Source: a virus
IMG/VR virus record: IMGVR_UViG_3300026484_000002
Coordinates: 27,282 to 91,281 of that record
Reading direction: 5' to 3' (one strand)
Length of the DNA: 64,000 nt
Shown: positions 1-64,000 of the stretch, piece after piece
Layout of the letters: the number at the start of each line of letters is the position of its first letter
Position numbering within the stretch: position 1 is the stretch's first letter
Made by a program: the position numbers and the translations under genes
Notes under the pieces: model-generated
The model's database searches: none
What the model was told of the DNA's origin: nothing
The model's input: the letters and a program-made list of their open reading frames with translations, nothing else

Positions 1-114
1 CTTGAAAATCAAAATCATTTTCCATATATAAGAAGACTTGAAGACAAAGTGAATTGGATTCATCTAGATGTAGCAAATACTGGCAAAAAAGAAATAGTAT
101 TATTTAATCCATAA
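1..114 (+). CDS. 3' end of probable M15-type peptidase endolysin (partial)
   Basis: Frame 1 reads LENQNHFPYIRRLEDKVNWIHLDVANTGKKEIVLFNP*; WIHLD resembles the C-terminal Zn-ligand motif of M15 peptidases; N4 lysis genes precede the portal. Confidence 0.5.
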   Translation, partial: LENQNHFPYIRRLEDKVNWIHLDVANTGKKEIVLFNP

Positions 115-155
115 TTTTATAACATAAATATGCTCAATACAATAAAGTTTATTTA

Positions 156-164
156 TGTTATAAT
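156..164 (+). promoter_or_regulatory. extended -10 sigma70-type promoter upstream of portal
   Basis: TGTTATAAT followed by AAGGA SD at 181. Confidence 0.55.
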
Positions 165-193
165 ACAAACAATAAAGAGTAAGGACCAGCTAT

Positions 194-2206
194 ATGAACA
201 AACCAAAAATAAATAAAGCAGAGCTTCTGGCTAATTTAAAAGCTGATATGGCTGCTGCCGATACTTCTCGCAAACAAATAGATTCAGAAATTAAACAAAG
301 AAGAAGTGTTTATAATGGCGAGCCTTACGGAAATGAAGAAAAAGGTAAAAGCAGGATTGTTCCAAAAGTAGCTAAGAGGCAACAAGCTTGGGCTCATCCT
401 TCTCTCAAAGAACCATTTGTAAGTACACCTAATTTAGTTAGATTTTCTCCTATCACATATGAAGATGTTCCTGCTGCAAGACAAAATGAAATACTACTAA
501 ATAGCCAATTCTGTAGACAATTTGATAGATATAATTTTATGACTAAAGTACTTAAAGTATTAGAAGTTGATGCTACGGTATTTGTTCAAACTGGATGGGA
601 ATATGAAGAAGAAAAAGTAGTTCAAGAAGTTGATGTTATAGAAATAGATGAAACTACTGGTGAAAGATATATTGCTAAAGTTGAAGAAGAAGTATTGGTT
701 CCAACTGTAAATAAACCTACTGCAAGAGTTTGTAGAAGTGAAGATATATATGTGGATCCAACTTGTGAAGATAATTTAGACAAAGCTCAATTTCTTATAT
801 ATAGATATGAAACTGATTTAAGTACATTGCGAAAAGATCCAAGATATAAAAACCTTGATAAAGTTGCAAAAGCTGGAACTAGAGAAGATCTAGATTATGA
901 AGATCCAGATCCTACTAACTTTGAATTTAAAGATGCACCTAGAAAGAAATTGTTGGTTCATGAATATTGGGGAAATTATGATATTAACGGAGATGGAATA
1001 GCAGAACCAATAGTTTGTGTTTGGGTAGATGATATAATTATTAGATTGCAAGACAACCCATATCCAGATAAAAAGATTCCATTCCTAAGCTGTGCTGCAG
1101 ATAGTGTTCCATTTCAATTGCATGGTGAAAATGATATAGATAATATTGAAGATCAGCAACAAGTAATTACAGCTGTGACTAGAGGTATTATAAATAATAT
1201 GGCTTCTAGCAACAATGGACAAACAGGTATTCGTAAAGGTGCATTAGATCCAGTTCAAAAGAAACGAATGTTAGATGGTAAGAATTTTGAATTCAATGGA
1301 TCTCCTGGAGATATCTGGCAGGGTAGCTACAATGCTATACCAAACAGTGCATTTCAAATGTTACAGATGATGAATGGTGAAGTAGATAGTCTAACAGGTA
1401 CTAAAAGTTTTAGTGGTGGTATTAATGGCGGGAGTCTTGGATCTAGTGCTACAGCAGCAAGAGGTGTGCTTGATAGTACAGCAATCAGAAGACTAGACAA
1501 AGTAAGGAACATTGCAGAGAATTTAATTAAACCATTAATTAGAAAATGGATGTCATATAATAGTGAATTCTTAAGTGACGAAGAAGTAGTTAGAGCTACT
1601 AATGATGAACATGTTGCAATAAGAAAAAGTGAGCTACAAGGCAGATTTGATTTAGATATAGAAATTAGTACACCTGAAGATGATACAGCTAAAAGAAATG
1701 AACTAGGGTTCCTTCTTCAAACGATGGGACCAAACCTACCATTTGAAATGACACAATTAATTTTAGGTGAAATAGCTAGATTAAACAGAATGCCTAAATT
1801 AGAAAAAGATATTAAAGATTATAAACCTCAGCAAGATCCAATTAAAGAGCAACTAAAACAAATAGAACTAGAAAAAGCAAAAGCTGATATTGCAAAAGTT
1901 AAAGCAGATATTCAAAAAATATATACTGAAAGTATTGAAAACAAAGATGGAGATTTGGCTAAAAAATCAGCTCAAGCAGAAGTACTTAGGGCACAAGCAA
2001 AACTTCTTGAAAGTAAAGCAGACATGGAAGATCTTAAATTTGTTAAAATGGACAATCAGACAGATGAACAATTTCAGCTTGAGAAGATTCAAATGGAGAA
2101 TGAGCTTAAAGCTAAAATAGCTGCACTTAAAGAAGAATATAAAATAAAACAAATGAATATCCAAGTTGATAATGGAGATTCCAACATTGGTATACCAAGA
2201 GCATAG
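194..2206 (+). CDS. portal protein (N4 gp59-like)
   Basis: 670 aa; EYWGNYDINGDGIAEPIV and NPYPDKKIPF motifs typical of N4-like portals; coiled-coil C-terminus; position before capsid genes. Confidence 0.9.
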   Translation: MNKPKINKAELLANLKADMAAADTSRKQIDSEIKQRRSVYNGEPYGNEEKGKSRIVPKVAKRQQAWAHPSLKEPFVSTPNLVRFSPITYEDVPAARQNEILLNSQFCRQFDRYNFMTKVLKVLEVDATVFVQTGWEYEEEKVVQEVDVIEIDETTGERYIAKVEEEVLVPTVNKPTARVCRSEDIYVDPTCEDNLDKAQFLIYRYETDLSTLRKDPRYKNLDKVAKAGTREDLDYEDPDPTNFEFKDAPRKKLLVHEYWGNYDINGDGIAEPIVCVWVDDIIIRLQDNPYPDKKIPFLSCAADSVPFQLHGENDIDNIEDQQQVITAVTRGIINNMASSNNGQTGIRKGALDPVQKKRMLDGKNFEFNGSPGDIWQGSYNAIPNSAFQMLQMMNGEVDSLTGTKSFSGGINGGSLGSSATAARGVLDSTAIRRLDKVRNIAENLIKPLIRKWMSYNSEFLSDEEVVRATNDEHVAIRKSELQGRFDLDIEISTPEDDTAKRNELGFLLQTMGPNLPFEMTQLILGEIARLNRMPKLEKDIKDYKPQQDPIKEQLKQIELEKAKADIAKVKADIQKIYTESIENKDGDLAKKSAQAEVLRAQAKLLESKADMEDLKFVKMDNQTDEQFQLEKIQMENELKAKIAALKEEYKIKQMNIQVDNGDSNIGIPRA

Positions 2207-2217
2207 GAGATAATAAA

Positions 2218-2478
2218 ATGGGAATATTAGATAATGCAAGATATGCAGAAATAGGTAAAAAGTCTGAAGCTAAAAAGCTAGTTGATACTGCAATTAACGC
2301 AGCTGCTCCTAAAATAGCAGAAGCAACACTTAGAGAACACGGTCCAATTATTGAACGAATAGCACTCAATAAATATGGACCAGTAATTCATAAGCGTGCA
2401 GTAGGAGAAACTTTAGCTAATCTTGGTATAGGTATTTCCAATAGTGGAAATGGCTTATCAAGTTTGGGCTTTAGTTAA
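2218..2478 (+). CDS. hypothetical small virion/head protein
   Basis: 86 aa, AGGAG SD, ends GLSSLGFS. Confidence 0.6.
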   Translation: MGILDNARYAEIGKKSEAKKLVDTAINAAAPKIAEATLREHGPIIERIALNKYGPVIHKRAVGETLANLGIGISNSGNGLSSLGFS

Positions 2479-2507
2479 AATTTAAACAAATAAAAAAGGA
2501 TAATAAA

Positions 2508-2786
2508 ATGAATGAAGAACAAGGCTTAAGTACAATGGGTGTAGAACCACAAGGAGTTACTGTTGAAAATCCTATTCAAGAAGGACAAGTAGCTGGAGGT
2601 ATAACTGTAGAAGAAGTAATTCAATTACTTATGTCAGGAAAGAATCCTCAGGAATTAGCTGAAGTTGGAGTTCCAGTTGAAATTATAAAACAAGCTATTC
2701 AGATCATTCAACAGCAGGTTCAGGAACAACAAGCACAAGATCAGATGCCACAACAAGGTGGTTTGAGTCAAATTGGCATACAATAA
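2508..2786 (+). CDS. hypothetical Gln-rich protein
   Basis: 92 aa, AAGGA SD; GLSTMG and GLSQIG near its two ends. Confidence 0.6.
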   Translation: MNEEQGLSTMGVEPQGVTVENPIQEGQVAGGITVEEVIQLLMSGKNPQELAEVGVPVEIIKQAIQIIQQQVQEQQAQDQMPQQGGLSQIGIQ

Positions 2787-2787
2787 C

Positions 2788-2820
2788 TTAAAGCACTCTT
2801 AAGTTTAAAGTTTGTATAAT
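2788..2820 (+). promoter_or_regulatory. sigma70-type promoter for head genes
   Basis: TATAAT at 2815-2820 preceded by repeated TTAA(A)G tracts instead of a canonical -35. Confidence 0.55.
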
Positions 2821-2860
2821 GCCCATAACGGATAATATCCGAACATCAACCTAAAAAGGA

Positions 2861-3193
2861 ATGTATTTAATGGATACAATTAATCAACATCAAGCAGGTG
2901 AAAACCCTTTAGATTACTGGACTGACATGGCAATGTCATTGGATCGCTTAGAAGTAAATGATGACTTTAAGAAAGTTATTCTAGAAGGTTATTTTAAAGA
3001 CAAAGCAGTTAGTGGAGTAAGTATTTTAGCTAGTGATCAAGTGAAAGCTAGTGGAAGACGCACAGATGTAATGGAAGGGCTAATCGCTATAAGTTCACTA
3101 CAAGATCATTTTCAAACTATCAAAGCTATGCGTCAAGCAGCTGAAGATGAAGCTGAGTATGAAGATGAAGATGCTGAAACAGTAGAAGGATAA
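2861..3193 (+). CDS. N4 gp58-like protein
   Basis: 110 aa; FKKVILEGYFKD motif, acidic tail, synteny. Confidence 0.65.
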   Translation: MYLMDTINQHQAGENPLDYWTDMAMSLDRLEVNDDFKKVILEGYFKDKAVSGVSILASDQVKASGRRTDVMEGLIAISSLQDHFQTIKAMRQAAEDEAEYEDEDAETVEG

Positions 3194-3197
3194 TTAA

Positions 3198-4343
3198 ATG
3201 GCATATACTGAAGAAGAATTATTTGACATGTCAGATGAAGAATTATCCGCTGCTATGGCTGAAGAAAGAGCTGAACTTCAATCTCCAGAAACAGATTTGG
3301 ATCCAGAGGTAAAAACACAAACTGAACAAGATGGACCTGAAGATGAAGAGACTTTTGAAGAAGAAACGGAACAACCTGAAGAGGAATCCGCAGACCCTGA
3401 AGAAGGTCATGACAGTGAAACACCAGAAGACGAGGAAGTACCAGTAGAAACTGATAACACAGATGCTGATAATACTGAAACTGAAAATGATGAAGTAACA
3501 CAACCTAAAGCAGACGAAGAAAAAGCTGAAATTAAAAAGTATAAGTACAAAGCCAATGGTCAAGAATTTGAATTTACACAAGACGAAGTTGTGAATCAAT
3601 TCGGAAAAGTATTTGGTCAAGCTATGAACTATACTAAGAAGATGCAAGCTATTGCTCCATATCGTAAAATGATTAGTGCTTTAGAAGATGAGGGGATCTC
3701 AGAAGATGATATGAATCTAATGATTGATGCTCTTAAAGGGAATAAAGATGCAGTTACTAACTTAGTTAAACGAGCAAACGTAGATGTACTCGATTTAGAC
3801 TTGGATCAGGAAACTAATTATAAGCCCAATAGTTATGGACGTGATGAGAGTGAACTTAGACTAAAAGAAGTAATAGATGATATTTCTTCAGATAAAGAAT
3901 TTGTTATTACACAAAATGTTGTTTCAGAACAATGGGATGATGCAAGTAGAGATGTATTTGCAAAAGATCCAGAGTTAATTAAGGAACTTCATATTGATGT
4001 ACAAAATGGAACTTTTGATAAAGTTAGTCCACTTGCTATGAAAATGAAAGTAATTGATGGTGGGAAACATTCCGACCTTGAATACTATATTGAAGCAGGC
4101 AAGCAGTATCACACTCAATCACGTGCTGCGGAATTACAACAAATTGAGTTAGAGCGACAAAAAGAGCTAGAATCTGTTCAAGTAAAACAACAACAACGGA
4201 CAAAAGTAAAAGAAGAAGCTCCTAGACGAAAAGCAGCTACTATACCAACAAGAAGAACCAGCACAAATAAAGTGACTGACTACTTGGATGATTCAGATGA
4301 AGCATTTGATGAATGGTATAAGAAGTTGCAAGACAGCATGTAA
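3198..4343 (+). CDS. N4 gp57-like scaffold/'tape measure' protein
   Basis: Very acidic N-terminus, KANG..E and NYTKKMQAIAPYRK motifs, directly upstream of MCP. Confidence 0.75.
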   Translation: MAYTEEELFDMSDEELSAAMAEERAELQSPETDLDPEVKTQTEQDGPEDEETFEEETEQPEEESADPEEGHDSETPEDEEVPVETDNTDADNTETENDEVTQPKADEEKAEIKKYKYKANGQEFEFTQDEVVNQFGKVFGQAMNYTKKMQAIAPYRKMISALEDEGISEDDMNLMIDALKGNKDAVTNLVKRANVDVLDLDLDQETNYKPNSYGRDESELRLKEVIDDISSDKEFVITQNVVSEQWDDASRDVFAKDPELIKELHIDVQNGTFDKVSPLAMKMKVIDGGKHSDLEYYIEAGKQYHTQSRAAELQQIELERQKELESVQVKQQQRTKVKEEAPRRKAATIPTRRTSTNKVTDYLDDSDEAFDEWYKKLQDSM

Positions 4344-4374
4344 AAATGCTGTCTAACTAAACAAGGAAAATATA

Positions 4375-5556
4375 ATGGCAATTCAATCTTATAATAGTGG
4401 GACAGATTCGTCTCAAGGTCCAAATGCAACTTTAGCTTTTTATCAAAAAGCAGGTATTAAAGCTGCAAATAGAGTAAATGTATATGGTCAGTGGGCAAGT
4501 AAAAAATTCATGCCTAAAAAAATGGGTAAAACATTTAAAATTAGTAAATTCATGCATATGTATGATAGAGCTCTAAGTGATGGTGCTTTTGATTCTAAAG
4601 GATATTTATCTGGTAGAGATTTAACTGCTGTTCAAACATTACTTGCAGCTACTGATGGTACAGGTGTTTCTCTTACAGAAGGTGCTGGTGCAACCAACGA
4701 GCGTACACTTCAAAAAGTTACTGTTGAAGCGACATTTGCACGCTATGGTGAAATGATTTCTTATACTGATGAAGTAGAATTATTTTCTGAAGACGCAATG
4801 CAAGTACGTTACCGTGAAGAGCTTGGTGAATTAGCTAATAGTCGTTATGAAGATCTGATCCAATTAGATATGTTATCTACTCCTACAAGAGCTTATACTG
4901 GTACAGCTACTTCAGCGGCAACACTTGGTGATGGTGCAGCAGCAGATGGTTCTGACGATGCTCTTTGGAAAATTTCATATGATTCAGTTCGTAAAGCAGT
5001 GCGTAGACTTGTTCGTAACCGTGCTAAGAAAAATACACAAGTTGTAACTGGATCTACTAAAATTGATACTAAAACAATTGCTCCTGCATTTTATGGTATC
5101 ATTGATGCTGATACTAAATCAGATTTAGAAACATTAACTCGTGGTTCAGGTGCTGAAGCTGAGTTTGTTTATGTTCCTTTCCACAAATATGGTGATGCTG
5201 CAACTGCTGCTCAAGGTGAAGTTGGTGCAATGCATGAGGTTCGTTTTATTGAATCTGAAGGTGCTCTAGTTGATTATGGTAAAGGTGCTGCTCTTCCAGA
5301 TGATTATGCTGGTACACTTGCTAATGATGGTACAAAATTTGATGTTCACCACATCTTATTCCCTACGCAAGATTCTTTTGCAACAGTGGGTCTTAAAGGT
5401 ATGGGTCGTATTAAATTTCACGCTAAATCTCCAGAGAACGTAAGTGAAACTAATCCATTTGGAACAAAAGGGTTCTTCAGTTATAATTTCTTCTATGCAG
5501 GAATTATCTTACAACCTGAGAAACTTCTTAAACTTTCATTGTTAGTATCTAAATAG
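4375..5556 (+). CDS. major capsid protein (N4 gp56 family)
   Basis: 393 aa; MPKKMGKTFK, GEVGAM..VRFI, SFATVGL, NPFGTKGFFS motifs; strong codon bias; followed by terminator. Confidence 0.92.
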   Translation: MAIQSYNSGTDSSQGPNATLAFYQKAGIKAANRVNVYGQWASKKFMPKKMGKTFKISKFMHMYDRALSDGAFDSKGYLSGRDLTAVQTLLAATDGTGVSLTEGAGATNERTLQKVTVEATFARYGEMISYTDEVELFSEDAMQVRYREELGELANSRYEDLIQLDMLSTPTRAYTGTATSAATLGDGAAADGSDDALWKISYDSVRKAVRRLVRNRAKKNTQVVTGSTKIDTKTIAPAFYGIIDADTKSDLETLTRGSGAEAEFVYVPFHKYGDAATAAQGEVGAMHEVRFIESEGALVDYGKGAALPDDYAGTLANDGTKFDVHHILFPTQDSFATVGLKGMGRIKFHAKSPENVSETNPFGTKGFFSYNFFYAGIILQPEKLLKLSLLVSK

Positions 5557-5569
5557 ATATAGCAAATGC

Positions 5570-5598
5570 GCCTAGCTTCGGCTAGGTTAGCTACTTTT
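5570..5598 (+). terminator. intrinsic terminator after MCP
   Basis: CCTAGC-TTCG-GCTAGG hairpin (UUCG loop) with downstream T run. Confidence 0.7.
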
Positions 5599-5699
5599 CC
5601 CCTTCAAATTAATTAACCTATCCTTAAGAGTAACTTAGATAAAATATAGCAATTGAGACTGCTCAATAAACTAAACAACCAAAACAAAGGACTTAGCGA

Positions 5700-6203
5700 A
5701 TGGCAAAGTTAGACGAATTAAAGCAAGAAGCAAAAGAGCTTGGACTACAATTTAGTCCCAATATCGGAGAAAGCAAACTTGCTGATAAAATTGAAGAATA
5801 CTACAAAGCACAAGAAACAAGTGGTGTAGTTATCAAAGAAGAAGTCAATGAAGACGAATCAGAACCAGTAAAAAAGTCTGTTAATAGACTAGGTGAATTA
5901 GCTAGAAATGCAGAATTAGCTGCTAGAAAAACTAGTATAATTACTATTACTGACAACGATCAAAGAGAAAACAATCAAACAACTACAGTTTCTGTAACAT
6001 GTGGTAATGATCATTTTGATTTAGGTCTAAAACGTATTCCACTTAATATTCCAGTGGAAGTAGAACAAGGTTTTATCAATGTTCTTAAAGAGATCCAAAT
6101 CCCATTAGCAGTTAGAAATATTGATGGTTCCATTAATACTGTAATGAGAAACAGATATTCTATTAGTTATGAAAATGAATTAAAAGATTCAGATAAAGAA
6201 TAA
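5700..6203 (+). CDS. N4 gp55-like protein
   Basis: LKQEAKELGLQFSPNIGESKL N-terminal motif; directly after MCP. Confidence 0.7.
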   Translation: MAKLDELKQEAKELGLQFSPNIGESKLADKIEEYYKAQETSGVVIKEEVNEDESEPVKKSVNRLGELARNAELAARKTSIITITDNDQRENNQTTTVSVTCGNDHFDLGLKRIPLNIPVEVEQGFINVLKEIQIPLAVRNIDGSINTVMRNRYSISYENELKDSDKE

Positions 6204-6209
6204 TAATTT

Positions 6210-6237
6210 AATACAGCCTATTTAGATAGGTTGTATT
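6210..6237 (+). terminator. hairpin/terminator
   Basis: AATACAGCCTAT...ATAGGTTGTATT inverted repeat. Confidence 0.5.
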
Positions 6238-6261
6238 TAGATTATAATAAAGGTAAAGCAT

Positions 6262-6693
6262 ATGGCTATAGCAATGACAGATTTTACTAATGATGTATCA
6301 ATTGACAACAATTACAATGTTACTGGTAATGGAATTTTTGATGACATGATGGAAGCCATAAACAGTAATATTAAAGCTCAATACGATGCAGGAAGAATAA
6401 CAGGAGCCGATTATGCTTCTGTATATTTAGGGGCTATGCAAACAGCAATTAGTCAATCTGCACAAATTATGTTAAATAAAGCATTAGTTGATGCACAAGT
6501 TGCTAGTGAAGAAGCAAAAACTGCGTTAACTACAACACAAGACACTAATGCTCAAAAACAAATCACAATAGATCTACTTAAAATTCAAGCTGGATCTTGG
6601 ACTACAATCTACAACAGCGGCAAGGCAGATAATGTTCCTGATTTGTTAACAAATACAGAAATAAATAGCTTATTTAATAGTTTAAAGGATTAA
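6262..6693 (+). CDS. short N4 gp54-like virion protein
   Basis: GNGIFDDMMEA..AQYDAGRITGADYASVY motif recalled from gp54 N-termini. Confidence 0.65.
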   Translation: MAIAMTDFTNDVSIDNNYNVTGNGIFDDMMEAINSNIKAQYDAGRITGADYASVYLGAMQTAISQSAQIMLNKALVDAQVASEEAKTALTTTQDTNAQKQITIDLLKIQAGSWTTIYNSGKADNVPDLLTNTEINSLFNSLKD

Positions 6694-6694
6694 T

Positions 6695-7060
6695 ATGATA
6701 AGTATGATAATACCAAAAGGTCGTGATTATTCTTTTACTGTAAAAGTATTACAAAGAGATAGTTTTTTACCTCAAGATTTAACAAATATGAGTAATACTA
6801 GTTCTTTGCGTTTAATTGAGTCAGAGAGCGGAAGTACAATAATTACTGCAACTCCACAAATCTATGATGCTCATAATGGTATCTTAGAATGCACTCTTGT
6901 AGATAGTGACACAAATTCTTTAAAAACAGAACGAGGAGACAAGGTCGATGGGTATTATTCTAAACCATTATATAAAGCTTTATTAGAAGTAAAATTTACA
7001 GATGATACTGCACCAGTCACAACTGTAATAGACAATATAGCTACGATAGCAGTAGGATAA
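6695..7060 (+). CDS. putative tail/fibre attachment protein
   Basis: 121 aa, beta-rich, directly upstream of tail fibre. Confidence 0.45.
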   Translation: MISMIIPKGRDYSFTVKVLQRDSFLPQDLTNMSNTSSLRLIESESGSTIITATPQIYDAHNGILECTLVDSDTNSLKTERGDKVDGYYSKPLYKALLEVKFTDDTAPVTTVIDNIATIAVG

Positions 7061-7064
7061 AAAT

Positions 7065-10000
7065 ATGAGTAAAGATATAAATGTATTGACAGGCAGTGAC
7101 ACCGCAGTTAATAATAGTGTAACATCTGGATCCACTACTCAAACAAATGTATTAATATCTTCACCAATAGAAGTATTAAATACAGATTATGTAATTGGAA
7201 CTAGAGGTTTGTATAATGGTTCTTTGCTTGGTGGTGTGCCTAGCTGGGTAGATGAAGCTGTTGCTTATAATGTAACTCAAAAATTAGTAGATATTCAAAA
7301 TCAATTCTCTACATTAGATTTATCATTTCATAATGAAGTTGATAGAATAGATGATGAAATAGTTAATGTAGAGAATAGCGTTTTATTGAATTTAAGATCA
7401 GAAATAAATACTACAAAAACAGATATACTGGCAGAGCTACATCAAGATTATATTAAAACTGCAAATACAAATGAAGCTATTGCAGAGTTAAATACAAACC
7501 TAACTAGTAGTTTTCAATCATACACAGATACATCAATATCTAACTTAGAACAAGTATATAAAACAATAGCAAGTGCAGATAAAGCTATTGTTACTGCAAA
7601 AACAGAACTCACTTCAACATTTAATAGTAACATTGCAAATGCCTTAGTTGAATATCAAACCAAAGCTACAGCAGGTAGTGTTGAATCTAGAATTAGAACA
7701 GATTTGTCTACTCAAATTGATAATAACATTTCCTCATTATCAGAAGTTTATTTATCTAAGGTTGATGCTACCGATGCAGAAGCCTCACTTACTAGTACTT
7801 TAACTGCCACATTTAATACTGGACTAGATGAACTATCAGCATCTATCCAAACTACAGATGAAGTTGTTGCTGGATATTTTTCAGAATATACAGATGAGTC
7901 AGTGGATCCAAAACTTGGTCAATTTAAATTAATAGATGGAGTTCAGTATCAATATCTTGGTGGATACCTAGGCATAAACAGTGATGGTTGGGTAAGAACA
8001 GATCAGAGTACATATGATTACACAGTTGGACAAACAAATTATCTAACTAATTTAGTCAATGCTCAGGCTTCTGCTTTACAAGGGCAAATAGATGGATCCA
8101 TCACAACATGGTTTGATACTGGATCTCCTGAATTTAGTGAGTTATTTGCAACATACCAAAGCGACACGAACAACACAGATGACAACAGCCAGGATTTAAC
8201 GGCAGGTAATTTTGTATGGAATGTAGCTGATAATCAAATGTTTAAATATACTGGATCAGACGCAAATATAGATTTGAATTCAGTAGACTATGTTGGAAGT
8301 TCTGATTGGTTAGCTATCTATAGAATAAATCCAAAAGAAGAAACATGGTATGATACTGATGGTATTGATACTAGCAATAATTATTATTGGTATGAAGATG
8401 GAAAAATACGTCCACTAAAAGATGCTGATACTCCTGCTACAATAGAAGAGAGAGGTAAACATATTGGAGATCTTTACTATGATAGAGATACCGGATATGG
8501 ATATCGATTTGCATATGAAGATATTGTAGATATTCCAGATGAAGGAGTAATATTTAGCTGGATTAGAATCACAGATGTAGACATAACGAAAGCATTAGGT
8601 GATGCTGCAAACGCTCAAGCTTCAGCAGATGGAAAAGTAACTATGTTTAGCGAACCGACATTGAATGATGCAACAAATATGTCAAACAGCTGGACTTCAG
8701 ATGAAAAAATTGAACATATAGGAGATTTAAATGTATATCAAGATAAATCTCTGGTAGTATGGGATGGTGAAAATTGGGTTGATACTACAAATTCTACAGC
8801 AAATGAAGCTCATGGATGGGCAGGTTCTGCGAGTAAGCTTATTGGACCTGTAGATAAAAATGGAAAACTAATTGGTCCTATAACTGGTTGGGCGTTCGCT
8901 GCTGCTGGAGATAGTCCTGATGCTAATCAAATATCAGAATTTGCTATACATGCTAATCATTTTTATATACAAAACTCTGATAGTGATTTTACTGATGACA
9001 AGTATAGACCATTTGAAATAAATGGTTCAGATATATATTTTAATGGTAAGGTTACATTCGCCAATACAACAGGAGTTCCTGCATTTGGAAGCAATAACTT
9101 GTTGACTAATTCCGAACCTGCTCTTGGTAATGAAACTGATGGTTGGATTATTGGTGGGTATACTACTGACATTGTCCCTGATAGCATTAGAGATGGTTGG
9201 GATGTATGGAGACCAACTGGCAGTGGAAGTGTAGCAGTTCACATTTCTGGTGAACCTACATCAGGAGGTACATTTGACGTTACACAAACTAAAAAAATAC
9301 CTGTTAAGGCAGGCAAGAGATATGAAGCTACATCACTTATATCAAGCCATAGATGTAATAGTAAGGTTGTACTTTCATTCTACAATTCGGATGGTGAGTA
9401 CATGAGCAAACATGAAATAGGCACAGTAAATACTAGTGTATCACATTCAGGATTATTGAGTGCCTGGACTAGGTATGGTGGATTTATTACTATACCCACA
9501 GATGTGGCAACAGTATCTTTCTGTGTGAGATCAGTAGTAACTGGTAAATCTCCTTACTGCTTCGTAGCACAAGCCTACTTGGGAGAGGCTACAGAGTTAC
9601 AGACTGAATTTAGCCCATGGAGTGAAGGTATTTTAGCTACATATAACTTAGCAAATAAAGATATGAGTAATGTTACTACTATAGATGGTGGTAAAATTAC
9701 TACTGGATATATAAATGCAAATAGAATAAAAGCAGACAGTATAACAGCTGATAAGATAAAAGCAAATGCTATAACAGCTGATAAAATAAAAGCAGACAGT
9801 ATAACAGCTGATAAGATAAAAGCAAATGCTATAACAGCTGATGACATTACTACTGGTACTTTAACGGCAGATGTTATCAAAAGTAAGAGTATCACTTATT
9901 CTGAGGTAAAGAAAGGTACAATTAATGTAGCAGGAGATCAAACAACTTTTGCTACACATACTTATGATAATAGCGGAGGATCTTCTACTCTTATAGTAGT

Positions 10001-10214
10001 AAATACTTTAATTCCTGGAGATGCTTTAAAGACTATTCGCCTATACAAAGATGGGGAACAAATTTACCAATCCGCTAATAATTTAGATTGGAGTTATACG
10101 TTAAGTATAGTAGATGACCCTGGGGACAGTACATATGTTGTTAAAATGGACGGTTACGACACTGGTGATGCTGATGTTACTTATTATATTTCTTTTATAT
10201 ACTTTAAAAAATAA
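7065..10214 (+). CDS. tail fibre / receptor-binding protein
   Basis: 1049 aa; coiled-coil N-part, GDLYYD and ADGKVT fibre motifs, carbohydrate-binding-like domain after NLLTNS, ITADKI repeats. Confidence 0.8.
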   Translation: MSKDINVLTGSDTAVNNSVTSGSTTQTNVLISSPIEVLNTDYVIGTRGLYNGSLLGGVPSWVDEAVAYNVTQKLVDIQNQFSTLDLSFHNEVDRIDDEIVNVENSVLLNLRSEINTTKTDILAELHQDYIKTANTNEAIAELNTNLTSSFQSYTDTSISNLEQVYKTIASADKAIVTAKTELTSTFNSNIANALVEYQTKATAGSVESRIRTDLSTQIDNNISSLSEVYLSKVDATDAEASLTSTLTATFNTGLDELSASIQTTDEVVAGYFSEYTDESVDPKLGQFKLIDGVQYQYLGGYLGINSDGWVRTDQSTYDYTVGQTNYLTNLVNAQASALQGQIDGSITTWFDTGSPEFSELFATYQSDTNNTDDNSQDLTAGNFVWNVADNQMFKYTGSDANIDLNSVDYVGSSDWLAIYRINPKEETWYDTDGIDTSNNYYWYEDGKIRPLKDADTPATIEERGKHIGDLYYDRDTGYGYRFAYEDIVDIPDEGVIFSWIRITDVDITKALGDAANAQASADGKVTMFSEPTLNDATNMSNSWTSDEKIEHIGDLNVYQDKSLVVWDGENWVDTTNSTANEAHGWAGSASKLIGPVDKNGKLIGPITGWAFAAAGDSPDANQISEFAIHANHFYIQNSDSDFTDDKYRPFEINGSDIYFNGKVTFANTTGVPAFGSNNLLTNSEPALGNETDGWIIGGYTTDIVPDSIRDGWDVWRPTGSGSVAVHISGEPTSGGTFDVTQTKKIPVKAGKRYEATSLISSHRCNSKVVLSFYNSDGEYMSKHEIGTVNTSVSHSGLLSAWTRYGGFITIPTDVATVSFCVRSVVTGKSPYCFVAQAYLGEATELQTEFSPWSEGILATYNLANKDMSNVTTIDGGKITTGYINANRIKADSITADKIKANAITADKIKADSITADKIKANAITADDITTGTLTADVIKSKSITYSEVKKGTINVAGDQTTFATHTYDNSGGSSTLIVVNTLIPGDALKTIRLYKDGEQIYQSANNLDWSYTLSIVDDPGDSTYVVKMDGYDTGDADVTYYISFIYFKK
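9721..9842 (+). repeat. coding tandem repeat, 4 x 30 bp arranged as 2 x 60 bp
   Basis: Lines 9721 and 9781 differ at a single base; encodes IKADSITADK/IKANAITADK. Confidence 0.95.
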
Positions 10215-10222
10215 GGAAAACA

Positions 10223-10660
10223 ATGATATACTTTAAAATACAAGACACTTTAGTCATAAAGGCAACCTTGGCTGAAATAGAAGGATTTACTCCAATAGAC
10301 ACAGATAAACCTTATGACTACTTTTGTGACCATCTATATGACATATATTATAAGGATGGAGAGTTCATTAAAATTCCTAATGAACATTTTTATATCGAGC
10401 AGAAGTTAAATCTAGAAGCAAATAAAGAAAGTAGACTAAATAGCATTAAGGTAACTACTAAGGCTGGGAATGTTTTTGATGGTGACGAGAAATCACAAGA
10501 CAGGATGTCTAAAATTTTATTAAGAAGTACTCTGATTGATGATACAAAAACTGATTGGAAATTAGCTGATAATAGCATAGTGACAATCAGTTTTGATGAA
10601 CTAAAAGAAGCTTTATCTTTAGCAATAAAAGAAATGAGTAACATAATTTTAAAAGGATAA
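10223..10660 (+). CDS. DUF4376-like tail fibre-associated protein
   Basis: FDGDEKSQDRM...WKLADNS motif; follows fibre gene. Confidence 0.7.
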   Translation: MIYFKIQDTLVIKATLAEIEGFTPIDTDKPYDYFCDHLYDIYYKDGEFIKIPNEHFYIEQKLNLEANKESRLNSIKVTTKAGNVFDGDEKSQDRMSKILLRSTLIDDTKTDWKLADNSIVTISFDELKEALSLAIKEMSNIILKG

Positions 10661-10663
10661 TAA

Positions 10664-11572
10664 ATGGCAAGCACAGAACAATTTATGAAAGAAGCAGTAG
10701 GGAACTTAGATGTAGTAACTCCATATAGACAACTAGTAGCAGAAACAACTGGTAGAGATAGCTTATATATAAAAGCAAAAGAGACTTTGCTTAGTTATTT
10801 TGAACAACCAGAAAATACATTATCAGTAAGAGAAAAAACTGAAATGTTATCTAAGCTAATAACTGATATTACAGTGCAAACTACTGATAGGCTAATGTCT
10901 ATTGCATTACAAGCAGCAGTTGAAAATAGAGATGCTGGATATAAACTTGCAAAGGAGCGTGAAGCAACATTATTAATCCAAGAACAAACAAACAAAGTAG
11001 CTGAAGATATTAGAGCACAAACATATCAAGTAGATGTAATTTTGCCTAAAGAAGCTTCAAAACTTGATGCAGAAATATTATATACTGGAACCAAAACAAC
11101 AGAACTTACCGCTGATGGATTAAAAGACAGAGCTGTCAAAGATAAGCAAATAGATAAGTTGGTTGAAGATATTGCATATACAAATGAACAAACATCTGTG
11201 TTGGTTGCGAATAGTGCAAAAGATCTACTTATTAAAGATGCACAAATTGGAAAAGCTAATAGCGATAAAGCATTAATTGATGCACAAGAAGCAGAAATAC
11301 ATTTAAATGCAGAATCAAATAGAGCTGTAAAATCTAAAGATTTGGAAGTTAAAGATGCACAAAAAGAATTGTATATCAGACAAAAACAATCATTAAATGA
11401 CAGTCTGCTTAAAGATCTATATAAAGAAGCTTCTGGTGGAACAGCAATGGTTTATAGTGAACTAGATGGTACAATATCTACTCCGAATTCATGGAACCAA
11501 GTGGATGAGATAGCAAACCAAATACTTACTTCTGCTGGATCTAATTATCAATTTACAGTTGCAAACAGTTAA
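10664..11572 (+). CDS. long N4 gp54-like coiled-coil virion protein
   Basis: 302 aa helical repeats, QKELYIRQKQS motif, directly upstream of gp53-like gene. Confidence 0.55.
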   Translation: MASTEQFMKEAVGNLDVVTPYRQLVAETTGRDSLYIKAKETLLSYFEQPENTLSVREKTEMLSKLITDITVQTTDRLMSIALQAAVENRDAGYKLAKEREATLLIQEQTNKVAEDIRAQTYQVDVILPKEASKLDAEILYTGTKTTELTADGLKDRAVKDKQIDKLVEDIAYTNEQTSVLVANSAKDLLIKDAQIGKANSDKALIDAQEAEIHLNAESNRAVKSKDLEVKDAQKELYIRQKQSLNDSLLKDLYKEASGGTAMVYSELDGTISTPNSWNQVDEIANQILTSAGSNYQFTVANS

Positions 11573-11582
11573 AGATTAATTT

Positions 11583-14500
11583 ATGGGAATCTTCAGTGGA
11601 AGCAAAACTGTAAACAGAGGGTATGATATTGTACCCTTGAAAGACAATGTAAAATTACAAGATGACTTATGGAAAAATAGTAAGCTAAGAATGAACAAAG
11701 CTTTTATGGATGGAGGAGTCAATGCATATAATAAACTATCTCATAATATGTATAAAAAGATACGTAAAAAATTCTCTACTTCCTATTTAAAAAAAGCAGG
11801 AGTAATAACGGACAATACTTTTAGTATGCTTGAATTTGATACTGAAAGACTTCAACAATATTTAATTATTGCATCCGGAGATCCAAGTATGACACTTAGC
11901 AACTATCAAGTAAATGAAGTTACGCCATCATATAGTAGTTTGCAAAATATCCTAGGTAGTCTTGTTAAAGTTGAATGTTCTCTTGTTGATGAAGACGATG
12001 TTTATTATAACTTTACAATTGTTGGAGGAGAAGTAGTAGAAGCTCCTGTTATGGGAACTTCTGTAAATAGAACAATGATTCTTATTGAATGTTTAAATGA
12101 TAGATCTTATTCTAGCAGAGAAGTTCCTTTGTCAATTCAATATGAAAAGTTAGAAACAGCAAATGTTACAGGCTTAATGTATCCAAAGGATATGTTTAAT
12201 TATATGAAAAAAAATCAATCAGAACTTTGGTATTGGCTATCAAATCCAAAAGATCTAGTTGGAACAATTAGTTACGATAGCTTACGAGTATCCTACCAAG
12301 TAAGTAGTGTGGATCTAATTGAAACAACTATAACAGATAATGCAACAAGCACCACAACAAACTTAGGTCTAGCAAACAATATTTCTAAAGCTTTTAATGT
12401 TTCAGTATTTTTAACAGGAAAAGCAAAAGCTATTGATGATGACATAACTGTAACAACTGAGGAAGTTGATTCAGATATTGTTCCTGATAATACGATTACA
12501 TCAAATACTGAAAGTAGCACTGAAGATGGATTTTATAATACATCAGATCCAATTACTGAAACAAATACTACTTCACTAGGTGATTTTAGTGCTTCTTATT
12601 CTATAATTGGAGACAGGATTACACATGTAACAACCAAGATTGAAGAAACATACTTGCCTGGATCTAGAACCAATAAAGAAGGCAATGTAATTAAAACATA
12701 TGTAAAAACTACTACTACAACTATAATTACAGAATGTGAGCCATCAAATTATTCCATTGAAGTGGAAGTTACACAGCCTATTGTTACATGCTATCCTAAA
12801 CTATCATATGTAATAAAACCTGTTATAACTACAGATGCCTATTCAAATTATGTGGCATTAAATACAAAAAAAATATCTATTAGAGAGTTCATAAATAATC
12901 ATACAATTCAAGTAGCAAGTATGGATTATAATATATTTTCCTATGATGATCCAGATTCCACTACAATAAGTCTTAAAAATACTCCAGAAGATATGAATAA
13001 AGTGGAACAAATACTTATACAAAAAGGTGCAATTGTTCATGAAGATGGATGGGGATATACAAGTGTTGTTGGTCCACTAGTTTCTTATCATGAAGCAAAT
13101 CATTTTAAATTTAATGTAGGGCTATTCTTTAATAAGTCTTCTCAAGAAGCTTTAAATCTAGATATTATAACTCTTTGTGGACATAATGAAAATAATGATT
13201 ATATTAAAGTATCAATTGAAGTCAAGGATGATATGTATTCAACATCAGAAAATCATTTGCTAACTCCAGTAATACCATTAAGATATGCAGACAGTGTTTT
13301 ATACTCTAGAAGTAAAGATGGCAAGGCAATTAAATATACTATAGATAATTTGAAAAATATAATAACTTCAATTAATCAGTATAGAAACTATCTCGATCCA
13401 TATGAAATGAAATGGATTAATGATTACCCTAGAGACAATAAAGAAAATGATATAAAAACTATACAAGATATAGTAGAAACTATAACTGGTTCTGTTAGTG
13501 AAGTTCACAGCATTGTAGAAGACAATGAAGCAACATTAAAAGAAATAACTGAAGCCATTGTTGATAAGAATCCCCCAAATATTGATGATATACTTACTCA
13601 ATTGAGCAGTTCTGACAATTTTGAAAAAGCAGATAATAAAACTAAAAAACTACAACACATATTGGATCCAATGGGAATCCCAGTAGAAGGATTTGATGAT
13701 TTAATTGATACAGTAAGTACAAATAATGATATATACACTGCTGCTATAATTAGTGGATTAAGACTGTTCAATGAAGACAATACTTTAATAACTGATTCTA
13801 CTAATGCAAGAGCTAAGGTTCTACACTTATTTGCTGATTCAATGACAACAAAAAGTATAATTTTAGATACTCCACAAACATTTTCAATTAGTAATTATAT
13901 TATTAATGCTACATATACATATACAGTTGAAAAATCTATAATAACAGATTTTAAAACTACAAATGAATATACATTAGCGACTGAAGGAAGTAAATTAAAT
14001 AACAAATATTTTATGCGTACATCATATGAAGTTGTAAAAACAATAGATGATGGATATAACATATGGAATATAAAGAACCAAATTATATATACATATAAAA
14101 TAAACAGAGATGGATCTGCAACTAGATTTAAATTTATAAGTATAGATATGAATTTAACAAGTTATGATGGAAAATATAAAATAAGTACTTGCGATAGCTA
14201 TGAATTAGATCCATGGTATGATACTATTGAAGTTACTTCTCGAACAAACTTGCATAAATTAATTATTGTCTATCCTGAAAGTATAAATAAGAAATTATCA
14301 TTTCATGAGTATTCTAATTTATATAATGATAATCTATTTTTATTTGTATATAGCAGAAAAGTAACTCATACCAAATGGTATCAATCTAGCTTTTTTGGAT
14401 TTGTTCTGATGGTAGCAGTCATTACTGTTATGGCTTTAACTGCACAACCAGAATTTGCAAGTACTGCTCTTGGTTCATTGATTTCATCTTCTCCAAATAT

Positions 14501-15080
14501 AGCAACTGCTATAGAAGTAGGAGTGTTTGGCTATGGAATGGGAATCACTTTTACAAATATGCCAATAGCAATGAGAATTGCTGTTACAATAGCAATGACC
14601 TATGCTACTAGAGGGATAAACTCTGGATCTATAACTTCAGCTTCAACCTCAGAAGCAGCTACAACAATTACTATGGAAAGTGTAATTGAAAGTATAGAAA
14701 ATTATTTTACAAATATGTCTACAATGGACATGGTTACTTTTACTACTGATAAATTGAAAACTGCATATTCTATATATATAAAAGAAAAATTAGAAAGTGA
14801 AGCTGATAATGCAAGGAAATTTATAGCAGCAGCAACTGAAGCTACTGAAAAACTAGATGACAAATTAAAAGAATTTGATATTCAAAAAGAAAGAGTTTCA
14901 ATTTTTGCTAGCTTTATGCTTGATTTTATAGAAGCAGAAACATACAATCAGCTAGCAGTATCTGAAATGTATATGTCAAATGAATTTAATGCTAGTTTGT
15001 TAGATTATATATCTAGCACTGAATACCAATCAGATATTGCAAAAATACCAAATCTTCCAACTACAGATGTTATGGTATAA
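11583..15080 (+). CDS. N4 gp53-like virion protein
   Basis: MGIFSG start; KWYQSSFF followed by hydrophobic helices near C-terminus; synteny. Confidence 0.65.
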   Translation: MGIFSGSKTVNRGYDIVPLKDNVKLQDDLWKNSKLRMNKAFMDGGVNAYNKLSHNMYKKIRKKFSTSYLKKAGVITDNTFSMLEFDTERLQQYLIIASGDPSMTLSNYQVNEVTPSYSSLQNILGSLVKVECSLVDEDDVYYNFTIVGGEVVEAPVMGTSVNRTMILIECLNDRSYSSREVPLSIQYEKLETANVTGLMYPKDMFNYMKKNQSELWYWLSNPKDLVGTISYDSLRVSYQVSSVDLIETTITDNATSTTTNLGLANNISKAFNVSVFLTGKAKAIDDDITVTTEEVDSDIVPDNTITSNTESSTEDGFYNTSDPITETNTTSLGDFSASYSIIGDRITHVTTKIEETYLPGSRTNKEGNVIKTYVKTTTTTIITECEPSNYSIEVEVTQPIVTCYPKLSYVIKPVITTDAYSNYVALNTKKISIREFINNHTIQVASMDYNIFSYDDPDSTTISLKNTPEDMNKVEQILIQKGAIVHEDGWGYTSVVGPLVSYHEANHFKFNVGLFFNKSSQEALNLDIITLCGHNENNDYIKVSIEVKDDMYSTSENHLLTPVIPLRYADSVLYSRSKDGKAIKYTIDNLKNIITSINQYRNYLDPYEMKWINDYPRDNKENDIKTIQDIVETITGSVSEVHSIVEDNEATLKEITEAIVDKNPPNIDDILTQLSSSDNFEKADNKTKKLQHILDPMGIPVEGFDDLIDTVSTNNDIYTAAIISGLRLFNEDNTLITDSTNARAKVLHLFADSMTTKSIILDTPQTFSISNYIINATYTYTVEKSIITDFKTTNEYTLATEGSKLNNKYFMRTSYEVVKTIDDGYNIWNIKNQIIYTYKINRDGSATRFKFISIDMNLTSYDGKYKISTCDSYELDPWYDTIEVTSRTNLHKLIIVYPESINKKLSFHEYSNLYNDNLFLFVYSRKVTHTKWYQSSFFGFVLMVAVITVMALTAQPEFASTALGSLISSSPNIATAIEVGVFGYGMGITFTNMPIAMRIAVTIAMTYATRGINSGSITSASTSEAATTITMESVIESIENYFTNMSTMDMVTFTTDKLKTAYSIYIKEKLESEADNARKFIAAATEATEKLDDKLKEFDIQKERVSIFASFMLDFIEAETYNQLAVSEMYMSNEFNASLLDYISSTEYQSDIAKIPNLPTTDVMV

Positions 15081-15081
15081 T
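15073..15081 (+). promoter_or_regulatory. extended -10 promoter
   Basis: TGGTATAAT upstream of AGGAG SD of the 15116 gene. Confidence 0.5.
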
Positions 15082-15115
15082 ATGAATAATAAAAATACAA
15101 ACAGGAGAACAAAAT

Positions 15116-15667
15116 ATGGCACCTTTATATAATTCTACAGGTCAAGTTAACAACGGAATGGGTGGGTTTACAAATGTTATTCCACAGCCTAGAACCTATA
15201 GCGGTGTTGGACTTTCATCATTGGATCTGCCTGCTACAGGAAATATGCCTTGGGCAGGTTATAGTAATAATACTCCTGAACTTTCTTTTTTAGACAAAAC
15301 TGAAAATTATTTTAAAAATGATTTTCTAAAACCAACTACCGAAACTGTTCGTACAGTAAATCCTGATGGAACTATATCCATGAAAACTATAGATGGTGGA
15401 TTGTTAAGCTCTGATGCTGCTAAAATAGGTCAAGGACTATATGCTGTAGGTATGGATGGCTTTAATATATATAACACTAATAAAAATTACAAATTACAGA
15501 AAAATAGATTTAATTTAATGAAAAAAGAGGCTGCAGCTAATTATGGATTAAGTGCTAAGAAGTTTAATAATGCTATTGCTGATAAAAATGCTGCAAGAGA
15601 AGCAGCTAGAGCTTCAGGGTTCAGAGTTAGAGATGTGCATTATGACACTGCACCTGTAACACTTTAA
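15116..15667 (+). CDS. N4 gp52-like ejection protein
   Basis: 183 aa, Cys-free, Gly-rich amphipathic segment, synteny. Confidence 0.55.
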   Translation: MAPLYNSTGQVNNGMGGFTNVIPQPRTYSGVGLSSLDLPATGNMPWAGYSNNTPELSFLDKTENYFKNDFLKPTTETVRTVNPDGTISMKTIDGGLLSSDAAKIGQGLYAVGMDGFNIYNTNKNYKLQKNRFNLMKKEAAANYGLSAKKFNNAIADKNAAREAARASGFRVRDVHYDTAPVTL

Positions 15668-15676
15668 AGGTTAAAT

Positions 15677-17815
15677 ATGCAATCACAATTTTTAAAATAT
15701 ATGAATGATCTAAACAATCAAAATCAAAAAAGAATGGATAAAGAATACCAATATTCTCAAGATTTCTTTAAAAACAGCATGCTTCTAGATGCAAACAATA
15801 GAGCTAAATATGAAGCAGAAACAAAAGGTATGGGTCAAGCTGATAAGGTGAAGGAAGTTATGGATAGTATCACTTCTAGAACCAATAAACTTGACAATAC
15901 TAAAGCAATGGATGAAGTAAACAATATTTTTGGTCAAGCTACACAAGACAATACTCTTGATAATTATGTCAAACAAATTGATAATGACAAAAGATATAAT
16001 GATATGATGTCTGTTACAAAAGGATTGGATCCAACTAGTGAAGAAGCTGAGAAAAAACGTATTCTAGGCGATAAATATGATGATTATTTAGCTCGTACTA
16101 AAAAGATAGATTCTAACTTGGATCTATTAAATAGTAAGGCAGGCACTGGGTATGAAAATATTCTATATGGAGTTGATGCAGATACTGCAAAATCAACTGT
16201 TGCTAATGAATTGATGAATGGTGGAGTAAATCCTGTTTATGCAGAGAACCTTGCAGCATCATTATCCGTTCCTTATGTAAAAAAACCTAATGTATCTAAG
16301 CTTACTGATTTAGATAAAGCATTAATAGAACATGCAGATAAAGTAAAGAAAGACATATACAGTAATGCTAATACTTTTGAAAATGCATCATCTATCGCAA
16401 GCGGAAAAAGCACTAAAAGAGATCCAAAAGATAAAAATGGTTTTAAAAATTATTACTTAACAACTGCTCCAGTTAATGATTATAAAAACGATTATCCAGC
16501 ATTTCAAAATTATGTTATAGAAAAATTAGATGCAGAACCTTCTGTTGTTCTTGATAGATCTGTTAACGATATATATAAACAATTTAATGCTCCAGTAAAA
16601 CTAAAACTTGGAAAAGGAAAAACGAAATCTGTATACTTGCCAAAAGAAGCCCTTTATAAATATGTTACTGATAATTTAGAACCAAATATTGGTACATCTA
16701 ATGAAATTAAAAATATAGATCCAGATACATTTGAAAAATGGAGAGAACAAAAAGCAAAAGAAATGTTCAATCAAGGTTTGATTAACGATTCTTATTCTTT
16801 AAAATCTTTAAATCTTACTCCAAAAGATGAAGTTACTAAAAAAAGTAAAATATCAGGAAAAAGCTTAACCAAGGAACAAAAATCTACCATTAAAGCTTCT
16901 AATAATCTTATAGCGAATGTATTCAGCAAATATAAAGGAGTCACAGACAAACAAATAGTTGATGACTGGCTAGGAACAAATTATAGTACATTAAAAACAG
17001 AACCAATTAAAAAAGAAGAAAATAATAATAATAGTAGCATTATAAAAAAAGCTTTTGAAAAGAAAGTTTTTAAAGAACAAGGAATTGAAAAGAAAGTTAA
17101 TAACGAAAAAGTTAACAATGAAAAAGTTAATCCATTAATTCAAGAATTAAATAGCAAAAATGGAGCTGCAAAAGTATATGATATCTTTAAAGGTACAGAA
17201 CCAAAAACTCTATTATCCTTAGTAAATAATGTAAATAATAAAGATTCTAAAAAATTGTTAAGTGCAGTAAATAGTTTTAATGTGGATCATCCATTTAAAG
17301 ATTTAAATGAATTAAAAACAGAATTAAAAGAAAGAATACTGGTTAATAAATCTAATGAAGAAACTAAAAATTATTCTTCAGAACATCCTGTATATTTTAC
17401 AAAAAAAGACAAACCATATGATTTTGATTTGCTAATGAATCAAACATTACAAAATATAAAAAATGATAAATCTATATCAAAAATGAGAGAAGGTGCATTG
17501 ATTTCTGAATTAAATAAATATTTAAGACAAAAAGATATTGCTAAATCAAAAATAGATAATAAAATACTTGATACGCTGATTAACACTGGAGCTAGTAGTG
17601 GAAAGTTTATAGCAAACACCATAAACCAACTTAAACCAAAAAATGATCAAATAGATTTATCTATTTTTGAAAAAAAAGCTATTAGGGCTAAAGAAAAAAG
17701 AAAAAGTGATGCCAAAAAAAGACATAAACAAGTAACTTCTCATAATCGTGTTGAAAAAGATTTTGAATCACTTCCATATAAAGATTTACATAAATATTTA
17801 TACAATAATAAATAG
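15677..17815 (+). CDS. N4 gp51-like ejection protein
   Basis: 712 aa, Cys-free, directly upstream of vRNAP; assignment by synteny only. Confidence 0.5.
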   Translation: MQSQFLKYMNDLNNQNQKRMDKEYQYSQDFFKNSMLLDANNRAKYEAETKGMGQADKVKEVMDSITSRTNKLDNTKAMDEVNNIFGQATQDNTLDNYVKQIDNDKRYNDMMSVTKGLDPTSEEAEKKRILGDKYDDYLARTKKIDSNLDLLNSKAGTGYENILYGVDADTAKSTVANELMNGGVNPVYAENLAASLSVPYVKKPNVSKLTDLDKALIEHADKVKKDIYSNANTFENASSIASGKSTKRDPKDKNGFKNYYLTTAPVNDYKNDYPAFQNYVIEKLDAEPSVVLDRSVNDIYKQFNAPVKLKLGKGKTKSVYLPKEALYKYVTDNLEPNIGTSNEIKNIDPDTFEKWREQKAKEMFNQGLINDSYSLKSLNLTPKDEVTKKSKISGKSLTKEQKSTIKASNNLIANVFSKYKGVTDKQIVDDWLGTNYSTLKTEPIKKEENNNNSSIIKKAFEKKVFKEQGIEKKVNNEKVNNEKVNPLIQELNSKNGAAKVYDIFKGTEPKTLLSLVNNVNNKDSKKLLSAVNSFNVDHPFKDLNELKTELKERILVNKSNEETKNYSSEHPVYFTKKDKPYDFDLLMNQTLQNIKNDKSISKMREGALISELNKYLRQKDIAKSKIDNKILDTLINTGASSGKFIANTINQLKPKNDQIDLSIFEKKAIRAKEKRKSDAKKRHKQVTSHNRVEKDFESLPYKDLHKYLYNNK

Positions 17816-17830
17816 ATATTCCAAGTGAAA

Positions 17831-17874
17831 GCGTACCTATGCTATAATGTCATAATATAATACTAAAGGTACGC
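17831..17874 (+). promoter_or_regulatory. extended -10 promoter enclosed by SD-sequestering inverted repeat
   Basis: TGCTATAAT 17840-17848 between GCGTACCT (17831-17838) and AGGTACGC (17867-17874). Confidence 0.55.
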
Positions 17875-17875
17875 A

Positions 17876-20800
17876 ATGGCTAACTATCCTGATGACTTCA
17901 CTAAAAATACCAATAATGTACTGGATCAATTTTCCCAATTAACAGACACCTACAATACTGCTGTTGACGTTATTGGTTCTGTGCCTACTTCTACAAATAA
18001 AATCAATCATCTCCAACAAAAGAAACAACAAAAAATAGATAGACTTAATCCAGATGCTACATTGGATCTATATAATAATATGGATATATATACAAATGAA
18101 TATGGAATAACTAAAGATTCATTAAATAGCTATACTCCAGAACAGTTACAAGAAATGCTTGGTTCTAGTGTAAATGATAAAGTATATTATGACGATAAAG
18201 AAATAGGTCCATATCAAATGAAACAAGATGCTGAAGGAGAATGGAATAAAACCCCTTTTAGTGGCACTACTCAACATGTGTATGTTGCTCCTAGCAAAGA
18301 TGGTAATATGAAGTTAGGTTTAGCAGGTGTAGGCTTTAGAGAAAGATATACACCTGGTCTTGCTGCAAAAGAAGGATTGACTACAAATAAAAACTATGGT
18401 TGGGCTCCAGGGGAAAAAGGAGTAGATCCAACAAAAGAACCTTATTTAGATATAGCTCTTCCATATGACGAAGCTTCAAGATTAGAATTCCTAACACACT
18501 CAAATAAAGGACAAATTGCAAATAGAGCAGGTGGTGCTAGTGTTGCTGACTATATAAAAAATGTGAAACCAAATGTTTATGGCAAAGGAGCGAGTGAATA
18601 TACAACACAAAATGCCCCTATGTGGAATATAAATTCCAGCAATACAGATTTACCAGAGCAAGTAGTTACTCCACATATTCCTAAGTTTTTAGGTGATACT
18701 AGTACGCCTAGATCAAAAGCAATAGGTGTAATCCATGATAATGCAGAATACGAAGGTGAGCCTCTGCTAGGACAATTTGCAGATGGAGTTGCTAGAAATG
18801 CTAGAGGATTTGCTGGTGGAGTAGCGAGAGTCATTGGTGATACTGCAAAACTAGCTAATGATTTAGAAACTAGAGCCATTTATGAATCAGCAAAAAGACT
18901 TTATGATTTCAATGAGAAAGATGCAAATGAATTAGCAGATAGATTTCAATTTTTAACAAAAGAAAAACTAGATACCATGGAAAATGCTATAGCTGGTGAA
19001 GATTTTGTTACTGCTACAGCTGATGATACTAAGAAAATGGAAGAGCATCAAAAGAAAGCTTTTAAGGATGTTACTTGGTCAGATCCAAGTTCATATGGTA
19101 AAGTCAATTTACCTGAAGCATACAATATGTTTAAGACAGGTTTATCTAGCCCAGAAATGACTTTTAAATCACTAGGCTATATGCTCGGAAACCTAATAGG
19201 TCTTCCTGAAAAAGCAGCAATCAAAATGGCAGGCAAAGGAACTTTAAAAGCACTTGAGTACAATGCAAAAAAAGATGTTGCAAAAGAGATGTTAAGCAAA
19301 GCTGCCAAGACTGATAAGCTAATTGCTGCTGGAAAAATAACAACTGAAGATGCTGTAAAAAAAGGCATGACTTTATTGGATCCAGCCAAGAAAGCCATGT
19401 ATGAAAAAACTATTCAACTTAGTGACAGAGCATTAAGTAAAATTCCAATTAAAAATAAATTCAATGCATTCGTTGCAAAAAATGCAAACATACTACATCT
19501 TGGAGCTGTAACTAATGAACAGGATATGGATGATTACTACGAAAAACACGGTGAAAGAGCATCTCTACAACATGCATTATTAGGTTTTGCTGCAAATGCT
19601 GTAGGAGCAAAAATAGACTTATGGGCTGATAAAACTGCATTAATGGGAACAAAAGAAGGCTTTTCTGCATTAATTAAAAAAGCAGGTAAAACAAGAGCAC
19701 AAAAGATGCTTACAGGAGTAATTTCTGGTGCAGCAAAAATGGCAGAAGGTGGTATTGCTGAGCTTCCTGCAGAATATATTCAGAGTGGGATCCAAGCTTT
19801 CAATAATACATATAAAGATGATAATGCAGCAGAAGCTTTAACCAAAGCATTTCATGATGCAACACAAGGTGCAGCTTTCGGAGCAGCAAGTGGTATTCAT
19901 ATGGCAGGTCCTAGTGCTGGATCTAACATTATTACAAATACATTTACTGAAACTGATAGTGATAAAAGCTATGAAAATAAAATTACATCTGACACAGAAC
20001 CAACAAATGCAACTTCTGATGAACAGGCACAAGATTTAGCACTTGATAAGCTCTATACACACTTGCATGAAAAAGGAGAACCATTATCTGAAGAAGATAA
20101 ACCTTTGGCTCATGCATCAGTTGAGCGTCATTTAAACAATACTTTACAAAGTCTTGCATTAGCTGAAGAAAATATAAATGCTGAAATTGCTAAAGAAAAT
20201 CCTGATACTGAATTTATAGGTTCTCTCGAAAAAGAAAAAGAAAACCTTGAAGATAAGATTTCTATTTTACTTGATATGCGTAATCATACTGCAGAAGATG
20301 GAGTTATTTATAATAATAGACCAATAAAAGAAATAGACAATGATTTGACACAAACAATAGAACAACTCAACAATGAGCCTAAAGATCCAAAACTGATTAA
20401 GAAAAAACGACAGTTATTGTTAGAAAAATATATAGCCAGTCATCCTTTAGCAAAAAAAGCCAATGAAAATGGTGAAGATACTGAAGATTCTGAAGCAACT
20501 TTCGATACAGTATTGTCACAAAAATTATATGGAGGAGTGACCAAGGATGGATATAGAACTGGTATTGTTAATATGGTCACTCCATTGTTTGATGACAGTA
20601 TAAGTGAACATGGAAAGCGAGCTGTTAAAAATAATATAGAAAGATTTCTTGAATCTCAATCAGCCAAAGAAAAGGCAATCGAAGCAGCTAAGACTAAATT
20701 TGAAGAACAAGGAAAAGATGCAGAAGAGAATCCAACACCTGTTATAGCTAGATATTTTACTCCTACAGGTACTGAAGCTACTTTTGAATATAGAGGTATT

Positions 20801-22501
20801 GCTTCAGAAAAAACATTAGAAAAAATAAAAAAAGAAAACGAGTTCTTGCATAGTATTCTTCATTATGCAACCAATCCTGTAGAATTGGAATCTATAGTAT
20901 CTGACATTGGTTCTAATCAATCTGATAAAAATGCTCCTGATGATTTTTTTGATGCTTCAAAAGGAGAACCTAGAAGCAACCATGCTTTAGAATCTGAAGA
21001 AGGAATAAATACTAATTTTGAAAATAAAAAAACACATATACTAAATAATACTGAAGATACTTCTGAAACACAAAACACTATAGAGAATAAAATCACAGAA
21101 CTAAATGACTTATTAGGCAATAAACAACACGAGAACTTCAGTAAACAGCTAGAAGAAACCATTGAATCAATTCCTTCTTTTTCAACTGATATACTAAACC
21201 AACTAAAAGATACAAGAGGACTTAAAAGTTATGTTACAAATGTAAAAAATGGTATAAACCTTATGCCAAAGCTTTTAACACGACTCACAAAAGAACCAAA
21301 TGAGCAAGGTACTCCTACTTGGAACGCCAGAGCTTATAGAGCAGTTACTGCATTAGAAAAGTATGCCAAGGCTGCTAATAAAATAATAGAAAGTGAAGCA
21401 TATCAAAAAATACAACAAAATGCTTTTCAGGAAAAGTTGCCCAATATAGAACAGACAGCATCTAATACTAACACTAGTATGAATGAAGTTTCTTTTGACG
21501 CAGATGAAGCTCCTTTTGATATTTCTAATATTGATATAAACACAGAACCAAAAGAAAACAATAATATTAGTACGCAAAACAACACAGTTGAGATTGGATC
21601 CAATGAAACAAAAAAAGAAATTGGATCAAACGAGACAACAGATAGTAAACTTAACGAAACAAGCAATAACAAAGATTCCAAAGAAGAAGTAGAAACAACT
21701 CCTAAAATGGATAGTACTGGATCCAATGACTATAAAATTCCAGATATGGAAACAAAACAATCAAGTGAGGCATCATTAAGTAATGAAGCACCATCAAATG
21801 TTGTCAGTAAAGTAAAAGAACAACAGCAACCCAATAAACAAACCAAACAAGCTGAGCAGCCAAGTAAAGAAAAGGTTGAATCAAATAACAAATCTAATAA
21901 AGAAGCAAATAATAAAGAAGTAAAAGAAGTAAATGATAAAGAAGAATCAAAGAACGTCAAAACAGTAGATAACCATGGTCCGATTGAAAGAAAAAACAAA
22001 TCTGATACTTTTTACAAAAATGATACAACATATAAAGATCCTATAAAACAGAAGGAAAAACAATTAGTAAATAGTGTTGTCGGTAAATTGCAGACAATAT
22101 TGAATAACTACGAAAAGAAATACAAAGAAGTAGAAACTACTTTAGGCACCGACATTAAAACAATAAAAGCAGAAAGAGCTAAGCGTACTAAATCACTAAA
22201 AGAATTTACTGGAATTAAAGATATTGCATCTAGAGGAAAAGTTAAAAAGAAATATTTTTACGAAGACTTAAGTATAACTATTGAAGACTTATTAGAAGAT
22301 ATAGATGAGAATAGTTATCTTGGAAAAAATATAATAGAAGAAGTAAATAAAATTCGACCTAATAGTAAAATAGGTATTGAAATACTTGAAAATAATAGTA
22401 TCTCTAAAACAATAGAAGAATCACTAACTAATATGCTTGATAAAGAGATCATAAGTGAAGATGTGATAAACTCTCTAGAAGAAATAACAGGATGTAACTA
22501 A
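17876..22501 (+). CDS. virion RNA polymerase part 1 (N-terminal ejection/membrane region)
   Basis: 1541 aa; Gly/Ala-rich AEGGIAELPAEYIQSG segment typical of ejection proteins; only Cys is penultimate residue. Confidence 0.65.
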   Translation: MANYPDDFTKNTNNVLDQFSQLTDTYNTAVDVIGSVPTSTNKINHLQQKKQQKIDRLNPDATLDLYNNMDIYTNEYGITKDSLNSYTPEQLQEMLGSSVNDKVYYDDKEIGPYQMKQDAEGEWNKTPFSGTTQHVYVAPSKDGNMKLGLAGVGFRERYTPGLAAKEGLTTNKNYGWAPGEKGVDPTKEPYLDIALPYDEASRLEFLTHSNKGQIANRAGGASVADYIKNVKPNVYGKGASEYTTQNAPMWNINSSNTDLPEQVVTPHIPKFLGDTSTPRSKAIGVIHDNAEYEGEPLLGQFADGVARNARGFAGGVARVIGDTAKLANDLETRAIYESAKRLYDFNEKDANELADRFQFLTKEKLDTMENAIAGEDFVTATADDTKKMEEHQKKAFKDVTWSDPSSYGKVNLPEAYNMFKTGLSSPEMTFKSLGYMLGNLIGLPEKAAIKMAGKGTLKALEYNAKKDVAKEMLSKAAKTDKLIAAGKITTEDAVKKGMTLLDPAKKAMYEKTIQLSDRALSKIPIKNKFNAFVAKNANILHLGAVTNEQDMDDYYEKHGERASLQHALLGFAANAVGAKIDLWADKTALMGTKEGFSALIKKAGKTRAQKMLTGVISGAAKMAEGGIAELPAEYIQSGIQAFNNTYKDDNAAEALTKAFHDATQGAAFGAASGIHMAGPSAGSNIITNTFTETDSDKSYENKITSDTEPTNATSDEQAQDLALDKLYTHLHEKGEPLSEEDKPLAHASVERHLNNTLQSLALAEENINAEIAKENPDTEFIGSLEKEKENLEDKISILLDMRNHTAEDGVIYNNRPIKEIDNDLTQTIEQLNNEPKDPKLIKKKRQLLLEKYIASHPLAKKANENGEDTEDSEATFDTVLSQKLYGGVTKDGYRTGIVNMVTPLFDDSISEHGKRAVKNNIERFLESQSAKEKAIEAAKTKFEEQGKDAEENPTPVIARYFTPTGTEATFEYRGIASEKTLEKIKKENEFLHSILHYATNPVELESIVSDIGSNQSDKNAPDDFFDASKGEPRSNHALESEEGINTNFENKKTHILNNTEDTSETQNTIENKITELNDLLGNKQHENFSKQLEETIESIPSFSTDILNQLKDTRGLKSYVTNVKNGINLMPKLLTRLTKEPNEQGTPTWNARAYRAVTALEKYAKAANKIIESEAYQKIQQNAFQEKLPNIEQTASNTNTSMNEVSFDADEAPFDISNIDINTEPKENNNISTQNNTVEIGSNETKKEIGSNETTDSKLNETSNNKDSKEEVETTPKMDSTGSNDYKIPDMETKQSSEASLSNEAPSNVVSKVKEQQQPNKQTKQAEQPSKEKVESNNKSNKEANNKEVKEVNDKEESKNVKTVDNHGPIERKNKSDTFYKNDTTYKDPIKQKEKQLVNSVVGKLQTILNNYEKKYKEVETTLGTDIKTIKAERAKRTKSLKEFTGIKDIASRGKVKKKYFYEDLSITIEDLLEDIDENSYLGKNIIEEVNKIRPNSKIGIEILENNSISKTIEESLTNMLDKEIISEDVINSLEEITGCN

Positions 22502-25500
22502 TGAGTTGTAATATAAAAGCAGGACATATAATAGAAGGTATAGGAAAATATTTAAAAGATGGTGATAATGCTACAGCAAATAAGTTGCAAAATGCATTAA
22601 GAGATACTACAAATTTATCTACTCACTTTACTATCGACTTTAAAAGTAAAAGTAAGTTAGATGATTATTCTAAAGAATATGACAGTAATAGCAACAACCT
22701 TACTACTACAGAACTTCACATAAACAATTCAATAAGTAATTTCATTGAAAAAGCTGTGGATCTAATTCCTAGTGTGGATAAAACGCTTCCATCTATTGAA
22801 GGTGAAATTTCACAAGGATGGCAAAGTGTTATCTCTTATTTTATTCGACCTGAAACAATAAAATCAACAGATAAATATGGAACTACAAAAGAAAAAATTA
22901 TTACTAGACTTGATCCTGATGTTCAAAGAGCAGTATCTTTAGTTACTTCTGAATGGTTAAACAATGATGCATTAACAGGCATTTCTGAACTAAGAGGTGA
23001 TGATGGAGTTAGAGCTCTGCTTGGTATGGGGACAAAAGATATCGTTACTAAAACTGAAAGAGATGCTGTAAGAGATATTGACGGTTATGTTGGTGAAGCT
23101 GCTAGGCAAATGGGTAATAAAATCTACAGCATGTTAGGCATAAGAGCAAAAGCAAATTCTCCACAAATAAATAATAAACTGATTGAAAATACATTAAAAG
23201 TAGAATTAGGTTTGTTGGCTCTAAAAACATTGGAATACAATGGAGATATATCATTGAGCAAAAAAGACATTATACTGAACGAAGAAGTTATTAGATCCCA
23301 AGTGTCAGTATATCAATTCAACAATAAACATAATAACAACATTAATCTAAATACTCCTAATGGGGTTCTTCCTTTGTCAATAAATGACAAATATAATGAT
23401 ATCAAATTTAGTAAAATATTTACTGATAAGGTAAATGAAGTAATCAACAATAAAAGAATTGCAGGGATTTATACTGATCCAAAAGAAGCAATACCATCTT
23501 ATGATGAAATAAAAAATAATGGTGTAACTGGAATACTAGGTAATATAGTCAGTGAGGCACATAAGAATGCTGTACAAAATTCTAGTAGTACCGCCTATGA
23601 ATTTAAACATGGGTTTATTAAAGGTGTAGAGTATGTAGAAAAAGCCCTTAAAAAAGCTATGGGGTATAAAGATGAAGCTAAAACTACCAAAGGACTAAGA
23701 GAAGCCACTAGAGGTAAAAATTTAGCCATAGATATGCAGTATGATAATTTAATGAATGCATATAATACTGTAGGTTTGAGCAAAAAAATGTATGCTAAAT
23801 GGGAAGTTATTACTAATAATAGATTTATGATTGATAGCAACCAACTTAATTGGCAAGATAAAAAAATGCATAGACAAAGTGTATTTTTTGAACCTGTTGT
23901 GGTTACTGAAGAAAATAAAAATGATTTCTATATGATGTTAGGTCAATCTTTTGATTTAGATATAGATAAACATTCTCCTGATGTGGTCAATAAAGCTGTT
24001 GAAGATTTGTTTAAGGATATTGAAAAAAATACAAAATTATCAGTTACTAAAAGAACTAAAAAAAGTTTAGACTCTTATTATAATAGTAAAGATTACAAAA
24101 AAGATATTGAAACATTATTTAAATACATAGTTGATAATTACAACAGTAGTGAGCCTGAACATGCATTAAGTGGTGCAGTTGAGCTTCTGGGTTGGATGCA
24201 CGAAACTAAAGCAAGTAGACCATATACTACTCAATCTATGATAGAGACTGATGCTATTACTTCTGGATATGCAATCAAAGGCTTGATGTTTCCATTTCAT
24301 GATAATAAAGAAGAAATTAACTGGAGTGAATTTGAACGCACAGGAATATTTACTGCTGATGCAGAAATTACTGATTATGGAGAATGGAAAGATAATGAAG
24401 ACAATAAAGATTCTTATGAAGTTCCAGCAGAAATGCTTACTGAAAAATTACAAGCATTATACACAGAAGATAATACAAAAGAAATTTCAGACATTATAAA
24501 ATTAATTGACAAGAAAGCTAAATTTGATAAAGATGGAGAACTAGTCTCTATATCTCGTAACTTTATGAAGAATCCTTTTATGGTTCTAAACTATGGTAGT
24601 GCTATTAAATCTATCATTAGAGCTGTTAGTAAACATGCTGAAGATGAGTTCTATCAAACTTTAGATGCACTTTTCAACAGTAAAGAAAATAGCAATAGAA
24701 AAGAACTACAAACTAGTGTTTTAAATGCAATAGCAACTATAGCTAAAAGAATGAATCCTATCTTTGATGTAGATGGTGAAATTATAGGATTTGATAGAAC
24801 CAAAGCTAATTCTACATATAAATCTATTATCAATAGATTTAAACACGAAGGCTTAGAATTTGAACTTACTTCACAAGAAGCTACAGCTCTAAGAGAAAGC
24901 ATATCAGATTTTATAGGAGAACCACTAACAAAAACATTTAAAGAAAAATATGGTAGATTTATAGAATTAACTACAACAATTAATGAATCTATGGTTGCTC
25001 AATTTAGAATAGCAAATGAAGTAATTGAAAAAGAAATAGAAAAACTTCACCAAGAAAAATTAAAAGATGCTAGTGGTAATGAAAAACTTGTAACTCCTAT
25101 GACTGATAAAGAGTATCAAGAAATAGTACAAAGTGTAGCCAATATTCTGCCTGTTGTAAATACAGCATTGGATCTGGTTGAAGGTGGTAAAGCTCCATTA
25201 TTGATAGCAGAATTAAAAGCTATAGATAATAGAGAAGTATGGGGAAATACTAGTACTAGTGGTTATGTCCGCAGCAAGTTCACTAAAAACACAAAAGAGT
25301 CAGATGTTTATATTAATAGTGCTCCTGCACAAGTTAAGAGATTATTAGAAGCATATTCTTCTGGTTCTGTAATACCTATTCATTTCTTTGATGGTAGTAT
25401 TCAAGCCAAATTATTAGCTAAGCTAAAAGCTCTTGGAGTACATGATGCCAACTTCTCTCCTATAAATATGACTATAGAAGTAACTAAAGCGTATAATGAA

Positions 25501-25998
25501 ATATTTTGGGAATTAGCTAGAGAATATAGTTTAGCAAAAGAAATTAGAGAAAGTTATTTAAATAGCTTAACCGCATTAGATGATGATATTGTTACAGCAT
25601 TAAACAGTAAATACTCAGAAACATTGAAGGATAGTTCTAAGATCCCATATACAAAGACTTTAAGTAAATTAAACAAGCAATTAGAAAATGTACATATAGA
25701 AGCTGAAAATAAAAGAGAGAAGATATTTACTACTCCTGTAGTAGTTAATCAAGCTTATTATAACAATGGCACTGAAAGTGCAGCATATATACCTAATAAA
25801 AATGAATACACTAAACAAACTATAGATGAAGATCTTGTAAACAATGCTGCTGACAAATTAAAACGATATAATAATATATCACTTGAAAATAATGCTGATA
25901 TACCAACTGATATGACGCAAACGCAAGCTTTGATTAGTGATAAAGATGCTAAAATAGCTATAAATAATGTTATAGAAAATAATAATAAGGAATGTTAA
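22501..25998 (+). CDS. virion RNA polymerase part 2 (single-subunit catalytic domain)
   Basis: Motif A ETDAITSG (~24250), motif B RNFMKNPFMVLNYGS (24556-24600), IHFFDG, motif C VHDA (25441); size similar to N4 mini-vRNAP. Confidence 0.9.
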   Translation: MSCNIKAGHIIEGIGKYLKDGDNATANKLQNALRDTTNLSTHFTIDFKSKSKLDDYSKEYDSNSNNLTTTELHINNSISNFIEKAVDLIPSVDKTLPSIEGEISQGWQSVISYFIRPETIKSTDKYGTTKEKIITRLDPDVQRAVSLVTSEWLNNDALTGISELRGDDGVRALLGMGTKDIVTKTERDAVRDIDGYVGEAARQMGNKIYSMLGIRAKANSPQINNKLIENTLKVELGLLALKTLEYNGDISLSKKDIILNEEVIRSQVSVYQFNNKHNNNINLNTPNGVLPLSINDKYNDIKFSKIFTDKVNEVINNKRIAGIYTDPKEAIPSYDEIKNNGVTGILGNIVSEAHKNAVQNSSSTAYEFKHGFIKGVEYVEKALKKAMGYKDEAKTTKGLREATRGKNLAIDMQYDNLMNAYNTVGLSKKMYAKWEVITNNRFMIDSNQLNWQDKKMHRQSVFFEPVVVTEENKNDFYMMLGQSFDLDIDKHSPDVVNKAVEDLFKDIEKNTKLSVTKRTKKSLDSYYNSKDYKKDIETLFKYIVDNYNSSEPEHALSGAVELLGWMHETKASRPYTTQSMIETDAITSGYAIKGLMFPFHDNKEEINWSEFERTGIFTADAEITDYGEWKDNEDNKDSYEVPAEMLTEKLQALYTEDNTKEISDIIKLIDKKAKFDKDGELVSISRNFMKNPFMVLNYGSAIKSIIRAVSKHAEDEFYQTLDALFNSKENSNRKELQTSVLNAIATIAKRMNPIFDVDGEIIGFDRTKANSTYKSIINRFKHEGLEFELTSQEATALRESISDFIGEPLTKTFKEKYGRFIELTTTINESMVAQFRIANEVIEKEIEKLHQEKLKDASGNEKLVTPMTDKEYQEIVQSVANILPVVNTALDLVEGGKAPLLIAELKAIDNREVWGNTSTSGYVRSKFTKNTKESDVYINSAPAQVKRLLEAYSSGSVIPIHFFDGSIQAKLLAKLKALGVHDANFSPINMTIEVTKAYNEIFWELAREYSLAKEIRESYLNSLTALDDDIVTALNSKYSETLKDSSKIPYTKTLSKLNKQLENVHIEAENKREKIFTTPVVVNQAYYNNGTESAAYIPNKNEYTKQTIDEDLVNNAADKLKRYNNISLENNADIPTDMTQTQALISDKDAKIAINNVIENNNKEC

Positions 25999-28900
25999 AT
26001 GAAATGTACTATATACGCTTTAGGTGAATACCTTGATGAGAAAGAAGATCTGCCAAAAGTCATAAAAGAATTAAGAAAATTAGATAAGTCAGATAAGTAT
26101 TTTCCTGACAGTGAATACAAAAATTTAGCAAAACAAGCAATATTGGATCACAACCAAGCTTATCAGCTTATGGAAGATCTTGATGGTAGATTTAGATATG
26201 AATACGAGAACCAATACCATGTTGTAGATATTAAAAATATAGATATAAATAACAATAAAAATGAATTAAATATAGTTCTAGCAGATAATACTACTATCAA
26301 ATATAAGATAGATAATAAAAACCTAAAAGCTATTAATCATCCTTTTTATTCAAGAGATCTTGAGTTGCAATGGAATGATGTTGTTAGCTCACCTATTGAG
26401 CTTTTATTTAATGGGGTTGATGCAAAAAGTAAAAATCTAGATAATATTATAGAAGGAAAAGAACTCCTTGATGGTAATATTGAGGCAATTCAAACAGAGT
26501 TAAGTAAGTTAGATAGAATAGCTCCTAACAGTTCATGGGATCAAGCTCATAGCAATCATTTAAAAGAAGTAATAAGTCGCATAAGTAGATCTGCTGACGA
26601 ATTAAAAACAGTACAGATAAAAGTAACTAAAAATTTAGTTGAAAATCTAAAAGAACCATTGGGTAGCTATAATACAAAAAGTAGAACTATCCAAGTTGCT
26701 ACAGCAGAAGCAATGACTAAATTTGGAATGAGCAATGAAGAAACATTGGCTCATGAATATCTTCATGCAGTATTAGATATTTTATTCAATAAGCAATTAG
26801 GTGTTATGGGTGAAGATATAAAAAATGATTTACGAAAATTATATGTACAAGCTAAAAAGAATATAACCTGGAAAGATTTAATGCCTGCTAATGAACTACA
26901 CAGTAAAGCAGCAGAAAATAAAGCTAAAGAAATATACGATTATATTTTTATTGGTAAAATTGGAGATAATAGTGTTGAAGATGCAGAAGTAAGATTAATG
27001 GAATTTCTAGTTTATGGTATGACCAATAAAGAGTTAAAATCAGCCATAGATAAAATATCATTAAAAGTCAAACCTGTGAAAGCTAAGTCTTCTGGTTTAT
27101 CTGGCATCTTTGAATATTTAATGGAAAAATTACAAGATTTAGTTTTTAAAATTAAAACCAAAACAAATAGAAGTGATAATGTAGGGTCAGAACTTACAAG
27201 ATTGGTTTATAAGCTTGGAACAATAAATAAAATGTATGCTAAAACTATTGAGAACAATAAAAACTTACCATTAGATGAAAAAATATTCTCATCTGTAGAT
27301 AAGGTTTTTAGTAAAATGGATAAAGAATTAGGCAAAAAAGTTGAGTCTATAACTAATGATTTTCTAAATGAAAAAGATGGTGATAAAATCTACACCAACG
27401 ATTTAATAACTCAAGTTAAAATGCTCAGTAAAGAACTCACAGAAGCTTATAACAAAGGCAAAATTATAAAAACTGCATGGTTATCCATTAAAGGTATATT
27501 TGTCATTATGAAAGCTTATAGATTATCTAAACAAAGTAAAAATGAAAATATTCAACGATTGTATAAAGAGTTGGATCGTTTACTTCGTAGGATGGATGAA
27601 TTTGCTGGTAAGTTTATATCTGATCTTCTCAGGGATTTCAAAGAGGGAAGAAAGACATTGGTTCAATTAGGTGACATAACTATGCAATTTAAAACCCAAT
27701 TAGATCGTGTTAAAGACATGTATTATAAAGGAACACTTAATGATATTTTTTCTGGTTTTACTAAAGTGGATCTCACTCACGAAAGACATAAAAAACTTAA
27801 CCAATCTTTAACAAATGTTATATTACGTACAGATGTACAAAGTTTCACTACCGATGTTAATGAACTTAAAAAATACATAACAGATGATAAAAAATTATCT
27901 AACACTATAAAAGAATTAGAAGATGAATTAAGTCAAGCTATGTTTAATAGCAAAACATCTACATTAAATGTAGGTCCATGGGTTGTTAATGAATGTAAAG
28001 AATTAGCTTCTTATATGATATCTAGAAAAGGAAAAAGAAATAATGCAACTAATATATCACATTTATTTGGAACCACAGAAAGTGTACCTTTAGATGAAAG
28101 CTTAAATGGACTATGGAATATTCAAAATATAGAAGAAAAAATAGATAAACTTACTAGCCTTTATGCTCTAAAAAACACAAGTATAGAAAGTAAAAAAGCA
28201 TTAATTGAATTAATTGATTTAGATAAAAATGGAGTTCAGAATTATTTAGAAATAACTAGAGGAATGGTTGCTTCAACAAAAGAAGATTGGTTCGTAACTG
28301 GATCTTTATCTGAAATGGTAAAAGGACAAATACATGAAACTCACAATAAAGATAAAGAATTAGTTTTCGCTCCTTTAAATGAAACAAATGCAATGTTAGA
28401 AGCTGGTTATTCTTTGGTTAGGAAATTAGACAAAGATGCTGGAGATATTGATATTAAAAATTATGGTTTATTTGTAACTAACACAAAAGGAGTTACAAAA
28501 AGAGTTGATGGAGCACTGGGTCTTCAAAGAATAAAAATTCCAGGACTATTGCTAAGTCAAAAAATTATGATGTCAAATAAACATTTAACTGGAAAATCTT
28601 TAGGAAGAAAAATTAGAAATGCTATAAACAATGCTAGAGTAAATGGAACAGATGGAAAAATGTATCCAGTTTATAATGATTTAGGAAATATAATTGATTA
28701 CAGATATGAATTTACATTAGATGAGGCAGAGCAATATATGGATTTGGAAACTAGAGGTTCTGAAAATTTAGCTAGAAGTTTTGGTCAAAAAAGTTCACAA
28801 ATTATTACTGATGAACACAATAAAGAATTAATAGATTTAATTATGGAAGATTCTAAAAAAATAACTAATGAAAACAAAGATCAATTCTTGCGTGTTCATG

Positions 28901-30090
28901 CAGTTGAAAATACTGATGTAAACAGTGGATCCAAGATTGATACTTTAAATGCTATGACTGAAGGTGAAGAACTATGGGGATTGCTACCAGCAGATGCTAG
29001 AAAATATATTATTGAAAAAAATATTGAAAATCTTAATGATCCAGATAACATTCCTAAAAAAGAAATTTATATCAGTAAAGATTTATTAAAACAGTTGTTT
29101 GGTTATGATGAATTAAGTATTGCAGATAGTAAATTGTTTAAAAAAATGGATGTTAAAAATAAAAATAGAATTAGAATGATAGAAGCTTGGTGGATGGATT
29201 TAATGCAAATTGCAAAAAGTATGGTAGTTGTTAAAATGCCTAGTACTATTATAGGAAATATTTTAAGTAATGCTAAATTCTTTATGTTCTCAGGAGTATC
29301 TCCTAGAAAGGCTATACAATACTTATTGTTAAGTAAAAAAAGTTTGGATAAATGGAAAAAGAATGAAAAAGCTAGACGTGATTTAGAAAGAAAAATTGAT
29401 ATAGCTACCGGATCTAAAAAAGAACAATTATTGAAACAATTAGCAGATTTAGCTTTAGAATTAAAAGATAATCCTATTATGCCATTAATTGAAGCTGGGT
29501 TATATCAAACTATTGCAGAAGATATTGACACAGAAGATTCAACTAATAGAGTTGTTCAATTATTAGATAAAACATTAGATCCAATTTATAGTAGCAATAA
29601 AACTATTGAAGATATTATTAATACAGTATTTCTTACTAAGAAAAGTACATTAGGTCAAGGATTATTACATATAATGCAAGAAAGTGACTTTCATTTTAGA
29701 TCAGCTATATATTGGGATGGTATTGAAAAAGGAATAAGTAAAGATAAGATGTTGAGAGATGTTACAGATAAATTTATTAACTATAGTCGTGTAACTAATA
29801 GTCGTTTAATTCATTGGTTGGATAGAATGGGACCAGAAGCTTTTTGGAAATATTTTGCAAATATACAAAGAGTAAATTGGAGTTTAATGAAGAAAAATAG
29901 TACTAAAGTAATTTTAGATACTACAATAAAAGAAACTGGAGTTCCTTTGTGGTCAAATGATGTATTAGATAGTTCTATTATTTATCAATTTGGTAGAAGA
30001 TTTAACCCATTAAATTGGATCAATAATACAGAAGGATTGTTAAATGCAACAGTTGATGTGCCTATTACACATTTGATTGATGGATATTAA
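25999..30090 (+). CDS. virion RNA polymerase part 3 (zincin-like domain and C-terminal region)
   Basis: ETLAHEYLHA and EFLVYGMTN; PLIEAGLYQTIAED and FINY..LDRMG motifs recalled from N4-like vRNAP C-termini. Confidence 0.75.
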   Translation: MKCTIYALGEYLDEKEDLPKVIKELRKLDKSDKYFPDSEYKNLAKQAILDHNQAYQLMEDLDGRFRYEYENQYHVVDIKNIDINNNKNELNIVLADNTTIKYKIDNKNLKAINHPFYSRDLELQWNDVVSSPIELLFNGVDAKSKNLDNIIEGKELLDGNIEAIQTELSKLDRIAPNSSWDQAHSNHLKEVISRISRSADELKTVQIKVTKNLVENLKEPLGSYNTKSRTIQVATAEAMTKFGMSNEETLAHEYLHAVLDILFNKQLGVMGEDIKNDLRKLYVQAKKNITWKDLMPANELHSKAAENKAKEIYDYIFIGKIGDNSVEDAEVRLMEFLVYGMTNKELKSAIDKISLKVKPVKAKSSGLSGIFEYLMEKLQDLVFKIKTKTNRSDNVGSELTRLVYKLGTINKMYAKTIENNKNLPLDEKIFSSVDKVFSKMDKELGKKVESITNDFLNEKDGDKIYTNDLITQVKMLSKELTEAYNKGKIIKTAWLSIKGIFVIMKAYRLSKQSKNENIQRLYKELDRLLRRMDEFAGKFISDLLRDFKEGRKTLVQLGDITMQFKTQLDRVKDMYYKGTLNDIFSGFTKVDLTHERHKKLNQSLTNVILRTDVQSFTTDVNELKKYITDDKKLSNTIKELEDELSQAMFNSKTSTLNVGPWVVNECKELASYMISRKGKRNNATNISHLFGTTESVPLDESLNGLWNIQNIEEKIDKLTSLYALKNTSIESKKALIELIDLDKNGVQNYLEITRGMVASTKEDWFVTGSLSEMVKGQIHETHNKDKELVFAPLNETNAMLEAGYSLVRKLDKDAGDIDIKNYGLFVTNTKGVTKRVDGALGLQRIKIPGLLLSQKIMMSNKHLTGKSLGRKIRNAINNARVNGTDGKMYPVYNDLGNIIDYRYEFTLDEAEQYMDLETRGSENLARSFGQKSSQIITDEHNKELIDLIMEDSKKITNENKDQFLRVHAVENTDVNSGSKIDTLNAMTEGEELWGLLPADARKYIIEKNIENLNDPDNIPKKEIYISKDLLKQLFGYDELSIADSKLFKKMDVKNKNRIRMIEAWWMDLMQIAKSMVVVKMPSTIIGNILSNAKFFMFSGVSPRKAIQYLLLSKKSLDKWKKNEKARRDLERKIDIATGSKKEQLLKQLADLALELKDNPIMPLIEAGLYQTIAEDIDTEDSTNRVVQLLDKTLDPIYSSNKTIEDIINTVFLTKKSTLGQGLLHIMQESDFHFRSAIYWDGIEKGISKDKMLRDVTDKFINYSRVTNSRLIHWLDRMGPEAFWKYFANIQRVNWSLMKKNSTKVILDTTIKETGVPLWSNDVLDSSIIYQFGRRFNPLNWINNTEGLLNATVDVPITHLIDGY

Positions 30091-30101
30091 TTTTTTTTTT
30101 A

Positions 30102-30176
30102 TGGTTGGCAGACAGAGAATCGAACTCTGATTAAGTCGTTATGAGCGACTGGCTCTAACCATTGAGCTACCTGTCA
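30102..30176 (-). tRNA. tRNA with CAT anticodon (elongator Met or Ile2)
   Basis: Cloverleaf TGACAGG/TCTGCCA, D arm GCTC/GAGC, anticodon arm AGTCG-CTCATAA-CGACT, T arm CAGAG-TTCGATT-CTCTG, encoded CCA; one A-C mismatch in acceptor stem. Confidence 0.92.
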
Positions 30177-30182
30177 GAGTAC

Positions 30183-30215
30183 TATAGCTAAACATATAAA
30201 CAGAGGTTTAGCTAT
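30183..30215. terminator. hairpin between MazG-like gene and tRNA
   Basis: TATAGCTAAAC...GTTTAGCTATA inverted repeat. Confidence 0.5.
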
Positions 30216-30227
30216 AAAATTATTAAA

Positions 30228-30617
30228 TTATTTTCTTATTTTGCAAGTACTAAAATCTGCTTTATATAATGTAGCTGGATCTTGTGTTTTATCTTTTTCC
30301 CATTTTTCTACATCTTGTAGTTTTGGATCTTTTTTCCATCTATCATACTGTTCTTTAGATTGATTTCGTGATTTAATCTCTTTTACAACTTGTTTAAGAG
30401 TTAATTCTGGATTATACCCATGTTGTGTAATAAATCCTCCCAGAACTACAATAGTATCATTGGCTCCATCTATAGCTTCATTTATATCATTATTCTTGAT
30501 ACCTTCAAACATTTCATCTACTTCTTCATAAAATGTTTTTTTAAATTTTTCTAAATCAAAATTTTTGCCATATCTGGTAAGATTTAAATTCATTATATCT
30601 ACTAACGGTTTACTCAT
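30228..30617 (-). CDS. MazG-like NTP pyrophosphohydrolase
   Basis: EEVDEM...EAIDGANDTIVV (EExxE..ExxD..D) and EIKSRN motif. Confidence 0.7.
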   Translation of the reverse strand: MSKPLVDIMNLNLTRYGKNFDLEKFKKTFYEEVDEMFEGIKNNDINEAIDGANDTIVVLGGFITQHGYNPELTLKQVVKEIKSRNQSKEQYDRWKKDPKLQDVEKWEKDKTQDPATLYKADFSTCKIRK

Positions 30618-30630
30618 ATTTTACCTTTAT

Positions 30631-30840
30631 TTATTTATTTTGTGTTAATTTTGATTCTATCATAAACATTAACGTCATCATATCAAAAGAATCATAAGAA
30701 TTATTTTTAGATGTAGGTTTTATTTTCATAGCTGCTACTTTATTTGAATAAACTTTAATATTACCTTTTTTTGTAATTTTTAAATAAAATTGATCATCAA
30801 TTTTTTCATTTATATATTTAACTATTTTTTTTAATTTCAT
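30631..30840 (-). CDS. hypothetical protein
   Basis: 69-aa ORF with GAGGA SD, in operon. Confidence 0.55.
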   Translation of the reverse strand: MKLKKIVKYINEKIDDQFYLKITKKGNIKVYSNKVAAMKIKPTSKNNSYDSFDMMTLMFMIESKLTQNK

Positions 30841-30841
30841 T

Positions 30842-30982
30842 TTATTTATCCTCGTATTTAAACTGTAACATACTTAAATATGCAATAATTCCAAGAATAG
30901 CATAATCTGTATGATGCGTCACTGCCATTCCTGCTGCTGTAGCCAATACTGTTATTAACAATGTATTTAATATTTTATTCAT
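30842..30982 (-). CDS. small membrane protein (46 aa, not in ORF track)
   Basis: MNKILNTLLITVLATAAGMAVTHHTDYAILGIIAYLSMLQFKYEDK; AAGGA SD; TAATG coupling. Confidence 0.55.
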   Translation of the reverse strand: MNKILNTLLITVLATAAGMAVTHHTDYAILGIIAYLSMLQFKYEDK

Positions 30983-31188
30983 TAATTTCCTTTAAAAATA
31001 TAATAGTCTATTCTATAGAATATAATGGATCCAATTATTTGTACTAATAATAAATGTATATACTCTGAATACTTAGATCCAATACAACATTTATATTTAA
31101 CTAATAAATACAATGGAGCCATCATTACGAAAGATGATAAAATCCATCTTCCTAAATATATCATAAAATGAATAGATAAATAATCCAT
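30982..31188 (-). CDS. small membrane protein
   Basis: 68 aa with two hydrophobic segments. Confidence 0.55.
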   Translation of the reverse strand: MDYLSIHFMIYLGRWILSSFVMMAPLYLLVKYKCCIGSKYSEYIHLLLVQIIGSIIFYRIDYYIFKGN

Positions 31189-31244
31189 TATATTTCTTCT
31201 TCTAAAATTTTCATTTTTTATTTCTTTTTATTTAATAAAAATAA

Positions 31245-31526
31245 CTATTTTTTAATAGTCATTTTTTTACATTCTAGGCATACTTCTATGCTTAAGCTTA
31301 AAAATTCATCTTGCAATTCATCGTCAATATCAATATTGTCTTCATTTTCTTCATTTCTATATATAAATTTTATTAAATTAACTATATCAAAAACTGCTTT
31401 AATAAAAATATTTCTATGTTCTTTTGGAACTTCTCTTAAAACTTCTTTTGGTACTTTATCTTTTATATCATCTGGTAATTGTGTTTCTAATTTTCTAATT
31501 ATTTTTTTGAATTTTTTGAATTTCAT
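31245..31526 (-). CDS. hypothetical protein
   Basis: 93 aa, AAGGAG SD. Confidence 0.6.
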   Translation of the reverse strand: MKFKKFKKIIRKLETQLPDDIKDKVPKEVLREVPKEHRNIFIKAVFDIVNLIKFIYRNEENEDNIDIDDELQDEFLSLSIEVCLECKKMTIKK

Positions 31527-31535
31527 ATGTTCTCC

Positions 31536-31760
31536 TTAATCTTGTTGTATGTCTGACAAGTCAGGAGCAGCATCAGCATACTGCTGACGAGCTACTTCAT
31601 CACTTGTATGTAGTTTGGCTTCTAATTCTTTTATAGCAGCATCCTTAATGTGTATAGGTGCATCTGATACACGATATCGTTCTATTTTTTTTCTTATTTC
31701 AAATTCAATCATCATATACTTTTTTATTAAATTATAAAAGAAAAGATTTGTAATCAGCAC
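31536..31760 (-). CDS. hypothetical protein (true start probably ~31715)
   Basis: ORF downstream of nrdB. Confidence 0.5.
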   Translation of the reverse strand: MLITNLFFYNLIKKYMMIEFEIRKKIERYRVSDAPIHIKDAAIKELEAKLHTSDEVARQQYADAAPDLSDIQQD

Positions 31761-32835
31761 TAGTTATTTCAGTATCAAGTTTACCTAATAAATAATTTGC
31801 ACTATCTGTTTCTTTCATTGCTACTTGTACATTTGATAAATTTGAATATTTATCTACCCATATACAAGGATTTTTTACACGTTTAACAATATTTGGTAAT
31901 TTAACATTTGTCATTACATTATACATATTGTATTGTACATATTGTTTTAGAATTGAATTGCTTACTCCAAGAAGCTGAATATGCTTATCTTTAGGATAAC
32001 AATAATCAATCCATTCTAAATCAGTTTCATATGCTTGTTGATACATAACTATTGCTTCATTTTCAATTTCTGCAAATGCTGCTATCCATTCTTGTTGCTC
32101 TTTAAGACGTTTAATTATATACACTGTCATTTGATAATGCATAATTTCATCCATAGATATTTTTGTTATTGCTTTTGCTGAGCTTTCCATTATATGATTT
32201 TCTGCAAAGGCAAATGTAGTTACAAATGATGATTTAAAAAATACTGCTTCTAAAATATTTAATGCATATAATGATAATGCTATTGATTTCATATGTTCAT
32301 ATTCATCATAATTTGGATCTTGAAGAACCATTCTACTATTCCACTCAATTGTTTTATCAAACACTTCTGCAATAGCAAGTCCACGTTTAATTATATGTTC
32401 ATTAATAATAATATCATCAAACACTTCTTTTGCATCCACAGGAAGAGCTTTCAATATTTCTGCATATGTAGGTGAATGGATAACTCCTTCATAAAAAGCA
32501 TGTTGAAACCACCATTCTTCAAGTTGAGGATTTGTAGTAATTGGACCAAAAACTTCACTTACAGATCTAGCTGCAATGCTATCTCCTACAGTTTGAAATT
32601 TAAGATTTTTATCAAATAATTCTCTGAGTTGTTCATTCATTATAGAATAATCTTCTCCATCTTTTTTATATGAAAAATCAGTTTTAAACCACATCATACC
32701 TAAAGCTTTATCTGTTCGTTTTTGGATCTCTTGTTCTATAGGAAGATCCAATCTAGCCACATTTCTACCTTTTCCTAAAAATAATGGTTCATTTGTGAAT
32801 TCTATATTATTAGTTGAAAATGTATTATATTTCAC
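31732..32835 (-). CDS. nrdB: ribonucleotide reductase class Ia beta subunit
   Basis: EGVIHSPTY, LEAVFFKSSF, DEIMH di-iron motifs; VQVAMKE..NY C-terminus. Confidence 0.93.
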   Translation of the reverse strand: MKYNTFSTNNIEFTNEPLFLGKGRNVARLDLPIEQEIQKRTDKALGMMWFKTDFSYKKDGEDYSIMNEQLRELFDKNLKFQTVGDSIAARSVSEVFGPITTNPQLEEWWFQHAFYEGVIHSPTYAEILKALPVDAKEVFDDIIINEHIIKRGLAIAEVFDKTIEWNSRMVLQDPNYDEYEHMKSIALSLYALNILEAVFFKSSFVTTFAFAENHIMESSAKAITKISMDEIMHYQMTVYIIKRLKEQQEWIAAFAEIENEAIVMYQQAYETDLEWIDYCYPKDKHIQLLGVSNSILKQYVQYNMYNVMTNVKLPNIVKRVKNPCIWVDKYSNLSNVQVAMKETDSANYLLGKLDTEITSADYKSFLL

Positions 32836-35065
32836 ATCCGCCTCCTGTACATTGTAGTTTTGGTTCTTCTACTCCAGGAACTCTAGTATTTGTATAATAT
32901 AATGATTTTACTCCATAATATTTTGCAAAATACATATCTTCAATTAATAATTTAAGAGGCACTTTTGAATCTTTAAACAGTTCAGGATTATAAAATCTAT
33001 TTACACTGATTGATTTATCTATCCATTTTTGAGTTACTGCTACATGTGTTAAATATCTTTTAGTCATATCTTTTGTTTCATATGCTAATTCATATTGATG
33101 GGCAAGTTTATGTACTTCTGGAGCAAATTGTTTCATTACAGATGTTTTATTTTCTTTAAATGTAATAAAATCTTTAATTGGTTCTAACCCGTTTGTTTGA
33201 TTTGATGGACCAGCTGAAGATTCTGCTGGAGGAACCATAGATAATGCTACATTCGCCATTCCAATTTTCATTACTCGTTTTCTTAATTTATCCCAATTCA
33301 ATCTAGTTTTAAATGGTATTAATTTATCTACATTTTTATTGTAACGATCTATTGGCATTGTACCGTTTGCATAAGTTGAATACATAAAAAATCTAGGAGC
33401 TGGTGAAGTTTCCTCTGCAATATCTGTAGATGACTTTATTAAATAATATTGAAAATGTTCCATCCATTCATCATGTAATTCAAGAGCTTCTTTGGATCCA
33501 TATTTCAATCCTTGCTTTGCTAACCAATATGCATGATTAGAAAATCCAAGACCAACGCTTCGATATTCTTCAACATAAGCTTGTGCTTGTGGAGTTGGAT
33601 GTTTTTGACGTATCATAATATGTGTTTGTGCACGTAATAATACATCAATTGTTTCTTGTAGTTCATTAATAGATACTTTACCTTGATTTACGTTACCAAG
33701 TACACAGATTGCAATATCTGGTTCATGTAGTCTATCAGCTGATAAATCTTTTGTTGGAGATACTTCTTCCATACATATATTAGATTGGTATATTGTTTCT
33801 GTATATGGTGAATTAGAATTTACTTCATCTATATTTAAAATGTAGTATGCACTATTTTCAAATGTTTCTACATTTAATAGTTCAATAAGTTTTTTTGCAG
33901 AAATACGTTCATTATTTGGAAATTTATTTTCACATTCTTGATACAATTTACTAAATTCTTCTTTTGTTCCAGAATGAAATACTTCATATAATTCTGCTGA
34001 ATCTCTTGTAGAGAATAATGTTATAACATCATCAGCTACTGCTCGTTCATATACTAATTCACGTAATTTAATTCCATAAGATAAATCATTAATTCTTTTT
34101 TCAATTGATGTTCTTGGTGACTTTAATGCCATTATAGTTATTATTTCTGGATCAAAAAAATTAATAAAAGGAGTTGCAGAACCCCTTCTCCCATTTTGAA
34201 CTGCTTTTTGAATATCTGCATCAATAGATTTTAATATAGGAACTTTTCCACCATGAGTTATAGATCCATTTTTTACTGAATCTCCAATAGAGGCAATTGC
34301 CGATACATCTATACCAATACCAGCTGAAGCTGCTGTGTGAAGTACTAATGCTTTTGATGATTCTACCCAAGAATCAAGTGAATCTCCAGTCTTCATTAAC
34401 ACACATGAAGCATAATCATTGGATTTTGTACGTAATGCATCCATTTCTGGAGAAGGTAATGTAATTTGGAATGTAGATAATTTATTATACATTAATTTAA
34501 TATAATGCATACGATTTTTGTGATAATCACGAAAAATATCCATTGCAATTAACATAAACATATGTTGTGGCAATTCAATTAATTTTGTATTAAAATGTTT
34601 CATATATCTTAATTGTAAAAATTCAATACCTGCTGAGGTAAAATTAAAATCACGTTCATATTTTATTTCATTATTTAATTCATAAATTTCATTATCATCA
34701 AAAGCTTCATATAATTCTTCTGAATATATTTTTGCATTTTTTCCACGAATTAATATTTCCAATAAATGTTTTGGTTCTTTTGATTTTCCAACTTGTTTGT
34801 AGATTCTATGTATCATTAAATTCTTAGCAATTATATCATATCCGATATCTTTTATTGTTGCCATATCTTTTGCAGTTTTAATAATTACATCATCGATATA
34901 TGATGTTTTTATTTTGTCATAAAAATGCAATTTTGCTGTTAATTCGATTGAACTAATTAAATGATTATATTTTCCTTCGGATGCTGATTCTAAATGTGAA
35001 TGAATCTTTGATATGTTCAACGGTTCAAGAGAGCCATCAGCTTTTGTAACCATTATATTGTTCAC
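32825..35065 (-). CDS. nrdA: ribonucleotide reductase class Ia alpha subunit with ATP cone
   Basis: VTKADG ATP cone, ASCVL, QSNICME, KSLYY, C-terminal CTGGGC. Confidence 0.95.
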   Translation of the reverse strand: MNNIMVTKADGSLEPLNISKIHSHLESASEGKYNHLISSIELTAKLHFYDKIKTSYIDDVIIKTAKDMATIKDIGYDIIAKNLMIHRIYKQVGKSKEPKHLLEILIRGKNAKIYSEELYEAFDDNEIYELNNEIKYERDFNFTSAGIEFLQLRYMKHFNTKLIELPQHMFMLIAMDIFRDYHKNRMHYIKLMYNKLSTFQITLPSPEMDALRTKSNDYASCVLMKTGDSLDSWVESSKALVLHTAASAGIGIDVSAIASIGDSVKNGSITHGGKVPILKSIDADIQKAVQNGRRGSATPFINFFDPEIITIMALKSPRTSIEKRINDLSYGIKLRELVYERAVADDVITLFSTRDSAELYEVFHSGTKEEFSKLYQECENKFPNNERISAKKLIELLNVETFENSAYYILNIDEVNSNSPYTETIYQSNICMEEVSPTKDLSADRLHEPDIAICVLGNVNQGKVSINELQETIDVLLRAQTHIMIRQKHPTPQAQAYVEEYRSVGLGFSNHAYWLAKQGLKYGSKEALELHDEWMEHFQYYLIKSSTDIAEETSPAPRFFMYSTYANGTMPIDRYNKNVDKLIPFKTRLNWDKLRKRVMKIGMANVALSMVPPAESSAGPSNQTNGLEPIKDFITFKENKTSVMKQFAPEVHKLAHQYELAYETKDMTKRYLTHVAVTQKWIDKSISVNRFYNPELFKDSKVPLKLLIEDMYFAKYYGVKSLYYTNTRVPGVEEPKLQCTGGGCEI

Positions 35066-35241
35066 TAATTAGCCTTATCTGCAGCTACTAATGCAGCTCT
35101 TAGTTGCACTCCATCTTTACCAATTTGGTTACTTAATTTACGAATACGCAAACTACATGCTTTTGTAGGTTTATTTTCATATGCTTCAATTTCTTTAATT
35201 AAATTATCAACTAATTCTTTATAATCTCTTAATTCATTCAT
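35065..35241 (-). CDS. Hc1/histone H1-like small basic protein (58 aa)
   Basis: KPTKACSLRIRK..LR pattern resembles Hc1-like NKAAG.RARK; ATG at 35241 has AAGGA SD. Confidence 0.5.
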   Translation of the reverse strand: MNELRDYKELVDNLIKEIEAYENKPTKACSLRIRKLSNQIGKDGVQLRAALVAADKAN

Positions 35242-35452
35242 TTTATTTTCCTTTGATTTATTTAAAATTAGAGCGTATCTAAGAATTGCTATAACTCTTA
35301 GTAGAGGCTTATTGTTTAACAACATCTAAGGCTATTAACCATACTGAATGTTGAGCTTTAGGCTGCAGCCTTATATATATTTCGAGGGTTAAAAGTATAA
35401 CTACAAAGTACTTAAAATACTCTTTTTTGTATTTTTAGCAATTATGAAACTT

Positions 35453-35604
35453 TCATAAGGCATAGGTCGCTGCACCAGAAAAGGATATAAACGATATGAA
35501 AAAAAAATGTTTATTTGTTATCTTGTGAATAAATAGTTTTAAATATTAATAGGAGGTTAATATGTATGGATAAGTATTCTGATGCAGCTAAATATGCCTT
35601 ATGA
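35453..35604. repeat. 28-bp imperfect inverted repeat around 96-nt spacer (candidate ncRNA)
   Basis: Arms 35453-35480 and 35577-35604 match 24/28. Confidence 0.75.
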
Positions 35605-35635
35605 GAACCAACATCTAAAATTAAGACATTAGTAA

Positions 35636-37182
35636 TTAAGACATTAGTTCAGTTTCTTGTAGTGTTTGTAGAAATTTATTTTCAATATATGTAGCATTAA
35701 TTACATTGTGCCTTGCACGAGTAACTGCAACATAATATAAGTATAATTCAGCCATTTCTTCTTCATCTGGCTCATAATTCTTGAATTTTTGTAATTTAAA
35801 AATTGTATCTTCTATAGCTTCATTCATTGAGTCTGATAGCTCAACTTCATCTACTGTTGTACCTTTGCTTGTGTGAGCAGTATAGAGTGTATAACTAGCG
35901 TTATTGTGACGCTCATGAGTTATTTCATTATACACAGAAAGTATTGTTTCTGGTCCATAATTCATTATGAGTCGTATTGCAGATATAATTTCAATATCAT
36001 CATCAATTTCATTTAATAAATATTTTAACCTAGATCCACCAAACTCATTTTGTAAATCTTTAGAATTATAAAATACATCTACTTTTTCTTGTAAATCTTT
36101 AAATCTATTTGATGTTTCTTTATTAAATCTTTTACATCTTAATACTGCTAATGGAACTTCAAACATTTGTTTTACTTTTTGTTTTGTTGCTAATTTAAAA
36201 GGAACTTTTTGTTTTTTTAATTGAATTATTTTATCAATTAAATCTGCATTGGTTCTAGATAAAAAAGCTCTAGTTTTAATTTCTGATTTTTCATATTCAA
36301 ATCCTTCAAATACAAAATTGTCATCAAGTGTAAATCTTCCAAATTGTTGAACTCTTTTTGCAATATTTATATTACATCTAAAAGATTGAGATAATGTTAA
36401 TTGTTTAGCTTTTGGATAATAATCAAATGCATTTACACATCCCATAAAACTCATAATTCTTTGTTTTGGATCACCAATCAATATCTTTAATTTTGCTGGA
36501 TAATGTTTGAATAGATCCAACATTATTTTATTTAAATCATTTGCTTCATCAATTACTAATACATCTACTGGATCCAATTTAATCAATCCATTAACTATTT
36601 TTGAATGAAATAATTTTAGATAAGCATCATGAGTACAACCCATAGATCCATCAAACATAGCTGCTATAATTTTCTTTGCTAGTGCAATAATACTTTCTTT
36701 TGAATTGTAATGAAGTTCTTTTAGGAATTCACTAAATTTTAATGATTCAGATTTGTAAAAATCTCCTGCTAACATAATTGCATCAAATGCATCTGATTGT
36801 TTAAATTTTATACTTTTAGGTATGTCTGCTTTTGTTGCAAAAGGTTTTGATAATAACCACATATTTGAATTTTTAAGTGTATGATTATATGCTAATTGAT
36901 GTATATTTGATACTATAGCATTAGTTCCAAAATTAGCTCTAGCTTCTTCCATTGCTAATCTTCCATATACTAAATATCTAAAAGTTCCATTTGGATTTTG
37001 ATTCTTAAAAGCTTCAGCAGCCTTTATCATTGTATACGATTTGGCTGCACCTATCCTGCTACTGCTTGAATAGATAAAACATTATCCTTCAAGCAAGTAG
37101 CAGTTTCTCCTTTGTCCAGATATTCTTTGCTACATATCATATCTATTATTTTTTTTTGTTCTTCACTTAGAACAACATTCAT
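35636..37182 (-). CDS. UvrD-like SF1 helicase, interrupted by 5 extra nt in Walker A (recoded or pseudogene)
   Basis: 5' ORF 37182-37051 ends QAVAG*; 3' frame continues GAAKSYTMIK; IDEAND, IGDPKQRI, LSQSFRC, TAHTSKG, YVAVTRAR motifs. Confidence 0.8.
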
Positions 37183-37183
37183 A

Positions 37184-37588
37184 CTATTCCTTATATTCTT
37201 TTATTGTTATTTCTATTCTTGGATTTTCTTTATCTTGAGATCCAACTATAGCAGTTTCTTTTTTACAAAATTTTACATTGTCATTTTCTATAATATTTAA
37301 TTCTTGCAATGTATCATTTAAAAATTTTGATTGCATTGATACAACATTCATTAAGTCAGATACTGCTGATTTATAATAGTAAGTATATTCAACTTCATAT
37401 TTTTTAAATTTAATTGTATTATTTTTTAATTGTTCTCTTACTAAGTCACTAAAATATATTTTCATATTGTTTTGAGTGTAAAAGTACGCATTGCGAAAAA
37501 AATTTACACTTGCTAATACTGTTTTATTTTTTTTTGTTTTAAATTCCTGCGTATAATAAACAGGAAGAGAGAGTTTAATCTCTTCCAC
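37184..37588 (-). CDS. RusA-like Holliday junction resolvase
   Basis: DLMN..KFLNDTL..IIENDN motif and PRIEITI end. Confidence 0.7.
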   Translation of the reverse strand: MEEIKLSLPVYYTQEFKTKKNKTVLASVNFFRNAYFYTQNNMKIYFSDLVREQLKNNTIKFKKYEVEYTYYYKSAVSDLMNVVSMQSKFLNDTLQELNIIENDNVKFCKKETAIVGSQDKENPRIEITIKEYKE

Positions 37589-37592
37589 AACA

Positions 37593-39196
37593 TTAGTCTA
37601 GTAGACTAATTGCTGCTTTTGTATCTTCAGCTTTTGGTGTTGTTGTTTTGTTTCCACCTTTTGACTTCTTTGTGAGTACAGGTGCTTTTTCTATCTTAGC
37701 TAACCATTTCTCTACTGGTTCCGTAGATCCACCAATTTGTTTTTCTACATCAGCAAACCCTTCTACTTGGTTACTTGATGGATATTTTTCATTGTTTGGA
37801 TCTTCTACTTCACGAACTAATGCATAACATGTACGCCCTTCAGCATTTTTAATTACTTGACCATTTACTTTTTTACCATAAGCATCAATTTCTTTTTCTT
37901 CAATTTGTGCTTGTGCAGGTTCTAATGCAATTGCAGATAACAATGCCTTAAAGATAGATGCTCCACCTTTATTTTCTGTAACTTCTTTAGATTCTTTATT
38001 AATATAAGAAGTATTAATATATTCAGTAAGTGTTTTTTCTGTTTCTGGATCAAACATTTCAATTTTTACCATTCTAGCTTTTCTTTCTGTTTCAAATACT
38101 GCTAGTTCTTTAATTTCAACTTTATACGCCTTGATATTCAACAGAGTTCGTTACTTCTCTGTTCGTTCTCTTATGAACTGCTTATCTTCTCAGATAAGAA
38201 TAGACTATATCTTCATCTTTTTTTTATAATTTAATAATGATTGTGTTCTTTTAGAAGAACATTTTCTACACATTTTGTGATTTCCTGCTATTATTGAGCT
38301 TAACTCTCTGGTATATATATTATTGCACTTTAAACACAAAACATCTCCATAAATATATTTATTATCTTTTCTTCTCCAATTTAATATTTTAAAACTATTA
38401 AATATTTGATTAATATAATTATTATATTTTTTTCGTGTTTGTATTCTTTTTATAAAAGCTATTTTTTGTCCTGCTTTTGATTGTGTCTTATATAATCGTC
38501 CTTGCTTTTGAGCATGAATCATATTTTCAGAATGAGTAACCCATTCAAGATTATTCACATTATTGTTTTCACCATTATTATCTATATGATTAATACAACA
38601 TTTATTTTCAGGATTAGGTATAAAAGCTTTTCCGACTAATCTGTGTATTAGTAAAATTTTTCCATTTATATTTACTGTTAAATATGTTGTGTGTTTTCTT
38701 TTACATTTTATTCCAATTAATTCTTTAGCTTTAATTGGGGTTCTTTTTTCAGATTGTCTTCCATGTCTTCTTAATGAAAAAACTTTTCCATTTTCAAATA
38801 CTACATAGTTTCTTTTATTTCCTATTCTTTTCCATTTCATGTTATATAATCCTATTATAAAAAATTAAGATGTCTCCCATTTCCATTCACTTGAATGTAC
38901 GTGCCTTTGCACTAGTCGTTGAACTTTGCTCTTATGTTTCCACTTAGAGCCTTAGCTGCTGATTGTCTCTATCTTTAATTTTTCCAACATTCATATCGTG
39001 ATTTCTCCGATATTGTAGTATTAAAGCTTAGCGAGATGTTCCAGCAATTAGAGAGATTATAGTATACCATATTTCTATGGTAAACGGCAATCTTTTAAAG
39101 TTTACCAGATTCCCAAAGAAATCCTCCTGTGCTTGGCTCGACTCTTACTTCTTTAAATGTTTCTTCTGTTATTCCTGTTATGTTTAATAAATCCAT
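37593..39196 (-). CDS. single-stranded DNA-binding protein (N4 gp45-like), two exons 39196-39104 and 38129-37593, 209 aa spliced
   Basis: Joined sequence ...GGFLWESG|AYKVEIKE resembles phage SSB ESG.Y motif; follows AAA ATPase as in N4; AAGGA SD at exon 1. Confidence 0.75.
38130..39103 (-). mobile_element. group I self-splicing intron
   Basis: Core elements on - strand: AATTGCTGG (P), AATCAGCAG (Q), TCAACGACTA (R), AAGATATAGTC (S); exon 1 ends in U, intron ends in G; removal restores the frame. Confidence 0.9.
38205..38840 (-). CDS. intron-encoded HNH homing endonuclease
   Basis: HRLVGKAFIPNP..INHIDNN..NNLEWVTHSENM (HNH_3 type) plus C-terminal CxxC..CxxC; stop codon overlaps intron S element. 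Confidence 0.9.
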   Translation of the reverse strand: MKWKRIGNKRNYVVFENGKVFSLRRHGRQSEKRTPIKAKELIGIKCKRKHTTYLTVNINGKILLIHRLVGKAFIPNPENKCCINHIDNNGENNNVNNLEWVTHSENMIHAQKQGRLYKTQSKAGQKIAFIKRIQTRKKYNNYINQIFNSFKILNWRRKDNKYIYGDVLCLKCNNIYTRELSSIIAGNHKMCRKCSSKRTQSLLNYKKKMKI

Positions 39197-39264
39197 GTTT
39201 ATTTATCCTTTTTGTTTTATTTTAATTTTAGTTTATACACTTTTTCGGTGATATTGTTGAGGTC

Positions 39265-39987
39265 TTATAGACCCAATTCTTTTGCTAGTTTTTTATCTTT
39301 TTCAAATAGAACTTTTTCATTATCCCAATCAATTTTTTCTCCATCTAATCTTCTGAGAACTAAATCCAAGTCATTGTTCATAATCTTCTCAGGAAATAAT
39401 CCAAGTGGAGATTTTGCTGATGATTTTCTATTTTCAAGTGTTTTTCTTGTTTGTAAACCATATCCAATAACTGATCCAAACATATTTGGTTTTGCTAAAT
39501 CATATGTATATAATTCGAGAACTGTTGCAAAATAAGATTCAATAGATAGGTTTTTCATAGAACCTTTAACCATTGCTTGTAAATTGCCACTATCTCCTTT
39601 TTGAGTATGCGATAAGAATATCCATGTCTTCTTGCTTTTTCTATGTGAGAAATCAAGTAATTCTTTTATTCTATCTCCATAATTTCTCCATCCATCATAA
39701 CCTTCATCTTTTCCTGCAAGTTCAAGTTCTAATGCAGATACATAAAATGACATTGTATCAATTACTATTGTTTCTGCTTCGCTATCTTCAAATGCTTGTA
39801 ATGAGGCATTTACTTGTAGTGCTGATTCAGGTGTTATGAATTTAAAAAATTTGTCTTCTTTACCAAATGGAGTTTCAGTTTTACCATCCATATTAAGTAA
39901 AATAGTTTTTGATAAATCAATATTTCTAATACTCATAGTTTTTCCGGATCCACTTTCTCCATTAACCAATATAACTCTTTTATTCAT
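39265..39987 (-). CDS. AAA ATPase (N4 gp44/Sak4-like)
   Basis: GESGSGKT Walker A, IVIDT Walker B, SAKSPLGLF. Confidence 0.85.
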   Translation of the reverse strand: MNKRVILVNGESGSGKTMSIRNIDLSKTILLNMDGKTETPFGKEDKFFKFITPESALQVNASLQAFEDSEAETIVIDTMSFYVSALELELAGKDEGYDGWRNYGDRIKELLDFSHRKSKKTWIFLSHTQKGDSGNLQAMVKGSMKNLSIESYFATVLELYTYDLAKPNMFGSVIGYGLQTRKTLENRKSSAKSPLGLFPEKIMNNDLDLVLRRLDGEKIDWDNEKVLFEKDKKLAKELGL

Positions 39988-40155
39988 TCATTTTCCTTTT
40001 TGTTTTTTTTTAGCTTTATCTATAGCATTATATGCATCTGTTGCTGTTTTGAATATCTCTCCATGGTCTTTTATAATAAAGCCACTTATAACTCCATTTT
40101 TTAGTACATAATAAACATCAAAACCATTATGCATTCTATAAAACTTTTCTTCCAT
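39988..40155 (-). CDS. hypothetical protein (55 aa)
   Basis: AAGGAGG SD; fills gap between primase and ATPase. Confidence 0.55.
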   Translation of the reverse strand: MEEKFYRMHNGFDVYYVLKNGVISGFIIKDHGEIFKTATDAYNAIDKAKKKQKGK

Positions 40156-40166
40156 TTATCCTCCTT

Positions 40167-42788
40167 TTATTTTTGATTGGTTCTAGTTATTTGAGCTATT
40201 TCATTCTCACTAACTGGATCCAGTAACATTGTATTTAGATTTCTAGTTTCTTCAACAGCATCAGCTCCTAAATCACTAAAAAATAAAAATGCTTTATGTA
40301 GCATTATATTTCTATTTCCTGTTCCTGCTTGAGTAAGAAAATGTTTTATAAATCCATTTCTTCTTTTTTGATATTCATCGTTATCTTCTAAATAACTATT
40401 TTCAATACTATTAAGTAGTGGTAATACAAGTTCTGCTTTTTCAGTTTCAGGAATTAATGCTGATACATCAAATAATTCTGCTTCATTTTTATATACTTCT
40501 GCTTCTGGATTAGTGAACCACATTCTTGATACATTTGTTGTAGCTTTATCATATATTTTTAATCCTAATACATCTGCTACGTTATCATGTAGTTTTTTAT
40601 ATTTAACTGGATCCACATAATATTTATTCTTTGTAGGAATTAATATTCTAAATCTATCACCTTGGATTTCTCCATGTTTTTCTTTTCTATGTGATTTAGT
40701 TGTATAGATTAGATATGTATATTCCTTTAGCATATCAAATGCTTCTTTAAGAGTGGTTCCATCATCCACATCAAAAGCAATCATATTATTACCCATAATA
40801 TAATATTCTTTTCCTCTATGCCCAGCTCCATTAACTGTTACACATTTCATTGTTGCTTTTGATTCTTCAAACCAAGAACAAGTAAATGATTTAATACTAT
40901 TTGATGTTATTAAAGCTTCTGCTGATTTTGATTCTCCAAAGAATGGTATTTCCAAAGGAGCATATGCAATACTTTCCATAGCTTCTTTTTTTCTACATTC
41001 ATAATCATGTACATCAATTGAGCAGATGATCTTATCTAAAGTATTCTTTTCTGGTTCTTTAATTTCCAAATAAATTGCATTTCCTTCAATTATTTTTGGT
41101 AAAAAACCTTTATGATATGTATATTCTCTAAATAAATCAACAATTTCCATTCGTTTTGTTTTTGCATCTGGAATTTCTATATAATTACCAATTTCCATTA
41201 ATGACATTTTTTTGTTTGATAACTTTAATAAATTATAAATAGATATATCTGTTCTTAATGGAGATAATGTTTCTTTAATAGTCTCTCTTGTCTTCGTGAA
41301 GAGCTTAAAAGCTTCAATTAGATGATTACCATTAACTTCATTTGATAAGTCCATAAAGGCTATTAAATGAGCTACGTTTTCAATCAAATCAACAGATCCA
41401 ACATCAACCATTTTATGTTGATTTTCAAGATTATTATTTGCATCTTCAATAATTGTATCTTTTATCTCTTCTAGAGTTTCTAAATAATTATCTGATATTT
41501 CCATGTTGTAATCTTCATATCCTTCTTGTTTAACAAGATATGTTTGTTTTATTTCATTTCCATATTCTATTGCCTCCTCTAATGCTTTTGTTTTTTCTTC
41601 ATAACTTCTCATGTTTCGTTCAATTTTTGCAATTGGAACTTCTACAACAATTGAACGCCTTAACATTCCTGAAGATAATAATCTAATTAATTTCTTTTTA
41701 GAATCTAAATCAAAACCAACATTGGATCCAAATAACAATACATTAGTAGATACACTTTCTACATTAAACATACTTTCTGATTTAATGATTTTAGAATTGA
41801 CTTTTCCATCATATAGCTGTTTTAACATATTTAATAAACTAGTTGATTGAGCTACCTCATCTCCTATTTCATTTGATATTAAATTAACTGAACCAAATTG
41901 AGCTAAAGATATAGCATTAGCTAATGAATATAGCCCTTCTTTTGTTCCAGAGGCATCTACTATTACATTTTGTGGAACATAGCGTAGAAGTACTTCTTTT
42001 AACTCATCAGATATAGATTCATCATTTACAAGATTATTTCTAAGATTTGTTTTGATTGTTTCTACATAACCTTTTTTAAATCCAGGAGTATCAGTACCAA
42101 ATACTTTTGCTGCTAAATCATAAGAGAAATCTTTTCCACAATTTCCAGTAATAAATACAAAATTGTCATGTCTTGCTAACCAGAACCCAGTCTTGGTCGT
42201 AAAACAATATTTTGTATTATTAGGTAATTGTTCATAAACAATTTGATCTTTTGAAGCTATGGTACTATTTGAAGAACCATCTTCTTTTAATGATGGAATA
42301 TAAATATTATTAAATTTTGAAACTTCTTTTGCTGTTTTTGCTTTTGAAGATTTTATATCATTTTTATTTTCTAAATATAAAACTGTGTGATCTTCTGTTA
42401 TATGCATTGAAACATTACTATTTGTGTTTGGTACATATTTTATAGCTGGTTTATCATCAAATTCTTTGATATATCTTATTGGTTCTCTGAATGTTGCTGT
42501 ATGGGTATCTTTTTCTATTTCTAATACTTTATCTCCATATTTAAAATCAGATATTTTTTTCCATCCATTTTCTGTCATAAATTCAGTATCACCAGATACA
42601 CAAGCACTTCCCGCTAATGTTAATCCATAAAATGTAATATTTTTTCCATTATATTTTTTTGCTTTTCCATTGATAGCATTAATTAATACAGCAGCGTGAA
42701 ATAAGATAGCATTTGAATATATCAATCTATCTGTTTTTCTATCACCTTGCTTTTCTAATCTATCAAGGATGTATTTATATCCTCCCAT
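40167..42788 (-). CDS. primase/helicase (N4 gp43-like) with intein
   Basis: N-terminal P-loop AGSA|CGKD; AEP motifs FDVDDG, YTTKSH, DRFRILIP; 719 aa after splicing. Confidence 0.85.
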   Translation of the reverse strand: MGGYKYILDRLEKQGDRKTDRLIYSNAILFHAAVLINAINGKAKKYNGKNITFYGLTLAGSACVSGDTEFMTENGWKKISDFKYGDKVLEIEKDTHTATFREPIRYIKEFDDKPAIKYVPNTNSNVSMHITEDHTVLYLENKNDIKSSKAKTAKEVSKFNNIYIPSLKEDGSSNSTIASKDQIVYEQLPNNTKYCFTTKTGFWLARHDNFVFITGNCGKDFSYDLAAKVFGTDTPGFKKGYVETIKTNLRNNLVNDESISDELKEVLLRYVPQNVIVDASGTKEGLYSLANAISLAQFGSVNLISNEIGDEVAQSTSLLNMLKQLYDGKVNSKIIKSESMFNVESVSTNVLLFGSNVGFDLDSKKKLIRLLSSGMLRRSIVVEVPIAKIERNMRSYEEKTKALEEAIEYGNEIKQTYLVKQEGYEDYNMEISDNYLETLEEIKDTIIEDANNNLENQHKMVDVGSVDLIENVAHLIAFMDLSNEVNGNHLIEAFKLFTKTRETIKETLSPLRTDISIYNLLKLSNKKMSLMEIGNYIEIPDAKTKRMEIVDLFREYTYHKGFLPKIIEGNAIYLEIKEPEKNTLDKIICSIDVHDYECRKKEAMESIAYAPLEIPFFGESKSAEALITSNSIKSFTCSWFEESKATMKCVTVNGAGHRGKEYYIMGNNMIAFDVDDGTTLKEAFDMLKEYTYLIYTTKSHRKEKHGEIQGDRFRILIPTKNKYYVDPVKYKKLHDNVADVLGLKIYDKATTNVSRMWFTNPEAEVYKNEAELFDVSALIPETEKAELVLPLLNSIENSYLEDNDEYQKRRNGFIKHFLTQAGTGNRNIMLHKAFLFFSDLGADAVEETRNLNTMLLDPVSENEIAQITRTNQK
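42141..42602 (-). mobile_element. mini-intein (154 aa, no endonuclease)
   Basis: Starts CVSGDTEFMT, block B ITEDH, block F YCFTT, ends ITGN followed by Cys+1. Confidence 0.92.
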
Positions 42789-42821
42789 TTATTTATCCTT
42801 TATGTTTTATATGTGTAACTA

Positions 42822-42944
42822 CTAATCATCTACACATATAATTGTGATTGTTGGTTCTCCGTCAATTGGAAAAGTAGTTACAGTTCTACAATCTGCCATT
42901 GCTAGTCCAGTTAGAACCAATAATCCTATTAATATCTTTTTCAT
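42822..42944 (-). CDS. small secreted two-Cys peptide (40 aa, not in ORF track)
   Basis: MKKILIGLLVLTGLAMA|DCRTVTTFPIDGEPTITIICVDD; AAGGA SD. Confidence 0.7.
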   Translation of the reverse strand: MKKILIGLLVLTGLAMADCRTVTTFPIDGEPTITIICVDD

Positions 42945-42992
42945 TCTTTATCCTTTTTATTTATATGTTTACATATTTTTTTTGTTTCTGCG

Positions 42993-43078
42993 TGTTTCCA
43001 TGGAAACAAAAATACTATTTTAAAATTAAATTAAATTTCATTATTCGATCGAATATTCAATCGAATAAAGTCGAATAA
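42993..43078. repeat. palindromes and TCGAATA repeats
   Basis: TGTTTCCATGGAAACA (42993-43008), TATTCGATCGAATA (43042-43055), TCGAATA at 43049, 43061, 43071. Confidence 0.7.
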
Positions 43079-43092
43079 TGAATTATTTTTAT

Positions 43093-43545
43093 TTATTTTT
43101 TTGGTTTTTTAATTATTTTTTCACTATTTTTAGATCCGACTTTCATATAATCTGTATGACTAAAATCATAATTAAATATATGTTCAGCAAATTTAATTAT
43201 TTCATCATTGTATTTTTCATTTTCAAACATATATCTCCATGTTTGTTGAACCAAATATTGATTATTTTTAATTAAACTATCATTTCTTGGCATGAATATA
43301 TATGGATTTAACATTATTTTTTTATTGAATTCTCCAATAACATCACTATCTAATAATTTCTTTTTGAAATTACTTCGTGATACTTTATTCATGTCACTTG
43401 TTAATACTCTAAAAGGTTTAGTTAATATATTGGCTGTATTAACTGTTTCTGAATCATACATATCTATTATTCTTGTTATTTCACTTTTACTTAATGATTC
43501 TAATAATCCTAATACTCCTTTGTTATACATACCCATGTTTTCCAT
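43093..43545 (-). CDS. RepL-like winged-helix DNA-binding protein
   Basis: KKKLLDSDVI..IMLNPYIF pattern resembles RepL-type proteins. Confidence 0.45.
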   Translation of the reverse strand: MENMGMYNKGVLGLLESLSKSEITRIIDMYDSETVNTANILTKPFRVLTSDMNKVSRSNFKKKLLDSDVIGEFNKKIMLNPYIFMPRNDSLIKNNQYLVQQTWRYMFENEKYNDEIIKFAEHIFNYDFSHTDYMKVGSKNSEKIIKKPKK

Positions 43546-43556
43546 CCTTTTTATGT

Positions 43557-44318
43557 TTATATATCTCTATTTACATCATCTATAAATTTAGTCAATTGCT
43601 CTTTTAAAATAGACAACCCTTCTAAATCTTTATTATTCTTTAATGCTTTTAACATGCTTACATGCTCTTTTAAATCTGATCTTATTACTGCTCTTGGTTC
43701 AGGACTGTCTTCTAGTGATTTTATGTATTTTAGAATATGACTTATATTGTCCACATATCTTCCGTTAGGTAATTTGCAAACTCCATTTGTTGATAATTCA
43801 TCTAAAATATCAGAGCCAAGTTTTTTTACTATTTTAACAACTCCTGATATATTACCTGTTGATACTCCAAACTTTGTTGCTGCTTCTTTTTGAGTTTTAT
43901 TGTTTTTTATCATATATTCATATGCATCTATTGCTAATTGTGATTTAGTTCTATTTTTTCTATTTTCTGTACTTCTCACTATATCCTCCACATCTGATTT
44001 TGTTAAATTATTTCTTAATTCTAAAAATTTTATCTGGCTTATGCCAATTTGTTTTAATGCTTTTAAACGATGTCTTCCATCTACTAATTTTCCTCTCCAA
44101 AATAAAGCTGGTATAGTTTGTCCTATCTCTGCTATATTATTAACTAACTTTTCATATTCTGCATCTGTCATTTTATGGTTTATTGAAGCTAAGTCGTGTA
44201 TAATTACATTGTTAACATCTTTTAACTTTACATTTGTATCTTTAAGATTCAAATTTCCTACAAATCCTTGAGCTTGCATCTCTTGGATTGTTTCAAAATT
44301 TTCTTGTGTAATTTCCAT
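43557..44318 (-). CDS. ParB/Srx-like N-terminal domain protein with HTH
   Basis: LVDGRHRLKAL; TQKEAATKFGVS HTH; start moved to ATG 44318 because the promoter overlaps the longer ORF start. Confidence 0.8.
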   Translation of the reverse strand: MEITQENFETIQEMQAQGFVGNLNLKDTNVKLKDVNNVIIHDLASINHKMTDAEYEKLVNNIAEIGQTIPALFWRGKLVDGRHRLKALKQIGISQIKFLELRNNLTKSDVEDIVRSTENRKNRTKSQLAIDAYEYMIKNNKTQKEAATKFGVSTGNISGVVKIVKKLGSDILDELSTNGVCKLPNGRYVDNISHILKYIKSLEDSPEPRAVIRSDLKEHVSMLKALKNNKDLEGLSILKEQLTKFIDDVNRDI

Positions 44319-44375
44319 TACGAACACCTTTTTTATTAAATTTATTATAAAGCTATAAAACTTCATAACTGCGAT

Positions 44376-44404
44376 ATTATAACATTTCATTGAAGCAAAG
44401 TCAA
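44376..44404 (-). promoter_or_regulatory. consensus sigma70 promoter
   Basis: TTGACT-17 bp-TATAAT with extended TG. Confidence 0.8.
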
Positions 44405-44968
44405 GAGTAAAAGATTAAAAAGAGCTTTTTCCCTCTTAAACTCCTTATTTTAGGGCTTTATAATGGGTGAAGAGCACATTTTGGCTTCACCAGTGAAACT
44501 CAAAAGCTCTTCAAAAATATATCTAAAATTTCACTTATTATATAGATGAAATTCCTAGTGAAACTACATAAGAGCAAAATCCCAATCAGAACTAACTTTA
44601 TATCAATAAATACATATAGATCCACCCTCAACAATCATCCATCCCCATTGTTTTGACGACAGCGTAGCTGGAGTCAAAATACAAAAGTTATCTTCAAACA
44701 ATCAACCAAGATAGAGGCAGTTGCTAAACTAAATGTTTTGTGAGCTTGCTCACGGAACATTTACTCTATCGATCCAATCTATATGCACAATTTAATAGAT
44801 CCAATCAATATAAATCATTTGTTCTTTGGATCTTTTTTTTATTCTTTGCAGATAGCTTTAGTAGAGACTACTGTCTATCAGTCGAGATACTTTGCCAAAA
44901 ATCCTTCGGATGTTTTGTCTGTGTATCTCTCCTTCTGACAACGTCTCTATGAGGATGAGTGTTTGGAT
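44405..44968. other. non-coding hairpin-rich region (candidate origin or structured RNA)
   Basis: Stems at ~44468-44512, 44651-44679, 44740-44753, 44901-44911; several RGATCY-type sites. Confidence 0.45.
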
Positions 44969-45187
44969 CTACTTTTCAATAGTAATCTTTTCAGCTCTAA
45001 ATAGTTGAGTAGCTTTTCTAACAAAATTTAAGTCTTTAGAATTTGGATGTAATGTCTTCATTATATGGCTGAGCTTGTTCTTATCTATATATTTACTCTT
45101 GTTATTTCCGTTTGAGCTCTCAGTGGCTTTATATAGCTTCTCATTATCTATATCTGTTGGTTCTAGGTCTATTTCTAATTGATACAT
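44969..45187 (-). CDS. hypothetical protein
   Basis: 72-aa ORF. Confidence 0.5.
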   Translation of the reverse strand: MYQLEIDLEPTDIDNEKLYKATESSNGNNKSKYIDKNKLSHIMKTLHPNSKDLNFVRKATQLFRAEKITIEK

Positions 45188-45202
45188 TCTAATCTTTCCT
45201 GG

Positions 45203-45895
45203 TTATGTGAAATCTTTTACTTTTATTTTTGTAATTATTCTATTATCTTGTCTATCTTTTAAATCAAATAATGGTTTTCCAATAAAACCTTCAATTATAA
45301 AATTTCCAAATGTTGATTTTGGTTTTGTTTTTACTAAAGCTATTGCTTCTTCCATAGAGCCGACAAAAAATAATTCTGGATATTCAAGATTTAAATTTTG
45401 TGCTATTTTTTGTACATCTTCTAATTTTAAAAATAAATTATCAATTTTTATATCAAATAATTTAAAATGTTGTTTTCCAAATAAATTACCATTTTTTTGT
45501 ATTTTTTCTCCAACACCTTCTCCATAAAGAATAACATTTTTATTAAAAGTTTCTTTAATTAAATTATAATTTGTTTCAAACCAATTTTCTATCCACATTA
45601 TTAAATCTTTTGGTATGTCTGATCTGTTGGTTCTTCCTTTTATAGTCATTTCAATATTATCATCTTTTATATTTAAGTATATTCTAATATTTGTTCCATC
45701 AAGTTTTTCTACCCAATACCAATCATTTTTAAATAAATATTCAAATTCTTTTTTACTAAATTCATCTTCTTTAAATGAATTCCATTTTTTATTTTTTGGT
45801 TTCATTTCTTCAGTATGTAAATCTTCTCTCCATCTTTTATATGGTGCATTTATTTTATGGTATTCTGTTTGTTTATAATATTCTTCTATATTCAT
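45203..45895 (-). CDS. ATP-dependent RNA ligase (Rnl2-like adenylation domain)
   Basis: EKLDGTN, YGE, FKLFDI, EGFIG, KIK nucleotidyltransferase motifs. Confidence 0.85.
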   Translation of the reverse strand: MNIEEYYKQTEYHKINAPYKRWREDLHTEEMKPKNKKWNSFKEDEFSKKEFEYLFKNDWYWVEKLDGTNIRIYLNIKDDNIEMTIKGRTNRSDIPKDLIMWIENWFETNYNLIKETFNKNVILYGEGVGEKIQKNGNLFGKQHFKLFDIKIDNLFLKLEDVQKIAQNLNLEYPELFFVGSMEEAIALVKTKPKSTFGNFIIEGFIGKPLFDLKDRQDNRIITKIKVKDFT

Positions 45896-45898
45896 TAT

Positions 45899-46105
45899 TT
45901 ATCCTTTTTTTTCTGATAGTTTCTTCATATTTTCAACAATATCTTCTATATCTTTTTTTATTTTTTCATATATTGTTGTTGTTGGTTCATTTATGAGTGC
46001 TAATATTTGTTCTCTAGCCATCATTCTTGTTTTAATGTCAAGTGATTCATTGTTTGACATTTCATTTAATTGTACTATGGTTTTCATTTTTGTTTCTAAA
46101 TCCAT
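45899..46105 (-). CDS. hypothetical protein
   Basis: 68 aa, AAGGA SD. Confidence 0.55.
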   Translation of the reverse strand: MDLETKMKTIVQLNEMSNNESLDIKTRMMAREQILALINEPTTTIYEKIKKDIEDIVENMKKLSEKKG

Positions 46106-46280
46106 TTATATATCCTTTGGTTTATAAATGTCTAATTTTCCTGAATCAATTAACTTTTGAAACTTTTTTCTTGATTTACTTCCAATATCCCTAACACCTG
46201 TATGCCATTCTCCAAAATAATGAAGTCTGTATAATGTTCTTTTTTTAAAACTATGTCTTCTCATCTATTAATCCTTTTTT

Positions 46281-46478
46281 TTATTTTTCAATAGCGTCAT
46301 CTACCCCACTATTCTCAGAAACAATATCTCCTTGAATAGAAGAGTCGTCAAGAAGAATATTTTTATCGCGTTTGAACATTTTCTCGGCTTTTTCCATCGC
46401 TTCTTGCTCACTAAAAGACACAACTTCGTATCGAACACTTGTCAACATCGTGGCAAACACTTCAAATTTTTTATTCAT
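46281..46478 (-). CDS. hypothetical protein
   Basis: 65 aa, AAGGA SD. Confidence 0.55.
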   Translation of the reverse strand: MNKKFEVFATMLTSVRYEVVSFSEQEAMEKAEKMFKRDKNILLDDSSIQGDIVSENSGVDDAIEK

Positions 46479-46486
46479 AACTTTCC

Positions 46487-46873
46487 TTATCTTATTACTT
46501 TTTTTAAAACACCGATAGCTACAGCGCTCAGGGTCATTGCTACCTTTCTGACTTGATTACTTTTGTGCTTCCCAGTACATACCCATTGCACAAAATGCTC
46601 ACAGTTATTTGTTACCACATTATACTTATCCTCCCCAAGTCTTAAAGTTGCCCTTCTTACAGTTTCATTTTTTGAAAATCTTGAAGCAACTTTTATTTTT
46701 TCAGCAACTCGCCCGTCTTTAAAATCCACTAGAGAGATTCTTTCTATTTTTCCGTTTCCTACTAACCCAGAATAATGAATCACACTATTATTACCAGTGT
46801 AGATCCCATAATGTGTAAATAAGGCATACTTTACTCTTAAAATATCGCCTTTTTTAAAACTATCTGTTTTCAT
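46487..46873 (-). CDS. LRAT-like permuted NlpC/P60 protein
   Basis: HYGIYTG..VIH and YNVVTNNCEHF catalytic motifs; hydrophobic C-terminus. Confidence 0.88.
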   Translation of the reverse strand: MKTDSFKKGDILRVKYALFTHYGIYTGNNSVIHYSGLVGNGKIERISLVDFKDGRVAEKIKVASRFSKNETVRRATLRLGEDKYNVVTNNCEHFVQWVCTGKHKSNQVRKVAMTLSAVAIGVLKKVIR

Positions 46874-46899
46874 TTGCTATTCTCCTTTCTAATTTGATT

Positions 46900-47091
46900 T
46901 TACACAACTTCTATTATTTCTAAAAAACCAAAGCGGGATTCTATGTCGTGCCAATGTTGTTCTCTCAATAATTCAATTCCGACTTCAGTAAATCTTGTTG
47001 CAAGGTTTACTGATCTACATGTTTCTAATTTCATTTTTTGTAGATTTATGAAATCTCCGTCAAATGTTCTCACTATGTAAAACCTATCCAT
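46900..47091 (-). CDS. hypothetical protein
   Basis: 63 aa, coupled to thyX. Confidence 0.5.
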   Translation of the reverse strand: MDRFYIVRTFDGDFINLQKMKLETCRSVNLATRFTEVGIELLREQHWHDIESRFGFLEIIEVV

Positions 47092-47968
47092 TACTTTCCC
47101 CTTTTATTATAAGTTCAAGATACTTTTTAGGTGTTGCTTTTTTTATAGCAATTGCAACTTCTCTCATTAAAAAATATGCAGCTCCAGAATCTCTCAATTC
47201 TAAAAAGTTTTTTAGTGATCTGAGATTTATTGTCCACACTACATCAACTGCCCAATTATCCGTTACAATCCATTTTAAATTATCTCCAGCATTCCTTTTT
47301 GCCTTTGACATTAATAGTCCATCGTATATCAATTCTGGCGTCTTTCTCTCAAGAACGCCATTTGTGAAAGCATCCTTAGATATAACCATTTTTACAAACG
47401 TTGTTGTTTCAAGATGAACTCTTTGCCAATCAAGCTTCTCAAACAGATTGCGAATCTCTATATCTTCAGCATACCCTTTAACAACAAATACATTTAGCTC
47501 TTTTATTTTTTCTGTGAACCATATCAACGAATCTTGCTTCTGAGTATTGTTAGAAAATGATGCTATGTATGCGTAGATAACCAAGTTCATTGTGTATCTA
47601 GTTGATTGCACAGTTGGTGAAGCTATCCTATGCCGTGAAAATTCCTGTAGACATCCTCGACTCATTCCTTTTATTGTATATTGTAAAATACAGTGCTCCA
47701 GCACAGAATGATGAAAATATGTCCACGCTAAATTATCAAGCAGACTCGAGTGCTCAATATCTTTTAGTTTATCTATCGATGTCCTTACATATTCTGAGTT
47801 AAACATTTCACTATTAAGTGCAAGGTTTAAATTTTGCACGGCATCATTTTCACTTTTATCAAAACTACTGTATGCCGTTCTTGCTCCAAATTCCGCAACA
47901 CCCAACCCCGTGTCATTCAAAAGATACGCTTTTGGCTTCGCGTATTTCACGCCTCCTTTAATCAACAT
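47084..47968 (-). CDS. thyX: flavin-dependent thymidylate synthase (canonical motif)
   Basis: HSVLEH, SRGCLQEFSRHRIASPTVQSTRY, INLRSLKNFLELR. Confidence 0.92.
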   Translation of the reverse strand: MLIKGGVKYAKPKAYLLNDTGLGVAEFGARTAYSSFDKSENDAVQNLNLALNSEMFNSEYVRTSIDKLKDIEHSSLLDNLAWTYFHHSVLEHCILQYTIKGMSRGCLQEFSRHRIASPTVQSTRYTMNLVIYAYIASFSNNTQKQDSLIWFTEKIKELNVFVVKGYAEDIEIRNLFEKLDWQRVHLETTTFVKMVISKDAFTNGVLERKTPELIYDGLLMSKAKRNAGDNLKWIVTDNWAVDVVWTINLRSLKNFLELRDSGAAYFLMREVAIAIKKATPKKYLELIIKGESNG

Positions 47969-48275
47969 TTGAAGTCTCCATTACATCATATGCGCTTTCA
48001 ACATTAAACATTAGTTCTAGCATGACTTTGTCTTTTTCAACAGGAATTTTAACTACGGTAAAGCCACCTGTTGACAGTATCATACTCTCGCTTTCTAAAA
48101 TCTCAAACATTAATATTTTCGCTTGTTTGCGCAGCTCTTCTACAGTAGGAACATAGCCACTTTTCCATTTCCAATCTAAAAACACCATCGTCTTATGAAC
48201 CTTTTCAAAGTTAAACATATCTAGCACTTCAGATACTACTCTTTCTTTATTTTTTTCAACTGTTTCTTTTAACAT
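47958..48275 (-). CDS. conserved phage hypothetical protein
   Basis: FNFEKVHKTMVFLDWKW..STGGF pattern. Confidence 0.6.
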   Translation of the reverse strand: MLKETVEKNKERVVSEVLDMFNFEKVHKTMVFLDWKWKSGYVPTVEELRKQAKILMFEILESESMILSTGGFTVVKIPVEKDKVMLELMFNVESAYDVMETSNVD

Positions 48276-48289
48276 CTGTTTTCCTTTTT

Positions 48290-49021
48290 TTATTTATCTT
48301 TTGGCCAAAAATCAAATGAGTCACTCAATAACCAATCTTTTATATGTTCACCTGCATCAAACTCATCTTCTTCAGCAATAATATCTAACATAACAGCATT
48401 TTGCCCTTCTATATAACGAGTTATTACTGCATCCCTACCTCTCCATTTTACTCTTAATCCAACTATTTCTTTCTCGTAGTCTATTTCAAAGTATGTCCAT
48501 GGATATCTCGGATCGTTAAGCTTATGAATTATAGCCTGAGCTTCTATCAGAGAATATGCCATGTCTCTCCCACCTACGGTGTCAAACAATACTCCATTTC
48601 TATAAATTTGAGTAGTTGCTGATGTTTGAAAACCATGCTTATCTCGATAAACAACATTGAAGCATTTAACTCCCCATACAGACCAGTTACTTTTATCGAA
48701 CTCTTTAAGATTATCTATAGTAGGTTTTTCATCTCTTGGGCATATATACACTTTAGGCTTATCTTCTGTGTGTAACATATATGCTTGGTATTTTATATAA
48801 TAATCTTGAAAAATTAATTCAGATTCATTTTGCTCATATGGCATCTCTTTTGCACCAACATTTGTGATGTCGACTTCTATATAACTATTGCTCTGAAGTT
48901 GCACATCCCAGTTTAATTTTGACATTTTCGGAATGTCTGTTTCTTTTAATTTGTAATACACGATTCTCTCCTTAATCTTCAATTGAGTCAAACACATAAA
49001 CTTCATTCCATTTATGACCAC
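48290..49021 (-). CDS. hypothetical protein (start uncertain)
   Basis: 243-aa ORF; likely internal start. Confidence 0.5.
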   Translation of the reverse strand: MVINGMKFMCLTQLKIKERIVYYKLKETDIPKMSKLNWDVQLQSNSYIEVDITNVGAKEMPYEQNESELIFQDYYIKYQAYMLHTEDKPKVYICPRDEKPTIDNLKEFDKSNWSVWGVKCFNVVYRDKHGFQTSATTQIYRNGVLFDTVGGRDMAYSLIEAQAIIHKLNDPRYPWTYFEIDYEKEIVGLRVKWRGRDAVITRYIEGQNAVMLDIIAEEDEFDAGEHIKDWLLSDSFDFWPKDK

Positions 49022-49388
49022 AGCTGTTACAAGTTTTTAACTGCCACGCTTCTTCTTTTGAGCTTTCAAAGCAGTTTCCTTTTATGTTATAGCTAGCACA
49101 GTTGGAACATTTATCTCTAGGCGAGTCTAAACCATAGCTACACATCTCCAACTTATGTTCTGGATGAAAATCCTCCATTACAAGCCTCGCAGACCAATAA
49201 AAAGCTTGCAGCTCAATAGATGGCTTCTCTTTTTCCAAAAGATATTTTATGAATTTTTTAGCATTATCTACTGTTTCTATATAAAATTCATCATCTTTTT
49301 TTCTAAAAGTATTCTCATCTTGACAGAATAATATCCACTCTTTTAAAATATCCTGTTTAGCTCTCTCCGTTAAAAACATTGGCTTCAT
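48972..49388 (-). CDS. Zn-ribbon protein
   Basis: CSNC...CNSCGHKW. Confidence 0.55.
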   Translation of the reverse strand: MKPMFLTERAKQDILKEWILFCQDENTFRKKDDEFYIETVDNAKKFIKYLLEKEKPSIELQAFYWSARLVMEDFHPEHKLEMCSYGLDSPRDKCSNCASYNIKGNCFESSKEEAWQLKTCNSCGHKWNEVYVFDSIED

Positions 49389-49571
49389 TCTTACTCCTTC
49401 TTTTTTGCGTTTATCGCCCTAAATATTTTCTACTGTCTATCAGATTTTCTATCGGTGACATTCTCATAAGAGTATCTGCTTTTGCAAACAAAGATTCTGA
49501 TGGTCCTTTTTCTCTAAACTCTTTTTCTATTTTTGCCAATCCATATAGATAATTTGACAATTTTACTTTAA

Positions 49572-49865
49572 CTACTTTCCCCGCTGTTTGCTAACGACGA
49601 TCGTGCACTTCGCCTTACTTTTGAGGTGTTTTTGCACCCACTGCGTAATTGATTGGTTAATCAGATCTTCCTCAGGAACACTTAGCTTCATAATCTCTCC
49701 GTCACGATAGGTTGCTTTTTTGCCATCAAATGACACTATGTCCTCTGGAGAAAGTTCTTTTTTTGCCTTTTCAGATACTAAACTCAATAGTGTCTCCCCA
49801 ACTAATCTAGTAGGATCAATTGTTACTGTTTTTTCTTTACCTTTAGTTACTAATACTTCTATCAT
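49572..49865 (-). CDS. hypothetical protein
   Basis: 97 aa, coupled to SLT gene. Confidence 0.55.
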   Translation of the reverse strand: MIEVLVTKGKEKTVTIDPTRLVGETLLSLVSEKAKKELSPEDIVSFDGKKATYRDGEIMKLSVPEEDLINQSITQWVQKHLKSKAKCTIVVSKQRGK

Positions 49866-50380
49866 TTTTTTTCCTTTTTATTTGTTTTTATAGCCAATAC
49901 TTCTTTATTGCCTCGTAGCCTTTTTATGTATTTTTTTATGCTTTTAACATACGCACTGTTTATATCGCAAGCGAATCCTTGATTATAACTTGCAACCATG
50001 TGACTCCACACTTTGCTTACCTTCCTAGATTTCCAATAATTTTGCCAATACTTTAATTCAAGAATTGCTGCAGCTATTGAAAAATCTTTATCTAAAATAA
50101 GTCTTTCACATAACCTACTTCTATTCCATAAGGTATCTTTCATCTTCGTCCTTTTTATTAGGAATCTTGGCATCACATGCATTATTCCACAAGAAGGATC
50201 ACTTAGGTTTATTGGGTATTTTCCAAGTTTAGACTCTTGCCAAGCAATCGCAACCAACGTATAGCCCAAATCAAAAGGCTTCCCTTTTTCGTACACAAAT
50301 CTTGCTATATCTTTTTGCTCTTCAGATAAAGCGTACATGTTGACAACTACAAGTAGCAACCCTAACAATATATTTTTCAT
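49862..50380 (-). CDS. lytic transglycosylase (SLT) with signal peptide
   Basis: AIAWQES, CGIMHV, ASYNQG motifs; MKNILLGLLLVVVNMYA leader with GGAG SD. Confidence 0.82.
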   Translation of the reverse strand: MKNILLGLLLVVVNMYALSEEQKDIARFVYEKGKPFDLGYTLVAIAWQESKLGKYPINLSDPSCGIMHVMPRFLIKRTKMKDTLWNRSRLCERLILDKDFSIAAAILELKYWQNYWKSRKVSKVWSHMVASYNQGFACDINSAYVKSIKKYIKRLRGNKEVLAIKTNKKEKK

Positions 50381-50426
50381 ATATTCTCCATTTTTGTTTC
50401 CTTTTTCTAGCAACTATGCTTTTTCT

Positions 50427-50867
50427 TTACAGCTCATCCCATTCTGGTTTTTTGCTTACAAACCCTTCTACTTCACTCATATTGTCAAATGTTAACCCAA
50501 TAGGCTCATAATCGCCCGTTCCGTCTCTATTGAATAAATACGCTTCGAATCCAGACTCAATACTATCCTTAAGGAATAGATGTTTATCTATGCTCACTAT
50601 GTCAACAGACTTTCCATTTGAATAGTCTATTGTTGCAACAATATCTTCATTTGGAGTTAAAGGTTCAATTGCTATAATCTCTACTTCGCTGTTTTTGAAA
50701 GCGTCTAGCGCTTCTTCTTTCTGAAGATTATATAACTCTTTAAAGTCTTTTTTAAAAAGTTCTGTGGCTTCTTCTTTTGAATAATAAAGATATTCTTTTT
50801 GACAAAATTTGCCAAAAATTATATCCGTAATTATAAAATTGTCTGTGTGCTTTTGTGTAATTGTCAT
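50427..50867 (-). CDS. hypothetical acidic protein
   Basis: 146 aa, AAGGA SD. Confidence 0.55.
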   Translation of the reverse strand: MTITQKHTDNFIITDIIFGKFCQKEYLYYSKEEATELFKKDFKELYNLQKEEALDAFKNSEVEIIAIEPLTPNEDIVATIDYSNGKSVDIVSIDKHLFLKDSIESGFEAYLFNRDGTGDYEPIGLTFDNMSEVEGFVSKKPEWDEL

Positions 50868-51070
50868 CCATGTTCCTTTCTTTTAAAGTCTTTAACATAA
50901 TCAGAAACACTGAGTCTTATCCCTTGATCACACGGTCTATCTACAAATTGGTGTTTAATACAATCACCTGTTTCTAATATGACAACATCCTCTCTGGTAT
51001 CTTTCAATTTCACTTTATCTCCAACTTTCATGTCTTTCCTTCATTTTAAAACTCTTTTTTGTTTTTACAT

Positions 51071-51328
51071 CTACACCTCTATAAATATATTATCCACCTC
51101 GATTTCTGAAAAGCCCTCTTCTCTATAGAACCTATACTCTTCTTCAATTGCACATACAATAATGTCTTCATCTTCTAAAAATACTTCGGAACGACAATCT
51201 TGACTTATGCATGTTTTATTTTCATACCAATTCAACCTATTGCACTTTTTGCAAACTTTCAAATCACTCGGTTTTTGTATACAGCCCTGTAAATCCATCT
51301 CTTTCATGCCGTTTCCTTGTCTTCGCAT
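51071..51328 (-). CDS. Zn-finger protein
   Basis: CKKC..NWYEN..CISQDC. Confidence 0.55.
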   Translation of the reverse strand: MRRQGNGMKEMDLQGCIQKPSDLKVCKKCNRLNWYENKTCISQDCRSEVFLEDEDIIVCAIEEEYRFYREEGFSEIEVDNIFIEV

Positions 51329-51936
51329 TTTTCATATATAATTTCACCATTACTGAACCGTGCAGAAACTCTGTATGCATCTGTGAACATTCCAAAAACA
51401 TTCTCCACAGTTGTTCTTAATTCTTCTTCTTTTTCTCTAAATTTTGTCTCTGCTTCTTCGATAATATTTACAATATCCTCTTTTGATTTTCCTTCAGGTA
51501 TCTCAATATCTCCGTACTTTACACAATCAATCAATTCTTGGATAGCGTTTTCCATATCATCTGAATATTGTCCAAACTCATCTCTAAACTTCACAACATA
51601 GTCAAGATTAGCTCCTTCATAATAACCACTGATGCAAAGCACTTCAATTATAACTTCCACCTCAATATCTATTTCTTCAATGTGCATACTTGTGGATATT
51701 TCGCCCAAACTATGTCCTGGATAGCTACGCAAAAAATCATAGCCATTATATACAGAATCTGAAATGTCCATTGTGTTTGTTTTGCTAACAATATCTTTGA
51801 GTTCATACCATACATTATCACACATGTCTTCTACAATAAACTCATCGTTTACAGGCTCTCCATTCTCATCTTCGTAAGATGTGTCTATTGCGTACACACA
51901 TCTTGCATCTTCTGTACAAAAATTACTTGTTCCCAC
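51304..51936 (-). CDS. highly acidic hypothetical protein
   Basis: About 25% Asp+Glu by hand count; SGYYEGANLD motif. Confidence 0.6.
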   Translation of the reverse strand: MGTSNFCTEDARCVYAIDTSYEDENGEPVNDEFIVEDMCDNVWYELKDIVSKTNTMDISDSVYNGYDFLRSYPGHSLGEISTSMHIEEIDIEVEVIIEVLCISGYYEGANLDYVVKFRDEFGQYSDDMENAIQELIDCVKYGDIEIPEGKSKEDIVNIIEEAETKFREKEEELRTTVENVFGMFTDAYRVSARFSNGEIIYEKCEDKETA

Positions 51937-51939
51937 CTT

Positions 51940-52515
51940 TTATCCTTTTTTTTCAGAGCAAGTCAACAGTTTCTCTTCTGCTTCTTTAACAAAACCATTC
52001 AGCTCATATTGATAAACCCTCTTTTTCTCTTCTCTACATCTTTTCAACACATTTTCTCCAATTTTACCTATAGTATAAAAACCACTTGCTTCTATAGGGC
52101 TTGAGCCTTGGAGTATATAATAAGCTAACTCTATTGTGTCGTTCATATCCATTCCACCACCTGTCAAAGCTATGAAGTGGCTATCTAATGGTTCCACATA
52201 CATAACAGAACAATTTGGAGCAAGCTTGTATGCAAGCTCTATTCTGTCTTCACTTGGCTCAAAGGATAAAAGATCCCAATAATATAGAGGGCTTTCCAGT
52301 CCTCTAACTAGCTCGTCACAAGCACTACTTTCTTTGAACATCTCTATTGTTTCATCTTCGTCCATCTCTAACGTGCTCATATCTTCAACCCAATATAAAA
52401 ACTGTTCACTTTTTTTAAGAAGCTCATTGTTGTTTAAGAGCATTTGCTCTGTCAAATTTTCTATATCCTCATATGGGGTAAATCTTTCTTGGTTAATTCT
52501 AACTGAATAACTCAT
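51940..52515 (-). CDS. acidic hypothetical protein
   Basis: IALTGGGMDM motif. Confidence 0.6.
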   Translation of the reverse strand: MSYSVRINQERFTPYEDIENLTEQMLLNNNELLKKSEQFLYWVEDMSTLEMDEDETIEMFKESSACDELVRGLESPLYYWDLLSFEPSEDRIELAYKLAPNCSVMYVEPLDSHFIALTGGGMDMNDTIELAYYILQGSSPIEASGFYTIGKIGENVLKRCREEKKRVYQYELNGFVKEAEEKLLTCSEKKG

Positions 52516-52675
52516 TTATTTTTTCCTTGTGTAAATTCCTAAGTAATTTGAGGTCTATGTTTCGTTCACATACAGTATAAAGAGAAAACTTTTGATTAGC
52601 ATTTGTACAGGTAATTATCTATTTCTGTATTTTTCTTCTAATCTTACAATAACAATATCAATAAATATTTTTTAT

Positions 52676-53020
52676 TTATAAAATTTTATTTTTTTTAAAT
52701 TTAGATACAAGTTTATTGTTCCCTAAATATGTAATTGTTTCTTCTATAGTTGGTTCCCAAGTAACACATAAACTATAATTTGGTACACTTAAGCTATCAT
52801 GCCAAGAATTAGCACTCTTACAAATACCATAAATAATACATTGATTATCACATAACCATCCAGCAATCAATGAATTTTTATATTCTTTAAAATCTTTTTT
52901 ATAAAGTCTTTTTGCTTTTTCTGGAATCATTGATTCAGCTAATAATTTTTTTTCTTCTCGAACTGTTTCCCAATCTTGAAGTCTTTTTGCTTTTTCTATT
53001 TTATCTTTAATTGAATTCAA
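52676..53020 (-). CDS. hypothetical protein
   Basis: 114 aa, AAGGA SD with TTG start. Confidence 0.5.
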   Translation of the reverse strand: MNSIKDKIEKAKRLQDWETVREEKKLLAESMIPEKAKRLYKKDFKEYKNSLIAGWLCDNQCIIYGICKSANSWHDSLSVPNYSLCVTWEPTIEETITYLGNNKLVSKFKKNKIL

Positions 53021-53041
53021 TTATAAATCCTTGTTTTTATT

Positions 53042-54883
53042 CTAAAATGGACATTCTTCTTTTGAAATTTCATCCATTACATTGTTCTCTTCAGAACCAA
53101 ACTGCAATTGTTTATATTCATCTTGTTGTTGGATCTCGTTTTCATAATTTGTTAATAGAAAATTTGTAAAAAAAGATAAAGAATTGATATTCTTTCCTTC
53201 TTTGATTATGTTCTTAGCTCTTGTTTTCAAAGCTTTTATAAATCTGTTTCTTACTTCAGGATATTTGTTCATATCTGCTTCCCATTTATCTATGAACCAT
53301 TCGATTTTGGGAATATAAGGATGTCCTGCTTTAGATATAGGAGAACCATTTACATACATCCAAAACCAAATATAAGCCTTTGCTAAATGCTCTAAGTCAT
53401 CTGTTGTTCTTAGAACCATAGCCATGTTTTTAGCCATATCTTGTTCGTGCTTAATTCTTACTTCTTCTGGGTCTATATCCCTATTGCTAGATCCAGTTCT
53501 CTTTTGAGCCAATTCTTTTTCTTGGTCATCATTAAAAATGCTATTTTCAATAGCCCTAAGATTATCCAATTTACTGTCATACCATTCTCTTGATATTTCA
53601 GTGGTTAAATCGTCACTAAGGAATTCACTTAATAAAGGTAAACTCCATTTAGCATTTTCTCTAGCTAAGTTAGTTTTGTCCAATCTTTTATCTTCTGTTC
53701 TATTCACAGGAGTAAATGTATCATATCCAAAACCAAATCTTGATATATTGGATCCACAATCAATGATTACTTTTTCATCTATATCTTTGTTACTGCGAAA
53801 CAATCTTCCACATATCTGAGCTTCTTTACTCCTACTTCCTATTGATGTAGCAATTACTAATGCTTCTATATCATCATCACTAAAGCCAGTCGAAAGAATA
53901 TTCACATTAATCATACATTTAACAATAAATTCATCATTTTCAAATTCTGGTAATACAGCATCTCTGCAGAATGGATCTATGTATTTAGATTGATTTCTAA
54001 AACTTGATACAAGGGCTTCTGTATGTTTTTTCTTTTGTTTCGAGTGAATTACTGCTGAAAAAAAAGAATTGCTTTGTAGAGCTTTATTTAAACGCTCAGC
54101 CATATCTATTGATGAAGTGAATACTAAAGTTTTTTTATTTTGTAGATTTCTATCAATCATTACTTGAACTACATTATTTATATATACATCTGTTTCAATA
54201 ATCTCATTTAGTTGATTTTGGTCAAAGTCTCCAGAAGATGTTATTTTAATCTTATCAAAATCAATCTTTTCAGAAAAATTAGCTACTCTATATTTTACAT
54301 TATGATGCCAAGCTCCATTAGCAATTAAATCTTTTGGTTCCACTGTTTTGATTAATTTATATACATTTTCTAAAGCATATCCAAAAGCATTATATGGAGT
54401 TCCACTCATTCCAATTCTGCCTACATATCCCAATTTATCTTTGATTGATACAATTGTCCCTGTTTTAGCAAATTTATGTAACTCATCTTGCAGGATCCAA
54501 CATCCTTTAAATTCATCATGAGCCCCTTTTTCTACTCTATTTTTAAGCGTTTGAAGCATACATACTTTTATATTTGCATTAGGATGTGAATCTTTTATTC
54601 CAGCAGCTATAATTCCTAATTCAATATTCATATCTTTTGCTGTATTAACAAATTGTTCAATTAATGGTTTAATAGGCATTACTATTAATACTTTTTCACC
54701 TTTATCAGCTAATCTTTTTGCTGCTTCAAGGAATACAATTGATTTTCCGAAACTAACAGGTGCATCAACAACTATAGTATCTGATTCAATTTCTCCAAAA
54801 GCCATGTCTGCTTCAAGTTCTTCTGCTGCATCAAATACTTGTTTTACTGTTTCCTCTTGATAATCTCTTAATATAATACTCAT
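53042..54883 (-). CDS. superfamily 2 DExH helicase
   Basis: LRDYQ, APVSFGKS, QDELH, SGTP, LSTGFS, QICGRLFR. Confidence 0.88.
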   Translation of the reverse strand: MSIILRDYQEETVKQVFDAAEELEADMAFGEIESDTIVVDAPVSFGKSIVFLEAAKRLADKGEKVLIVMPIKPLIEQFVNTAKDMNIELGIIAAGIKDSHPNANIKVCMLQTLKNRVEKGAHDEFKGCWILQDELHKFAKTGTIVSIKDKLGYVGRIGMSGTPYNAFGYALENVYKLIKTVEPKDLIANGAWHHNVKYRVANFSEKIDFDKIKITSSGDFDQNQLNEIIETDVYINNVVQVMIDRNLQNKKTLVFTSSIDMAERLNKALQSNSFFSAVIHSKQKKKHTEALVSSFRNQSKYIDPFCRDAVLPEFENDEFIVKCMINVNILSTGFSDDDIEALVIATSIGSRSKEAQICGRLFRSNKDIDEKVIIDCGSNISRFGFGYDTFTPVNRTEDKRLDKTNLARENAKWSLPLLSEFLSDDLTTEISREWYDSKLDNLRAIENSIFNDDQEKELAQKRTGSSNRDIDPEEVRIKHEQDMAKNMAMVLRTTDDLEHLAKAYIWFWMYVNGSPISKAGHPYIPKIEWFIDKWEADMNKYPEVRNRFIKALKTRAKNIIKEGKNINSLSFFTNFLLTNYENEIQQQDEYKQLQFGSEENNVMDEISKEECPF

Positions 54884-54895
54884 TCTATTTTCCTT

Positions 54896-55198
54896 TTATT
54901 TTCTACTATATAGTTCTTCCATATATTCAAACAATCTATTGTCATCAAATGTTCTATTTATAGTATCTGATCCCCAACAACCTTCTACAGAATTATATCT
55001 TCCACAATAAACTCTTATATCTGGTCCACCAAATGAGCATAATATTTCAACTCCATTTAAATTATCTTCAGTATCAAAACATATTGATTCAATAGATAGT
55101 TGTTTATTTATCCATTTAAATATATCTGTTTGTTCATCTTCAAGTTCATTTACTATTGATAATACATTGTTTAATAGTGTCTTTCTTGTATCATTCAT
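54896..55198 (-). CDS. acidic hypothetical protein
   Basis: FGGPDIRV..EGCWG motif. Confidence 0.55.
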   Translation of the reverse strand: MNDTRKTLLNNVLSIVNELEDEQTDIFKWINKQLSIESICFDTEDNLNGVEILCSFGGPDIRVYCGRYNSVEGCWGSDTINRTFDDNRLFEYMEELYSRK

Positions 55199-55518
55199 TA
55201 TTCTAGTTTTCCTCTTATATATAATTCTTGTTTATATCTTCTATGTTCACGTATCTGTAAAGTATGTTTTTCTTTATTATAATATTGTTTAGAACCACCA
55301 TTCTCTACTCTTCTTTGATAGTTTTTCTTTAATTTATTTGGATCCACTATAAATTGAATTAATCTTTTTGATACACCATACATCTTTGATAATTCTCCTT
55401 GAGAATAAGCATTGTATAAATTATAAATTAAATAAATCTCATCTTTTTGAGACTTAGTTAATTTAACTCTTCTATCTAATTCTTCAGGTATTTTCTTTTC
55501 TATATGCTTATATGGCAT
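55198..55518 (-). CDS. HTH DNA-binding protein
   Basis: SQGELSKMYGVSKRLIQFI. Confidence 0.7.
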   Translation of the reverse strand: MPYKHIEKKIPEELDRRVKLTKSQKDEIYLIYNLYNAYSQGELSKMYGVSKRLIQFIVDPNKLKKNYQRRVENGGSKQYYNKEKHTLQIREHRRYKQELYIRGKLE

Positions 55519-55530
55519 TGGATCTCCTTT

Positions 55531-55554
55531 GTGGTATAAAGTGGTTTATACCAC
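55531..55554. terminator. intergenic hairpin
   Basis: GTGGTATAAA-GTGG-TTTATACCAC perfect 10-bp stem. Confidence 0.55.
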
Positions 55555-55563
55555 CTTATATTT

Positions 55564-55905
55564 TTATCTTAATTGTAATATTGGAAAACTTCTAGAATTT
55601 ATATCACATATTGCCAACAAATCAATTTGACGATATGCTCCCCAATAAATTACAGTATTGTCTCCTTCAATTACCAACATTGCTTTTGAATTTTCTTTAT
55701 CATTTTCTATAAAATCAATTAGAGCATCCATATCTTTATCTTTATATTCTTCATGAAATTTTAACCAAATTCTATATGCATAATAATAATTTTTATCATT
55801 TGTAGTTTTAAAATAATCTGATAAATCATTTTCTTTTAAAATTTGATTTAATTTATCTTTATGTTTTAAATTTACTTTTATAAATATTTCACTTCCATAG
55901 CTCAT
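55564..55905 (-). CDS. hypothetical protein
   Basis: 113 aa, AAGGA SD. Confidence 0.55.
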   Translation of the reverse strand: MSYGSEIFIKVNLKHKDKLNQILKENDLSDYFKTTNDKNYYYAYRIWLKFHEEYKDKDMDALIDFIENDKENSKAMLVIEGDNTVIYWGAYRQIDLLAICDINSRSFPILQLR

Positions 55906-55952
55906 GTTTTTCCTTTATATTTTATTCTTCATGTTCTTGTTTATGACATTCT

Positions 55953-56696
55953 TTAAATTAATGCCTTTAATGCATGATAATTATTCTTTTCCATTCTCTT
56001 TTTATAATCAGGGCATACATTTTTAAATGAACAATAATATTCACATTTATTTGGAACCCCTGTTTTGCTTTTACCATATTCAAATACATTACATTCAGGA
56101 ATATCTTCTGGATGATCTATCATATGTTGGATCTCGTTTGTTTTATCAATTAATATTTCTTCTACTTCATCATAATTCCAAATACAATCTGTATAATCAA
56201 TAAAAGCATATTGATTTCCTCTTACTGAAGAACCAGCTTTATTGATTGCAAATAAATATGAATTAGGATATTTATTATCAAATAACCAATTATAAATACT
56301 CATGTTTGATACATATGAATCTCTCGATAATACTTTCTTAAATCCTGCACCAGCTAACAATTTAAAATCAATAATTGCTTTATATTCTTCTGATATAAGG
56401 TCTGTTTCTCCTGATACAACAAATCCATTGGGTAAAACTTTTTCAACTCTTGTGGCTATCTTAAAATCATTCATAGAACCAAAGATTGAATCTACACCAA
56501 GTTGTAATAATGATCCAGCGGTAGAAGCTGTAAAGTCTTTATTATTATCCTGGTCTCCATATTTATATCTAAGATATAGTTGCATTGGTTCTGAATCAAA
56601 TGATGAAGCACTAATCTTTTTTGTTTCTTTTTCTGTGGATCCAGTATATTTAGTTGCATCTAGCATTGTTGTAATTAGTTTCTCTTTGAGATCCAT
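55953..56696 (-). CDS. PD-(D/E)xK nuclease (Cas4/RecB-like exonuclease)
   Basis: SGETDL..IIDFK and C-terminal CEYYC..VC cluster. Confidence 0.75.
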   Translation of the reverse strand: MDLKEKLITTMLDATKYTGSTEKETKKISASSFDSEPMQLYLRYKYGDQDNNKDFTASTAGSLLQLGVDSIFGSMNDFKIATRVEKVLPNGFVVSGETDLISEEYKAIIDFKLLAGAGFKKVLSRDSYVSNMSIYNWLFDNKYPNSYLFAINKAGSSVRGNQYAFIDYTDCIWNYDEVEEILIDKTNEIQHMIDHPEDIPECNVFEYGKSKTGVPNKCEYYCSFKNVCPDYKKRMEKNNYHALKALI

Positions 56697-56735
56697 ATAT
56701 CTATCCTTTTTTGTTTTTGTAATAAAGCAAAATAT

Positions 56736-56918
56736 TTACTTATTATTTTTAAGTTGTTGTTTGTTGATTTCATGTTGTATTTCTTTCATGCATAATTCAA
56801 TATTCTTTGTAGTAGCTTCTGTATGCAATAGTTTTTCTGCTTTAGTATAACTACTACCTCCTAAAGCTTTTAATGCTTGTAGTTTATCTACTAAATATTT
56901 AAGTTGATATATTCTCAT
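56736..56918 (-). CDS. hypothetical protein
   Basis: 60 aa, AAGGA SD. Confidence 0.5.
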   Translation of the reverse strand: MRIYQLKYLVDKLQALKALGGSSYTKAEKLLHTEATTKNIELCMKEIQHEINKQQLKNNK

Positions 56919-56936
56919 CTAATTTCCTTTTATTGT

Positions 56937-57713
56937 TTATGCGTTTTCTAAATACCATTTTTTTTCTTTTGAATTAAATTTATATATATTTCCTTCAATG
57001 TCGCAAGTTGAAAAATGGTATTTAATCATTTTGTTTCTAAACCATTCTGGATATTCAGATTCCATACAATTATCAGTTGCATGAACATTTCTAGATGGTG
57101 CATTCCATGGTGAATAATCATGAAATATTAAAGCATTTGCACCAAATGGTACTTTCATTATTTCAGAATTTTTTTTTATATTATTTGAAAAATTACATGT
57201 ACTTTTTGTATCTCCAGAAATTAATATTATTTTTTCACTATCTCTAATTAGAATTCCGCTTGTTTCTATATGATGAATACCTGAAATTGATTTAAAAGAT
57301 ATATTATCTAATTTATCTATATTGAAAAATGATTCATTATAAACAATATTTGTTTTGTAAATATTAGCTTCAACAAATCTGAATCCTTCCATTTTTTTAT
57401 TAATTCCATCAAGAAATTTTAATGTATTTTCTCGCCCAATTATAGTAGTTGTTAGTCCATAAGTGAAATATCTATAATATAGAAATGATTTTAAAGATCC
57501 TACATGGTCATCATCAAGATGTGAAATAATTACATAAGATATATCTTTTATAATATTTGGTCTATCTTTTTCTAATTCTTTTAATTTTGTAAATACATTA
57601 TATCCACAATCAAATAAAATTGATTCATTTAATGTATTAATTAAAAATGATGAATTTATCATTTCTGTATCAAATGCTCCTCCACATCCAATTACTTCTA
57701 TTGATTTAATCAT
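56937..57713 (-). CDS. MBL-fold metallohydrolase (Apyc1/RNase Z-like)
   Basis: GCGGAF..NSSF, LFDCG, SHLDDDHVG (HxDxDH), SGDT, IFHD, VHAT. Confidence 0.85.
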   Translation of the reverse strand: MIKSIEVIGCGGAFDTEMINSSFLINTLNESILFDCGYNVFTKLKELEKDRPNIIKDISYVIISHLDDDHVGSLKSFLYYRYFTYGLTTTIIGRENTLKFLDGINKKMEGFRFVEANIYKTNIVYNESFFNIDKLDNISFKSISGIHHIETSGILIRDSEKIILISGDTKSTCNFSNNIKKNSEIMKVPFGANALIFHDYSPWNAPSRNVHATDNCMESEYPEWFRNKMIKYHFSTCDIEGNIYKFNSKEKKWYLENA

Positions 57714-59027
57714 CTACTCTCCTTTAAGTTTGGTTCCTTGATAAGAAGCTTCCATTTCTTGTATAAAAGCTTCATCATCTAATTTATCATCATCATTGTA
57801 AAACTTCATTTCATCATAAATAAATTCAGCAAATTCATTTTGTAATTTCATAATATCAAGATTTTGTACATTTGTAGCTTTTACTTTTTCACTATTTAAT
57901 TCAAAATATAATTTTTCATAATATACATTTTTATTGTCTTGTGACATTTTGTTAATAATATTATAATCTAATAATTTAATTTCATAAATAGTTTCAGCAT
58001 AATCATATAATACTTTCCATTCTTTTGAATTCCTTGTTGGAAGAGCATTTTTTATTTTAGTTTTATTGATAGGAAATTCAAATAATCCGTTAATTTTAGA
58101 TTTAAAAACAGTAGATGCATATACTTTTTCTGAAACATTATCTTTTAAAATAAAATCAATATCTGCTTTAAATTTAGATTGCTTCATAAAATCATAAAGT
58201 ATATTTGAAATATTTAAAGTTTGTTCTTCGTCATCAGTAATTTCATCATCAAGTTTATATGCTTCTAAAGTTTCTTCATTTCCAAGCATTTTAGATAGCA
58301 TTGAAATTTCATGATTTTCTTTATATGCATATGTTAAACATTTTTGTTTTTCATAAACAATATTATTGTCTTTCATACTTACTGTTCTGTATTCTGAATG
58401 TGCAATATATGCTCCACTTCTTGAATTATGAATAATAGACGCAAAGCTTGGTTCTAATCTATTTTCTTTAATAGATCCAAAAGGGAATATAATTCCTGGA
58501 TTATCTGGATTTTTATCATAATCAGTTCCTGTAAAGGAATCGTATCTCCTTGACACTGAATCACATGGATGTTTATGTATTGATTGTAAATGATTTGATA
58601 AAAATTCATAATTTTTAAAATTATATTTATTTTTAATAATTTCAACCATATTTAAAAATGATTTACTTTCTAATAATTCATTTACTTTACTATTATGTAG
58701 TGGTTCTAATTGTTTACTTGTATCATCTGTATCATTTAAATTAAAATCAATACGACCTGATGATACTTCTTGTTTATAGTTATAAAATACTGTAGGAATT
58801 GATAAATCCATAAAAGAATTATCTGCATATTTAAATCTAATAATTAATGACCAGTAATGTACTTGATATTCGTTTTGTTTTGCTAATGAACCAGTATTTT
58901 TTCTAATATTATTAATATCTTCATCATTTACTAATAATATACCTAAATTGGATCCAACTGTTTTATCTGTAATTTTAATTTTTGATTTTGTTGGAATTGT
59001 CATTTTAATTGTTTGTTTTTTCTTCAT
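57714..59027 (-). CDS. JAB/MPN-like metalloisopeptidase
   Basis: N-terminal NEYQ (candidate catalytic Glu) and IHKHP......SFTGTD (HxH..[S/T]xxD). Confidence 0.65.
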   Translation of the reverse strand: MKKKQTIKMTIPTKSKIKITDKTVGSNLGILLVNDEDINNIRKNTGSLAKQNEYQVHYWSLIIRFKYADNSFMDLSIPTVFYNYKQEVSSGRIDFNLNDTDDTSKQLEPLHNSKVNELLESKSFLNMVEIIKNKYNFKNYEFLSNHLQSIHKHPCDSVSRRYDSFTGTDYDKNPDNPGIIFPFGSIKENRLEPSFASIIHNSRSGAYIAHSEYRTVSMKDNNIVYEKQKCLTYAYKENHEISMLSKMLGNEETLEAYKLDDEITDDEEQTLNISNILYDFMKQSKFKADIDFILKDNVSEKVYASTVFKSKINGLFEFPINKTKIKNALPTRNSKEWKVLYDYAETIYEIKLLDYNIINKMSQDNKNVYYEKLYFELNSEKVKATNVQNLDIMKLQNEFAEFIYDEMKFYNDDDKLDDEAFIQEMEASYQGTKLKGE

Positions 59028-60057
59028 TTTGTTTTTCCTCTAAGATTTCTGCTATTTTATAAATTTCTAATGATTTTTTAATACACATTTTTGCATATTC
59101 TAAAGCTCCTGAAGCAATAATTTTTTTATTATATGGAGACAATAAGTTAGCATGATTTAATGTTCTTAAACCTTTTAATGTTGAATTAGATAAGTTTCCT
59201 GTACATACACTATGCCAATCTTTATTATGTTTACTCCATGCTATATTACAAGAAATCATTGGTGTTATATGCTGTCCTAAAGCTTCTCCATTAAGTTTAA
59301 TAACTGATGTTCCATAATAAGGCATAACAATACCTTTTGTAAGTATTTGATGGGCTGATAGATATAATTCATAACTAGAATCTTCTGATTTATCTTTTTT
59401 TACTTTATATTCAATATTTGCTAAACCATTATTAAAGCTAGCATTGATAATTTTAATGTCTGAATGTATTTGACTTGATGATAATTTAATAATATTATTA
59501 ATATTATTTTCTATTAATTCTAAATCTGCTGTTTCTGATTGATATTCTTTTTTACATTTATCTAAACTTTCTTGTGTGCTATATATATAAATTACTATTT
59601 TATATTCTTGATTATGCCATTCTGGATATTTATCTTTATCTGATAAAAGCATTGCTGTTACTGGATGAATAGGATTAATGATATTCTTATCATTATCAAT
59701 TAATAATGCTCCATAAAATAATTCTTCTATTTCATCGATTATTTCATTAATTAAATTGATTGCTTTTTTATAACTTTTAATATTTGTAATTGTAATAATA
59801 TTATTAGTTACTTCATCAAACAATATATCTGATAAGTGCATTTCAGATGTATATTCTTTTGTAACTATTTGTTCTCTATTTTCAATTAAATTTTTTAAAG
59901 CTTCACTTTTTGCTCCAATTCTAATTAACGGAGATCCATCTTTTATAAATTCGTTTATATTATCAATTAAGTCTGTTGGATCCATAGTATTTTTAAATTC
60001 TTCTTGTGTATGTTCTAATGTATATTGAAACATTGTTTTATTATTTATGAAATACAT
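59005..60057 (-). CDS. protein with C-terminal E2/UBC-like domain
   Basis: PMISCNI..SVCTGN followed by LNHANLLSPYN, parallel to UBC HPNI..ICL..PN..PLN. Confidence 0.6.
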   Translation of the reverse strand: MYFINNKTMFQYTLEHTQEEFKNTMDPTDLIDNINEFIKDGSPLIRIGAKSEALKNLIENREQIVTKEYTSEMHLSDILFDEVTNNIITITNIKSYKKAINLINEIIDEIEELFYGALLIDNDKNIINPIHPVTAMLLSDKDKYPEWHNQEYKIVIYIYSTQESLDKCKKEYQSETADLELIENNINNIIKLSSSQIHSDIKIINASFNNGLANIEYKVKKDKSEDSSYELYLSAHQILTKGIVMPYYGTSVIKLNGEALGQHITPMISCNIAWSKHNKDWHSVCTGNLSNSTLKGLRTLNHANLLSPYNKKIIASGALEYAKMCIKKSLEIYKIAEILEEKQNEEKTNN

Positions 60058-61203
60058 TTATTCTCCTTGTTCTTGAATATTATTAACTTGATTTTCATCC
60101 ATCATTAATCCATTAAATTCCATTTGAAATGAATATTTTCTATCTGTAGGTAATTTACTTTCACCATTAAAACTTCCCTTAGCTACAATTCTATTTTTTT
60201 CATCTAAATCATTTTCTTCAGCTAAGAATTCTAAGAATTTAATTGCCATATGCAATTGATTCATAAAAAATTGACTTAATTGAATAATTCCATAAGATTC
60301 TACTTGAAGATCTGAATCTTGAGTTGGATTTAAAATTAAAGAAAAATCATTTCCTCCATGAGTTGCTGATAAAAATCTAAGATTATTATCAACTAGCATT
60401 TCTCTTGTTTCAATATTAGGAGCACCATAAAAAATATGTTTATTTTTTATATGTTCAACTTCAATTTTAGGTTGTGCATATTCATCTCTTATTGTATATC
60501 CATAATTATCATATTTTCTTTTTATATTTATTTGTTTGAAATATTCTTGATCCATATAAATATTAAATTTACTTAAATAAAAACTATTAATATTTATTTT
60601 ATTTCTTGATAGATATTTTAATTCATTTTTAATTCCATTAATTTTATATGCATGATTTCTTGATATAATTTTATTCATATCTTTTGGAATTCTTAATAAA
60701 TTTGAAATATCATATTGTTCTTTTTCAAATATATTGATATTTTTAAATAAATTAATAGTGTTTGTCATTTTTGCTATTTCTGATAACCAAATTACTGTAT
60801 TTGCTACAGAACCACCTGCACCTACAAATGTAATATCCCATTCTTTTCTTTTTACATTTGTCATTAATGCTTTTAGATCTTTTTTTGAATATCCTAATAT
60901 TCTACATAATTGTTCAATTTCCATTTGTTTAACACCAAACATATTTGCAAACATTGGGTGAATTGCTACTGATGTTTTTGGCAAATTAGCAATATCATTT
61001 ATATAAACATCGTTCATTTTTCCTGCAACTAATATTCTAGGTACGAATGAATCAATAACTACATTTGATTTACCATTTGATGGTCTATCAAACATTGCAT
61101 ATCTGGTTCTAATCTGATCCGCTAAATATTTATTTACAAAATTAACTTTTTTATTTCTAACATTTGACCAAATTACTTCTTTTTCTGTATTTTCTGTTTC
61201 CAT
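60058..61203 (-). CDS. E1/ThiF-family adenylating enzyme
   Basis: ITFVGAGGS, FEKEQYDISNLLR..K, GAPNIETR match GxGG / DxDxxxxSNLxR / DNxxxR. Confidence 0.78.
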   Translation of the reverse strand: METENTEKEVIWSNVRNKKVNFVNKYLADQIRTRYAMFDRPSNGKSNVVIDSFVPRILVAGKMNDVYINDIANLPKTSVAIHPMFANMFGVKQMEIEQLCRILGYSKKDLKALMTNVKRKEWDITFVGAGGSVANTVIWLSEIAKMTNTINLFKNINIFEKEQYDISNLLRIPKDMNKIISRNHAYKINGIKNELKYLSRNKININSFYLSKFNIYMDQEYFKQINIKRKYDNYGYTIRDEYAQPKIEVEHIKNKHIFYGAPNIETREMLVDNNLRFLSATHGGNDFSLILNPTQDSDLQVESYGIIQLSQFFMNQLHMAIKFLEFLAEENDLDEKNRIVAKGSFNGESKLPTDRKYSFQMEFNGLMMDENQVNNIQEQGE

Positions 61204-61229
61204 TATATTTTCCTATTTTATTAACTTAT

Positions 61230-61257
61230 TAGATCCAACCTTTTTAGATTGGATCTA
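61230..61257 (-). promoter_or_regulatory. RNA hairpin between peptide gene and E1
   Basis: Minus strand UAGAUCCAAUCU-AAAA-AGGUUGGAUCUA, 12-bp stem with one G-U, no U tract. Confidence 0.7.
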
Positions 61258-61261
61258 TAAA

Positions 61262-61387
61262 CTAACTTCCTGATTGTGAAGTTGTTTTTAATGATGCACT
61301 ATCACTAATGCTAACTGAACTATTTGTAGTAGTATCTTTACCTGCAATTTTTGCTGCAATTTTTTGAGCTAATGTTTCTTCTGCCAT
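61262..61387 (-). CDS. 41-aa peptide, candidate modifier/precursor (not in ORF track)
   Basis: MAEETLAQKIAAKIAGKDTTTNSSVSISDSASLKTTSQSGS; AAGGAG SD. Confidence 0.75.
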   Translation of the reverse strand: MAEETLAQKIAAKIAGKDTTTNSSVSISDSASLKTTSQSGS

Positions 61388-61390
61388 ATT

Positions 61391-61921
61391 TTACTCCTTA
61401 ACAATTGATGGTTTAACTAATAATGTTTTAATGATATCTGTATCAATACCTGTTAATTTTACAAGTTCCATCATAATTTTCTTATTAGATGCTAATGAAA
61501 TATAATCAATTGAAGGATGTTCAATTTTATATCCAAAGACTCCATTTCTAATTACTTGAGTTAATACATAAACCCCTACTGTAACAAGTTGTTCTTTTCG
61601 TTTATTGGACATAGTGAGTTTTTGCCACCAAGATAATCTTGATAAGATTACATTTTCTACTAATGTTTCAATATTTTGAAGCAGAATTTCTCCTGTTACA
61701 ATTTTTCCGTTAAGTTTTGTTTCTTCTGAAACTCTATCGATTGTTTTTTGCATTTCATTTTCCTTTGTGTTTTGTTTTGTATATCTTACATATTCATTAA
61801 TCGCTTCTTCTGCGACACTTGTTGCGTATGCTTCTGCATCTTCTTTAAATACTATTTGAACATCATCTTCAATTTCGTATTCATTTAAATCATCTACATA
61901 TAATGTATTTAAAATAGCCAT
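61391..61921 (-). CDS. hypothetical protein
   Basis: 176 aa, AAGGAG SD. Confidence 0.6.
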   Translation of the reverse strand: MAILNTLYVDDLNEYEIEDDVQIVFKEDAEAYATSVAEEAINEYVRYTKQNTKENEMQKTIDRVSEETKLNGKIVTGEILLQNIETLVENVILSRLSWWQKLTMSNKRKEQLVTVGVYVLTQVIRNGVFGYKIEHPSIDYISLASNKKIMMELVKLTGIDTDIIKTLLVKPSIVKE

Positions 61922-62066
61922 ATATGTCTCCTTTTTATTTGTTCTTGATCAAGAGCAATTAAATATTACGAAAAAAGATATATAAAATATATCTACTTTT
62001 TTAGCTGAAAAATCTAATTCGTAATATTTTATTAAGTCTTTTAACGTGGATACTTAGCACGTAATT

Positions 62067-62351
62067 TTAATATCTTGCTTCTTTAATCAATTTTGCATAA
62101 TTTTCTAAATCAATTATGCTATCTTTATCTTCTGATGTTTCTTTTCTTAGTATTTTTAGAACCAAGAAGAAGTTATCAATATCTTCAATATCTAATTCAT
62201 CTTTTTTTTCATTTAGTTGAGTTCGCCTTCTTCTATTTCTTAACATATTCATTATATGAAGCATTTCTAATGTAAATATATTATAAGAACCATATTGATT
62301 GGATCTATCTTTTAATATTTCTTCTGCTTCACTTAATTGTTCTTCATTCAT
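62067..62351 (-). CDS. DUF6378-like protein
   Basis: DRSNQYG..KILR..DSIIDLENYAKL pattern. Confidence 0.6.
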   Translation of the reverse strand: MNEEQLSEAEEILKDRSNQYGSYNIFTLEMLHIMNMLRNRRRRTQLNEKKDELDIEDIDNFFLVLKILRKETSEDKDSIIDLENYAKLIKEARY

Positions 62352-62519
62352 TTTAAATATCCTTTACAATTTTGTTTTGGTGTTAAATTAGGTGTAAACA
62401 CTGTCATGGTGATAGGTTTATTTAATTTTTTATTTAGTAATAATTTAAAATTTCTTTTACAATCATTACATATATCTAATTGGTTCCGTTGCCCACAATA
62501 TGAAATATCTAAATTCATT

Positions 62520-62768
62520 TTATTCTTTTTCAAATTCATCAGCATAAAATCTGCTACAAACTCCACACTCTTCAGGATAATTTTCATTTGCTTTTGGCTC
62601 ATGGATACACCCATTGCAAATTTTTTCTTTTTCAAAATCATCATAAATCTTGTTTATTAAAAATTCTACTTCTGGAGTAGTTACAATGTTCTCTACTAAA
62701 CCATTCCTACTTGCATCTGTACTTGCAATTATTTTAGTTTTTACAGTTAATGCTTCTTTTCTAGTCAT
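62520..62768 (-). CDS. small Cys-rich hypothetical protein
   Basis: AAGGAG SD; CNGC..CGVC. Confidence 0.55.
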   Translation of the reverse strand: MTRKEALTVKTKIIASTDASRNGLVENIVTTPEVEFLINKIYDDFEKEKICNGCIHEPKANENYPEECGVCSRFYADEFEKE

Positions 62769-62998
62769 CTAACAGCTCCTTATTTTCGTAAAAATTTCCG
62801 ATTATTTTTATCTCAAATTTTAAATTTTATATCTTCCATTATTACATTGTTTCTTTTTCAATTTTATATTTACTAAGTAAATTAAGTAATTCAGGTTTTA
62901 ATATTAATTCTTGGGGAGTATTTGTATTTGCTAATATTTGTAATCTATTTTTTATGTCTGTTTCAATTTCATTTAATATTGTTTCATATAGTTCTAAA

Positions 62999-63271
62999 TT
63001 ATTCATGTGTAAGATCCTCTTTTAATTTAAATAAAATACTTAATGTATATTTTCTATTTTTTTTATATTTCATATTTTTTGGATCCAAAGGTTTCATAAA
63101 ATAAGTAATAGCATCATCTAGATTAAAATATCTTACTTGATGAAAAGAAGATCCATTTCTTTGTAGTTTGTAATTAATTGATTTTGCTAATCCATTACAA
63201 ATTGAATTTGCTTTTTTTTCATTTGTTATTTGTTGCAAGTCTGTTTTACAGAATTCTATTTTATTGTTCAT
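62999..63271 (-). CDS. hypothetical protein
   Basis: 90 aa following thyX. Confidence 0.5.
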   Translation of the reverse strand: MNNKIEFCKTDLQQITNEKKANSICNGLAKSINYKLQRNGSSFHQVRYFNLDDAITYFMKPLDPKNMKYKKNRKYTLSILFKLKEDLTHE

Positions 63272-63274
63272 TAT

Positions 63275-63865
63275 TTATTCTTTAGTTAAATTATCATATA
63301 GTTTTTCTGTAAATACTTGTGGATATAGTTGAGCAAACTTACTATATAAATCTTTTGCTAATTCCCTAATTTCATATTGAGCATGAGATGTTAATCTTAG
63401 TTTAAAAAAATCCATCCATGCTTGTAAGTTACCTGAAACTCTCATATTAGTTGAAGTATTCATAGGGAGAACTGCTCTAGCATCTTCTTTTTTTACTTTA
63501 TTATTGATTAGTTCTTCATATGTTTTAATAGCTTGATCCCAAGATTCTTTCATTAACTCTTGTTGATTTGGATCCAATCCTTCAGGCATAATAAATTGCA
63601 TTTTATTTGCAGATACATATCTCATAGATTGAACTAAGAAATCTAAATGTTTGGATCTAACTACTTGATCTGAACATGCTCTTGATATGTTTTTAATATC
63701 TACTACTACAAATGCAAATCTAAGTACTGCAAGATGTCCATATCCATGAACCAATTGATTGGTAATATCTTTACCTCCATCTTCAATAAGTTTGCTTGCA
63801 TAACAAATTTTTGCACTTTCTCCAATTATATTTTCTGGTGTATAAGTAATAATTTTAGTTTTCAT
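63275..63865 (-). CDS. thyX: flavin-dependent thymidylate synthase (variant motif)
   Basis: SRACSDQVVRSKHLDFLVQSMRY, KEDARAVLP, LRLTSHAQYEIR. Confidence 0.85.
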   Translation of the reverse strand: MKTKIITYTPENIIGESAKICYASKLIEDGGKDITNQLVHGYGHLAVLRFAFVVVDIKNISRACSDQVVRSKHLDFLVQSMRYVSANKMQFIMPEGLDPNQQELMKESWDQAIKTYEELINNKVKKEDARAVLPMNTSTNMRVSGNLQAWMDFFKLRLTSHAQYEIRELAKDLYSKFAQLYPQVFTEKLYDNLTKE

Positions 63866-64000
63866 TTTGTTTATCCTTTTTTAATAAGTTGTGAATAATA
63901 AATTCACCTGTATCTTTATTATATTCAGCACATTGTTCTTTAATAAGTAATGTATTCATATTCTTTTTATCATATGTCATTGCTATAACTGAATATACAC

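Follow-up and report, generated by a model that had tools for sequence, protein, structure and literature searches.

A highly repeated palindrome in a phage genome, its likely origin in an asymmetric GATCCA word, and a gp43-type primase as candidate reader

Repetition of the palindrome in the window

Why a phage genome should carry one palindromic octamer, TGGATCCA, many times over is the question raised by this locus. The window, i.e. the whole stretch of 64,000 nucleotides that was analysed (29.3% GC), is part of the complete genome (91,281 bp) of an N4-like phage. It contains exactly 24 copies, the number and places claimed in the original prediction, where dinucleotide shuffles give 0.69±0.86; the complete genome contains 31 copies for 0.7–2.5 expected. 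The octamer is enriched about 30–45-fold. The core GGATCC, previously estimated at about 27 copies, was indeed found 27 times in the window (3.6 expected), together with the variants TAGATCCA (16 copies) and TGGATCTA (15 copies), the double variant TAGATCTA being rare with a single copy.

Exact TGGATCCA palindromes of the window:
753..760, portal gene, V-D-P codons
3298..3305, L-D-P codons
7127..7134, S-G-S-T codons
7903..7910, V-D-P codons
8093..8100, D-G-S-I codons
13663..13670, L-D-P codons
16026..16033, L-D-P codons
19377..19384, L-D-P codons
21595..21602, I-G-S-N codons
21718..21725, T-G-S-N codons
28926..28933, S-G-S-K codons
31026..31033, doubtful 68-aa ORF between convergent gene blocks
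33493..33500, RNR large-subunit gene, Y-G-S-K codons
36569..36576, L-D-P codons
40215..40222, primase gene, L-D-P codons
40608..40615, primase gene, V-D-P codons
41723..41730, primase gene, F-G-S-N codons
53749..53756, DEAD-helicase gene
55339..55346, V-D-P codons
56636..56643, Cas4-like nuclease gene
58949..58956, V-G-S-N codons
59977..59984, M-D-P codons
63080..63087, L-D-P codons
63569..63576, ThyX gene, L-D-P codons

The octamer is read in two frames, as had been noticed from the sequence, 13 sites encoding [L/V/M]-D-P and 11 encoding x-G-S-x. Copies had also been placed in non-coding hairpins, a claim that has to be dropped, as all 24 lie within called ORFs and none in a non-coding hairpin; no flanking inverted repeat, hairpin or terminator-like structure was found at 31026..31033.

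Palindromes that are all genic and encode D-P or G-S could reflect a genome signature imposed by the host, or else be an artefact of coding through dipeptide or codon-pair preference, and the amino-acid sequence does provide more opportunities than codon permutation (6.5 vs 2.4). Counting both strands, however, the coding sequences hold 60 copies, to be compared with 6.5±3.2 after synonymous-codon shuffling, with 2.4 when codons are permuted, and with 21±5.2 after a dicodon-preserving Euler shuffle (z 7.5). The last of these was the control under which the original prediction expected a spurious enrichment to vanish, and since the excess outlasts it the prediction holds on this point. Wherever synonymous choice allows the underlying word (see below), 25–43% of the positions carry it, for 2–6% with most control words. 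At 28 orthologous sites in motif-free relatives the amino acids were the same in 103 of 248 comparisons and the word was present in only 14, and the closest portal relatives (71–78% identity) showed no enrichment. The word occupies both strands relative to transcription, with two frames on each. The shuffles and the orthologous-site comparison largely refute a signature or artefact of this kind, which we regard as scarcely credible. The repetition of TGGATCCA is a genuine signal, the octamer being over-represented genome-wide independently of codon usage, and the word is very probably under selection at the DNA level.

An asymmetric half-site as the enriched unit

In the whole phage genome, the half-site GATCCA occurs 184 times for about 31 expected and its sister word GAACCA 110 times for 26 expected. 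Together (GAWCCA) they number 294, which makes one per 310 bp; the plus strand has 145 and the minus strand 149, and the strands are balanced in every 5-kb bin. The non-palindromic AGATCCA is found 93 times (12–23 expected) and AGAACCA 67 times, while GGATCCA outside palindromes is limited to 8 copies. The corresponding features of the window are:
1..64000, both strands, dispersed half-sites: 136 GATCCA and 84 GAACCA (both strands counted)
47516..52189, motif-free island: 0 GAWCCA for about 15 expected (P 3e-7)

The island has a GC content of 33.9%, 6 GATC for 16 expected and the only GGCC of the genome, and is probably a recent acquisition.

Judged by these counts, the unit of enrichment is (A)GATCCA, an asymmetric half-site, and not the palindrome. 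In all likelihood, TGGATCCA corresponds to GATCCA written on each strand, the two copies overlapping through the self-complementary core GATC. If so, a dialect with a self-complementary core is predicted to generate palindromes, which was borne out in other genomes: among the 256 8-mer palindromes, TGGATCCA ranks first in an independent GATCCA-dialect genome (11 vs 0.44 expected), and TGGTACCA in a GTACCA-dialect genome (10 vs 0.51). TGGATCCA thereby leads in two independent GATCCA lineages. The GATCCA dialect and this origin of the palindrome are what is new here. Palindromes account for 34% of the GATCCA sites in this phage (G000), a higher share than in the G055 genome (13%) or in the genome with the GTACCA dialect (8%). 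An additional factor may therefore favour the palindrome in this phage.

The original prediction proposed a signal resembling HIP1 (GCGATCGC, cyanobacteria), which is likewise a GATC-core octamer palindrome, highly iterated, genic and independent of codon usage. The part of this proposal that concerned a selected DNA-level signal independent of codon usage is retained, and the part that concerned GATC methylation is not. Methylation of GATC or GGATCC by a phage or host enzyme, followed by biased repair of the very-short-patch kind, would account for a GATC-core palindrome enriched to this extent, and the abundance of single-transition variants beside a single double variant resembles a T-to-C repair drive. 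However, a profile search of the complete phage genome for the GATC/RGATCY methyltransferase that had been anticipated returned none of six families (PF02086, PF01555, PF00145, PF05869, PF02384, PF05063) and no Vsr (PF03852). GATC itself is at expectation (251 vs about 252–265), and GAACCA, which contains no GATC, carries the same signal in this genome and is the sole form in zero-GATC relatives. That half-sites should not be enriched on their own, as for HIP1, is ruled out by the AGATCCA and GAACCA counts. The word is moreover found in phages that infect E. coli, Salmonella or Pseudomonas and in those of many uncultured hosts, a spread suggesting that it persists where the host has no such enzyme, and its even spacing on each strand in relatives (see below) indicates selection rather than mutational drive. 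A methylation origin is therefore very improbable. The word is probably read by a protein.

Distribution and spacing of the word in phages with the primase family

A comparison set of 57 viral contigs was fetched by homology to the AEP primase-helicase of this phage. About 42 of them had a top hexamer (of 4,096) of the GAACCA type, and in about 10 others it belonged to an NNNCCA dialect (about 50 of the 57 overall); examples are AGAACCA (99 vs 3.2 expected), GTACCAA (59 vs 1.8) and GATCCAA (30 vs 1.8). Coliphage N4 carries GAACCA 153 times for 25 expected and GAACCAG 76 times for 5.9, and Salmonella phage FSL SP-058 carries AACCAA 111 times for 26. The family consensus is GAACCA, preferably in the context A-GAACCA-A, at a density of about one per 200–600 bp overall and roughly one per 400–1,300 nt per strand; according to the tree, the GATCCA dialect arose twice. 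Among portal-relative loci, GAACCA was the top hexamer in only 4 of 79, and motif-negative N4-like relatives possess a divergent primase subfamily devoid of the invariant His and of other invariant residues. The association between primase and word is partly circular, because the primase was itself the means of finding the genomes with the motif, and two attempts to select contigs by the motif alone yielded only fragments. An exception is Vibrio phage VBP47, with an intact gp43-type primase, all invariant residues and only about 2-fold TNNCCA biases; at the distant primase loci L142, L147, L150, L153 and L155 the top words were weak or different.

Spacing of the word per strand was under-dispersed in the relatives (57 tests, mean z −0.75, p 9e-6), where count-matched control words gave a mean z of +0.73 (Mann-Whitney p 1e-13), and it looked random when the two strands were pooled. 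This evenness on each strand points to strand-specific reading. In this phage the spacing is over-dispersed (CV 1.2) because of three multi-kb gaps, so that gap-avoiding, Okazaki-scale spacing per strand was seen in the relatives and not here.

Candidate readers of the word

The proposed reader and one of its rivals lie in the window at:
40167..42788, minus strand, primase-helicase of the N4 gp43 type, 873 aa, proposed reader
43557..44390, minus strand, ParB-like/HTH protein, 277 aa, with PHROG matches, rival reader

The primase matches phrog_2135 (2e-51) and is 31% identical to N4 gp43. Its N-terminal P-loop domain is interrupted by a mini-intein (Hint domain match), and its C-terminal part comprises an AEP catalytic domain (D673-x-D675, H700) followed by a predicted five-helix bundle. 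D673, D675 and H700 are invariant in an alignment of 21 homologues, and the DxD and His are also conserved in the N4 gp43, VBP47 and SP-058 primases. The structure model (pLDDT 92.5) gives the candidate reader an AEP catalytic fold: Foldseek retrieved the S-2L PrimPol (E 2e-5, probability 1.00), and nearly all top fold matches are AEPs, although with moderate Z scores of at most 7.1 (VIA Z 7.1, rmsd 4.8, 142 residues aligned; RepB' 5.7; VACV D5 5.1). The five helices of the bundle (model residues 224–313) match ASFV PrimPol (Z 5.7) and pRN1 (Z 4.2), in a range common for helical bundles. The PriCT_1 profile was detected in the homologues P0026 (1.4e-9) and P0002 (4e-4) and was not significant for the primase of this phage, which has no detectable sequence similarity to the NrS-1 or pRN1 primases. 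Two independent GATCCA-dialect primases shared no convergent residues above baseline.

The best explanation, to which we give about an even chance, is that the words are recognition or start sites of the gp43-type primase. Many phages with an N4 gp43-type AEP primase-helicase write a GAACCA-type word densely on both strands, GATCCA, beside GAACCA, being very probably the dialect of this phage, and the word is fitted into genes in any frame through synonymous codons and conservative amino-acid changes. The helix-bundle domain may recognise it on the single-stranded template (as 5'-TGGWTC-3', should the NrS-1 analogy apply) and the primase may start primers there. Discontinuous synthesis and re-priming would then require a sufficient and regular supply of sites per strand, which selection would maintain. 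The cheapest site on the second strand would be obtained by placing TG before an existing GATCCA, four of whose six bases already fit the site on the other strand, and the result would be the palindrome. No strand polarity following fork direction was seen in this phage (145 vs 149) or in N4 (86 vs 67); this is weak evidence, and counts against a primase since polarity would be expected from lagging-strand priming with a fixed origin. A literature search retrieved no in vitro or in vivo study of a primase initiating at or beside the word.

A different phage protein of replication or recombination could read the word directionally on one strand, for instance as a Chi-like signal for a DEAD/UvrD-type helicase with a Cas4-like/gp42-type exonuclease, or as a loading site for a Sak4-like annealase or SSB. 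The under-dispersed spacing per strand would fit any strand-specific reader, and the DEAD helicase and Cas4-like nuclease, which travel in the replication module of the primase, are common to this phage, G055 and G057; neither was detected in the motif-negative G002–G005. Among 16 complete primase-bearing genomes, however, the nuclease was detected in 10 and the helicase in 12, and some motif-rich complete genomes (e.g. G078 and G080) have neither. Chi (e.g. E. coli GCTGGTGG) is likewise an oligomer that is asymmetric, over-represented and read on a single strand, but the word here has no orientation skew of the Chi kind and is the same in phages whose hosts differ in Chi; E. coli Chi was ruled out as the N4 word, N4 having GAACCAG. 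No Chi reader encoded by a phage is known to us, whereas recognition of 3–8-nt template words has been described for the helix-bundle domains of AEPs. Such a reader thus appears unlikely, though worth keeping in mind.

The binding of a ParB-like or HTH protein had been suggested before, and the protein is present in this phage. As a dimer on double-stranded DNA, it would organise, mark or partition the genome through TGGATCCA, in keeping with the palindromic nature of the site, the proximity of its gene to the primase gene, its homologues in G055 and G057 and a palindromic share above what the half-site model needs. Against this, the half-site is enriched without the palindrome, evenness is seen per strand where a double-stranded reading predicts evenly spaced pooled sites, and the protein, which the motif-negative G004 possesses as well, occurs in no more than 4 of the 16 complete genomes that bear the motif. 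In ParB-parS systems, a few clustered sites of about 16 bp co-occur with ParB; 31 dispersed 8-bp sites and about 230 half-sites, with so patchy a ParB-like protein, led us to reject such a system. The ParB-like/HTH protein is unlikely to be the reader, and a dimeric protein binding TGGATCCA is altogether improbable.

The primase reading has precedents among other primases. The AEP PrimPol of NrS-1 uses its helix-bundle domain to recognise 5'-TTTGGTTA-3', and also recognises 5'-GTG-3', the sequence read by pRN1 ORF904; the NrS-1 8-mer has been discussed as a possible specific initiation site and not as a genome-wide word (PMC8718748). The template-strand form of the word here is 5'-TTGGTTCT-3' or 5'-TTGGATCT-3', the former sharing TTGGTT with the NrS-1 site. 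As with the sites of NrS-1 and pRN1, this is a short, asymmetric, strand-specific word, and in the model of the candidate reader an AEP catalytic fold precedes a putative helix bundle. Unlike their sites, it saturates both strands genome-wide and evolves dialects, and its recognition by the gp43 family is putative.

The T7 gp4 primase uses the sites 5'-GGGTC, TGGTC and GTGTC-3', giving the primers pppACCC, pppACCA and pppACAC. These are also short asymmetric words, for lagging-strand priming, and TGGTC resembles TGGWTC. In contrast, gp4 belongs to the DnaG/TOPRIM-type primases, carries a zinc finger and is not an AEP, and TGGTC is modestly over-represented in the T7 genome (141 vs 84 expected, rank 25 of 1,024), an enrichment of only about 1.7-fold compared with the 4–30-fold found here.

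The iterated palindrome and its half-site

The palindrome TGGATCCA occurs 24 times in the window, in the number and at the coordinates of the original prediction, against 0.69 copies expected from dinucleotide shuffles, and GGATCC is found 27 times instead of 3.6. Its single-transition variants are present in 16 and 15 copies. In coding sequence, with both strands counted, the palindrome count was 60, as compared with 6.5 after synonymous-codon shuffling and 2.4 after codon permutation. Even the dicodon-preserving Euler shuffle, a very conservative control, generated only 21 ± 5 copies; the excess thus persists under the very shuffle that had been expected to abolish a spurious signal, and the enrichment is therefore real. 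Maximal-order Markov models (orders 4–6) were uninformative, because the sub-words are themselves enriched and absorb the signal. All 24 sites of the window lie in ORFs and, as predicted, in two reading frames, 13 encoding [L/V/M]-D-P and 11 x-G-S-x. The proposed location of some copies in non-coding hairpins was not borne out at any of these 24 sites, and the one doubtful site displayed neither a hairpin nor a terminator.

The GATC core is present at expectation (251 copies) and is redistributed, RGATCY accounting for 172/251 copies and the other contexts being depleted. An unbiased ranking of all words placed GATCCA/TGGATC first (184 versus 31–55 expected) and GAACCA/TGGTTC second (110 versus 26–42 expected). 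Since GATCCA is top-ranked and is preceded outside palindromes by A (AGATCCA, n = 93) and rarely by G (n = 8), and since the double variant TAGATCTA occurs only once, the enriched unit is an asymmetric word, (A)GAWCCA(A), GAWCCA covering both GATCCA and GAACCA. It is found in 294 copies, one per 310 bp, split equally between the strands (145 and 149) and without preference for either orientation with respect to transcription. The palindrome results where GATCCA copies on opposite strands overlap through a common GATC core, and we consider it highly probable that such half-sites, in the local form or dialect of each lineage, explain it.

Among the readings offered by the original prediction was a HIP-like signal for methylation-directed repair or recombination, with a GATC/RGATCY methyltransferase to be sought in the rest of the genome and in the host. 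This mechanism is not supported: searches of the complete phage genome for six methyltransferase families and for Vsr gave no match, GATC is not enriched in it, the same signal is also present without GATC, and the word is common to phages of many hosts.

Selection on the word and its spacing

Between 25% and 43% of the coding positions at which synonymous codons allow the word do spell it, this proportion being 36% for the full palindrome, while same-composition control words mostly use 2–6% of their permitted positions. Conserved structural genes offered 28 sites for comparison with close relatives that lack the word: these share the amino acids in 103/248 comparisons and the word in only 14, as illustrated by D-P codons written GATCCA in the window phage and GACCCT in relatives. 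Other word sites arose via conservative replacements (N-P to D-P, V to I, T to S).

A per-strand spacing test, which is new, showed the word in relatives to be spaced more evenly than chance would give (mean z -0.75 over 57 strand tests, p = 9e-6), control words of matched count being over-dispersed (Mann-Whitney p = 1e-13). When strands were pooled the spacing looked random, and no strand polarity of the word was detected. Evenness of this kind is the hallmark of selection that keeps each strand covered in its own right for a one-strand reader, and the pattern as a whole argues against both a double-strand binder and a purely mutational drive. Coverage in the window phage is interrupted by three multi-kb gaps.

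Dialects of the word in related phages

The source virus record is complete (91,281 bp, direct terminal repeats, 29.5% GC) and the phage is an N4-like podophage with an SU10-type portal; megablast of its vRNAP region against GenBank phages gave no match. In portal relatives of 71–78% identity, the word is not enriched and GATC is often avoided. Some remoter relatives carry GAACCA alone, one of them having no GATC (56 expected) yet 19 copies of AGAACCAA (0.6 expected). A profile of the primase, an N4 gp43-type primase-helicase, retrieved 57 viral contigs (22–59% GC, genome sizes 43–113 kb), a single-sequence query having found no relatives. About 42 of these 57 contigs have a form of GAACCA as the highest-ranking of the 4,096 hexamers, and about 10 more use an NNNCCA dialect (GTACCA, GAGCCA, CAGCCA, AAGCCA, GCACCA, TTACCA, GAACCC, and GATCCA in contig L133), the word–primase association being read with the knowledge that motif-bearing genomes were picked via the primase. 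GAACCA is also the top hexamer of coliphage N4 (153 versus 25 in 50 kb), whose dialect is GAACCAG, and the word becomes RAACCAA in Salmonella phage FSL SP-058. Vibrio phage VBP47 (L284) is an exception to this pattern, with an intact gp43-type primase, no strong GAACCA signal and only about 2-fold TTACCA, TCACCA and TATCCA. T7, whose primase is DnaG-type with TGGTC as template site, has no excess of GAACCA; its own site is modestly over-represented (L286; 141 versus 84, rank 25/1,024 pentamers), GGGTC is 1.4-fold enriched and GTGTC is not.

If palindromes arise by overlap of half-sites, every dialect whose core is self-complementary is expected to yield one, and this held in the two cases tested. 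In G055, the complete genome behind L133 (GATCCA 169 versus 16.5), TGGATCCA ranks first of the 256 8-mer palindromes (11 versus 0.44), and in G057, a GTACCA-dialect genome (237 versus 17.7), the top 8-mer palindrome is TGGTACCA (10 versus 0.51). On the primase tree the window phage groups with GTACCA and GAACCA genomes and L133 lies elsewhere, so that the GATCCA dialect arose twice. Taken together, these results indicate that the palindrome is an emergent property of the dialect; both this emergence and the GATCCA and GTACCA dialects themselves are new. The palindromic share in the window phage (34% of GATCCA sites) is still higher than in G055 (13%) and G057 (8%), so that something further may favor the palindrome there.

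A separate iterated palindrome for each lineage (TAGCTA, CTGCAG, GTCGAC and others) was also considered and rejected, as whole genomes display only about 2-fold, often TAG-rich enrichments, for which codon or recoding effects are the likelier source. In the distant, motif-negative portal relatives G002–G005 (L080–L099), TAG-rich words (ACCTAG, AGCTAAAG, TAGCTA) rank highest and CTAG shows no avoidance, which may reflect stop-codon recoding or a different word; the palindrome ACCTAGGT has 11 copies in G003 and 9 in G004. Further viral contigs (L299, L334/L287, L395 and L396), all fragments with a partly one-stranded signal, have TGGATC or GGATCC as top hexamer and may be further GATCCA-dialect phages.

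The primase as candidate reader

The chances that the primase reads the word seem to us about even. The enzyme and its divergent homologues, the latter found by profile search, are located as follows.

Window 40167–42788, minus strand: primase, 873 aa, P-loop domain split by a mini-intein
G002 52357–54507: divergent gp43-type primase-helicase
G003 95522–97771: divergent gp43-type primase-helicase
G004 41153–43426: divergent gp43-type primase-helicase

The replication module follows the N4 gene order, a gene for a Sak4-like AAA_24 protein adjoining that of the primase. Alignment positions the Hint/intein insertion (~155 aa) in the P-loop region, between a nearly invariant S61 and the invariant G218-K219. 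The C-terminal half, which hits proteins annotated as DNA primase in 468 GenBank Schitoviridae records, contains invariant DxD and His residues, and its structural model (pLDDT 92.5) resembles AEP primases, including S-2L PrimPol (E 2e-5, Z 7.1), RepB', VACV D5, LigD and CAPP; searching PDB sequences with the profile of the primase returned nothing significant. In the model the protein ends in a putative helix-bundle domain, similar to those of ASFV PrimPol and pRN1. Template recognition is the job of AEP helix bundles, NrS-1 PrimPol recognizing 5'-TTTGGTTA-3' and GTG, and pRN1 recognizing GTG (PMC8718748). The first of these NrS-1 sites can be compared with the opposite-strand reading of the family word, 5'-TTGGTTCT-3'. 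No paper was found describing the word or linking gp43-type primases to it.

A maximum-sensitivity profile search recovered the divergent full-length homologues from the motif-negative N4-like relatives. This new subfamily keeps DxD and has lost the invariant His (YTTKSH replaced by TSNSEN or SSDPDN) along with several other invariant residues; it may be catalytically altered. The two GATCCA-dialect primases share 7 rare residues against a baseline of 0–9, and thus gave no signal of convergence. Motif-first searches recovered mostly chance pairs with a two-copy pattern, while a three-copy pattern mainly picked up arrays of coding repeats confined to one strand; the few dispersed two-strand loci were fragments, only 2–48% complete, and no primase lies on these pieces. 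The one-stranded GAACCA/TGGTTC arrays (L294, L310, L345, L352, L361, L372, L374, L377, L388 and others, some in giant-virus bins; reaching 84 copies within 3 kb) resemble periodic repeats in coding sequence, distinct from the dispersed two-strand word.

Protein binding had also been proposed, and other candidates to read the word are less widespread: of 16 complete genomes that encode the primase, 12 have a DEAD helicase, 10 a Cas4-like nuclease and 4 a ParB-like protein, the last being counted with the window phage's own protein as query since the Pfam ParB_N profile misses it.

A broader scheme built on the primase is more doubtful, and we offer it tentatively. An AEP primase with an unusually long template specificity (6–7 nt) would have forced the rewriting of whole phage genomes, including N4, so that start sites recur at even intervals along both strands. 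As this specificity drifts (GAACCA, GATCCA, GTACCA, GAGCCA and others), primase and genome would co-evolve as a private replication code, and dialects with self-complementary cores would produce HIP-like palindromes as a by-product. Were the primase reading true, the template specificity of the gp43 family could be read straight from genome statistics, the predicted words being GAACCAG in N4, GAWCCA in the window phage and GTACCA in one relative, with 5'-CTGGTTC-3', 5'-TTGGATCT-3' and TGGATCCA as candidate template words for priming. A replication enzyme could then stamp its word on an entire genome, forcefully enough to alter amino acids, and a highly iterated palindrome would be possible without a methylation system, a caution for HIP-like signals elsewhere. 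Metagenomic fragments might be grouped by dialect, and the synthetic recoding of N4-like therapeutic phages, in which deleting the words might impair replication, could be better informed.

Such a code could limit priming to DNA of the phage itself and penalize newly acquired or recombinant DNA without the resident dialect, for which one newly recognized region is a possible example.

Window 47516–52189, both strands: motif-free island, 4.7 kb, 0 GAWCCA versus ~15 expected (P = 3e-7)

The island has a GC content of 33.9% (29.5% for the genome), 6 GATC instead of 16, and carries genes for a ThyX-like and an SLT-domain protein together with some 10 small ORFs. The phage probably acquired this DNA recently, and the resident dialect seems not to have reached it yet; other recent acquisitions in such phages could likewise be flagged by the missing word. 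GGCC is nearly absent genome-wide (1 versus ~54 expected), its sole copy lying inside the island, and GCGC, CCGG and CATG are also low across the whole genome, a scarcity which is classic restriction avoidance. Two ThyX (Thy1) homologues are encoded on the minus strand, at window 47084–47968 and 63275–63865, one being a divergent protein of 294 aa with an insertion and the other a standard one of 196 aa.

What the first reader, a model, noticed from the sequence alone, without database searches (positions are those of the whole stretch)
17876..30090. Virion RNA polymerase split into three genes with cysteines almost only at the junction termini
Seen: 1541 + 1165 + 1363 aa ORFs, coupled by TAATG at 22499-22503 and TAA-ATG at 25996-26001, each downstream ORF with its own AGGA SD. 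I count only 5 Cys in 4069 aa, and 4 are at the junctions: ...ITGCN* / MSCN... and ...NKEC* / MKCT...; the fifth is C666 of part 3. The two upstream ejection-like proteins have none. Established: N4 vRNAP is one ~3500-aa Cys-free polypeptide ejected through the tail. Inference: the pieces are re-joined tail-to-head by disulfides (or a metal site) in the virion, ejected as one chain, and the free polymerase domain is released by reduction in the cytoplasm.
Basis: partly seen in the sequence, partly recalled or inferred. Interest (0 to 1): 0.9.

Follow-up and report, generated by a model that had tools for sequence, protein, structure and literature searches.

The report
Cysteine clasps joining split virion polymerase
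This distant N4-like phage makes its giant injected RNA polymerase as three proteins whose cysteines sit almost only at the ends that face each other; every split relative I examined follows the same rule and unsplit ones have no cysteine, so the pieces are probably tied head to tail by disulfide bonds into one thread for injection.

Summary
Three coupled genes (1541, 1165 and 1363 aa) encode the N-terminal, polymerase and C-terminal parts of an N4-type virion RNA polymerase. They hold 5 Cys in 4069 aa, and 4 lie within 3 residues of the facing termini.

The pattern is a rule, not chance:
- All 31 split junctions in 18 related loci carry a Cys in the last 1-7 residues upstream and an M-x-C or M-x-x-C start downstream. 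One locus is the cultured Alteromonas phage AD45-P1.
- Among 151 representative homologues (333,898 aa), 142 of 148 Cys lie within 8 residues of an end.
- Unsplit polymerases are Cys-free (36 of 37).
- Naturally fused versions have no Cys where others are split.
- Split sites differ between lineages and fall in disordered linkers.

One published cryo-EM structure, cyanophage A4 (PMC12002296), shows exactly such a facing pair, gp27 Cys1715 and gp26 Cys5, as a real disulfide.

My best reading (about 0.65) is head-to-tail disulfide tethers that restore a continuous thread for ejection. Release by reduction in the cytoplasm is inference. A translational hop, a metal bridge and a split intein are less likely.

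No paper I could search states the rule for split virion polymerases. This scan has already found the same rule on other genomes.

The parts
15116..15667 (+). Small ejection protein, in the position of N4 gp52 (183 aa, no Cys)
   Evidence: Same gene order as the N4 gp54-gp53-gp52-gp51-gp50 block. 0 Cys. Only weak PHROG hits of unknown function.
15677..17815 (+). Ejection protein, in the position of N4 gp51 (712 aa, no Cys)
   Evidence: Synteny with N4. 0 Cys. No family hit.
17876..22501 (+). Piece A: N-terminal part of the virion RNA polymerase (1541 aa). Its only Cys is C1540, and it ends ...ITGCN*.
   Evidence: ORF and Cys count. No Pfam, PHROG or PDB sequence hit. Assigned by position and by homology to the first pieces of related loci. 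G1539 and C1540 are invariant in 10 homologues.
22489..22509 (+). Junction A|B: AGGA (22489-22492), TGT Cys1540 (22493-22495), TAA (22499-22501) overlapping ATG (22501-22503), TGT Cys3 of B (22507-22509)
22501..25998 (+). Piece B: polymerase domain, equivalent to N4 mini-vRNAP (1165 aa). Cys only at C3 and C1165.
   Evidence: - PHROG 2206 'virion RNA polymerase', profile 1027-1993 of 3406, E 1.9e-82.
- Pfam N4_RNAP_helical.
- Profile hit to PDB 2PO4/3C2P, E 3.5e-19.
- AlphaFold2 model with pLDDT 83.8 and pTM 0.85; residues 1-4 and 1128-1165 have low confidence.
- Foldseek best match N4 mini-vRNAP 3C3L, E 5.5e-29, TM 0.67-0.71.
- Catalytic motif residues invariant in 40 homologues: D584, R686, K690, Y698, G699, D982.
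25988..26007 (+). Junction B|C: AGGA (25988-25991), TGT Cys1165 (25993-25995), TAA (25996-25998), ATG (25999-26001), TGT Cys3 of C (26005-26007)
25999..30090 (+). Piece C: C-terminal domain of the virion RNA polymerase (1363 aa). C3 is the conserved Cys. C666 (27994-27996) is specific to this phage.
   Evidence: PHROG 2206, profile 2280-3400 of 3406, E 1.5e-115. BLASTP to N4 gp50 residues 2478-3499. M1 and C3 are invariant in 10 homologues. At the C666 position relatives have S, A, T, I or E.

Best explanation
The three genes are real and separately translated. They encode the NTD, the RNAP domain and the CTD of an N4-type virion RNA polymerase, cut at the two flexible inter-domain linkers. 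Each cut is bridged by a pair of cysteines: one within the last residues of the upstream piece and one at position 3 of the downstream piece.

In the assembled, oxidised virion these pairs most likely form A-B and B-C disulfides. The three pieces then make one quasi-linear chain that is only two strands wide for a few residues. That chain could be pulled through the tail and ejectosome channel like the single 3500-aa chain of N4.

Shown here: the split, the domain identities, the Cys rule and strong purifying selection on it, and a structural precedent in another phage.

Inferred: that the disulfides form in this phage, that their role is continuity of the thread during ejection, and that the host's reducing cytoplasm then separates the pieces.
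For: 1. Anatomy. Four of five Cys lie at the facing termini. The first piece has no N-terminal Cys and the last has no C-terminal Cys.

2. Conservation. Nine metagenomic homologues of B share only 32-35% identity, yet every full-length one has exactly C3 plus a Cys in the last 1-6 residues.

3. Junction survey. All 31 junctions in 18 distinct loci are Cys-flanked. This holds whether the polymerase is in 2, 3 or 4 pieces. It also holds for small middle pieces of about 225, 360 and 374 aa and for a 1239-aa helicase piece.

4. Representative homologues. In 151 proteins (333,898 aa), 142 of 148 Cys lie within 8 residues of an end.
- Unsplit: 36 of 37 Cys-free.
- NTD+RNAP: 49 of 49 with only a C-terminal Cys.
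- RNAP+CTD: 8 with only an N-terminal Cys.
- RNAP-only: 32 with both.
- Apparent exceptions align as truncated fragments.

5. Natural controls. Fused A+B proteins (L006/L017, L014, L021) have no Cys at the point where others are split.

6. Split sites differ by hundreds of residues between lineages, and the Cys pair follows the break.

7. The breaks lie in flexible regions.
- N4 linkers are reported in print (PMC13434306).
- The fused L021 has a T/P/G/E-rich linker there.
- The B model has low confidence at residues 1-4 and 1128-1165.

8. Cultured case. Alteromonas phage AD45-P1 encodes 2481 aa (only Cys C2479) plus 1409 aa (only Cys C4). The stop was verified by PCR and two bands of 270 and 175 kDa were seen on gels (PMC3821669).

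9. Precedent. Cryo-EM of cyanophage A4 shows a disulfide between gp27 Cys1715 and gp26 Cys5 (PMC12002296). I checked that these are the only Cys of the 1717-aa and 1114-aa proteins.

10. Background. Cys suppression in Schitoviridae ejection proteins is published, at 0.00075% in 191 polymerases (PMC11445570).
Against: - No direct evidence of a disulfide exists for this phage or for any split virion polymerase.
- Virions assemble in a reducing cytoplasm, and the 91-kb genome shows no thioredoxin, glutaredoxin, Erv1 or DsbA-type gene (the Erv1 search rang in no control genome, so it is uninformative). Oxidation would have to be spontaneous after lysis.
- The likely hosts are Campylobacterota such as Sulfurimonas, which live near sulfidic, low-oxygen zones.
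- The termini are predicted to be flexible.
- Piece C has a fifth Cys (C666), and some relatives have a second Cys near an end.
- A4 gp26 and gp27 show no sequence similarity to these proteins, so the precedent is an analogy.
Confidence: 0.65

Rival explanations
1. Metal bridge. The two facing thiolates bind a metal ion (Zn, Cu(I) or Fe), perhaps shared between two copies of the chain. Such a bridge could form in the reducing cytoplasm and would tether the pieces without a disulfide.
For: It solves the problem of assembly in a reducing cytoplasm and of sulfidic habitats. Acidic or His residues often sit beside the Cys (...KHCGE...EEC...KDC).
Against: Each junction has only two thiols. No second Cys, His or Asp is conserved beside them. 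The one solved example is a disulfide. A two-ligand site would be weak under the pulling force of ejection.
Confidence: 0.1
2. Translational bypass. The peptidyl-tRNA(Cys) takes off at the upstream TGT and lands on the downstream TGT 9-21 nt away. A share of ribosomes would then make one fused polypeptide, as in T4 gene 60.
For: Every junction has matching Cys codons on both sides of the stop. At B|C the take-off codon is directly followed by TAA.
Against: - Every junction keeps an ATG and a Shine-Dalgarno-like AGGA/GGAG, which a hop would not need.
- The codon after the upstream Cys is often a sense codon, and the spacing varies from 9 to 21 nt.
- A hop could use any codon and would not explain why the rest of the proteins lack Cys.
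- The Alteromonas phage shows two separate polypeptides on gels, and A4 shows two chains joined by a disulfide.
Confidence: 0.04
3. The terminal Cys serve something other than joining neighbours. Possibilities are homodimers (A-A or C-C), circularisation of middle pieces, attachment to the portal or capsid, or a redox sensor.
For: Sequence alone cannot tell which thiol pairs with which. Middle pieces have two Cys that could pair with each other.
Against: The first piece never has an N-terminal Cys and the last never has a C-terminal Cys, and both sides of every break carry one. That is expected only if neighbours pair. Two-piece phages have one Cys per protein. A4 shows heterotypic pairing.
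Confidence: 0.12
4. Relic without function. The Cys codons came with the short stop-start cassette, or with an intein or mobile element, that once split the gene.
For: Inteins insert before Cys and begin with Cys. Junction sequences look alike at orthologous sites.
Against: The Cys are kept at about 100% while the proteins have diverged to 20-35% identity, so selection acts on them. Only 0-6 residues follow the upstream Cys and only 2-3 precede the downstream one, which leaves no room for intein halves. Split sites differ between lineages.
Confidence: 0.02

Closest known systems
Coliphage N4 gp50 and other Schitoviridae virion RNA polymerases (e.g. Pseudomonas phage DEV gp71)
   Same: Same three-domain order (NTD, T7-like RNAP, CTD). 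Same place after the gp52- and gp51-like ejection genes. Same avoidance of cysteine. The polymerase fold matches N4 mini-vRNAP.
   Different: N4 and DEV make one chain of about 3400-3500 aa with no Cys. Here there are three chains with Cys at the facing ends. Identity to cultured relatives is only about 22%. Piece A is longer (1541 aa) than the N4 NTD and has no detectable family hit.
Cyanopodophage A4 (Anabaena phage A-4L) ejection proteins gp27 and gp26: Cys1715-Cys5 disulfide in the pre-ejectosome (PNAS 2025, PMC12002296)
   Same: Adjacent ejection-protein genes. Each protein has its only Cys 3 residues from the C-terminus or 5 from the N-terminus, facing each other. Cryo-EM shows them as a disulfide.
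   Different: There is no sequence similarity to A, B or C. The proteins are not described as an RNA polymerase. The paper reports one bond as a stabilising detail and does not state a rule or link it to gene splitting.
Alteromonas phages vB_AmaP_AD45-P1 to P4: vRNAP in two polypeptides (Bacteriophage 2013, PMC3821669)
   Same: An N4-related polymerase split at the RNAP|CTD boundary. The stop was verified by PCR and two polypeptides were seen. By my reading each piece has its only Cys at the facing end.
   Different: Two pieces rather than three. The authors took the cysteines as a sign that the protein is not injected, and did not note where they lie.
T4 gene 60 translational bypass
   Same: Identical codons flank a stop codon between two reading frames.
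   Different: Here each downstream frame has its own start and ribosome-binding site. The gap is short and variable, and the residue is always Cys in otherwise Cys-free proteins.

Membership tests
N4-type virion RNA polymerase (Schitoviridae gp50) | T7-like single-subunit RNAP domain with catalytic motifs A, B and C | tested here: met
   PHROG 2206 E 1.9e-82. PDB 2PO4 profile hit E 3.5e-19. Foldseek to N4 mini-vRNAP E 5.5e-29, TM about 0.7. D584, R686/K690/Y698/G699 and D982 are invariant.
N4-type virion RNA polymerase (Schitoviridae gp50) | Large C-terminal domain homologous to gp50 residues about 2100-3500 | tested here: met
   PHROG 2206 positions 2280-3400, E 1.5e-115. BLASTP to N4 gp50 residues 2478-3499.
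N4-type virion RNA polymerase (Schitoviridae gp50) | Encoded directly after the gp52- and gp51-like ejection genes in the structural module | tested here: met
   The gene order portal, gp57-like, major head, tail, plug, 183 aa, 712 aa, polymerase mirrors N4.
N4-type virion RNA polymerase (Schitoviridae gp50) | One giant polypeptide of about 3500 aa | tested here: not met
   Three ORFs with their own starts. The split is conserved in relatives.
N4-type virion RNA polymerase (Schitoviridae gp50) | Packed in the virion and ejected into the host | not testable with these tools
   Inferred from homology and synteny only.
Head-to-tail disulfide between ejection proteins (A4 gp27-gp26 type) | Single Cys near the C-terminus of the upstream protein and near the N-terminus of the downstream protein, in otherwise Cys-free proteins | tested here: met
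   One extra, non-conserved Cys (C666) in piece C.
Head-to-tail disulfide between ejection proteins (A4 gp27-gp26 type) | The two Cys are bonded in the mature virion | not testable with these tools
Head-to-tail disulfide between ejection proteins (A4 gp27-gp26 type) | Sequence homology to A4 gp26 or gp27 | tested here: not met
   BLASTP gives no hit better than E 0.5.
Programmed translational bypass (T4 gene 60 type) | Matched take-off and landing codons, with a stop directly after take-off | tested here: inconclusive
   TGT/TGT or TGT/TGC occur at all junctions. A stop directly follows only at some of them.
Programmed translational bypass (T4 gene 60 type) | One fused polypeptide as the product | not testable with these tools
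   Published gels of the Alteromonas phage show two polypeptides, which argues against it.
Split intein | Intein N- and C-fragments flanking the break | tested here: not met
   Only 0-6 residues follow the upstream Cys and 2-3 precede the downstream Cys. No intein domain in Pfam.

The most novel reading that the evidence does not exclude
The cysteine clasp is a general, modular way to build an injectable protein thread. Any protein encoded between the pieces that carries a Cys at each end is covalently strung into the chain, carried through the tail, and freed by reduction in the host. This would let phages add or swap injected cargo as separate genes. Candidates seen in relatives are the SF1 helicase, NADAR and DUF7831 modules and the small pieces of 225-374 aa. 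It would also mean that protein ejection needs an unbroken covalent chain to transmit a pulling force.
Probability: 0.35. Interest if true: 0.85.

Novelty: new variant of a known kind. Interest (0 to 1): 0.8.

Why it matters
How a 3500-residue polymerase passes through a channel of about 35 Å is an open question for N4-like phages (PMC13434306). A strict rule that every break in the chain is repaired by a terminal Cys pair says that covalent continuity of the thread is what selection protects. That is direct genetic evidence for threading as a linear chain.

It also makes the idea testable in a cultured phage with simple gels and Cys-to-Ser mutants. It explains the only cysteines tolerated in ejection proteins that are otherwise Cys-free. 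It corrects the published reading that the cysteines of the Alteromonas phage polymerase mean it is not injected. A redox-released, end-to-end protein chain would also be a useful design principle for protein delivery.

Tried and rejected
- The search for related loci with protein B alone found nothing in viral contigs. The alignment-based scans worked.
- The search for homologous proteins with piece C, and with an alignment of C pieces, returned only the query itself. Candidate words were saturated, so this says nothing about absence.
- phmmer of the pieces against N4 gp50 as a single target gave no output. BLASTP was used instead.
- A mixed alignment of fused proteins with separate A-ends and B-starts (A4) misaligned the A-ends, so I did not fold it. 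It still showed the T/P/G/E-rich linker of the fused L021.
There is therefore no complex model of the terminal segments and no read-level check of the stops.
- Kyte-Doolittle scan: no strongly hydrophobic segment in A, B or C.
- Searches of the phage genome for thioredoxin, glutaredoxin, Erv1/ALR and DsbA-like families found nothing. The Erv1 search also rang in no control genome, so that one is uninformative.
- Stop-codon readthrough was rejected as a conserved mechanism. B and C are in frame here with one TAA between them, but junction frames and gaps vary among relatives.
- Split intein was rejected because there is no room for intein fragments.
Full report
**What is in the sequence**

The window is the right 64 kb of a complete 91,281-bp phage genome with direct terminal repeats. 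Its GC content is 29%.

Three ORFs on the + strand were confirmed:
- A, 17876-22501, 1541 aa
- B, 22501-25998, 1165 aa
- C, 25999-30090, 1363 aa

A and B overlap in TAATG (22499-22503). B and C abut as TAA-ATG (25996-26001). An AGGA lies 8 nt (A|B) or 7 nt (B|C) before each downstream ATG.

The 183-aa and 712-aa proteins just upstream have none.

The chance that at least 4 of 5 Cys fall within 3 residues of the four facing termini is about 4e-10. About 24 Cys would be expected at the window's average Cys content.

**What the genes are**

- B matches PHROG 2206 'virion RNA polymerase' over profile positions 1027-1993 of 3406 (E 1.9e-82). C matches positions 2280-3400 (E 1.5e-115).
- B also hits Pfam N4_RNAP_helical.
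- A profile of B and its homologues hits the N4 mini-vRNAP crystal structures (2PO4, 3C2P; E 3.5e-19).
- An AlphaFold2 model of B (pLDDT 83.8, pTM 0.85) superposes on N4 mini-vRNAP over its whole length (Foldseek E 5.5e-29, TM 0.67-0.71). T7 and mitochondrial RNAPs follow.
- The catalytic motif residues are invariant in 40 homologues.
- BLASTP places B at roughly N4 gp50 residues 980-2150, and C from about residue 2200 to the end.

The two breaks therefore sit close to the two domain boundaries of N4 gp50. A recent structural paper describes those boundaries as flexible, invisible linkers, one of them at residues 2102-2123 (PMC13434306).

A has no family hit. I assign it to the N-terminal domain by position and by homology to the first pieces of related loci.

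The surrounding order is portal, gp57-like, major head, tail proteins, plug-sized protein, 183 aa, 712 aa, then the polymerase. This is the N4 order gp59 to gp50.

Cultured N4-like phages are only about 22% identical to B.

**Is the Cys pattern more than a curiosity?**

*Close homologues.* Nine metagenomic homologues of B share 32-35% identity with it. Every full-length one has exactly two Cys: C3 and one in the last 1-6 residues. Both columns are invariant in the alignment.

*Related loci.* I fetched related loci from viral contigs, metagenomes and MAGs and read their ORFs. In 18 distinct loci I count 31 junctions. All have a Cys in the last 1-7 residues upstream and M-x-C or M-x-x-C downstream.

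The rule holds for every architecture seen:
- Three pieces: window, L001, L002, L003, L013, L018, L027.
- Four pieces: the L004 type (1038+1515+374+1435 aa) and L019 (1102+1460+1239+1434 aa).
- A+B fused, followed by a small piece and then C: L006 (2393+360+1442 aa) and L034 (2605, about 225, and 1402 aa).
- Two pieces: L014, L029, L035.

The first piece never has an N-terminal Cys and the last never has a C-terminal Cys.

*Fused controls.* Where A and B are fused (L006/L017, L014, L021) there is no Cys at the corresponding place. In L021 that place is a Thr/Pro/Gly/Glu-rich stretch typical of a disordered linker.

*Wider survey.* An exhaustive HMMER search with B gave 351 hits, and I analysed the best 150. 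Including the query, the 151 proteins hold 333,898 residues and 148 Cys. Of those, 142 lie within 8 residues of an end.

Sorted by which domains each protein contains:

| Architecture | Result |
|---|---|
| Unsplit (NTD+RNAP+CTD) | 36 of 37 have no Cys |
| NTD+RNAP | 49 of 49 have only a C-terminal Cys |
| RNAP+CTD | 8 have only an N-terminal Cys |
| RNAP-only | 32 have a Cys at both ends |

The apparent exceptions align as truncated fragments of longer proteins. I could not check their contigs.

Break points differ by hundreds of residues between lineages, and some fall inside the polymerase domain itself. The polymerase has therefore been split at many places, and the Cys pair goes with the break each time.

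The proteins have diverged to 20-35% identity while the Cys stay fixed, so the Cys are under strong purifying selection.

*A cultured case.* Alteromonas phage vB_AmaP_AD45-P1 is annotated 'potential frameshift'. It encodes 2481 aa with its only Cys at 2479 (...SKHCKQ*), followed by 1409 aa with its only Cys at 4 (MTIC...).

Its authors verified the stop by PCR and saw polypeptides of 270 and 175 kDa. They noted cysteines but took them to mean the protein is not injected (PMC3821669).

**How it most likely works**

It is published that unsplit polymerases and the other ejection proteins avoid Cys. The usual explanation is passage through the oxidising periplasm (PMC11445570, 0.00075% Cys in 191 polymerases). 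I confirmed 0 Cys in N4 gp50, gp51 and gp52.

Against that background, a Cys on each side of every break and nowhere else points to a bond between neighbours.

Cryo-EM of cyanopodophage A4 shows the C-terminal helix of gp27 inserted into gp26 and a disulfide between gp27 Cys1715 and gp26 Cys5 (PMC12002296). In the A-4L genome these are adjacent genes, and each Cys is the only one in its protein (1717 and 1114 aa).

This shows that such a pair can be a real disulfide in a virion. The A4 proteins have no detectable similarity to A, B or C, so it is a precedent by analogy.

The position of the Cys is informative. They sit as close to the chain ends as possible, in segments predicted to be flexible (B residues 1-4 and 1128-1165, pLDDT below 50). 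A disulfide there gives a chain that is double-stranded for only a few residues. In effect it replaces a peptide bond in a linker.

This fits the threading model for N4, in which subdomains unfold, pass through a tube of about 35 Å and refold in the cell.

Confidence is about 0.65 that the Cys pairs form inter-piece disulfides. Confidence is lower, about 0.5, that their purpose is ejection as one thread followed by reductive release.

**Difficulties**

- Assembly takes place in a reducing cytoplasm.
- I found no thiol oxidoreductase gene in the phage.
- The only host hints are MAG contigs from Sulfurimonas and another epsilonproteobacterium that carry related loci. Those organisms live near sulfidic zones. 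The phage does carry a class Ia ribonucleotide reductase, which needs oxygen.
- What makes the right ends find each other is unknown.

**Rivals**

*Translational hop from TGT to TGT.* This is attractive at first sight, and at B|C the take-off codon is directly followed by TAA. However:
- Every junction keeps its own ATG and ribosome-binding site.
- The codon after the upstream Cys is often a sense codon.
- The gap varies from 9 to 21 nt, and the reading frames differ between loci.
- A hop would not explain why only Cys is used, or why Cys is absent elsewhere.
- The gels and the A4 structure show separate chains.

*Metal bridge.* Possible, but each junction offers only two ligands and no further conserved ones.

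*Homotypic pairing or circularisation.* This does not explain why both sides of every break, and only those ends, carry a Cys.

*Intein or neutral relic.* Excluded by the lack of room for intein fragments and by the conservation of the Cys.

**Novelty**

The pieces are known separately: Cys-free ejected polymerases, one split polymerase in the Alteromonas phages, and one disulfide in A4. In five full-text searches I found no paper that states the rule or links terminal Cys pairs to splits of the virion polymerase.

Other agents of this scan have reported the same rule on other genomes. My counts were made independently on this phage's relatives and agree with theirs.

I class it as a new variant of a known kind.

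As a result there is no read-level check, no contig context for the representative proteins, and no model of the terminal segments together.

Noticed in passing
window, 24 sites, e.g. 753, 3298, 7127, 19377, 21595, 21718, 28926, 63569: The palindromic octamer TGGATCCA occurs 24 times against 0.69 expected from shuffles. The sites lie in coding and non-coding DNA, and four lie inside the polymerase genes. The reason is unknown. It was also flagged by another first-stage note.
   Followed up: partly
window 30102-30176 (-): A tRNA-Met (CAT) gene lies directly after the polymerase genes, at the switch from + strand to - strand genes.
   Followed up: no
window 31735-32835 (-) and 32828-35065 (-): The phage carries class Ia (oxygen-dependent) ribonucleotide reductase small and large subunits. 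This suggests infection where some oxygen is present, which bears on whether virion thiols can oxidise.
   Followed up: partly
L019:13133-16852 (+); proteins P0018, P0003, P0048: In relatives the chain carries extra modules between the polymerase and the C-terminal domain. L019 has a 1239-aa piece with an SF1 (AAA_30/UvrD_C_2) helicase and Cys at both ends. Other RNAP pieces are extended by NADAR, DUF7831 and helicase domains. These may be injected cargo.
   Followed up: partly
L034:9330-10000 (+); L004:9528-10652; L006:13117-14199: Small middle pieces of about 225, 374 and 360 aa have no family hit. Each has a Cys at position 3-4 and another 2-5 residues from its end. Their function is unknown.
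   Followed up: partly
proteins P0099, P0110, P0122, P0145 (780-850 aa): In some lineages the break lies inside the polymerase domain, about 330 residues into B, and again both ends carry Cys. The catalytic domain would then have to reassemble from two chains.
   Followed up: no
L020 (Sulfurimonas sp. MAG contig) and L021 (Epsilonproteobacteria MAG, Guaymas): The only hits in prokaryote genome bins are short contigs binned with Campylobacterota. This is a weak hint at the host group and fits the 29-44% GC of this phage clade.
   Followed up: no
window 27994-27996: The fifth Cys (C666 of piece C) is unique to this phage. Ten relatives have S, A, T, I or E there. L027 has a different extra internal Cys (C591) in its C piece.
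   Followed up: yes

Follow-up and report, generated by a model that had tools for sequence, protein, structure and literature searches.

In an N4-like phage, a cassette of four genes encoding a small peptide, an E1-fold enzyme, a cysteine-containing protein and a JAB-like protein is a previously undescribed variant of the E1-E2-JAB conjugation systems, and its function and target are what we infer below. With confidence slightly better than even, we read it as a stripped-down, phage-encoded conjugation system of the ubiquitin type, in which the tag would be an unfolded peptide of about 40 residues and not a beta-grasp protein. The observations that carry this reading are an E1 fold with its nucleotide-binding motifs, conservation of the JAMM residues, an invariant cysteine, the peptide family and strict synteny. 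No match to the E1 was found in GenBank phages, and no publication on the cassette was found.

The window analysed here, a 64,000-nucleotide stretch of viral DNA, comes from a phage whose virion RNA polymerase (phrog_2206) and SU10-type portal mark it as N4-like, in agreement with the original prediction. That prediction had also described an operon of five co-oriented genes, and all five lie on the minus strand with the junctions as claimed: the E1 and 350-aa genes abut at 60058/60057, the 350-aa and 437-aa genes overlap by 23 nt (59027/59005), and the 437-aa and MBL genes abut at 57714/57713. The conserved unit consists of four genes only. Their order, peptide, E1, Cys protein and JAB, is kept in every related locus with enough sequence to hold it, and all carriers of this order are uncultured N4-like phages. 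Some related N4-like contigs lack the cassette, including a 95.8-kb contig with a rated completeness of 92%, and it is therefore accessory. Among the cassette and flanking proteins, no PADLOC or Pfam match to a CD-NTase or effector was obtained.

The MBL hydrolase did not hold up as a part of the operon, as its gene occurs near the cassette in one of 16 viral loci (L009), upstream there; it is an Apyc1-like neighbour outside the conserved cassette. The protein matches Pfam Lactamase_B (4.8e-11) and scores 33.7 bits against Anti-Pycsar_Apyc1, below the 50-bit cut-off, and its matches to PDB sequences include 7fct (3.5e-10) and Apyc1 (7u2s/7u2r, 4e-7 to 8e-7). On the other flank, no family match was found for the 176-aa protein, whose homologue in L009 (E 2e-21) occupies the equivalent position; the slot upstream of the peptide contains an unrelated Lys-rich protein of 62-116 aa in about 60% of loci.

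Table 1 Features of the cassette and its flanks, in window coordinates
Feature	Position	Strand	Basis
MBL-fold hydrolase, Apyc1-like, 258 aa	56937..57713	-	Pfam, PDB sequence matches
Probable JAB/MPN+ (JAMM) zinc peptidase, 437 aa	57714..59027	-	Conserved residues, Pfam, hhalign
Cys285 protein, probable highly derived UBC(E2)-like, 350 aa	59005..60057	-	AF2, VIA, residue conservation
E1/ThiF-fold adenylating enzyme, 381 aa	60058..61203	-	AF2, Foldseek, VIA, hhalign
12-bp stem-loop, AAAA loop, no T-run after it	61230..61257	-	Sequence; between peptide stop and E1 start
Pro-peptide, proposed modifier or substrate, 41 aa	61262..61387	-	Peptide family, position next to E1
176-aa protein	61391..61921	-	Stop 3 nt before peptide start codon

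The translations contain the motifs on which the three enzyme assignments had been based: the 381-aa protein has GAGGS and SNLLR, the 350-aa protein CNI..VCTGN..ANLLSPYN and the 437-aa protein E..HKHP..FTGTD. These go beyond chance, since the motif residues vary little or not at all among 91, 45 and 149 homologues, respectively. The 381-aa protein is, by its AF2 model (pLDDT 89.9, pTM 0.90), an enzyme of the E1/ThiF fold. Foldseek matched this model to MccB, the top match, and to Uba4, ThiF and MoeB in the PDB at E 1e-7 to 1e-5 (prob 1.00), while VIA placed it closest to the Cap2 E1 domain (7to3; Z 13.2, rmsd 3.4, 187 aligned), followed by the Bil E1 8tyz (Z 12.2), AclA (11.8) and MccB (11.7). 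VIA scores to Cap2, Bil E1, MccB, Uba1/6/7, ThiF and MoeB ranged from Z 10.8 to 13.2 over model residues of about 106-348, and the protein has its own N-terminal domain at about residues 1-105. PaaA, an E1-like enzyme acting on small peptides, was also among the structural matches. The E1 claim was thus confirmed at the level of the fold. Comparison of the family with 17 Bacillota ThiF/MoeB proteins by hhalign gave P 7.9e-5, with the Gly loop and SNL-R aligned with those of ThiF; the 381-aa protein gave no match to Pfam PF00899, and one of 28 relatives matched it at E 0.093, short of the gathering threshold.

All of the nucleotide-binding motifs, namely the GxGGxG loop, SNLxR and the conserved Lys and Arg, were found in the E1 family, and G128, G130, G131, N168, R171, K187 and R267 are invariant in its 91 homologues. 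In the same alignment, no Asp is invariant in the stretch from K187 to R267, which corresponds to that in which the canonical Mg-binding Asp of MoeB and ThiF sits. The family has YGAPxIxTR where ThiF has DxxDNxxxR, and YGAP seems to replace DxxD. Canonical thioester-forming E1s (Uba1, Cap2, BilD) carry a catalytic Cys in or near the crossover loop. The 91 homologues contain no invariant or near-invariant Cys and, given this lack of a conserved cysteine, the chemistry may differ from that of known E1s.

Judged from its sequence family, the 437-aa protein is a probable peptidase of the JAB/JAMM type. The peptidase-like part covers the N-terminal ~260 aa, and the C-terminal part is variable. The JAMM pattern, Glu followed by HxH and SxxD, is conserved in the family: H151, H153, P154 and D169 are invariant in 149 relatives, and conservation of E53 and S166 is 90% or higher. 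Prok-JAB was the only Pfam family matched by several members (nine of 89, best E 0.0069); none of the 89 relatives reached the gathering threshold of PF14464, and the 437-aa protein itself gave no match to it. When the family was compared with 23 Bacillota Prok-JAB proteins, hhalign returned P 0.006 and brought Glu, HxH and SxxD into register, against P 0.34 and 0.63 for the controls. The JAMM residues, the recurrent sub-threshold matches and this register lend the JAB claim good support. The family has 409 representatives in a library of 1.84 billion proteins.

The model of the 350-aa protein (AF2 pLDDT 89.3) points weakly to an E2-like protein. A putative UBC-like core would be formed by about residues 1-45 and 195-335, with an alpha/beta domain inserted at about 76-176. 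In the VIA wide comparison, 11 of the top 50 matches were UBC E2s (Z 3.0-3.8, 104-115 aligned), the best being 3fn1 (Z 3.8, rmsd 4.6, 107 aligned), and solely the UBC E2s spanned the model from 24/34 to 324/330. The TSG101 UEV and Ube2g2 recurred among the matches, with UEV domains at Z 2.6-2.9. Eight residues (N128, H131, Y248, G249, N271, C285, G287 and S307) are invariant in the 45 homologues. BFVD yielded one homologue, an uncharacterised protein of Podoviridae sp. ctiuS14. N271, C285 and S307 occur in that order after the strands at 200-263. E2s carry an HPN Asn, a catalytic Cys and a (W)SP pattern, and Asn271, Cys285 and Ser307-Pro may be read as resembling these three elements. The E2 claim remains weak: the whole-span matches are all UBC or UEV and Cys285 is invariant after a putative beta-meander, but Foldseek found no significant PDB match (E above 0.1; Ube2g2 at E 0.53), Z did not exceed 3.8, and no UBC-clan Pfam family, UQ_con and the Prok-E2 families included, was matched by the 45 members at E up to 1.

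No Ubl family was matched in the window, and the original observation that no beta-grasp Ubl is visible holds there. The only conserved small partner is the peptide, whose gene is present in a single copy in the window. It belongs to a family of 30 distinct members of 37-56 aa, too short for a beta-grasp, located solely just upstream of the E1 gene (HMM, E 1e-7 to 1e-18). The peptide was found wherever upstream sequence exists, no other partner being as tightly linked to the enzymes, and dN/dS was 0.28-0.53, a rough estimate from moderately diverged pairs. The 41-aa member has an N-terminal amphipathic helix (LAQKIAAKIAG), a Ser/Thr-rich middle and a C-terminal SQSG followed by a last Ser. A Gly lies 1-8 residues from the C-terminal end in all 30 peptides and is terminal in none, Ser precedes it in 28 of them, and the residues after it are unconserved; this arrangement resembles Ubl precursors that need trimming. 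A Shine-Dalgarno sequence, AAGGAG, lies 7 nt 5' of the gene, as one does before the peptide gene in most related loci. The 58-nt peptide-E1 spacer folds at -15.8 kcal/mol (RNAfold), and a hairpin of 8-12 bp, unrelated in sequence, occupies the same place in nearly all related loci. The constant position upstream of E1, the near-terminal Gly, the Ser before it and the hairpin point to the peptide as the likely modifier, taking the part that a beta-grasp Ubl plays elsewhere.

Every chemical step that follows is our inference, as are the target and the biological role. The peptide would be produced in excess of the enzymes, having its own Shine-Dalgarno sequence and a stem-loop that divides its gene from theirs. 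The JAB/JAMM peptidase would cut behind the fixed Ser-Gly, taking off the short variable tail and leaving Gly at the C-terminus, much as in Bub systems, where a JAB trims after a conserved Gly and which include E1s without a catalytic Cys (PMC11601596). The E1-fold enzyme would then bind the peptide, probably through the peptide's N-terminal helix on the extra N-terminal domain, and adenylate the Gly carboxylate with ATP. Because the E1 lacks a conserved cysteine, the acyl group would be handed straight to Cys285, the invariant cysteine of the UBC-like protein, and then to an amine of a host or phage protein, most likely that of a lysine; removal of the mark may also fall to the JAB enzyme. 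The fuller claim, that a fold-less peptide of ~40 residues is a true ubiquitin-type modifier with a JAB-exposed Gly, a Cys-less E1 and a UBC-like carrier, attached to host or phage proteins during infection, is put forward tentatively, its chances being a little under even. If true, bacterial viruses would for the first time be seen to have a complete E1-E2-protease conjugation system of their own, and an E1-dependent protein tag would for the first time lack the beta-grasp fold.

An unlikely alternative is a RiPP-like maturation in which the peptide is the precursor of a bioactive product and not a protein tag. The JAB would strip follower residues, the E1-like enzyme would activate the new C-terminus, as do MccB (microcin C) and PaaA (pantocin), and the Cys protein would help to modify the product further, for example by formation of a nucleotide adduct, by amidation or by cyclisation. 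The prominence of MccB, first in Foldseek and at Z 11.7 in VIA, fits this explanation, as do the matches to PaaA and AclA, the lack of a thioester Cys in the E1, and the cassette hairpins, which give the layout of the mcc operon: a small precursor gene, a hairpin and an E1-like gene. VIA, however, aligns MccB over the adenylation domain (106-348) only and not over the peptide clamp, and the terminal Asn needed by microcin C chemistry is present in none of the 30 peptides, whose post-Gly residues are unconserved. Moreover, the conserved unit has no exporter, immunity gene or other tailoring enzyme, and JAB peptidases together with a UBC-like Cys protein characterise Ubl systems rather than the RiPP pathways known so far.

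It is quite improbable that the enzymes act on a different target, such as a host Ubl, a CD-NTase or some other C-terminus, and so subvert host conjugation of the Bil or CBASS type, with the small ORF being regulatory or unrelated. The top structural matches of the E1 are indeed Cap2 and Bil E1s, an Apyc1-like anti-defence gene adjoins the cassette in the source phage, and related phages carry the cassette in a patchy manner, like accessory counter-defence genes. Against this, the peptide is tightly linked to the enzymes, its Gly plus tail is exactly what a substrate of E1 and JAB should have, and a single host substrate is unlikely because the hosts of these phages differ greatly in GC content and habitat. 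Least probable of all is a sulfur carrier, in which the trimmed peptide would be adenylated and converted to a C-terminal thiocarboxylate, as in ThiS, MoaD, QbsE and TtuB, with Cys285 as a persulfide relay passing sulfur to a nucleoside, cofactor or metabolite: the best E1 matches include ThiF, MoeB and Uba4, the E1 itself lacks a catalytic Cys and QbsD/QbsE provides a precedent for JAMM trimming of a carrier's C-terminal extension, but neither a rhodanese nor a cysteine desulfurase nor a PP-loop thiolase is part of the cassette, and known carriers are beta-grasp proteins ending in Gly-Gly, where here Ser-Gly lies on an unfolded peptide.

Read as a peptide-tagging conjugation system, the cassette is comparable to type II CBASS, whose JAB is Cap3, in its triad of E1, E2-like protein and JAB, in having the Cap2 E1 domain as its best structural match, and in activating the C-terminus of something outside the beta-grasp Ubls (in CBASS, the tail of the CD-NTase). 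It differs in that it has no CD-NTase or effector, its E1 and E2-like protein are separate genes where Cap2 is an E2-E1 fusion, its E1 lacks a conserved Cys, its substrate would be a dedicated ~40-aa peptide, and it resides in a lytic N4-like phage and not in a bacterial defence island. Bil (BilABCD), an ISG15-like conjugation system of bacteria, likewise has separate E2, JAB and E1 proteins and its own modifier, whose C-terminal Gly has to be exposed, and its E1 (8tyz, Z 12.2) was the second-best match; unlike it, the phage E1 is a single adenylation domain without the Cys, and the modifier would be an unfolded peptide. In MccA/MccB (microcin C7), PaaA and AclA, the substrate of an E1-fold enzyme is likewise a short, ribosomally made peptide whose gene lies immediately upstream, but those pathways have no JAB or Cys protein, and MccA ends in Asn and yields a peptidyl-nucleotide, whereas the phage peptide has a fixed Gly and then a disposable tail.

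Pup/UBact offers a small disordered modifier with a Gly-containing C-terminal motif that is processed before ligation, although Pup has no sequence relation to the phage peptide. Its ligase is PafA, a glutamine-synthetase-like enzyme that joins Pup through a Glu side chain, and neither E1 nor E2 nor JAB takes part. Bub (6E/DUF6527), a group of ubiquitination-like operons in bacteria, has a Ser in its E2, oxyester intermediates, beta-grasp Ubls and the DUF6527 serine protease, where the phage E2-like protein has an invariant Cys, DUF6527 is missing and the modifier would be a peptide. Shared with Bub are an E1 without the catalytic cysteine, a JAB that would cut after a conserved Gly and, if the 350-aa protein is an E2, its strong divergence (PMC11601596).

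The window covers bases 27282-91281 of a virus record that is complete, with 91,281 bp and direct terminal repeats, and the phage is N4-like, encoding an SU10-type portal and a virion RNA polymerase (phrog_2206) that is split across adjacent ORFs. The polymerase is spread over three ORFs that abut one another at 17876-30090 and encode 1541, 1165 and 1363 aa, the second corresponding to positions 1027-1993 of phrog_2206, the third to positions 2280-3400, and the first having no PHROG match; split or stop-interrupted matches to this polymerase were also present in related contigs. A primase/helicase-like gene (phrog_2135, 40167-42788) showed an N-terminal Hint-module match at residues 61-169, below the Pfam cut-off, which suggests an intein or intein remnant. 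The cassette, consisting of a small peptide, an E1-type protein, an E2-like Cys protein and a JAB-like protein, is located at a distance of 3-7 kb from the right genome end, on the same strand as the replication and nucleotide-metabolism genes and downstream of a thymidylate-synthase-like gene. Placement among the early genes was considered and narrowed, on the basis of strand and of this upstream gene, to the early/middle DNA-metabolism arm. The upstream gene is a 196-aa ORF (63275-63865) whose match to a thymidylate-synthase PHROG is limited to the C-terminal half of the profile (positions 371-582); the 176-aa gene in front of the peptide gene follows 1.4 kb downstream of it.

All five genes of the co-oriented block proposed in the original prediction were found on the minus strand, joined as described there by two abutments and one 23-nt overlap, and every motif quoted was present in the translations. 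Single-protein scans with Pfam, PHROGs, NCBIfam and PADLOC gave no name for the peptide or for the E1-, E2- and JAB-like proteins, and the 381-, 350- and 437-aa proteins gave nothing usable in PDB sequence searches by phmmer or by profile hmmsearch. Because these family searches were empty and the E1/E2/JAB reading rested on short motifs, it was tested by homologues, structure and profiles. Conservation of the neighbourhood, proposed as a check, was borne out, with the order peptide, E1, Cys protein and JAB-like protein present in 16/16 IMG/VR loci and in those metagenome loci whose flanks were long enough.

Coordinates of the cassette genes, the adjacent hydrolase gene and the Lys-rich small proteins of related loci
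Feature	Position	Strand	Basis
Peptide ORF, 41 aa	61262-61387	-	translation
E1-fold protein ORF, 381 aa	60058-61203	-	translation
Weakly E2-like Cys protein ORF, 350 aa	59005-60057	-	translation
JAB-like protein ORF, 437 aa	57714-59027	-	translation
MBL-fold hydrolase ORF, 258 aa	56937-57713	-	translation; alone of the five genes named by Pfam, PHROGs, NCBIfam and PADLOC
Lys-rich small protein	L001:6542-6799, L002:5604-5891, L010:5409-5720, others		alignment A8

The MBL gene had been counted as a member of the operon, and this was ruled out on synteny: it abuts the JAB-like gene in this phage, and a single further locus has it close to the cassette, there on the upstream side. Its closest solved relatives were 7fct, a 246-aa MBL protein (E 3.5e-10), and Apyc1, of the same length (E 4e-7); it scores below the Pfam Apyc1 cut-off, and its metal motif reads SHLDDDH, not HxHxDH. 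The protein is most likely a separate hydrolase, probably an anti-signalling one, and its resemblance to Apyc1 makes a counter-defence cyclic-nucleotide phosphodiesterase possible.

The 381-aa protein has homologues in 91 clusters of the protein collection, none of them named and none with a Pfam domain. An AF2 model built on these homologues (pLDDT 89.9, pTM 0.90) gave MccB, Uba4, Uba6, ThiF, MoeB and PaaA as best Foldseek matches (E 1e-7 to 1e-5, probability 1.00). Comparison with VIA-align gave a Z of 13.2 against the E1 domain of Cap2, the E2-E1 fusion of type II CBASS (7to3; rmsd 3.4, 187 aligned), 12.2 against the Bil E1 (8tyz), 11.8 against AclA, 11.7 against MccB and about 11 against Uba1/6/7, ThiF and MoeB. 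Profile-profile comparison of the family with 17 Bacillota ThiF/MoeB proteins (P 7.9e-5) brought both the Gly loop and SNL-R into alignment, and the residues invariant in the family, G128, G130, G131, N168, R171, K187 and R267 among others, match those that bind the nucleotide in ThiF/MoeB. As modelled, the protein is an E1-fold enzyme, in agreement with the original prediction. A marginal match of the profile to the FtsZ G-loop (PDB sequences, E 1.6) was dropped once the E1 fold was known. The alignment of homologues contains no conserved Cys, and a thioester of its own is therefore not possible for this E1. The Mg-binding Asp of MoeB/ThiF falls in the region equivalent to K187-R267; the alignment has no invariant Asp between these two residues, and at the DxxD of ThiF the family strand seems to read YGAP in the sequence/profile alignment. 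The N-terminal domain, residues 1-105, is specific to the family; many relatives have an additional, unconserved N-terminal extension, and a Pfam search of 28 relatives found no informative N-terminal domain fusion.

For the 350-aa protein, the resemblance to the predicted E2 is weak. Its AF2 model (pLDDT 89.3) had no Foldseek match in the PDB at E <0.1, and an exhaustive VIA search gave no Z >=5. Among the best 50 VIA rows, 11 were UBC E2 enzymes (UBE2F, UbcH5, UbcH10, Pex4, Ubc12, Ubc13, UBE2S, UBE2G2 and others; Z 3.0-3.8, 104-115 aligned), and these alone ran across the model, roughly over residues 26-324, the other rows being confined to an alpha/beta domain inserted at about 76-176. A second structural look again returned Ube2g2, together with TSG101 UEV domains. 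The modelled topology, an N-terminal helix, a meander of 4-5 strands at 200-263, then the loop with the invariant Cys285 and further helices, fits UBC. The residues N271, C285 and S307-Pro are invariant, and compared at the level of motifs their order presumably parallels that of the HPN Asn, catalytic Cys and (W)SP of E2s. No UBC-clan Pfam match was found in 45 members of the family. In the ESM Atlas, where the model of the E2-like part is poor, leads were below 0.9 only (DUF6551), and PF14461 (Prok-E2), sought in 401 Bacillota genomes as an hhalign reference, was absent from these and from the controls. The model is thus described as weakly E2-like, and we lean slightly towards a derived UBC-like Cys carrier.

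The conserved part of the 437-aa protein is its first ~260 residues, and 409 relatives were found by profile among 1.84 billion representatives. Across 149 of these relatives H151, H153, P154 and D169 never vary, and conservation of E53 and S166 is at least 90%, giving the pattern Glu...HxHP...SxxD, which closely resembles the signature of Rpn11/Prok-JAB. In single searches with 89 relatives, Prok-JAB was the sole Pfam family matched by more than two (9/89, best E 0.0069). Comparison with 23 Bacillota Prok-JAB proteins by hhalign gave P 0.006-0.015 and lined up the columns for Glu, HxH and SxxD; with the alignments of the E1 and the E2-like protein as controls, P was 0.34 and 0.63. The ESM Atlas gave no usable match for this part. 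The JAB prediction is thus supported at the sequence-profile level by conserved JAMM residues, Prok-JAB hits and hhalign register, and the protein is probably a JAB/JAMM peptidase. In five related loci (L006/L007/L034/L049:9068-9502 and L014:9015-9413) the JAB-like ORF ends after 132-144 residues, before HxH, and in L014 the next ORF (264 aa) carries the subsequent part; a frameshift, split gene or sequencing error may be responsible.

An HMM of small ORFs defined a peptide family of 30 distinct members of 37-56 aa and one 70-aa repeat form, with matches (E 1e-7 to 1e-18) confined to the slot directly upstream of E1. An N-terminal amphipathic helix (LAxxIAAxIAG) is followed by a Thr/Ser-rich stretch and a C-terminal [K/G/E]-S-G motif. 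In 30/30 peptides the Gly is placed 1-8 residues short of the C-terminus and never at it, Ser precedes it in 28/30, and the residues beyond it are unconserved. Most of the genes have an SD in front, and moderately diverged pairs gave a rough dN/dS of 0.28-0.53. In nearly all loci the stop codon is followed by a hairpin of 8-12 bp (61230-61257 in the window), with sequences that are unrelated between loci, suggesting that the peptide transcript is longer-lived or more abundant than that of the enzymes. In Ubl precursors, before the JAB or DUB cut, the Gly is likewise capped by a disposable tail; this likeness and the hairpin make the peptide, which would be unfolded, the likely modifier. Such a modifier would account for the lack of a visible beta-grasp Ubl, which had been pointed out earlier and held for the window. 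In one metagenome locus (L042:269-499) the peptide ORF holds two ...VEVKTADSTSLQGKAGSG units in frame, a truncated one and a full one followed by a single residue; the head-to-tail units recall polyubiquitin precursors, and a recent duplication or assembly artefact is possible in this single locus. At L008:6702-6777, and likewise in L015, a tRNA-Gln (anticodon TTG) between the peptide and E1 genes replaces the usual simple hairpin.

What lies directly upstream of the peptide gene varies between loci. The window and L009 encode a ~170-aa protein of unknown function there, and ~60% of related loci encode a Lys-rich protein of 62-116 aa, absent from the window, whose gene often overlaps the peptide gene and is translationally coupled to it. 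This protein combines an N-terminal helix, a Lys-rich linker (e.g. KKAKKAKKNK) and a small beta-beta-alpha-beta-beta core; it could serve as an adaptor or as a dedicated acceptor, or be a tiny Ubl-like domain. Neither family searches nor PDB sequence searches gave a match for it, RecA-concatemer hits of its profile in the PDB being dismissed as artefactual.

The best reading of the cassette, which we favour at a little above even, is a minimal ubiquitin-type cycle. The JAB would cut the peptide after Ser-Gly, the Gly would be adenylated by E1, and the acyl group would be handed directly to Cys285 of the UBC-like protein and then onto an amine of the target, a mark that the JAB may undo. The Bub pathway offers precedents both for an E1 without a catalytic Cys and for JAB cleavage after a conserved Gly (PMC11601596). 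That the peptide is instead the precursor of a RiPP-like product is consistent with MccB, PaaA and AclA being good matches of the E1, but no peptide ends in Asn and a JAB and a Cys protein are not RiPP features, making this explanation unlikely. The enzymes might also act on a host substrate, the peptide ORF being incidental; the strict linkage of the peptide and its Gly-plus-tail feature argue against this, and we consider it improbable. A role of the peptide as a sulfur carrier is more improbable still, as no sulfur-transfer partner is present.

An N4-type virion RNA polymerase was found in 10/10 cassette-bearing viral contigs tested. Searches of GenBank phages (50,697 records; blastn of the region, tblastn of E1) gave no match, and among 185,579 species genomes E1 was found only on two short contigs (90-92% identity) binned in a Peptostreptococcaceae MAG, a weak hint of the host. 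BFVD contains one E2-like homologue, an uncharacterised protein of 'Podoviridae sp. ctiuS14', and metagenomes contain about 90 E1 and about 400 JAB-like clusters, none named. Of the contigs whose capsid protein shares 61-68% identity with that of the window, E1 was present in two positive controls and absent from contigs of 95.8 kb (92% complete) and 82 kb (88% complete), indicating that the cassette is common but accessory.

If the ubiquitin-type cycle is correct, the beta-grasp fold would not be required for ubiquitin-type chemistry, phages would own a protein-tagging tool to be used in host takeover or counter-defence, an entire phage gene family now unnamed would gain a function, and biotechnology would gain a very small, genetically encodable tag-and-ligase set. 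A full-text literature search turned up studies of bacterial Cap2/Cap3, Bil and Bub and none of such a phage cassette or of an E1-dependent peptide tag. To our knowledge, prokaryotic E1-E2-JAB conjugation has so far been a tool of bacterial defence (CBASS type II, Bil, Bub). The modifier in these systems is a folded Ubl or the tail of an enzyme itself. The enzymology of the cassette is recognisably E1/E2/JAB; the lytic-phage owner, the likely unfolded-peptide modifier and the Cys-less E1 are new here. Compared with CBASS type II, Bil and Bub, the machinery here is found in lytic phages, paired with a dedicated and apparently unfolded peptide.
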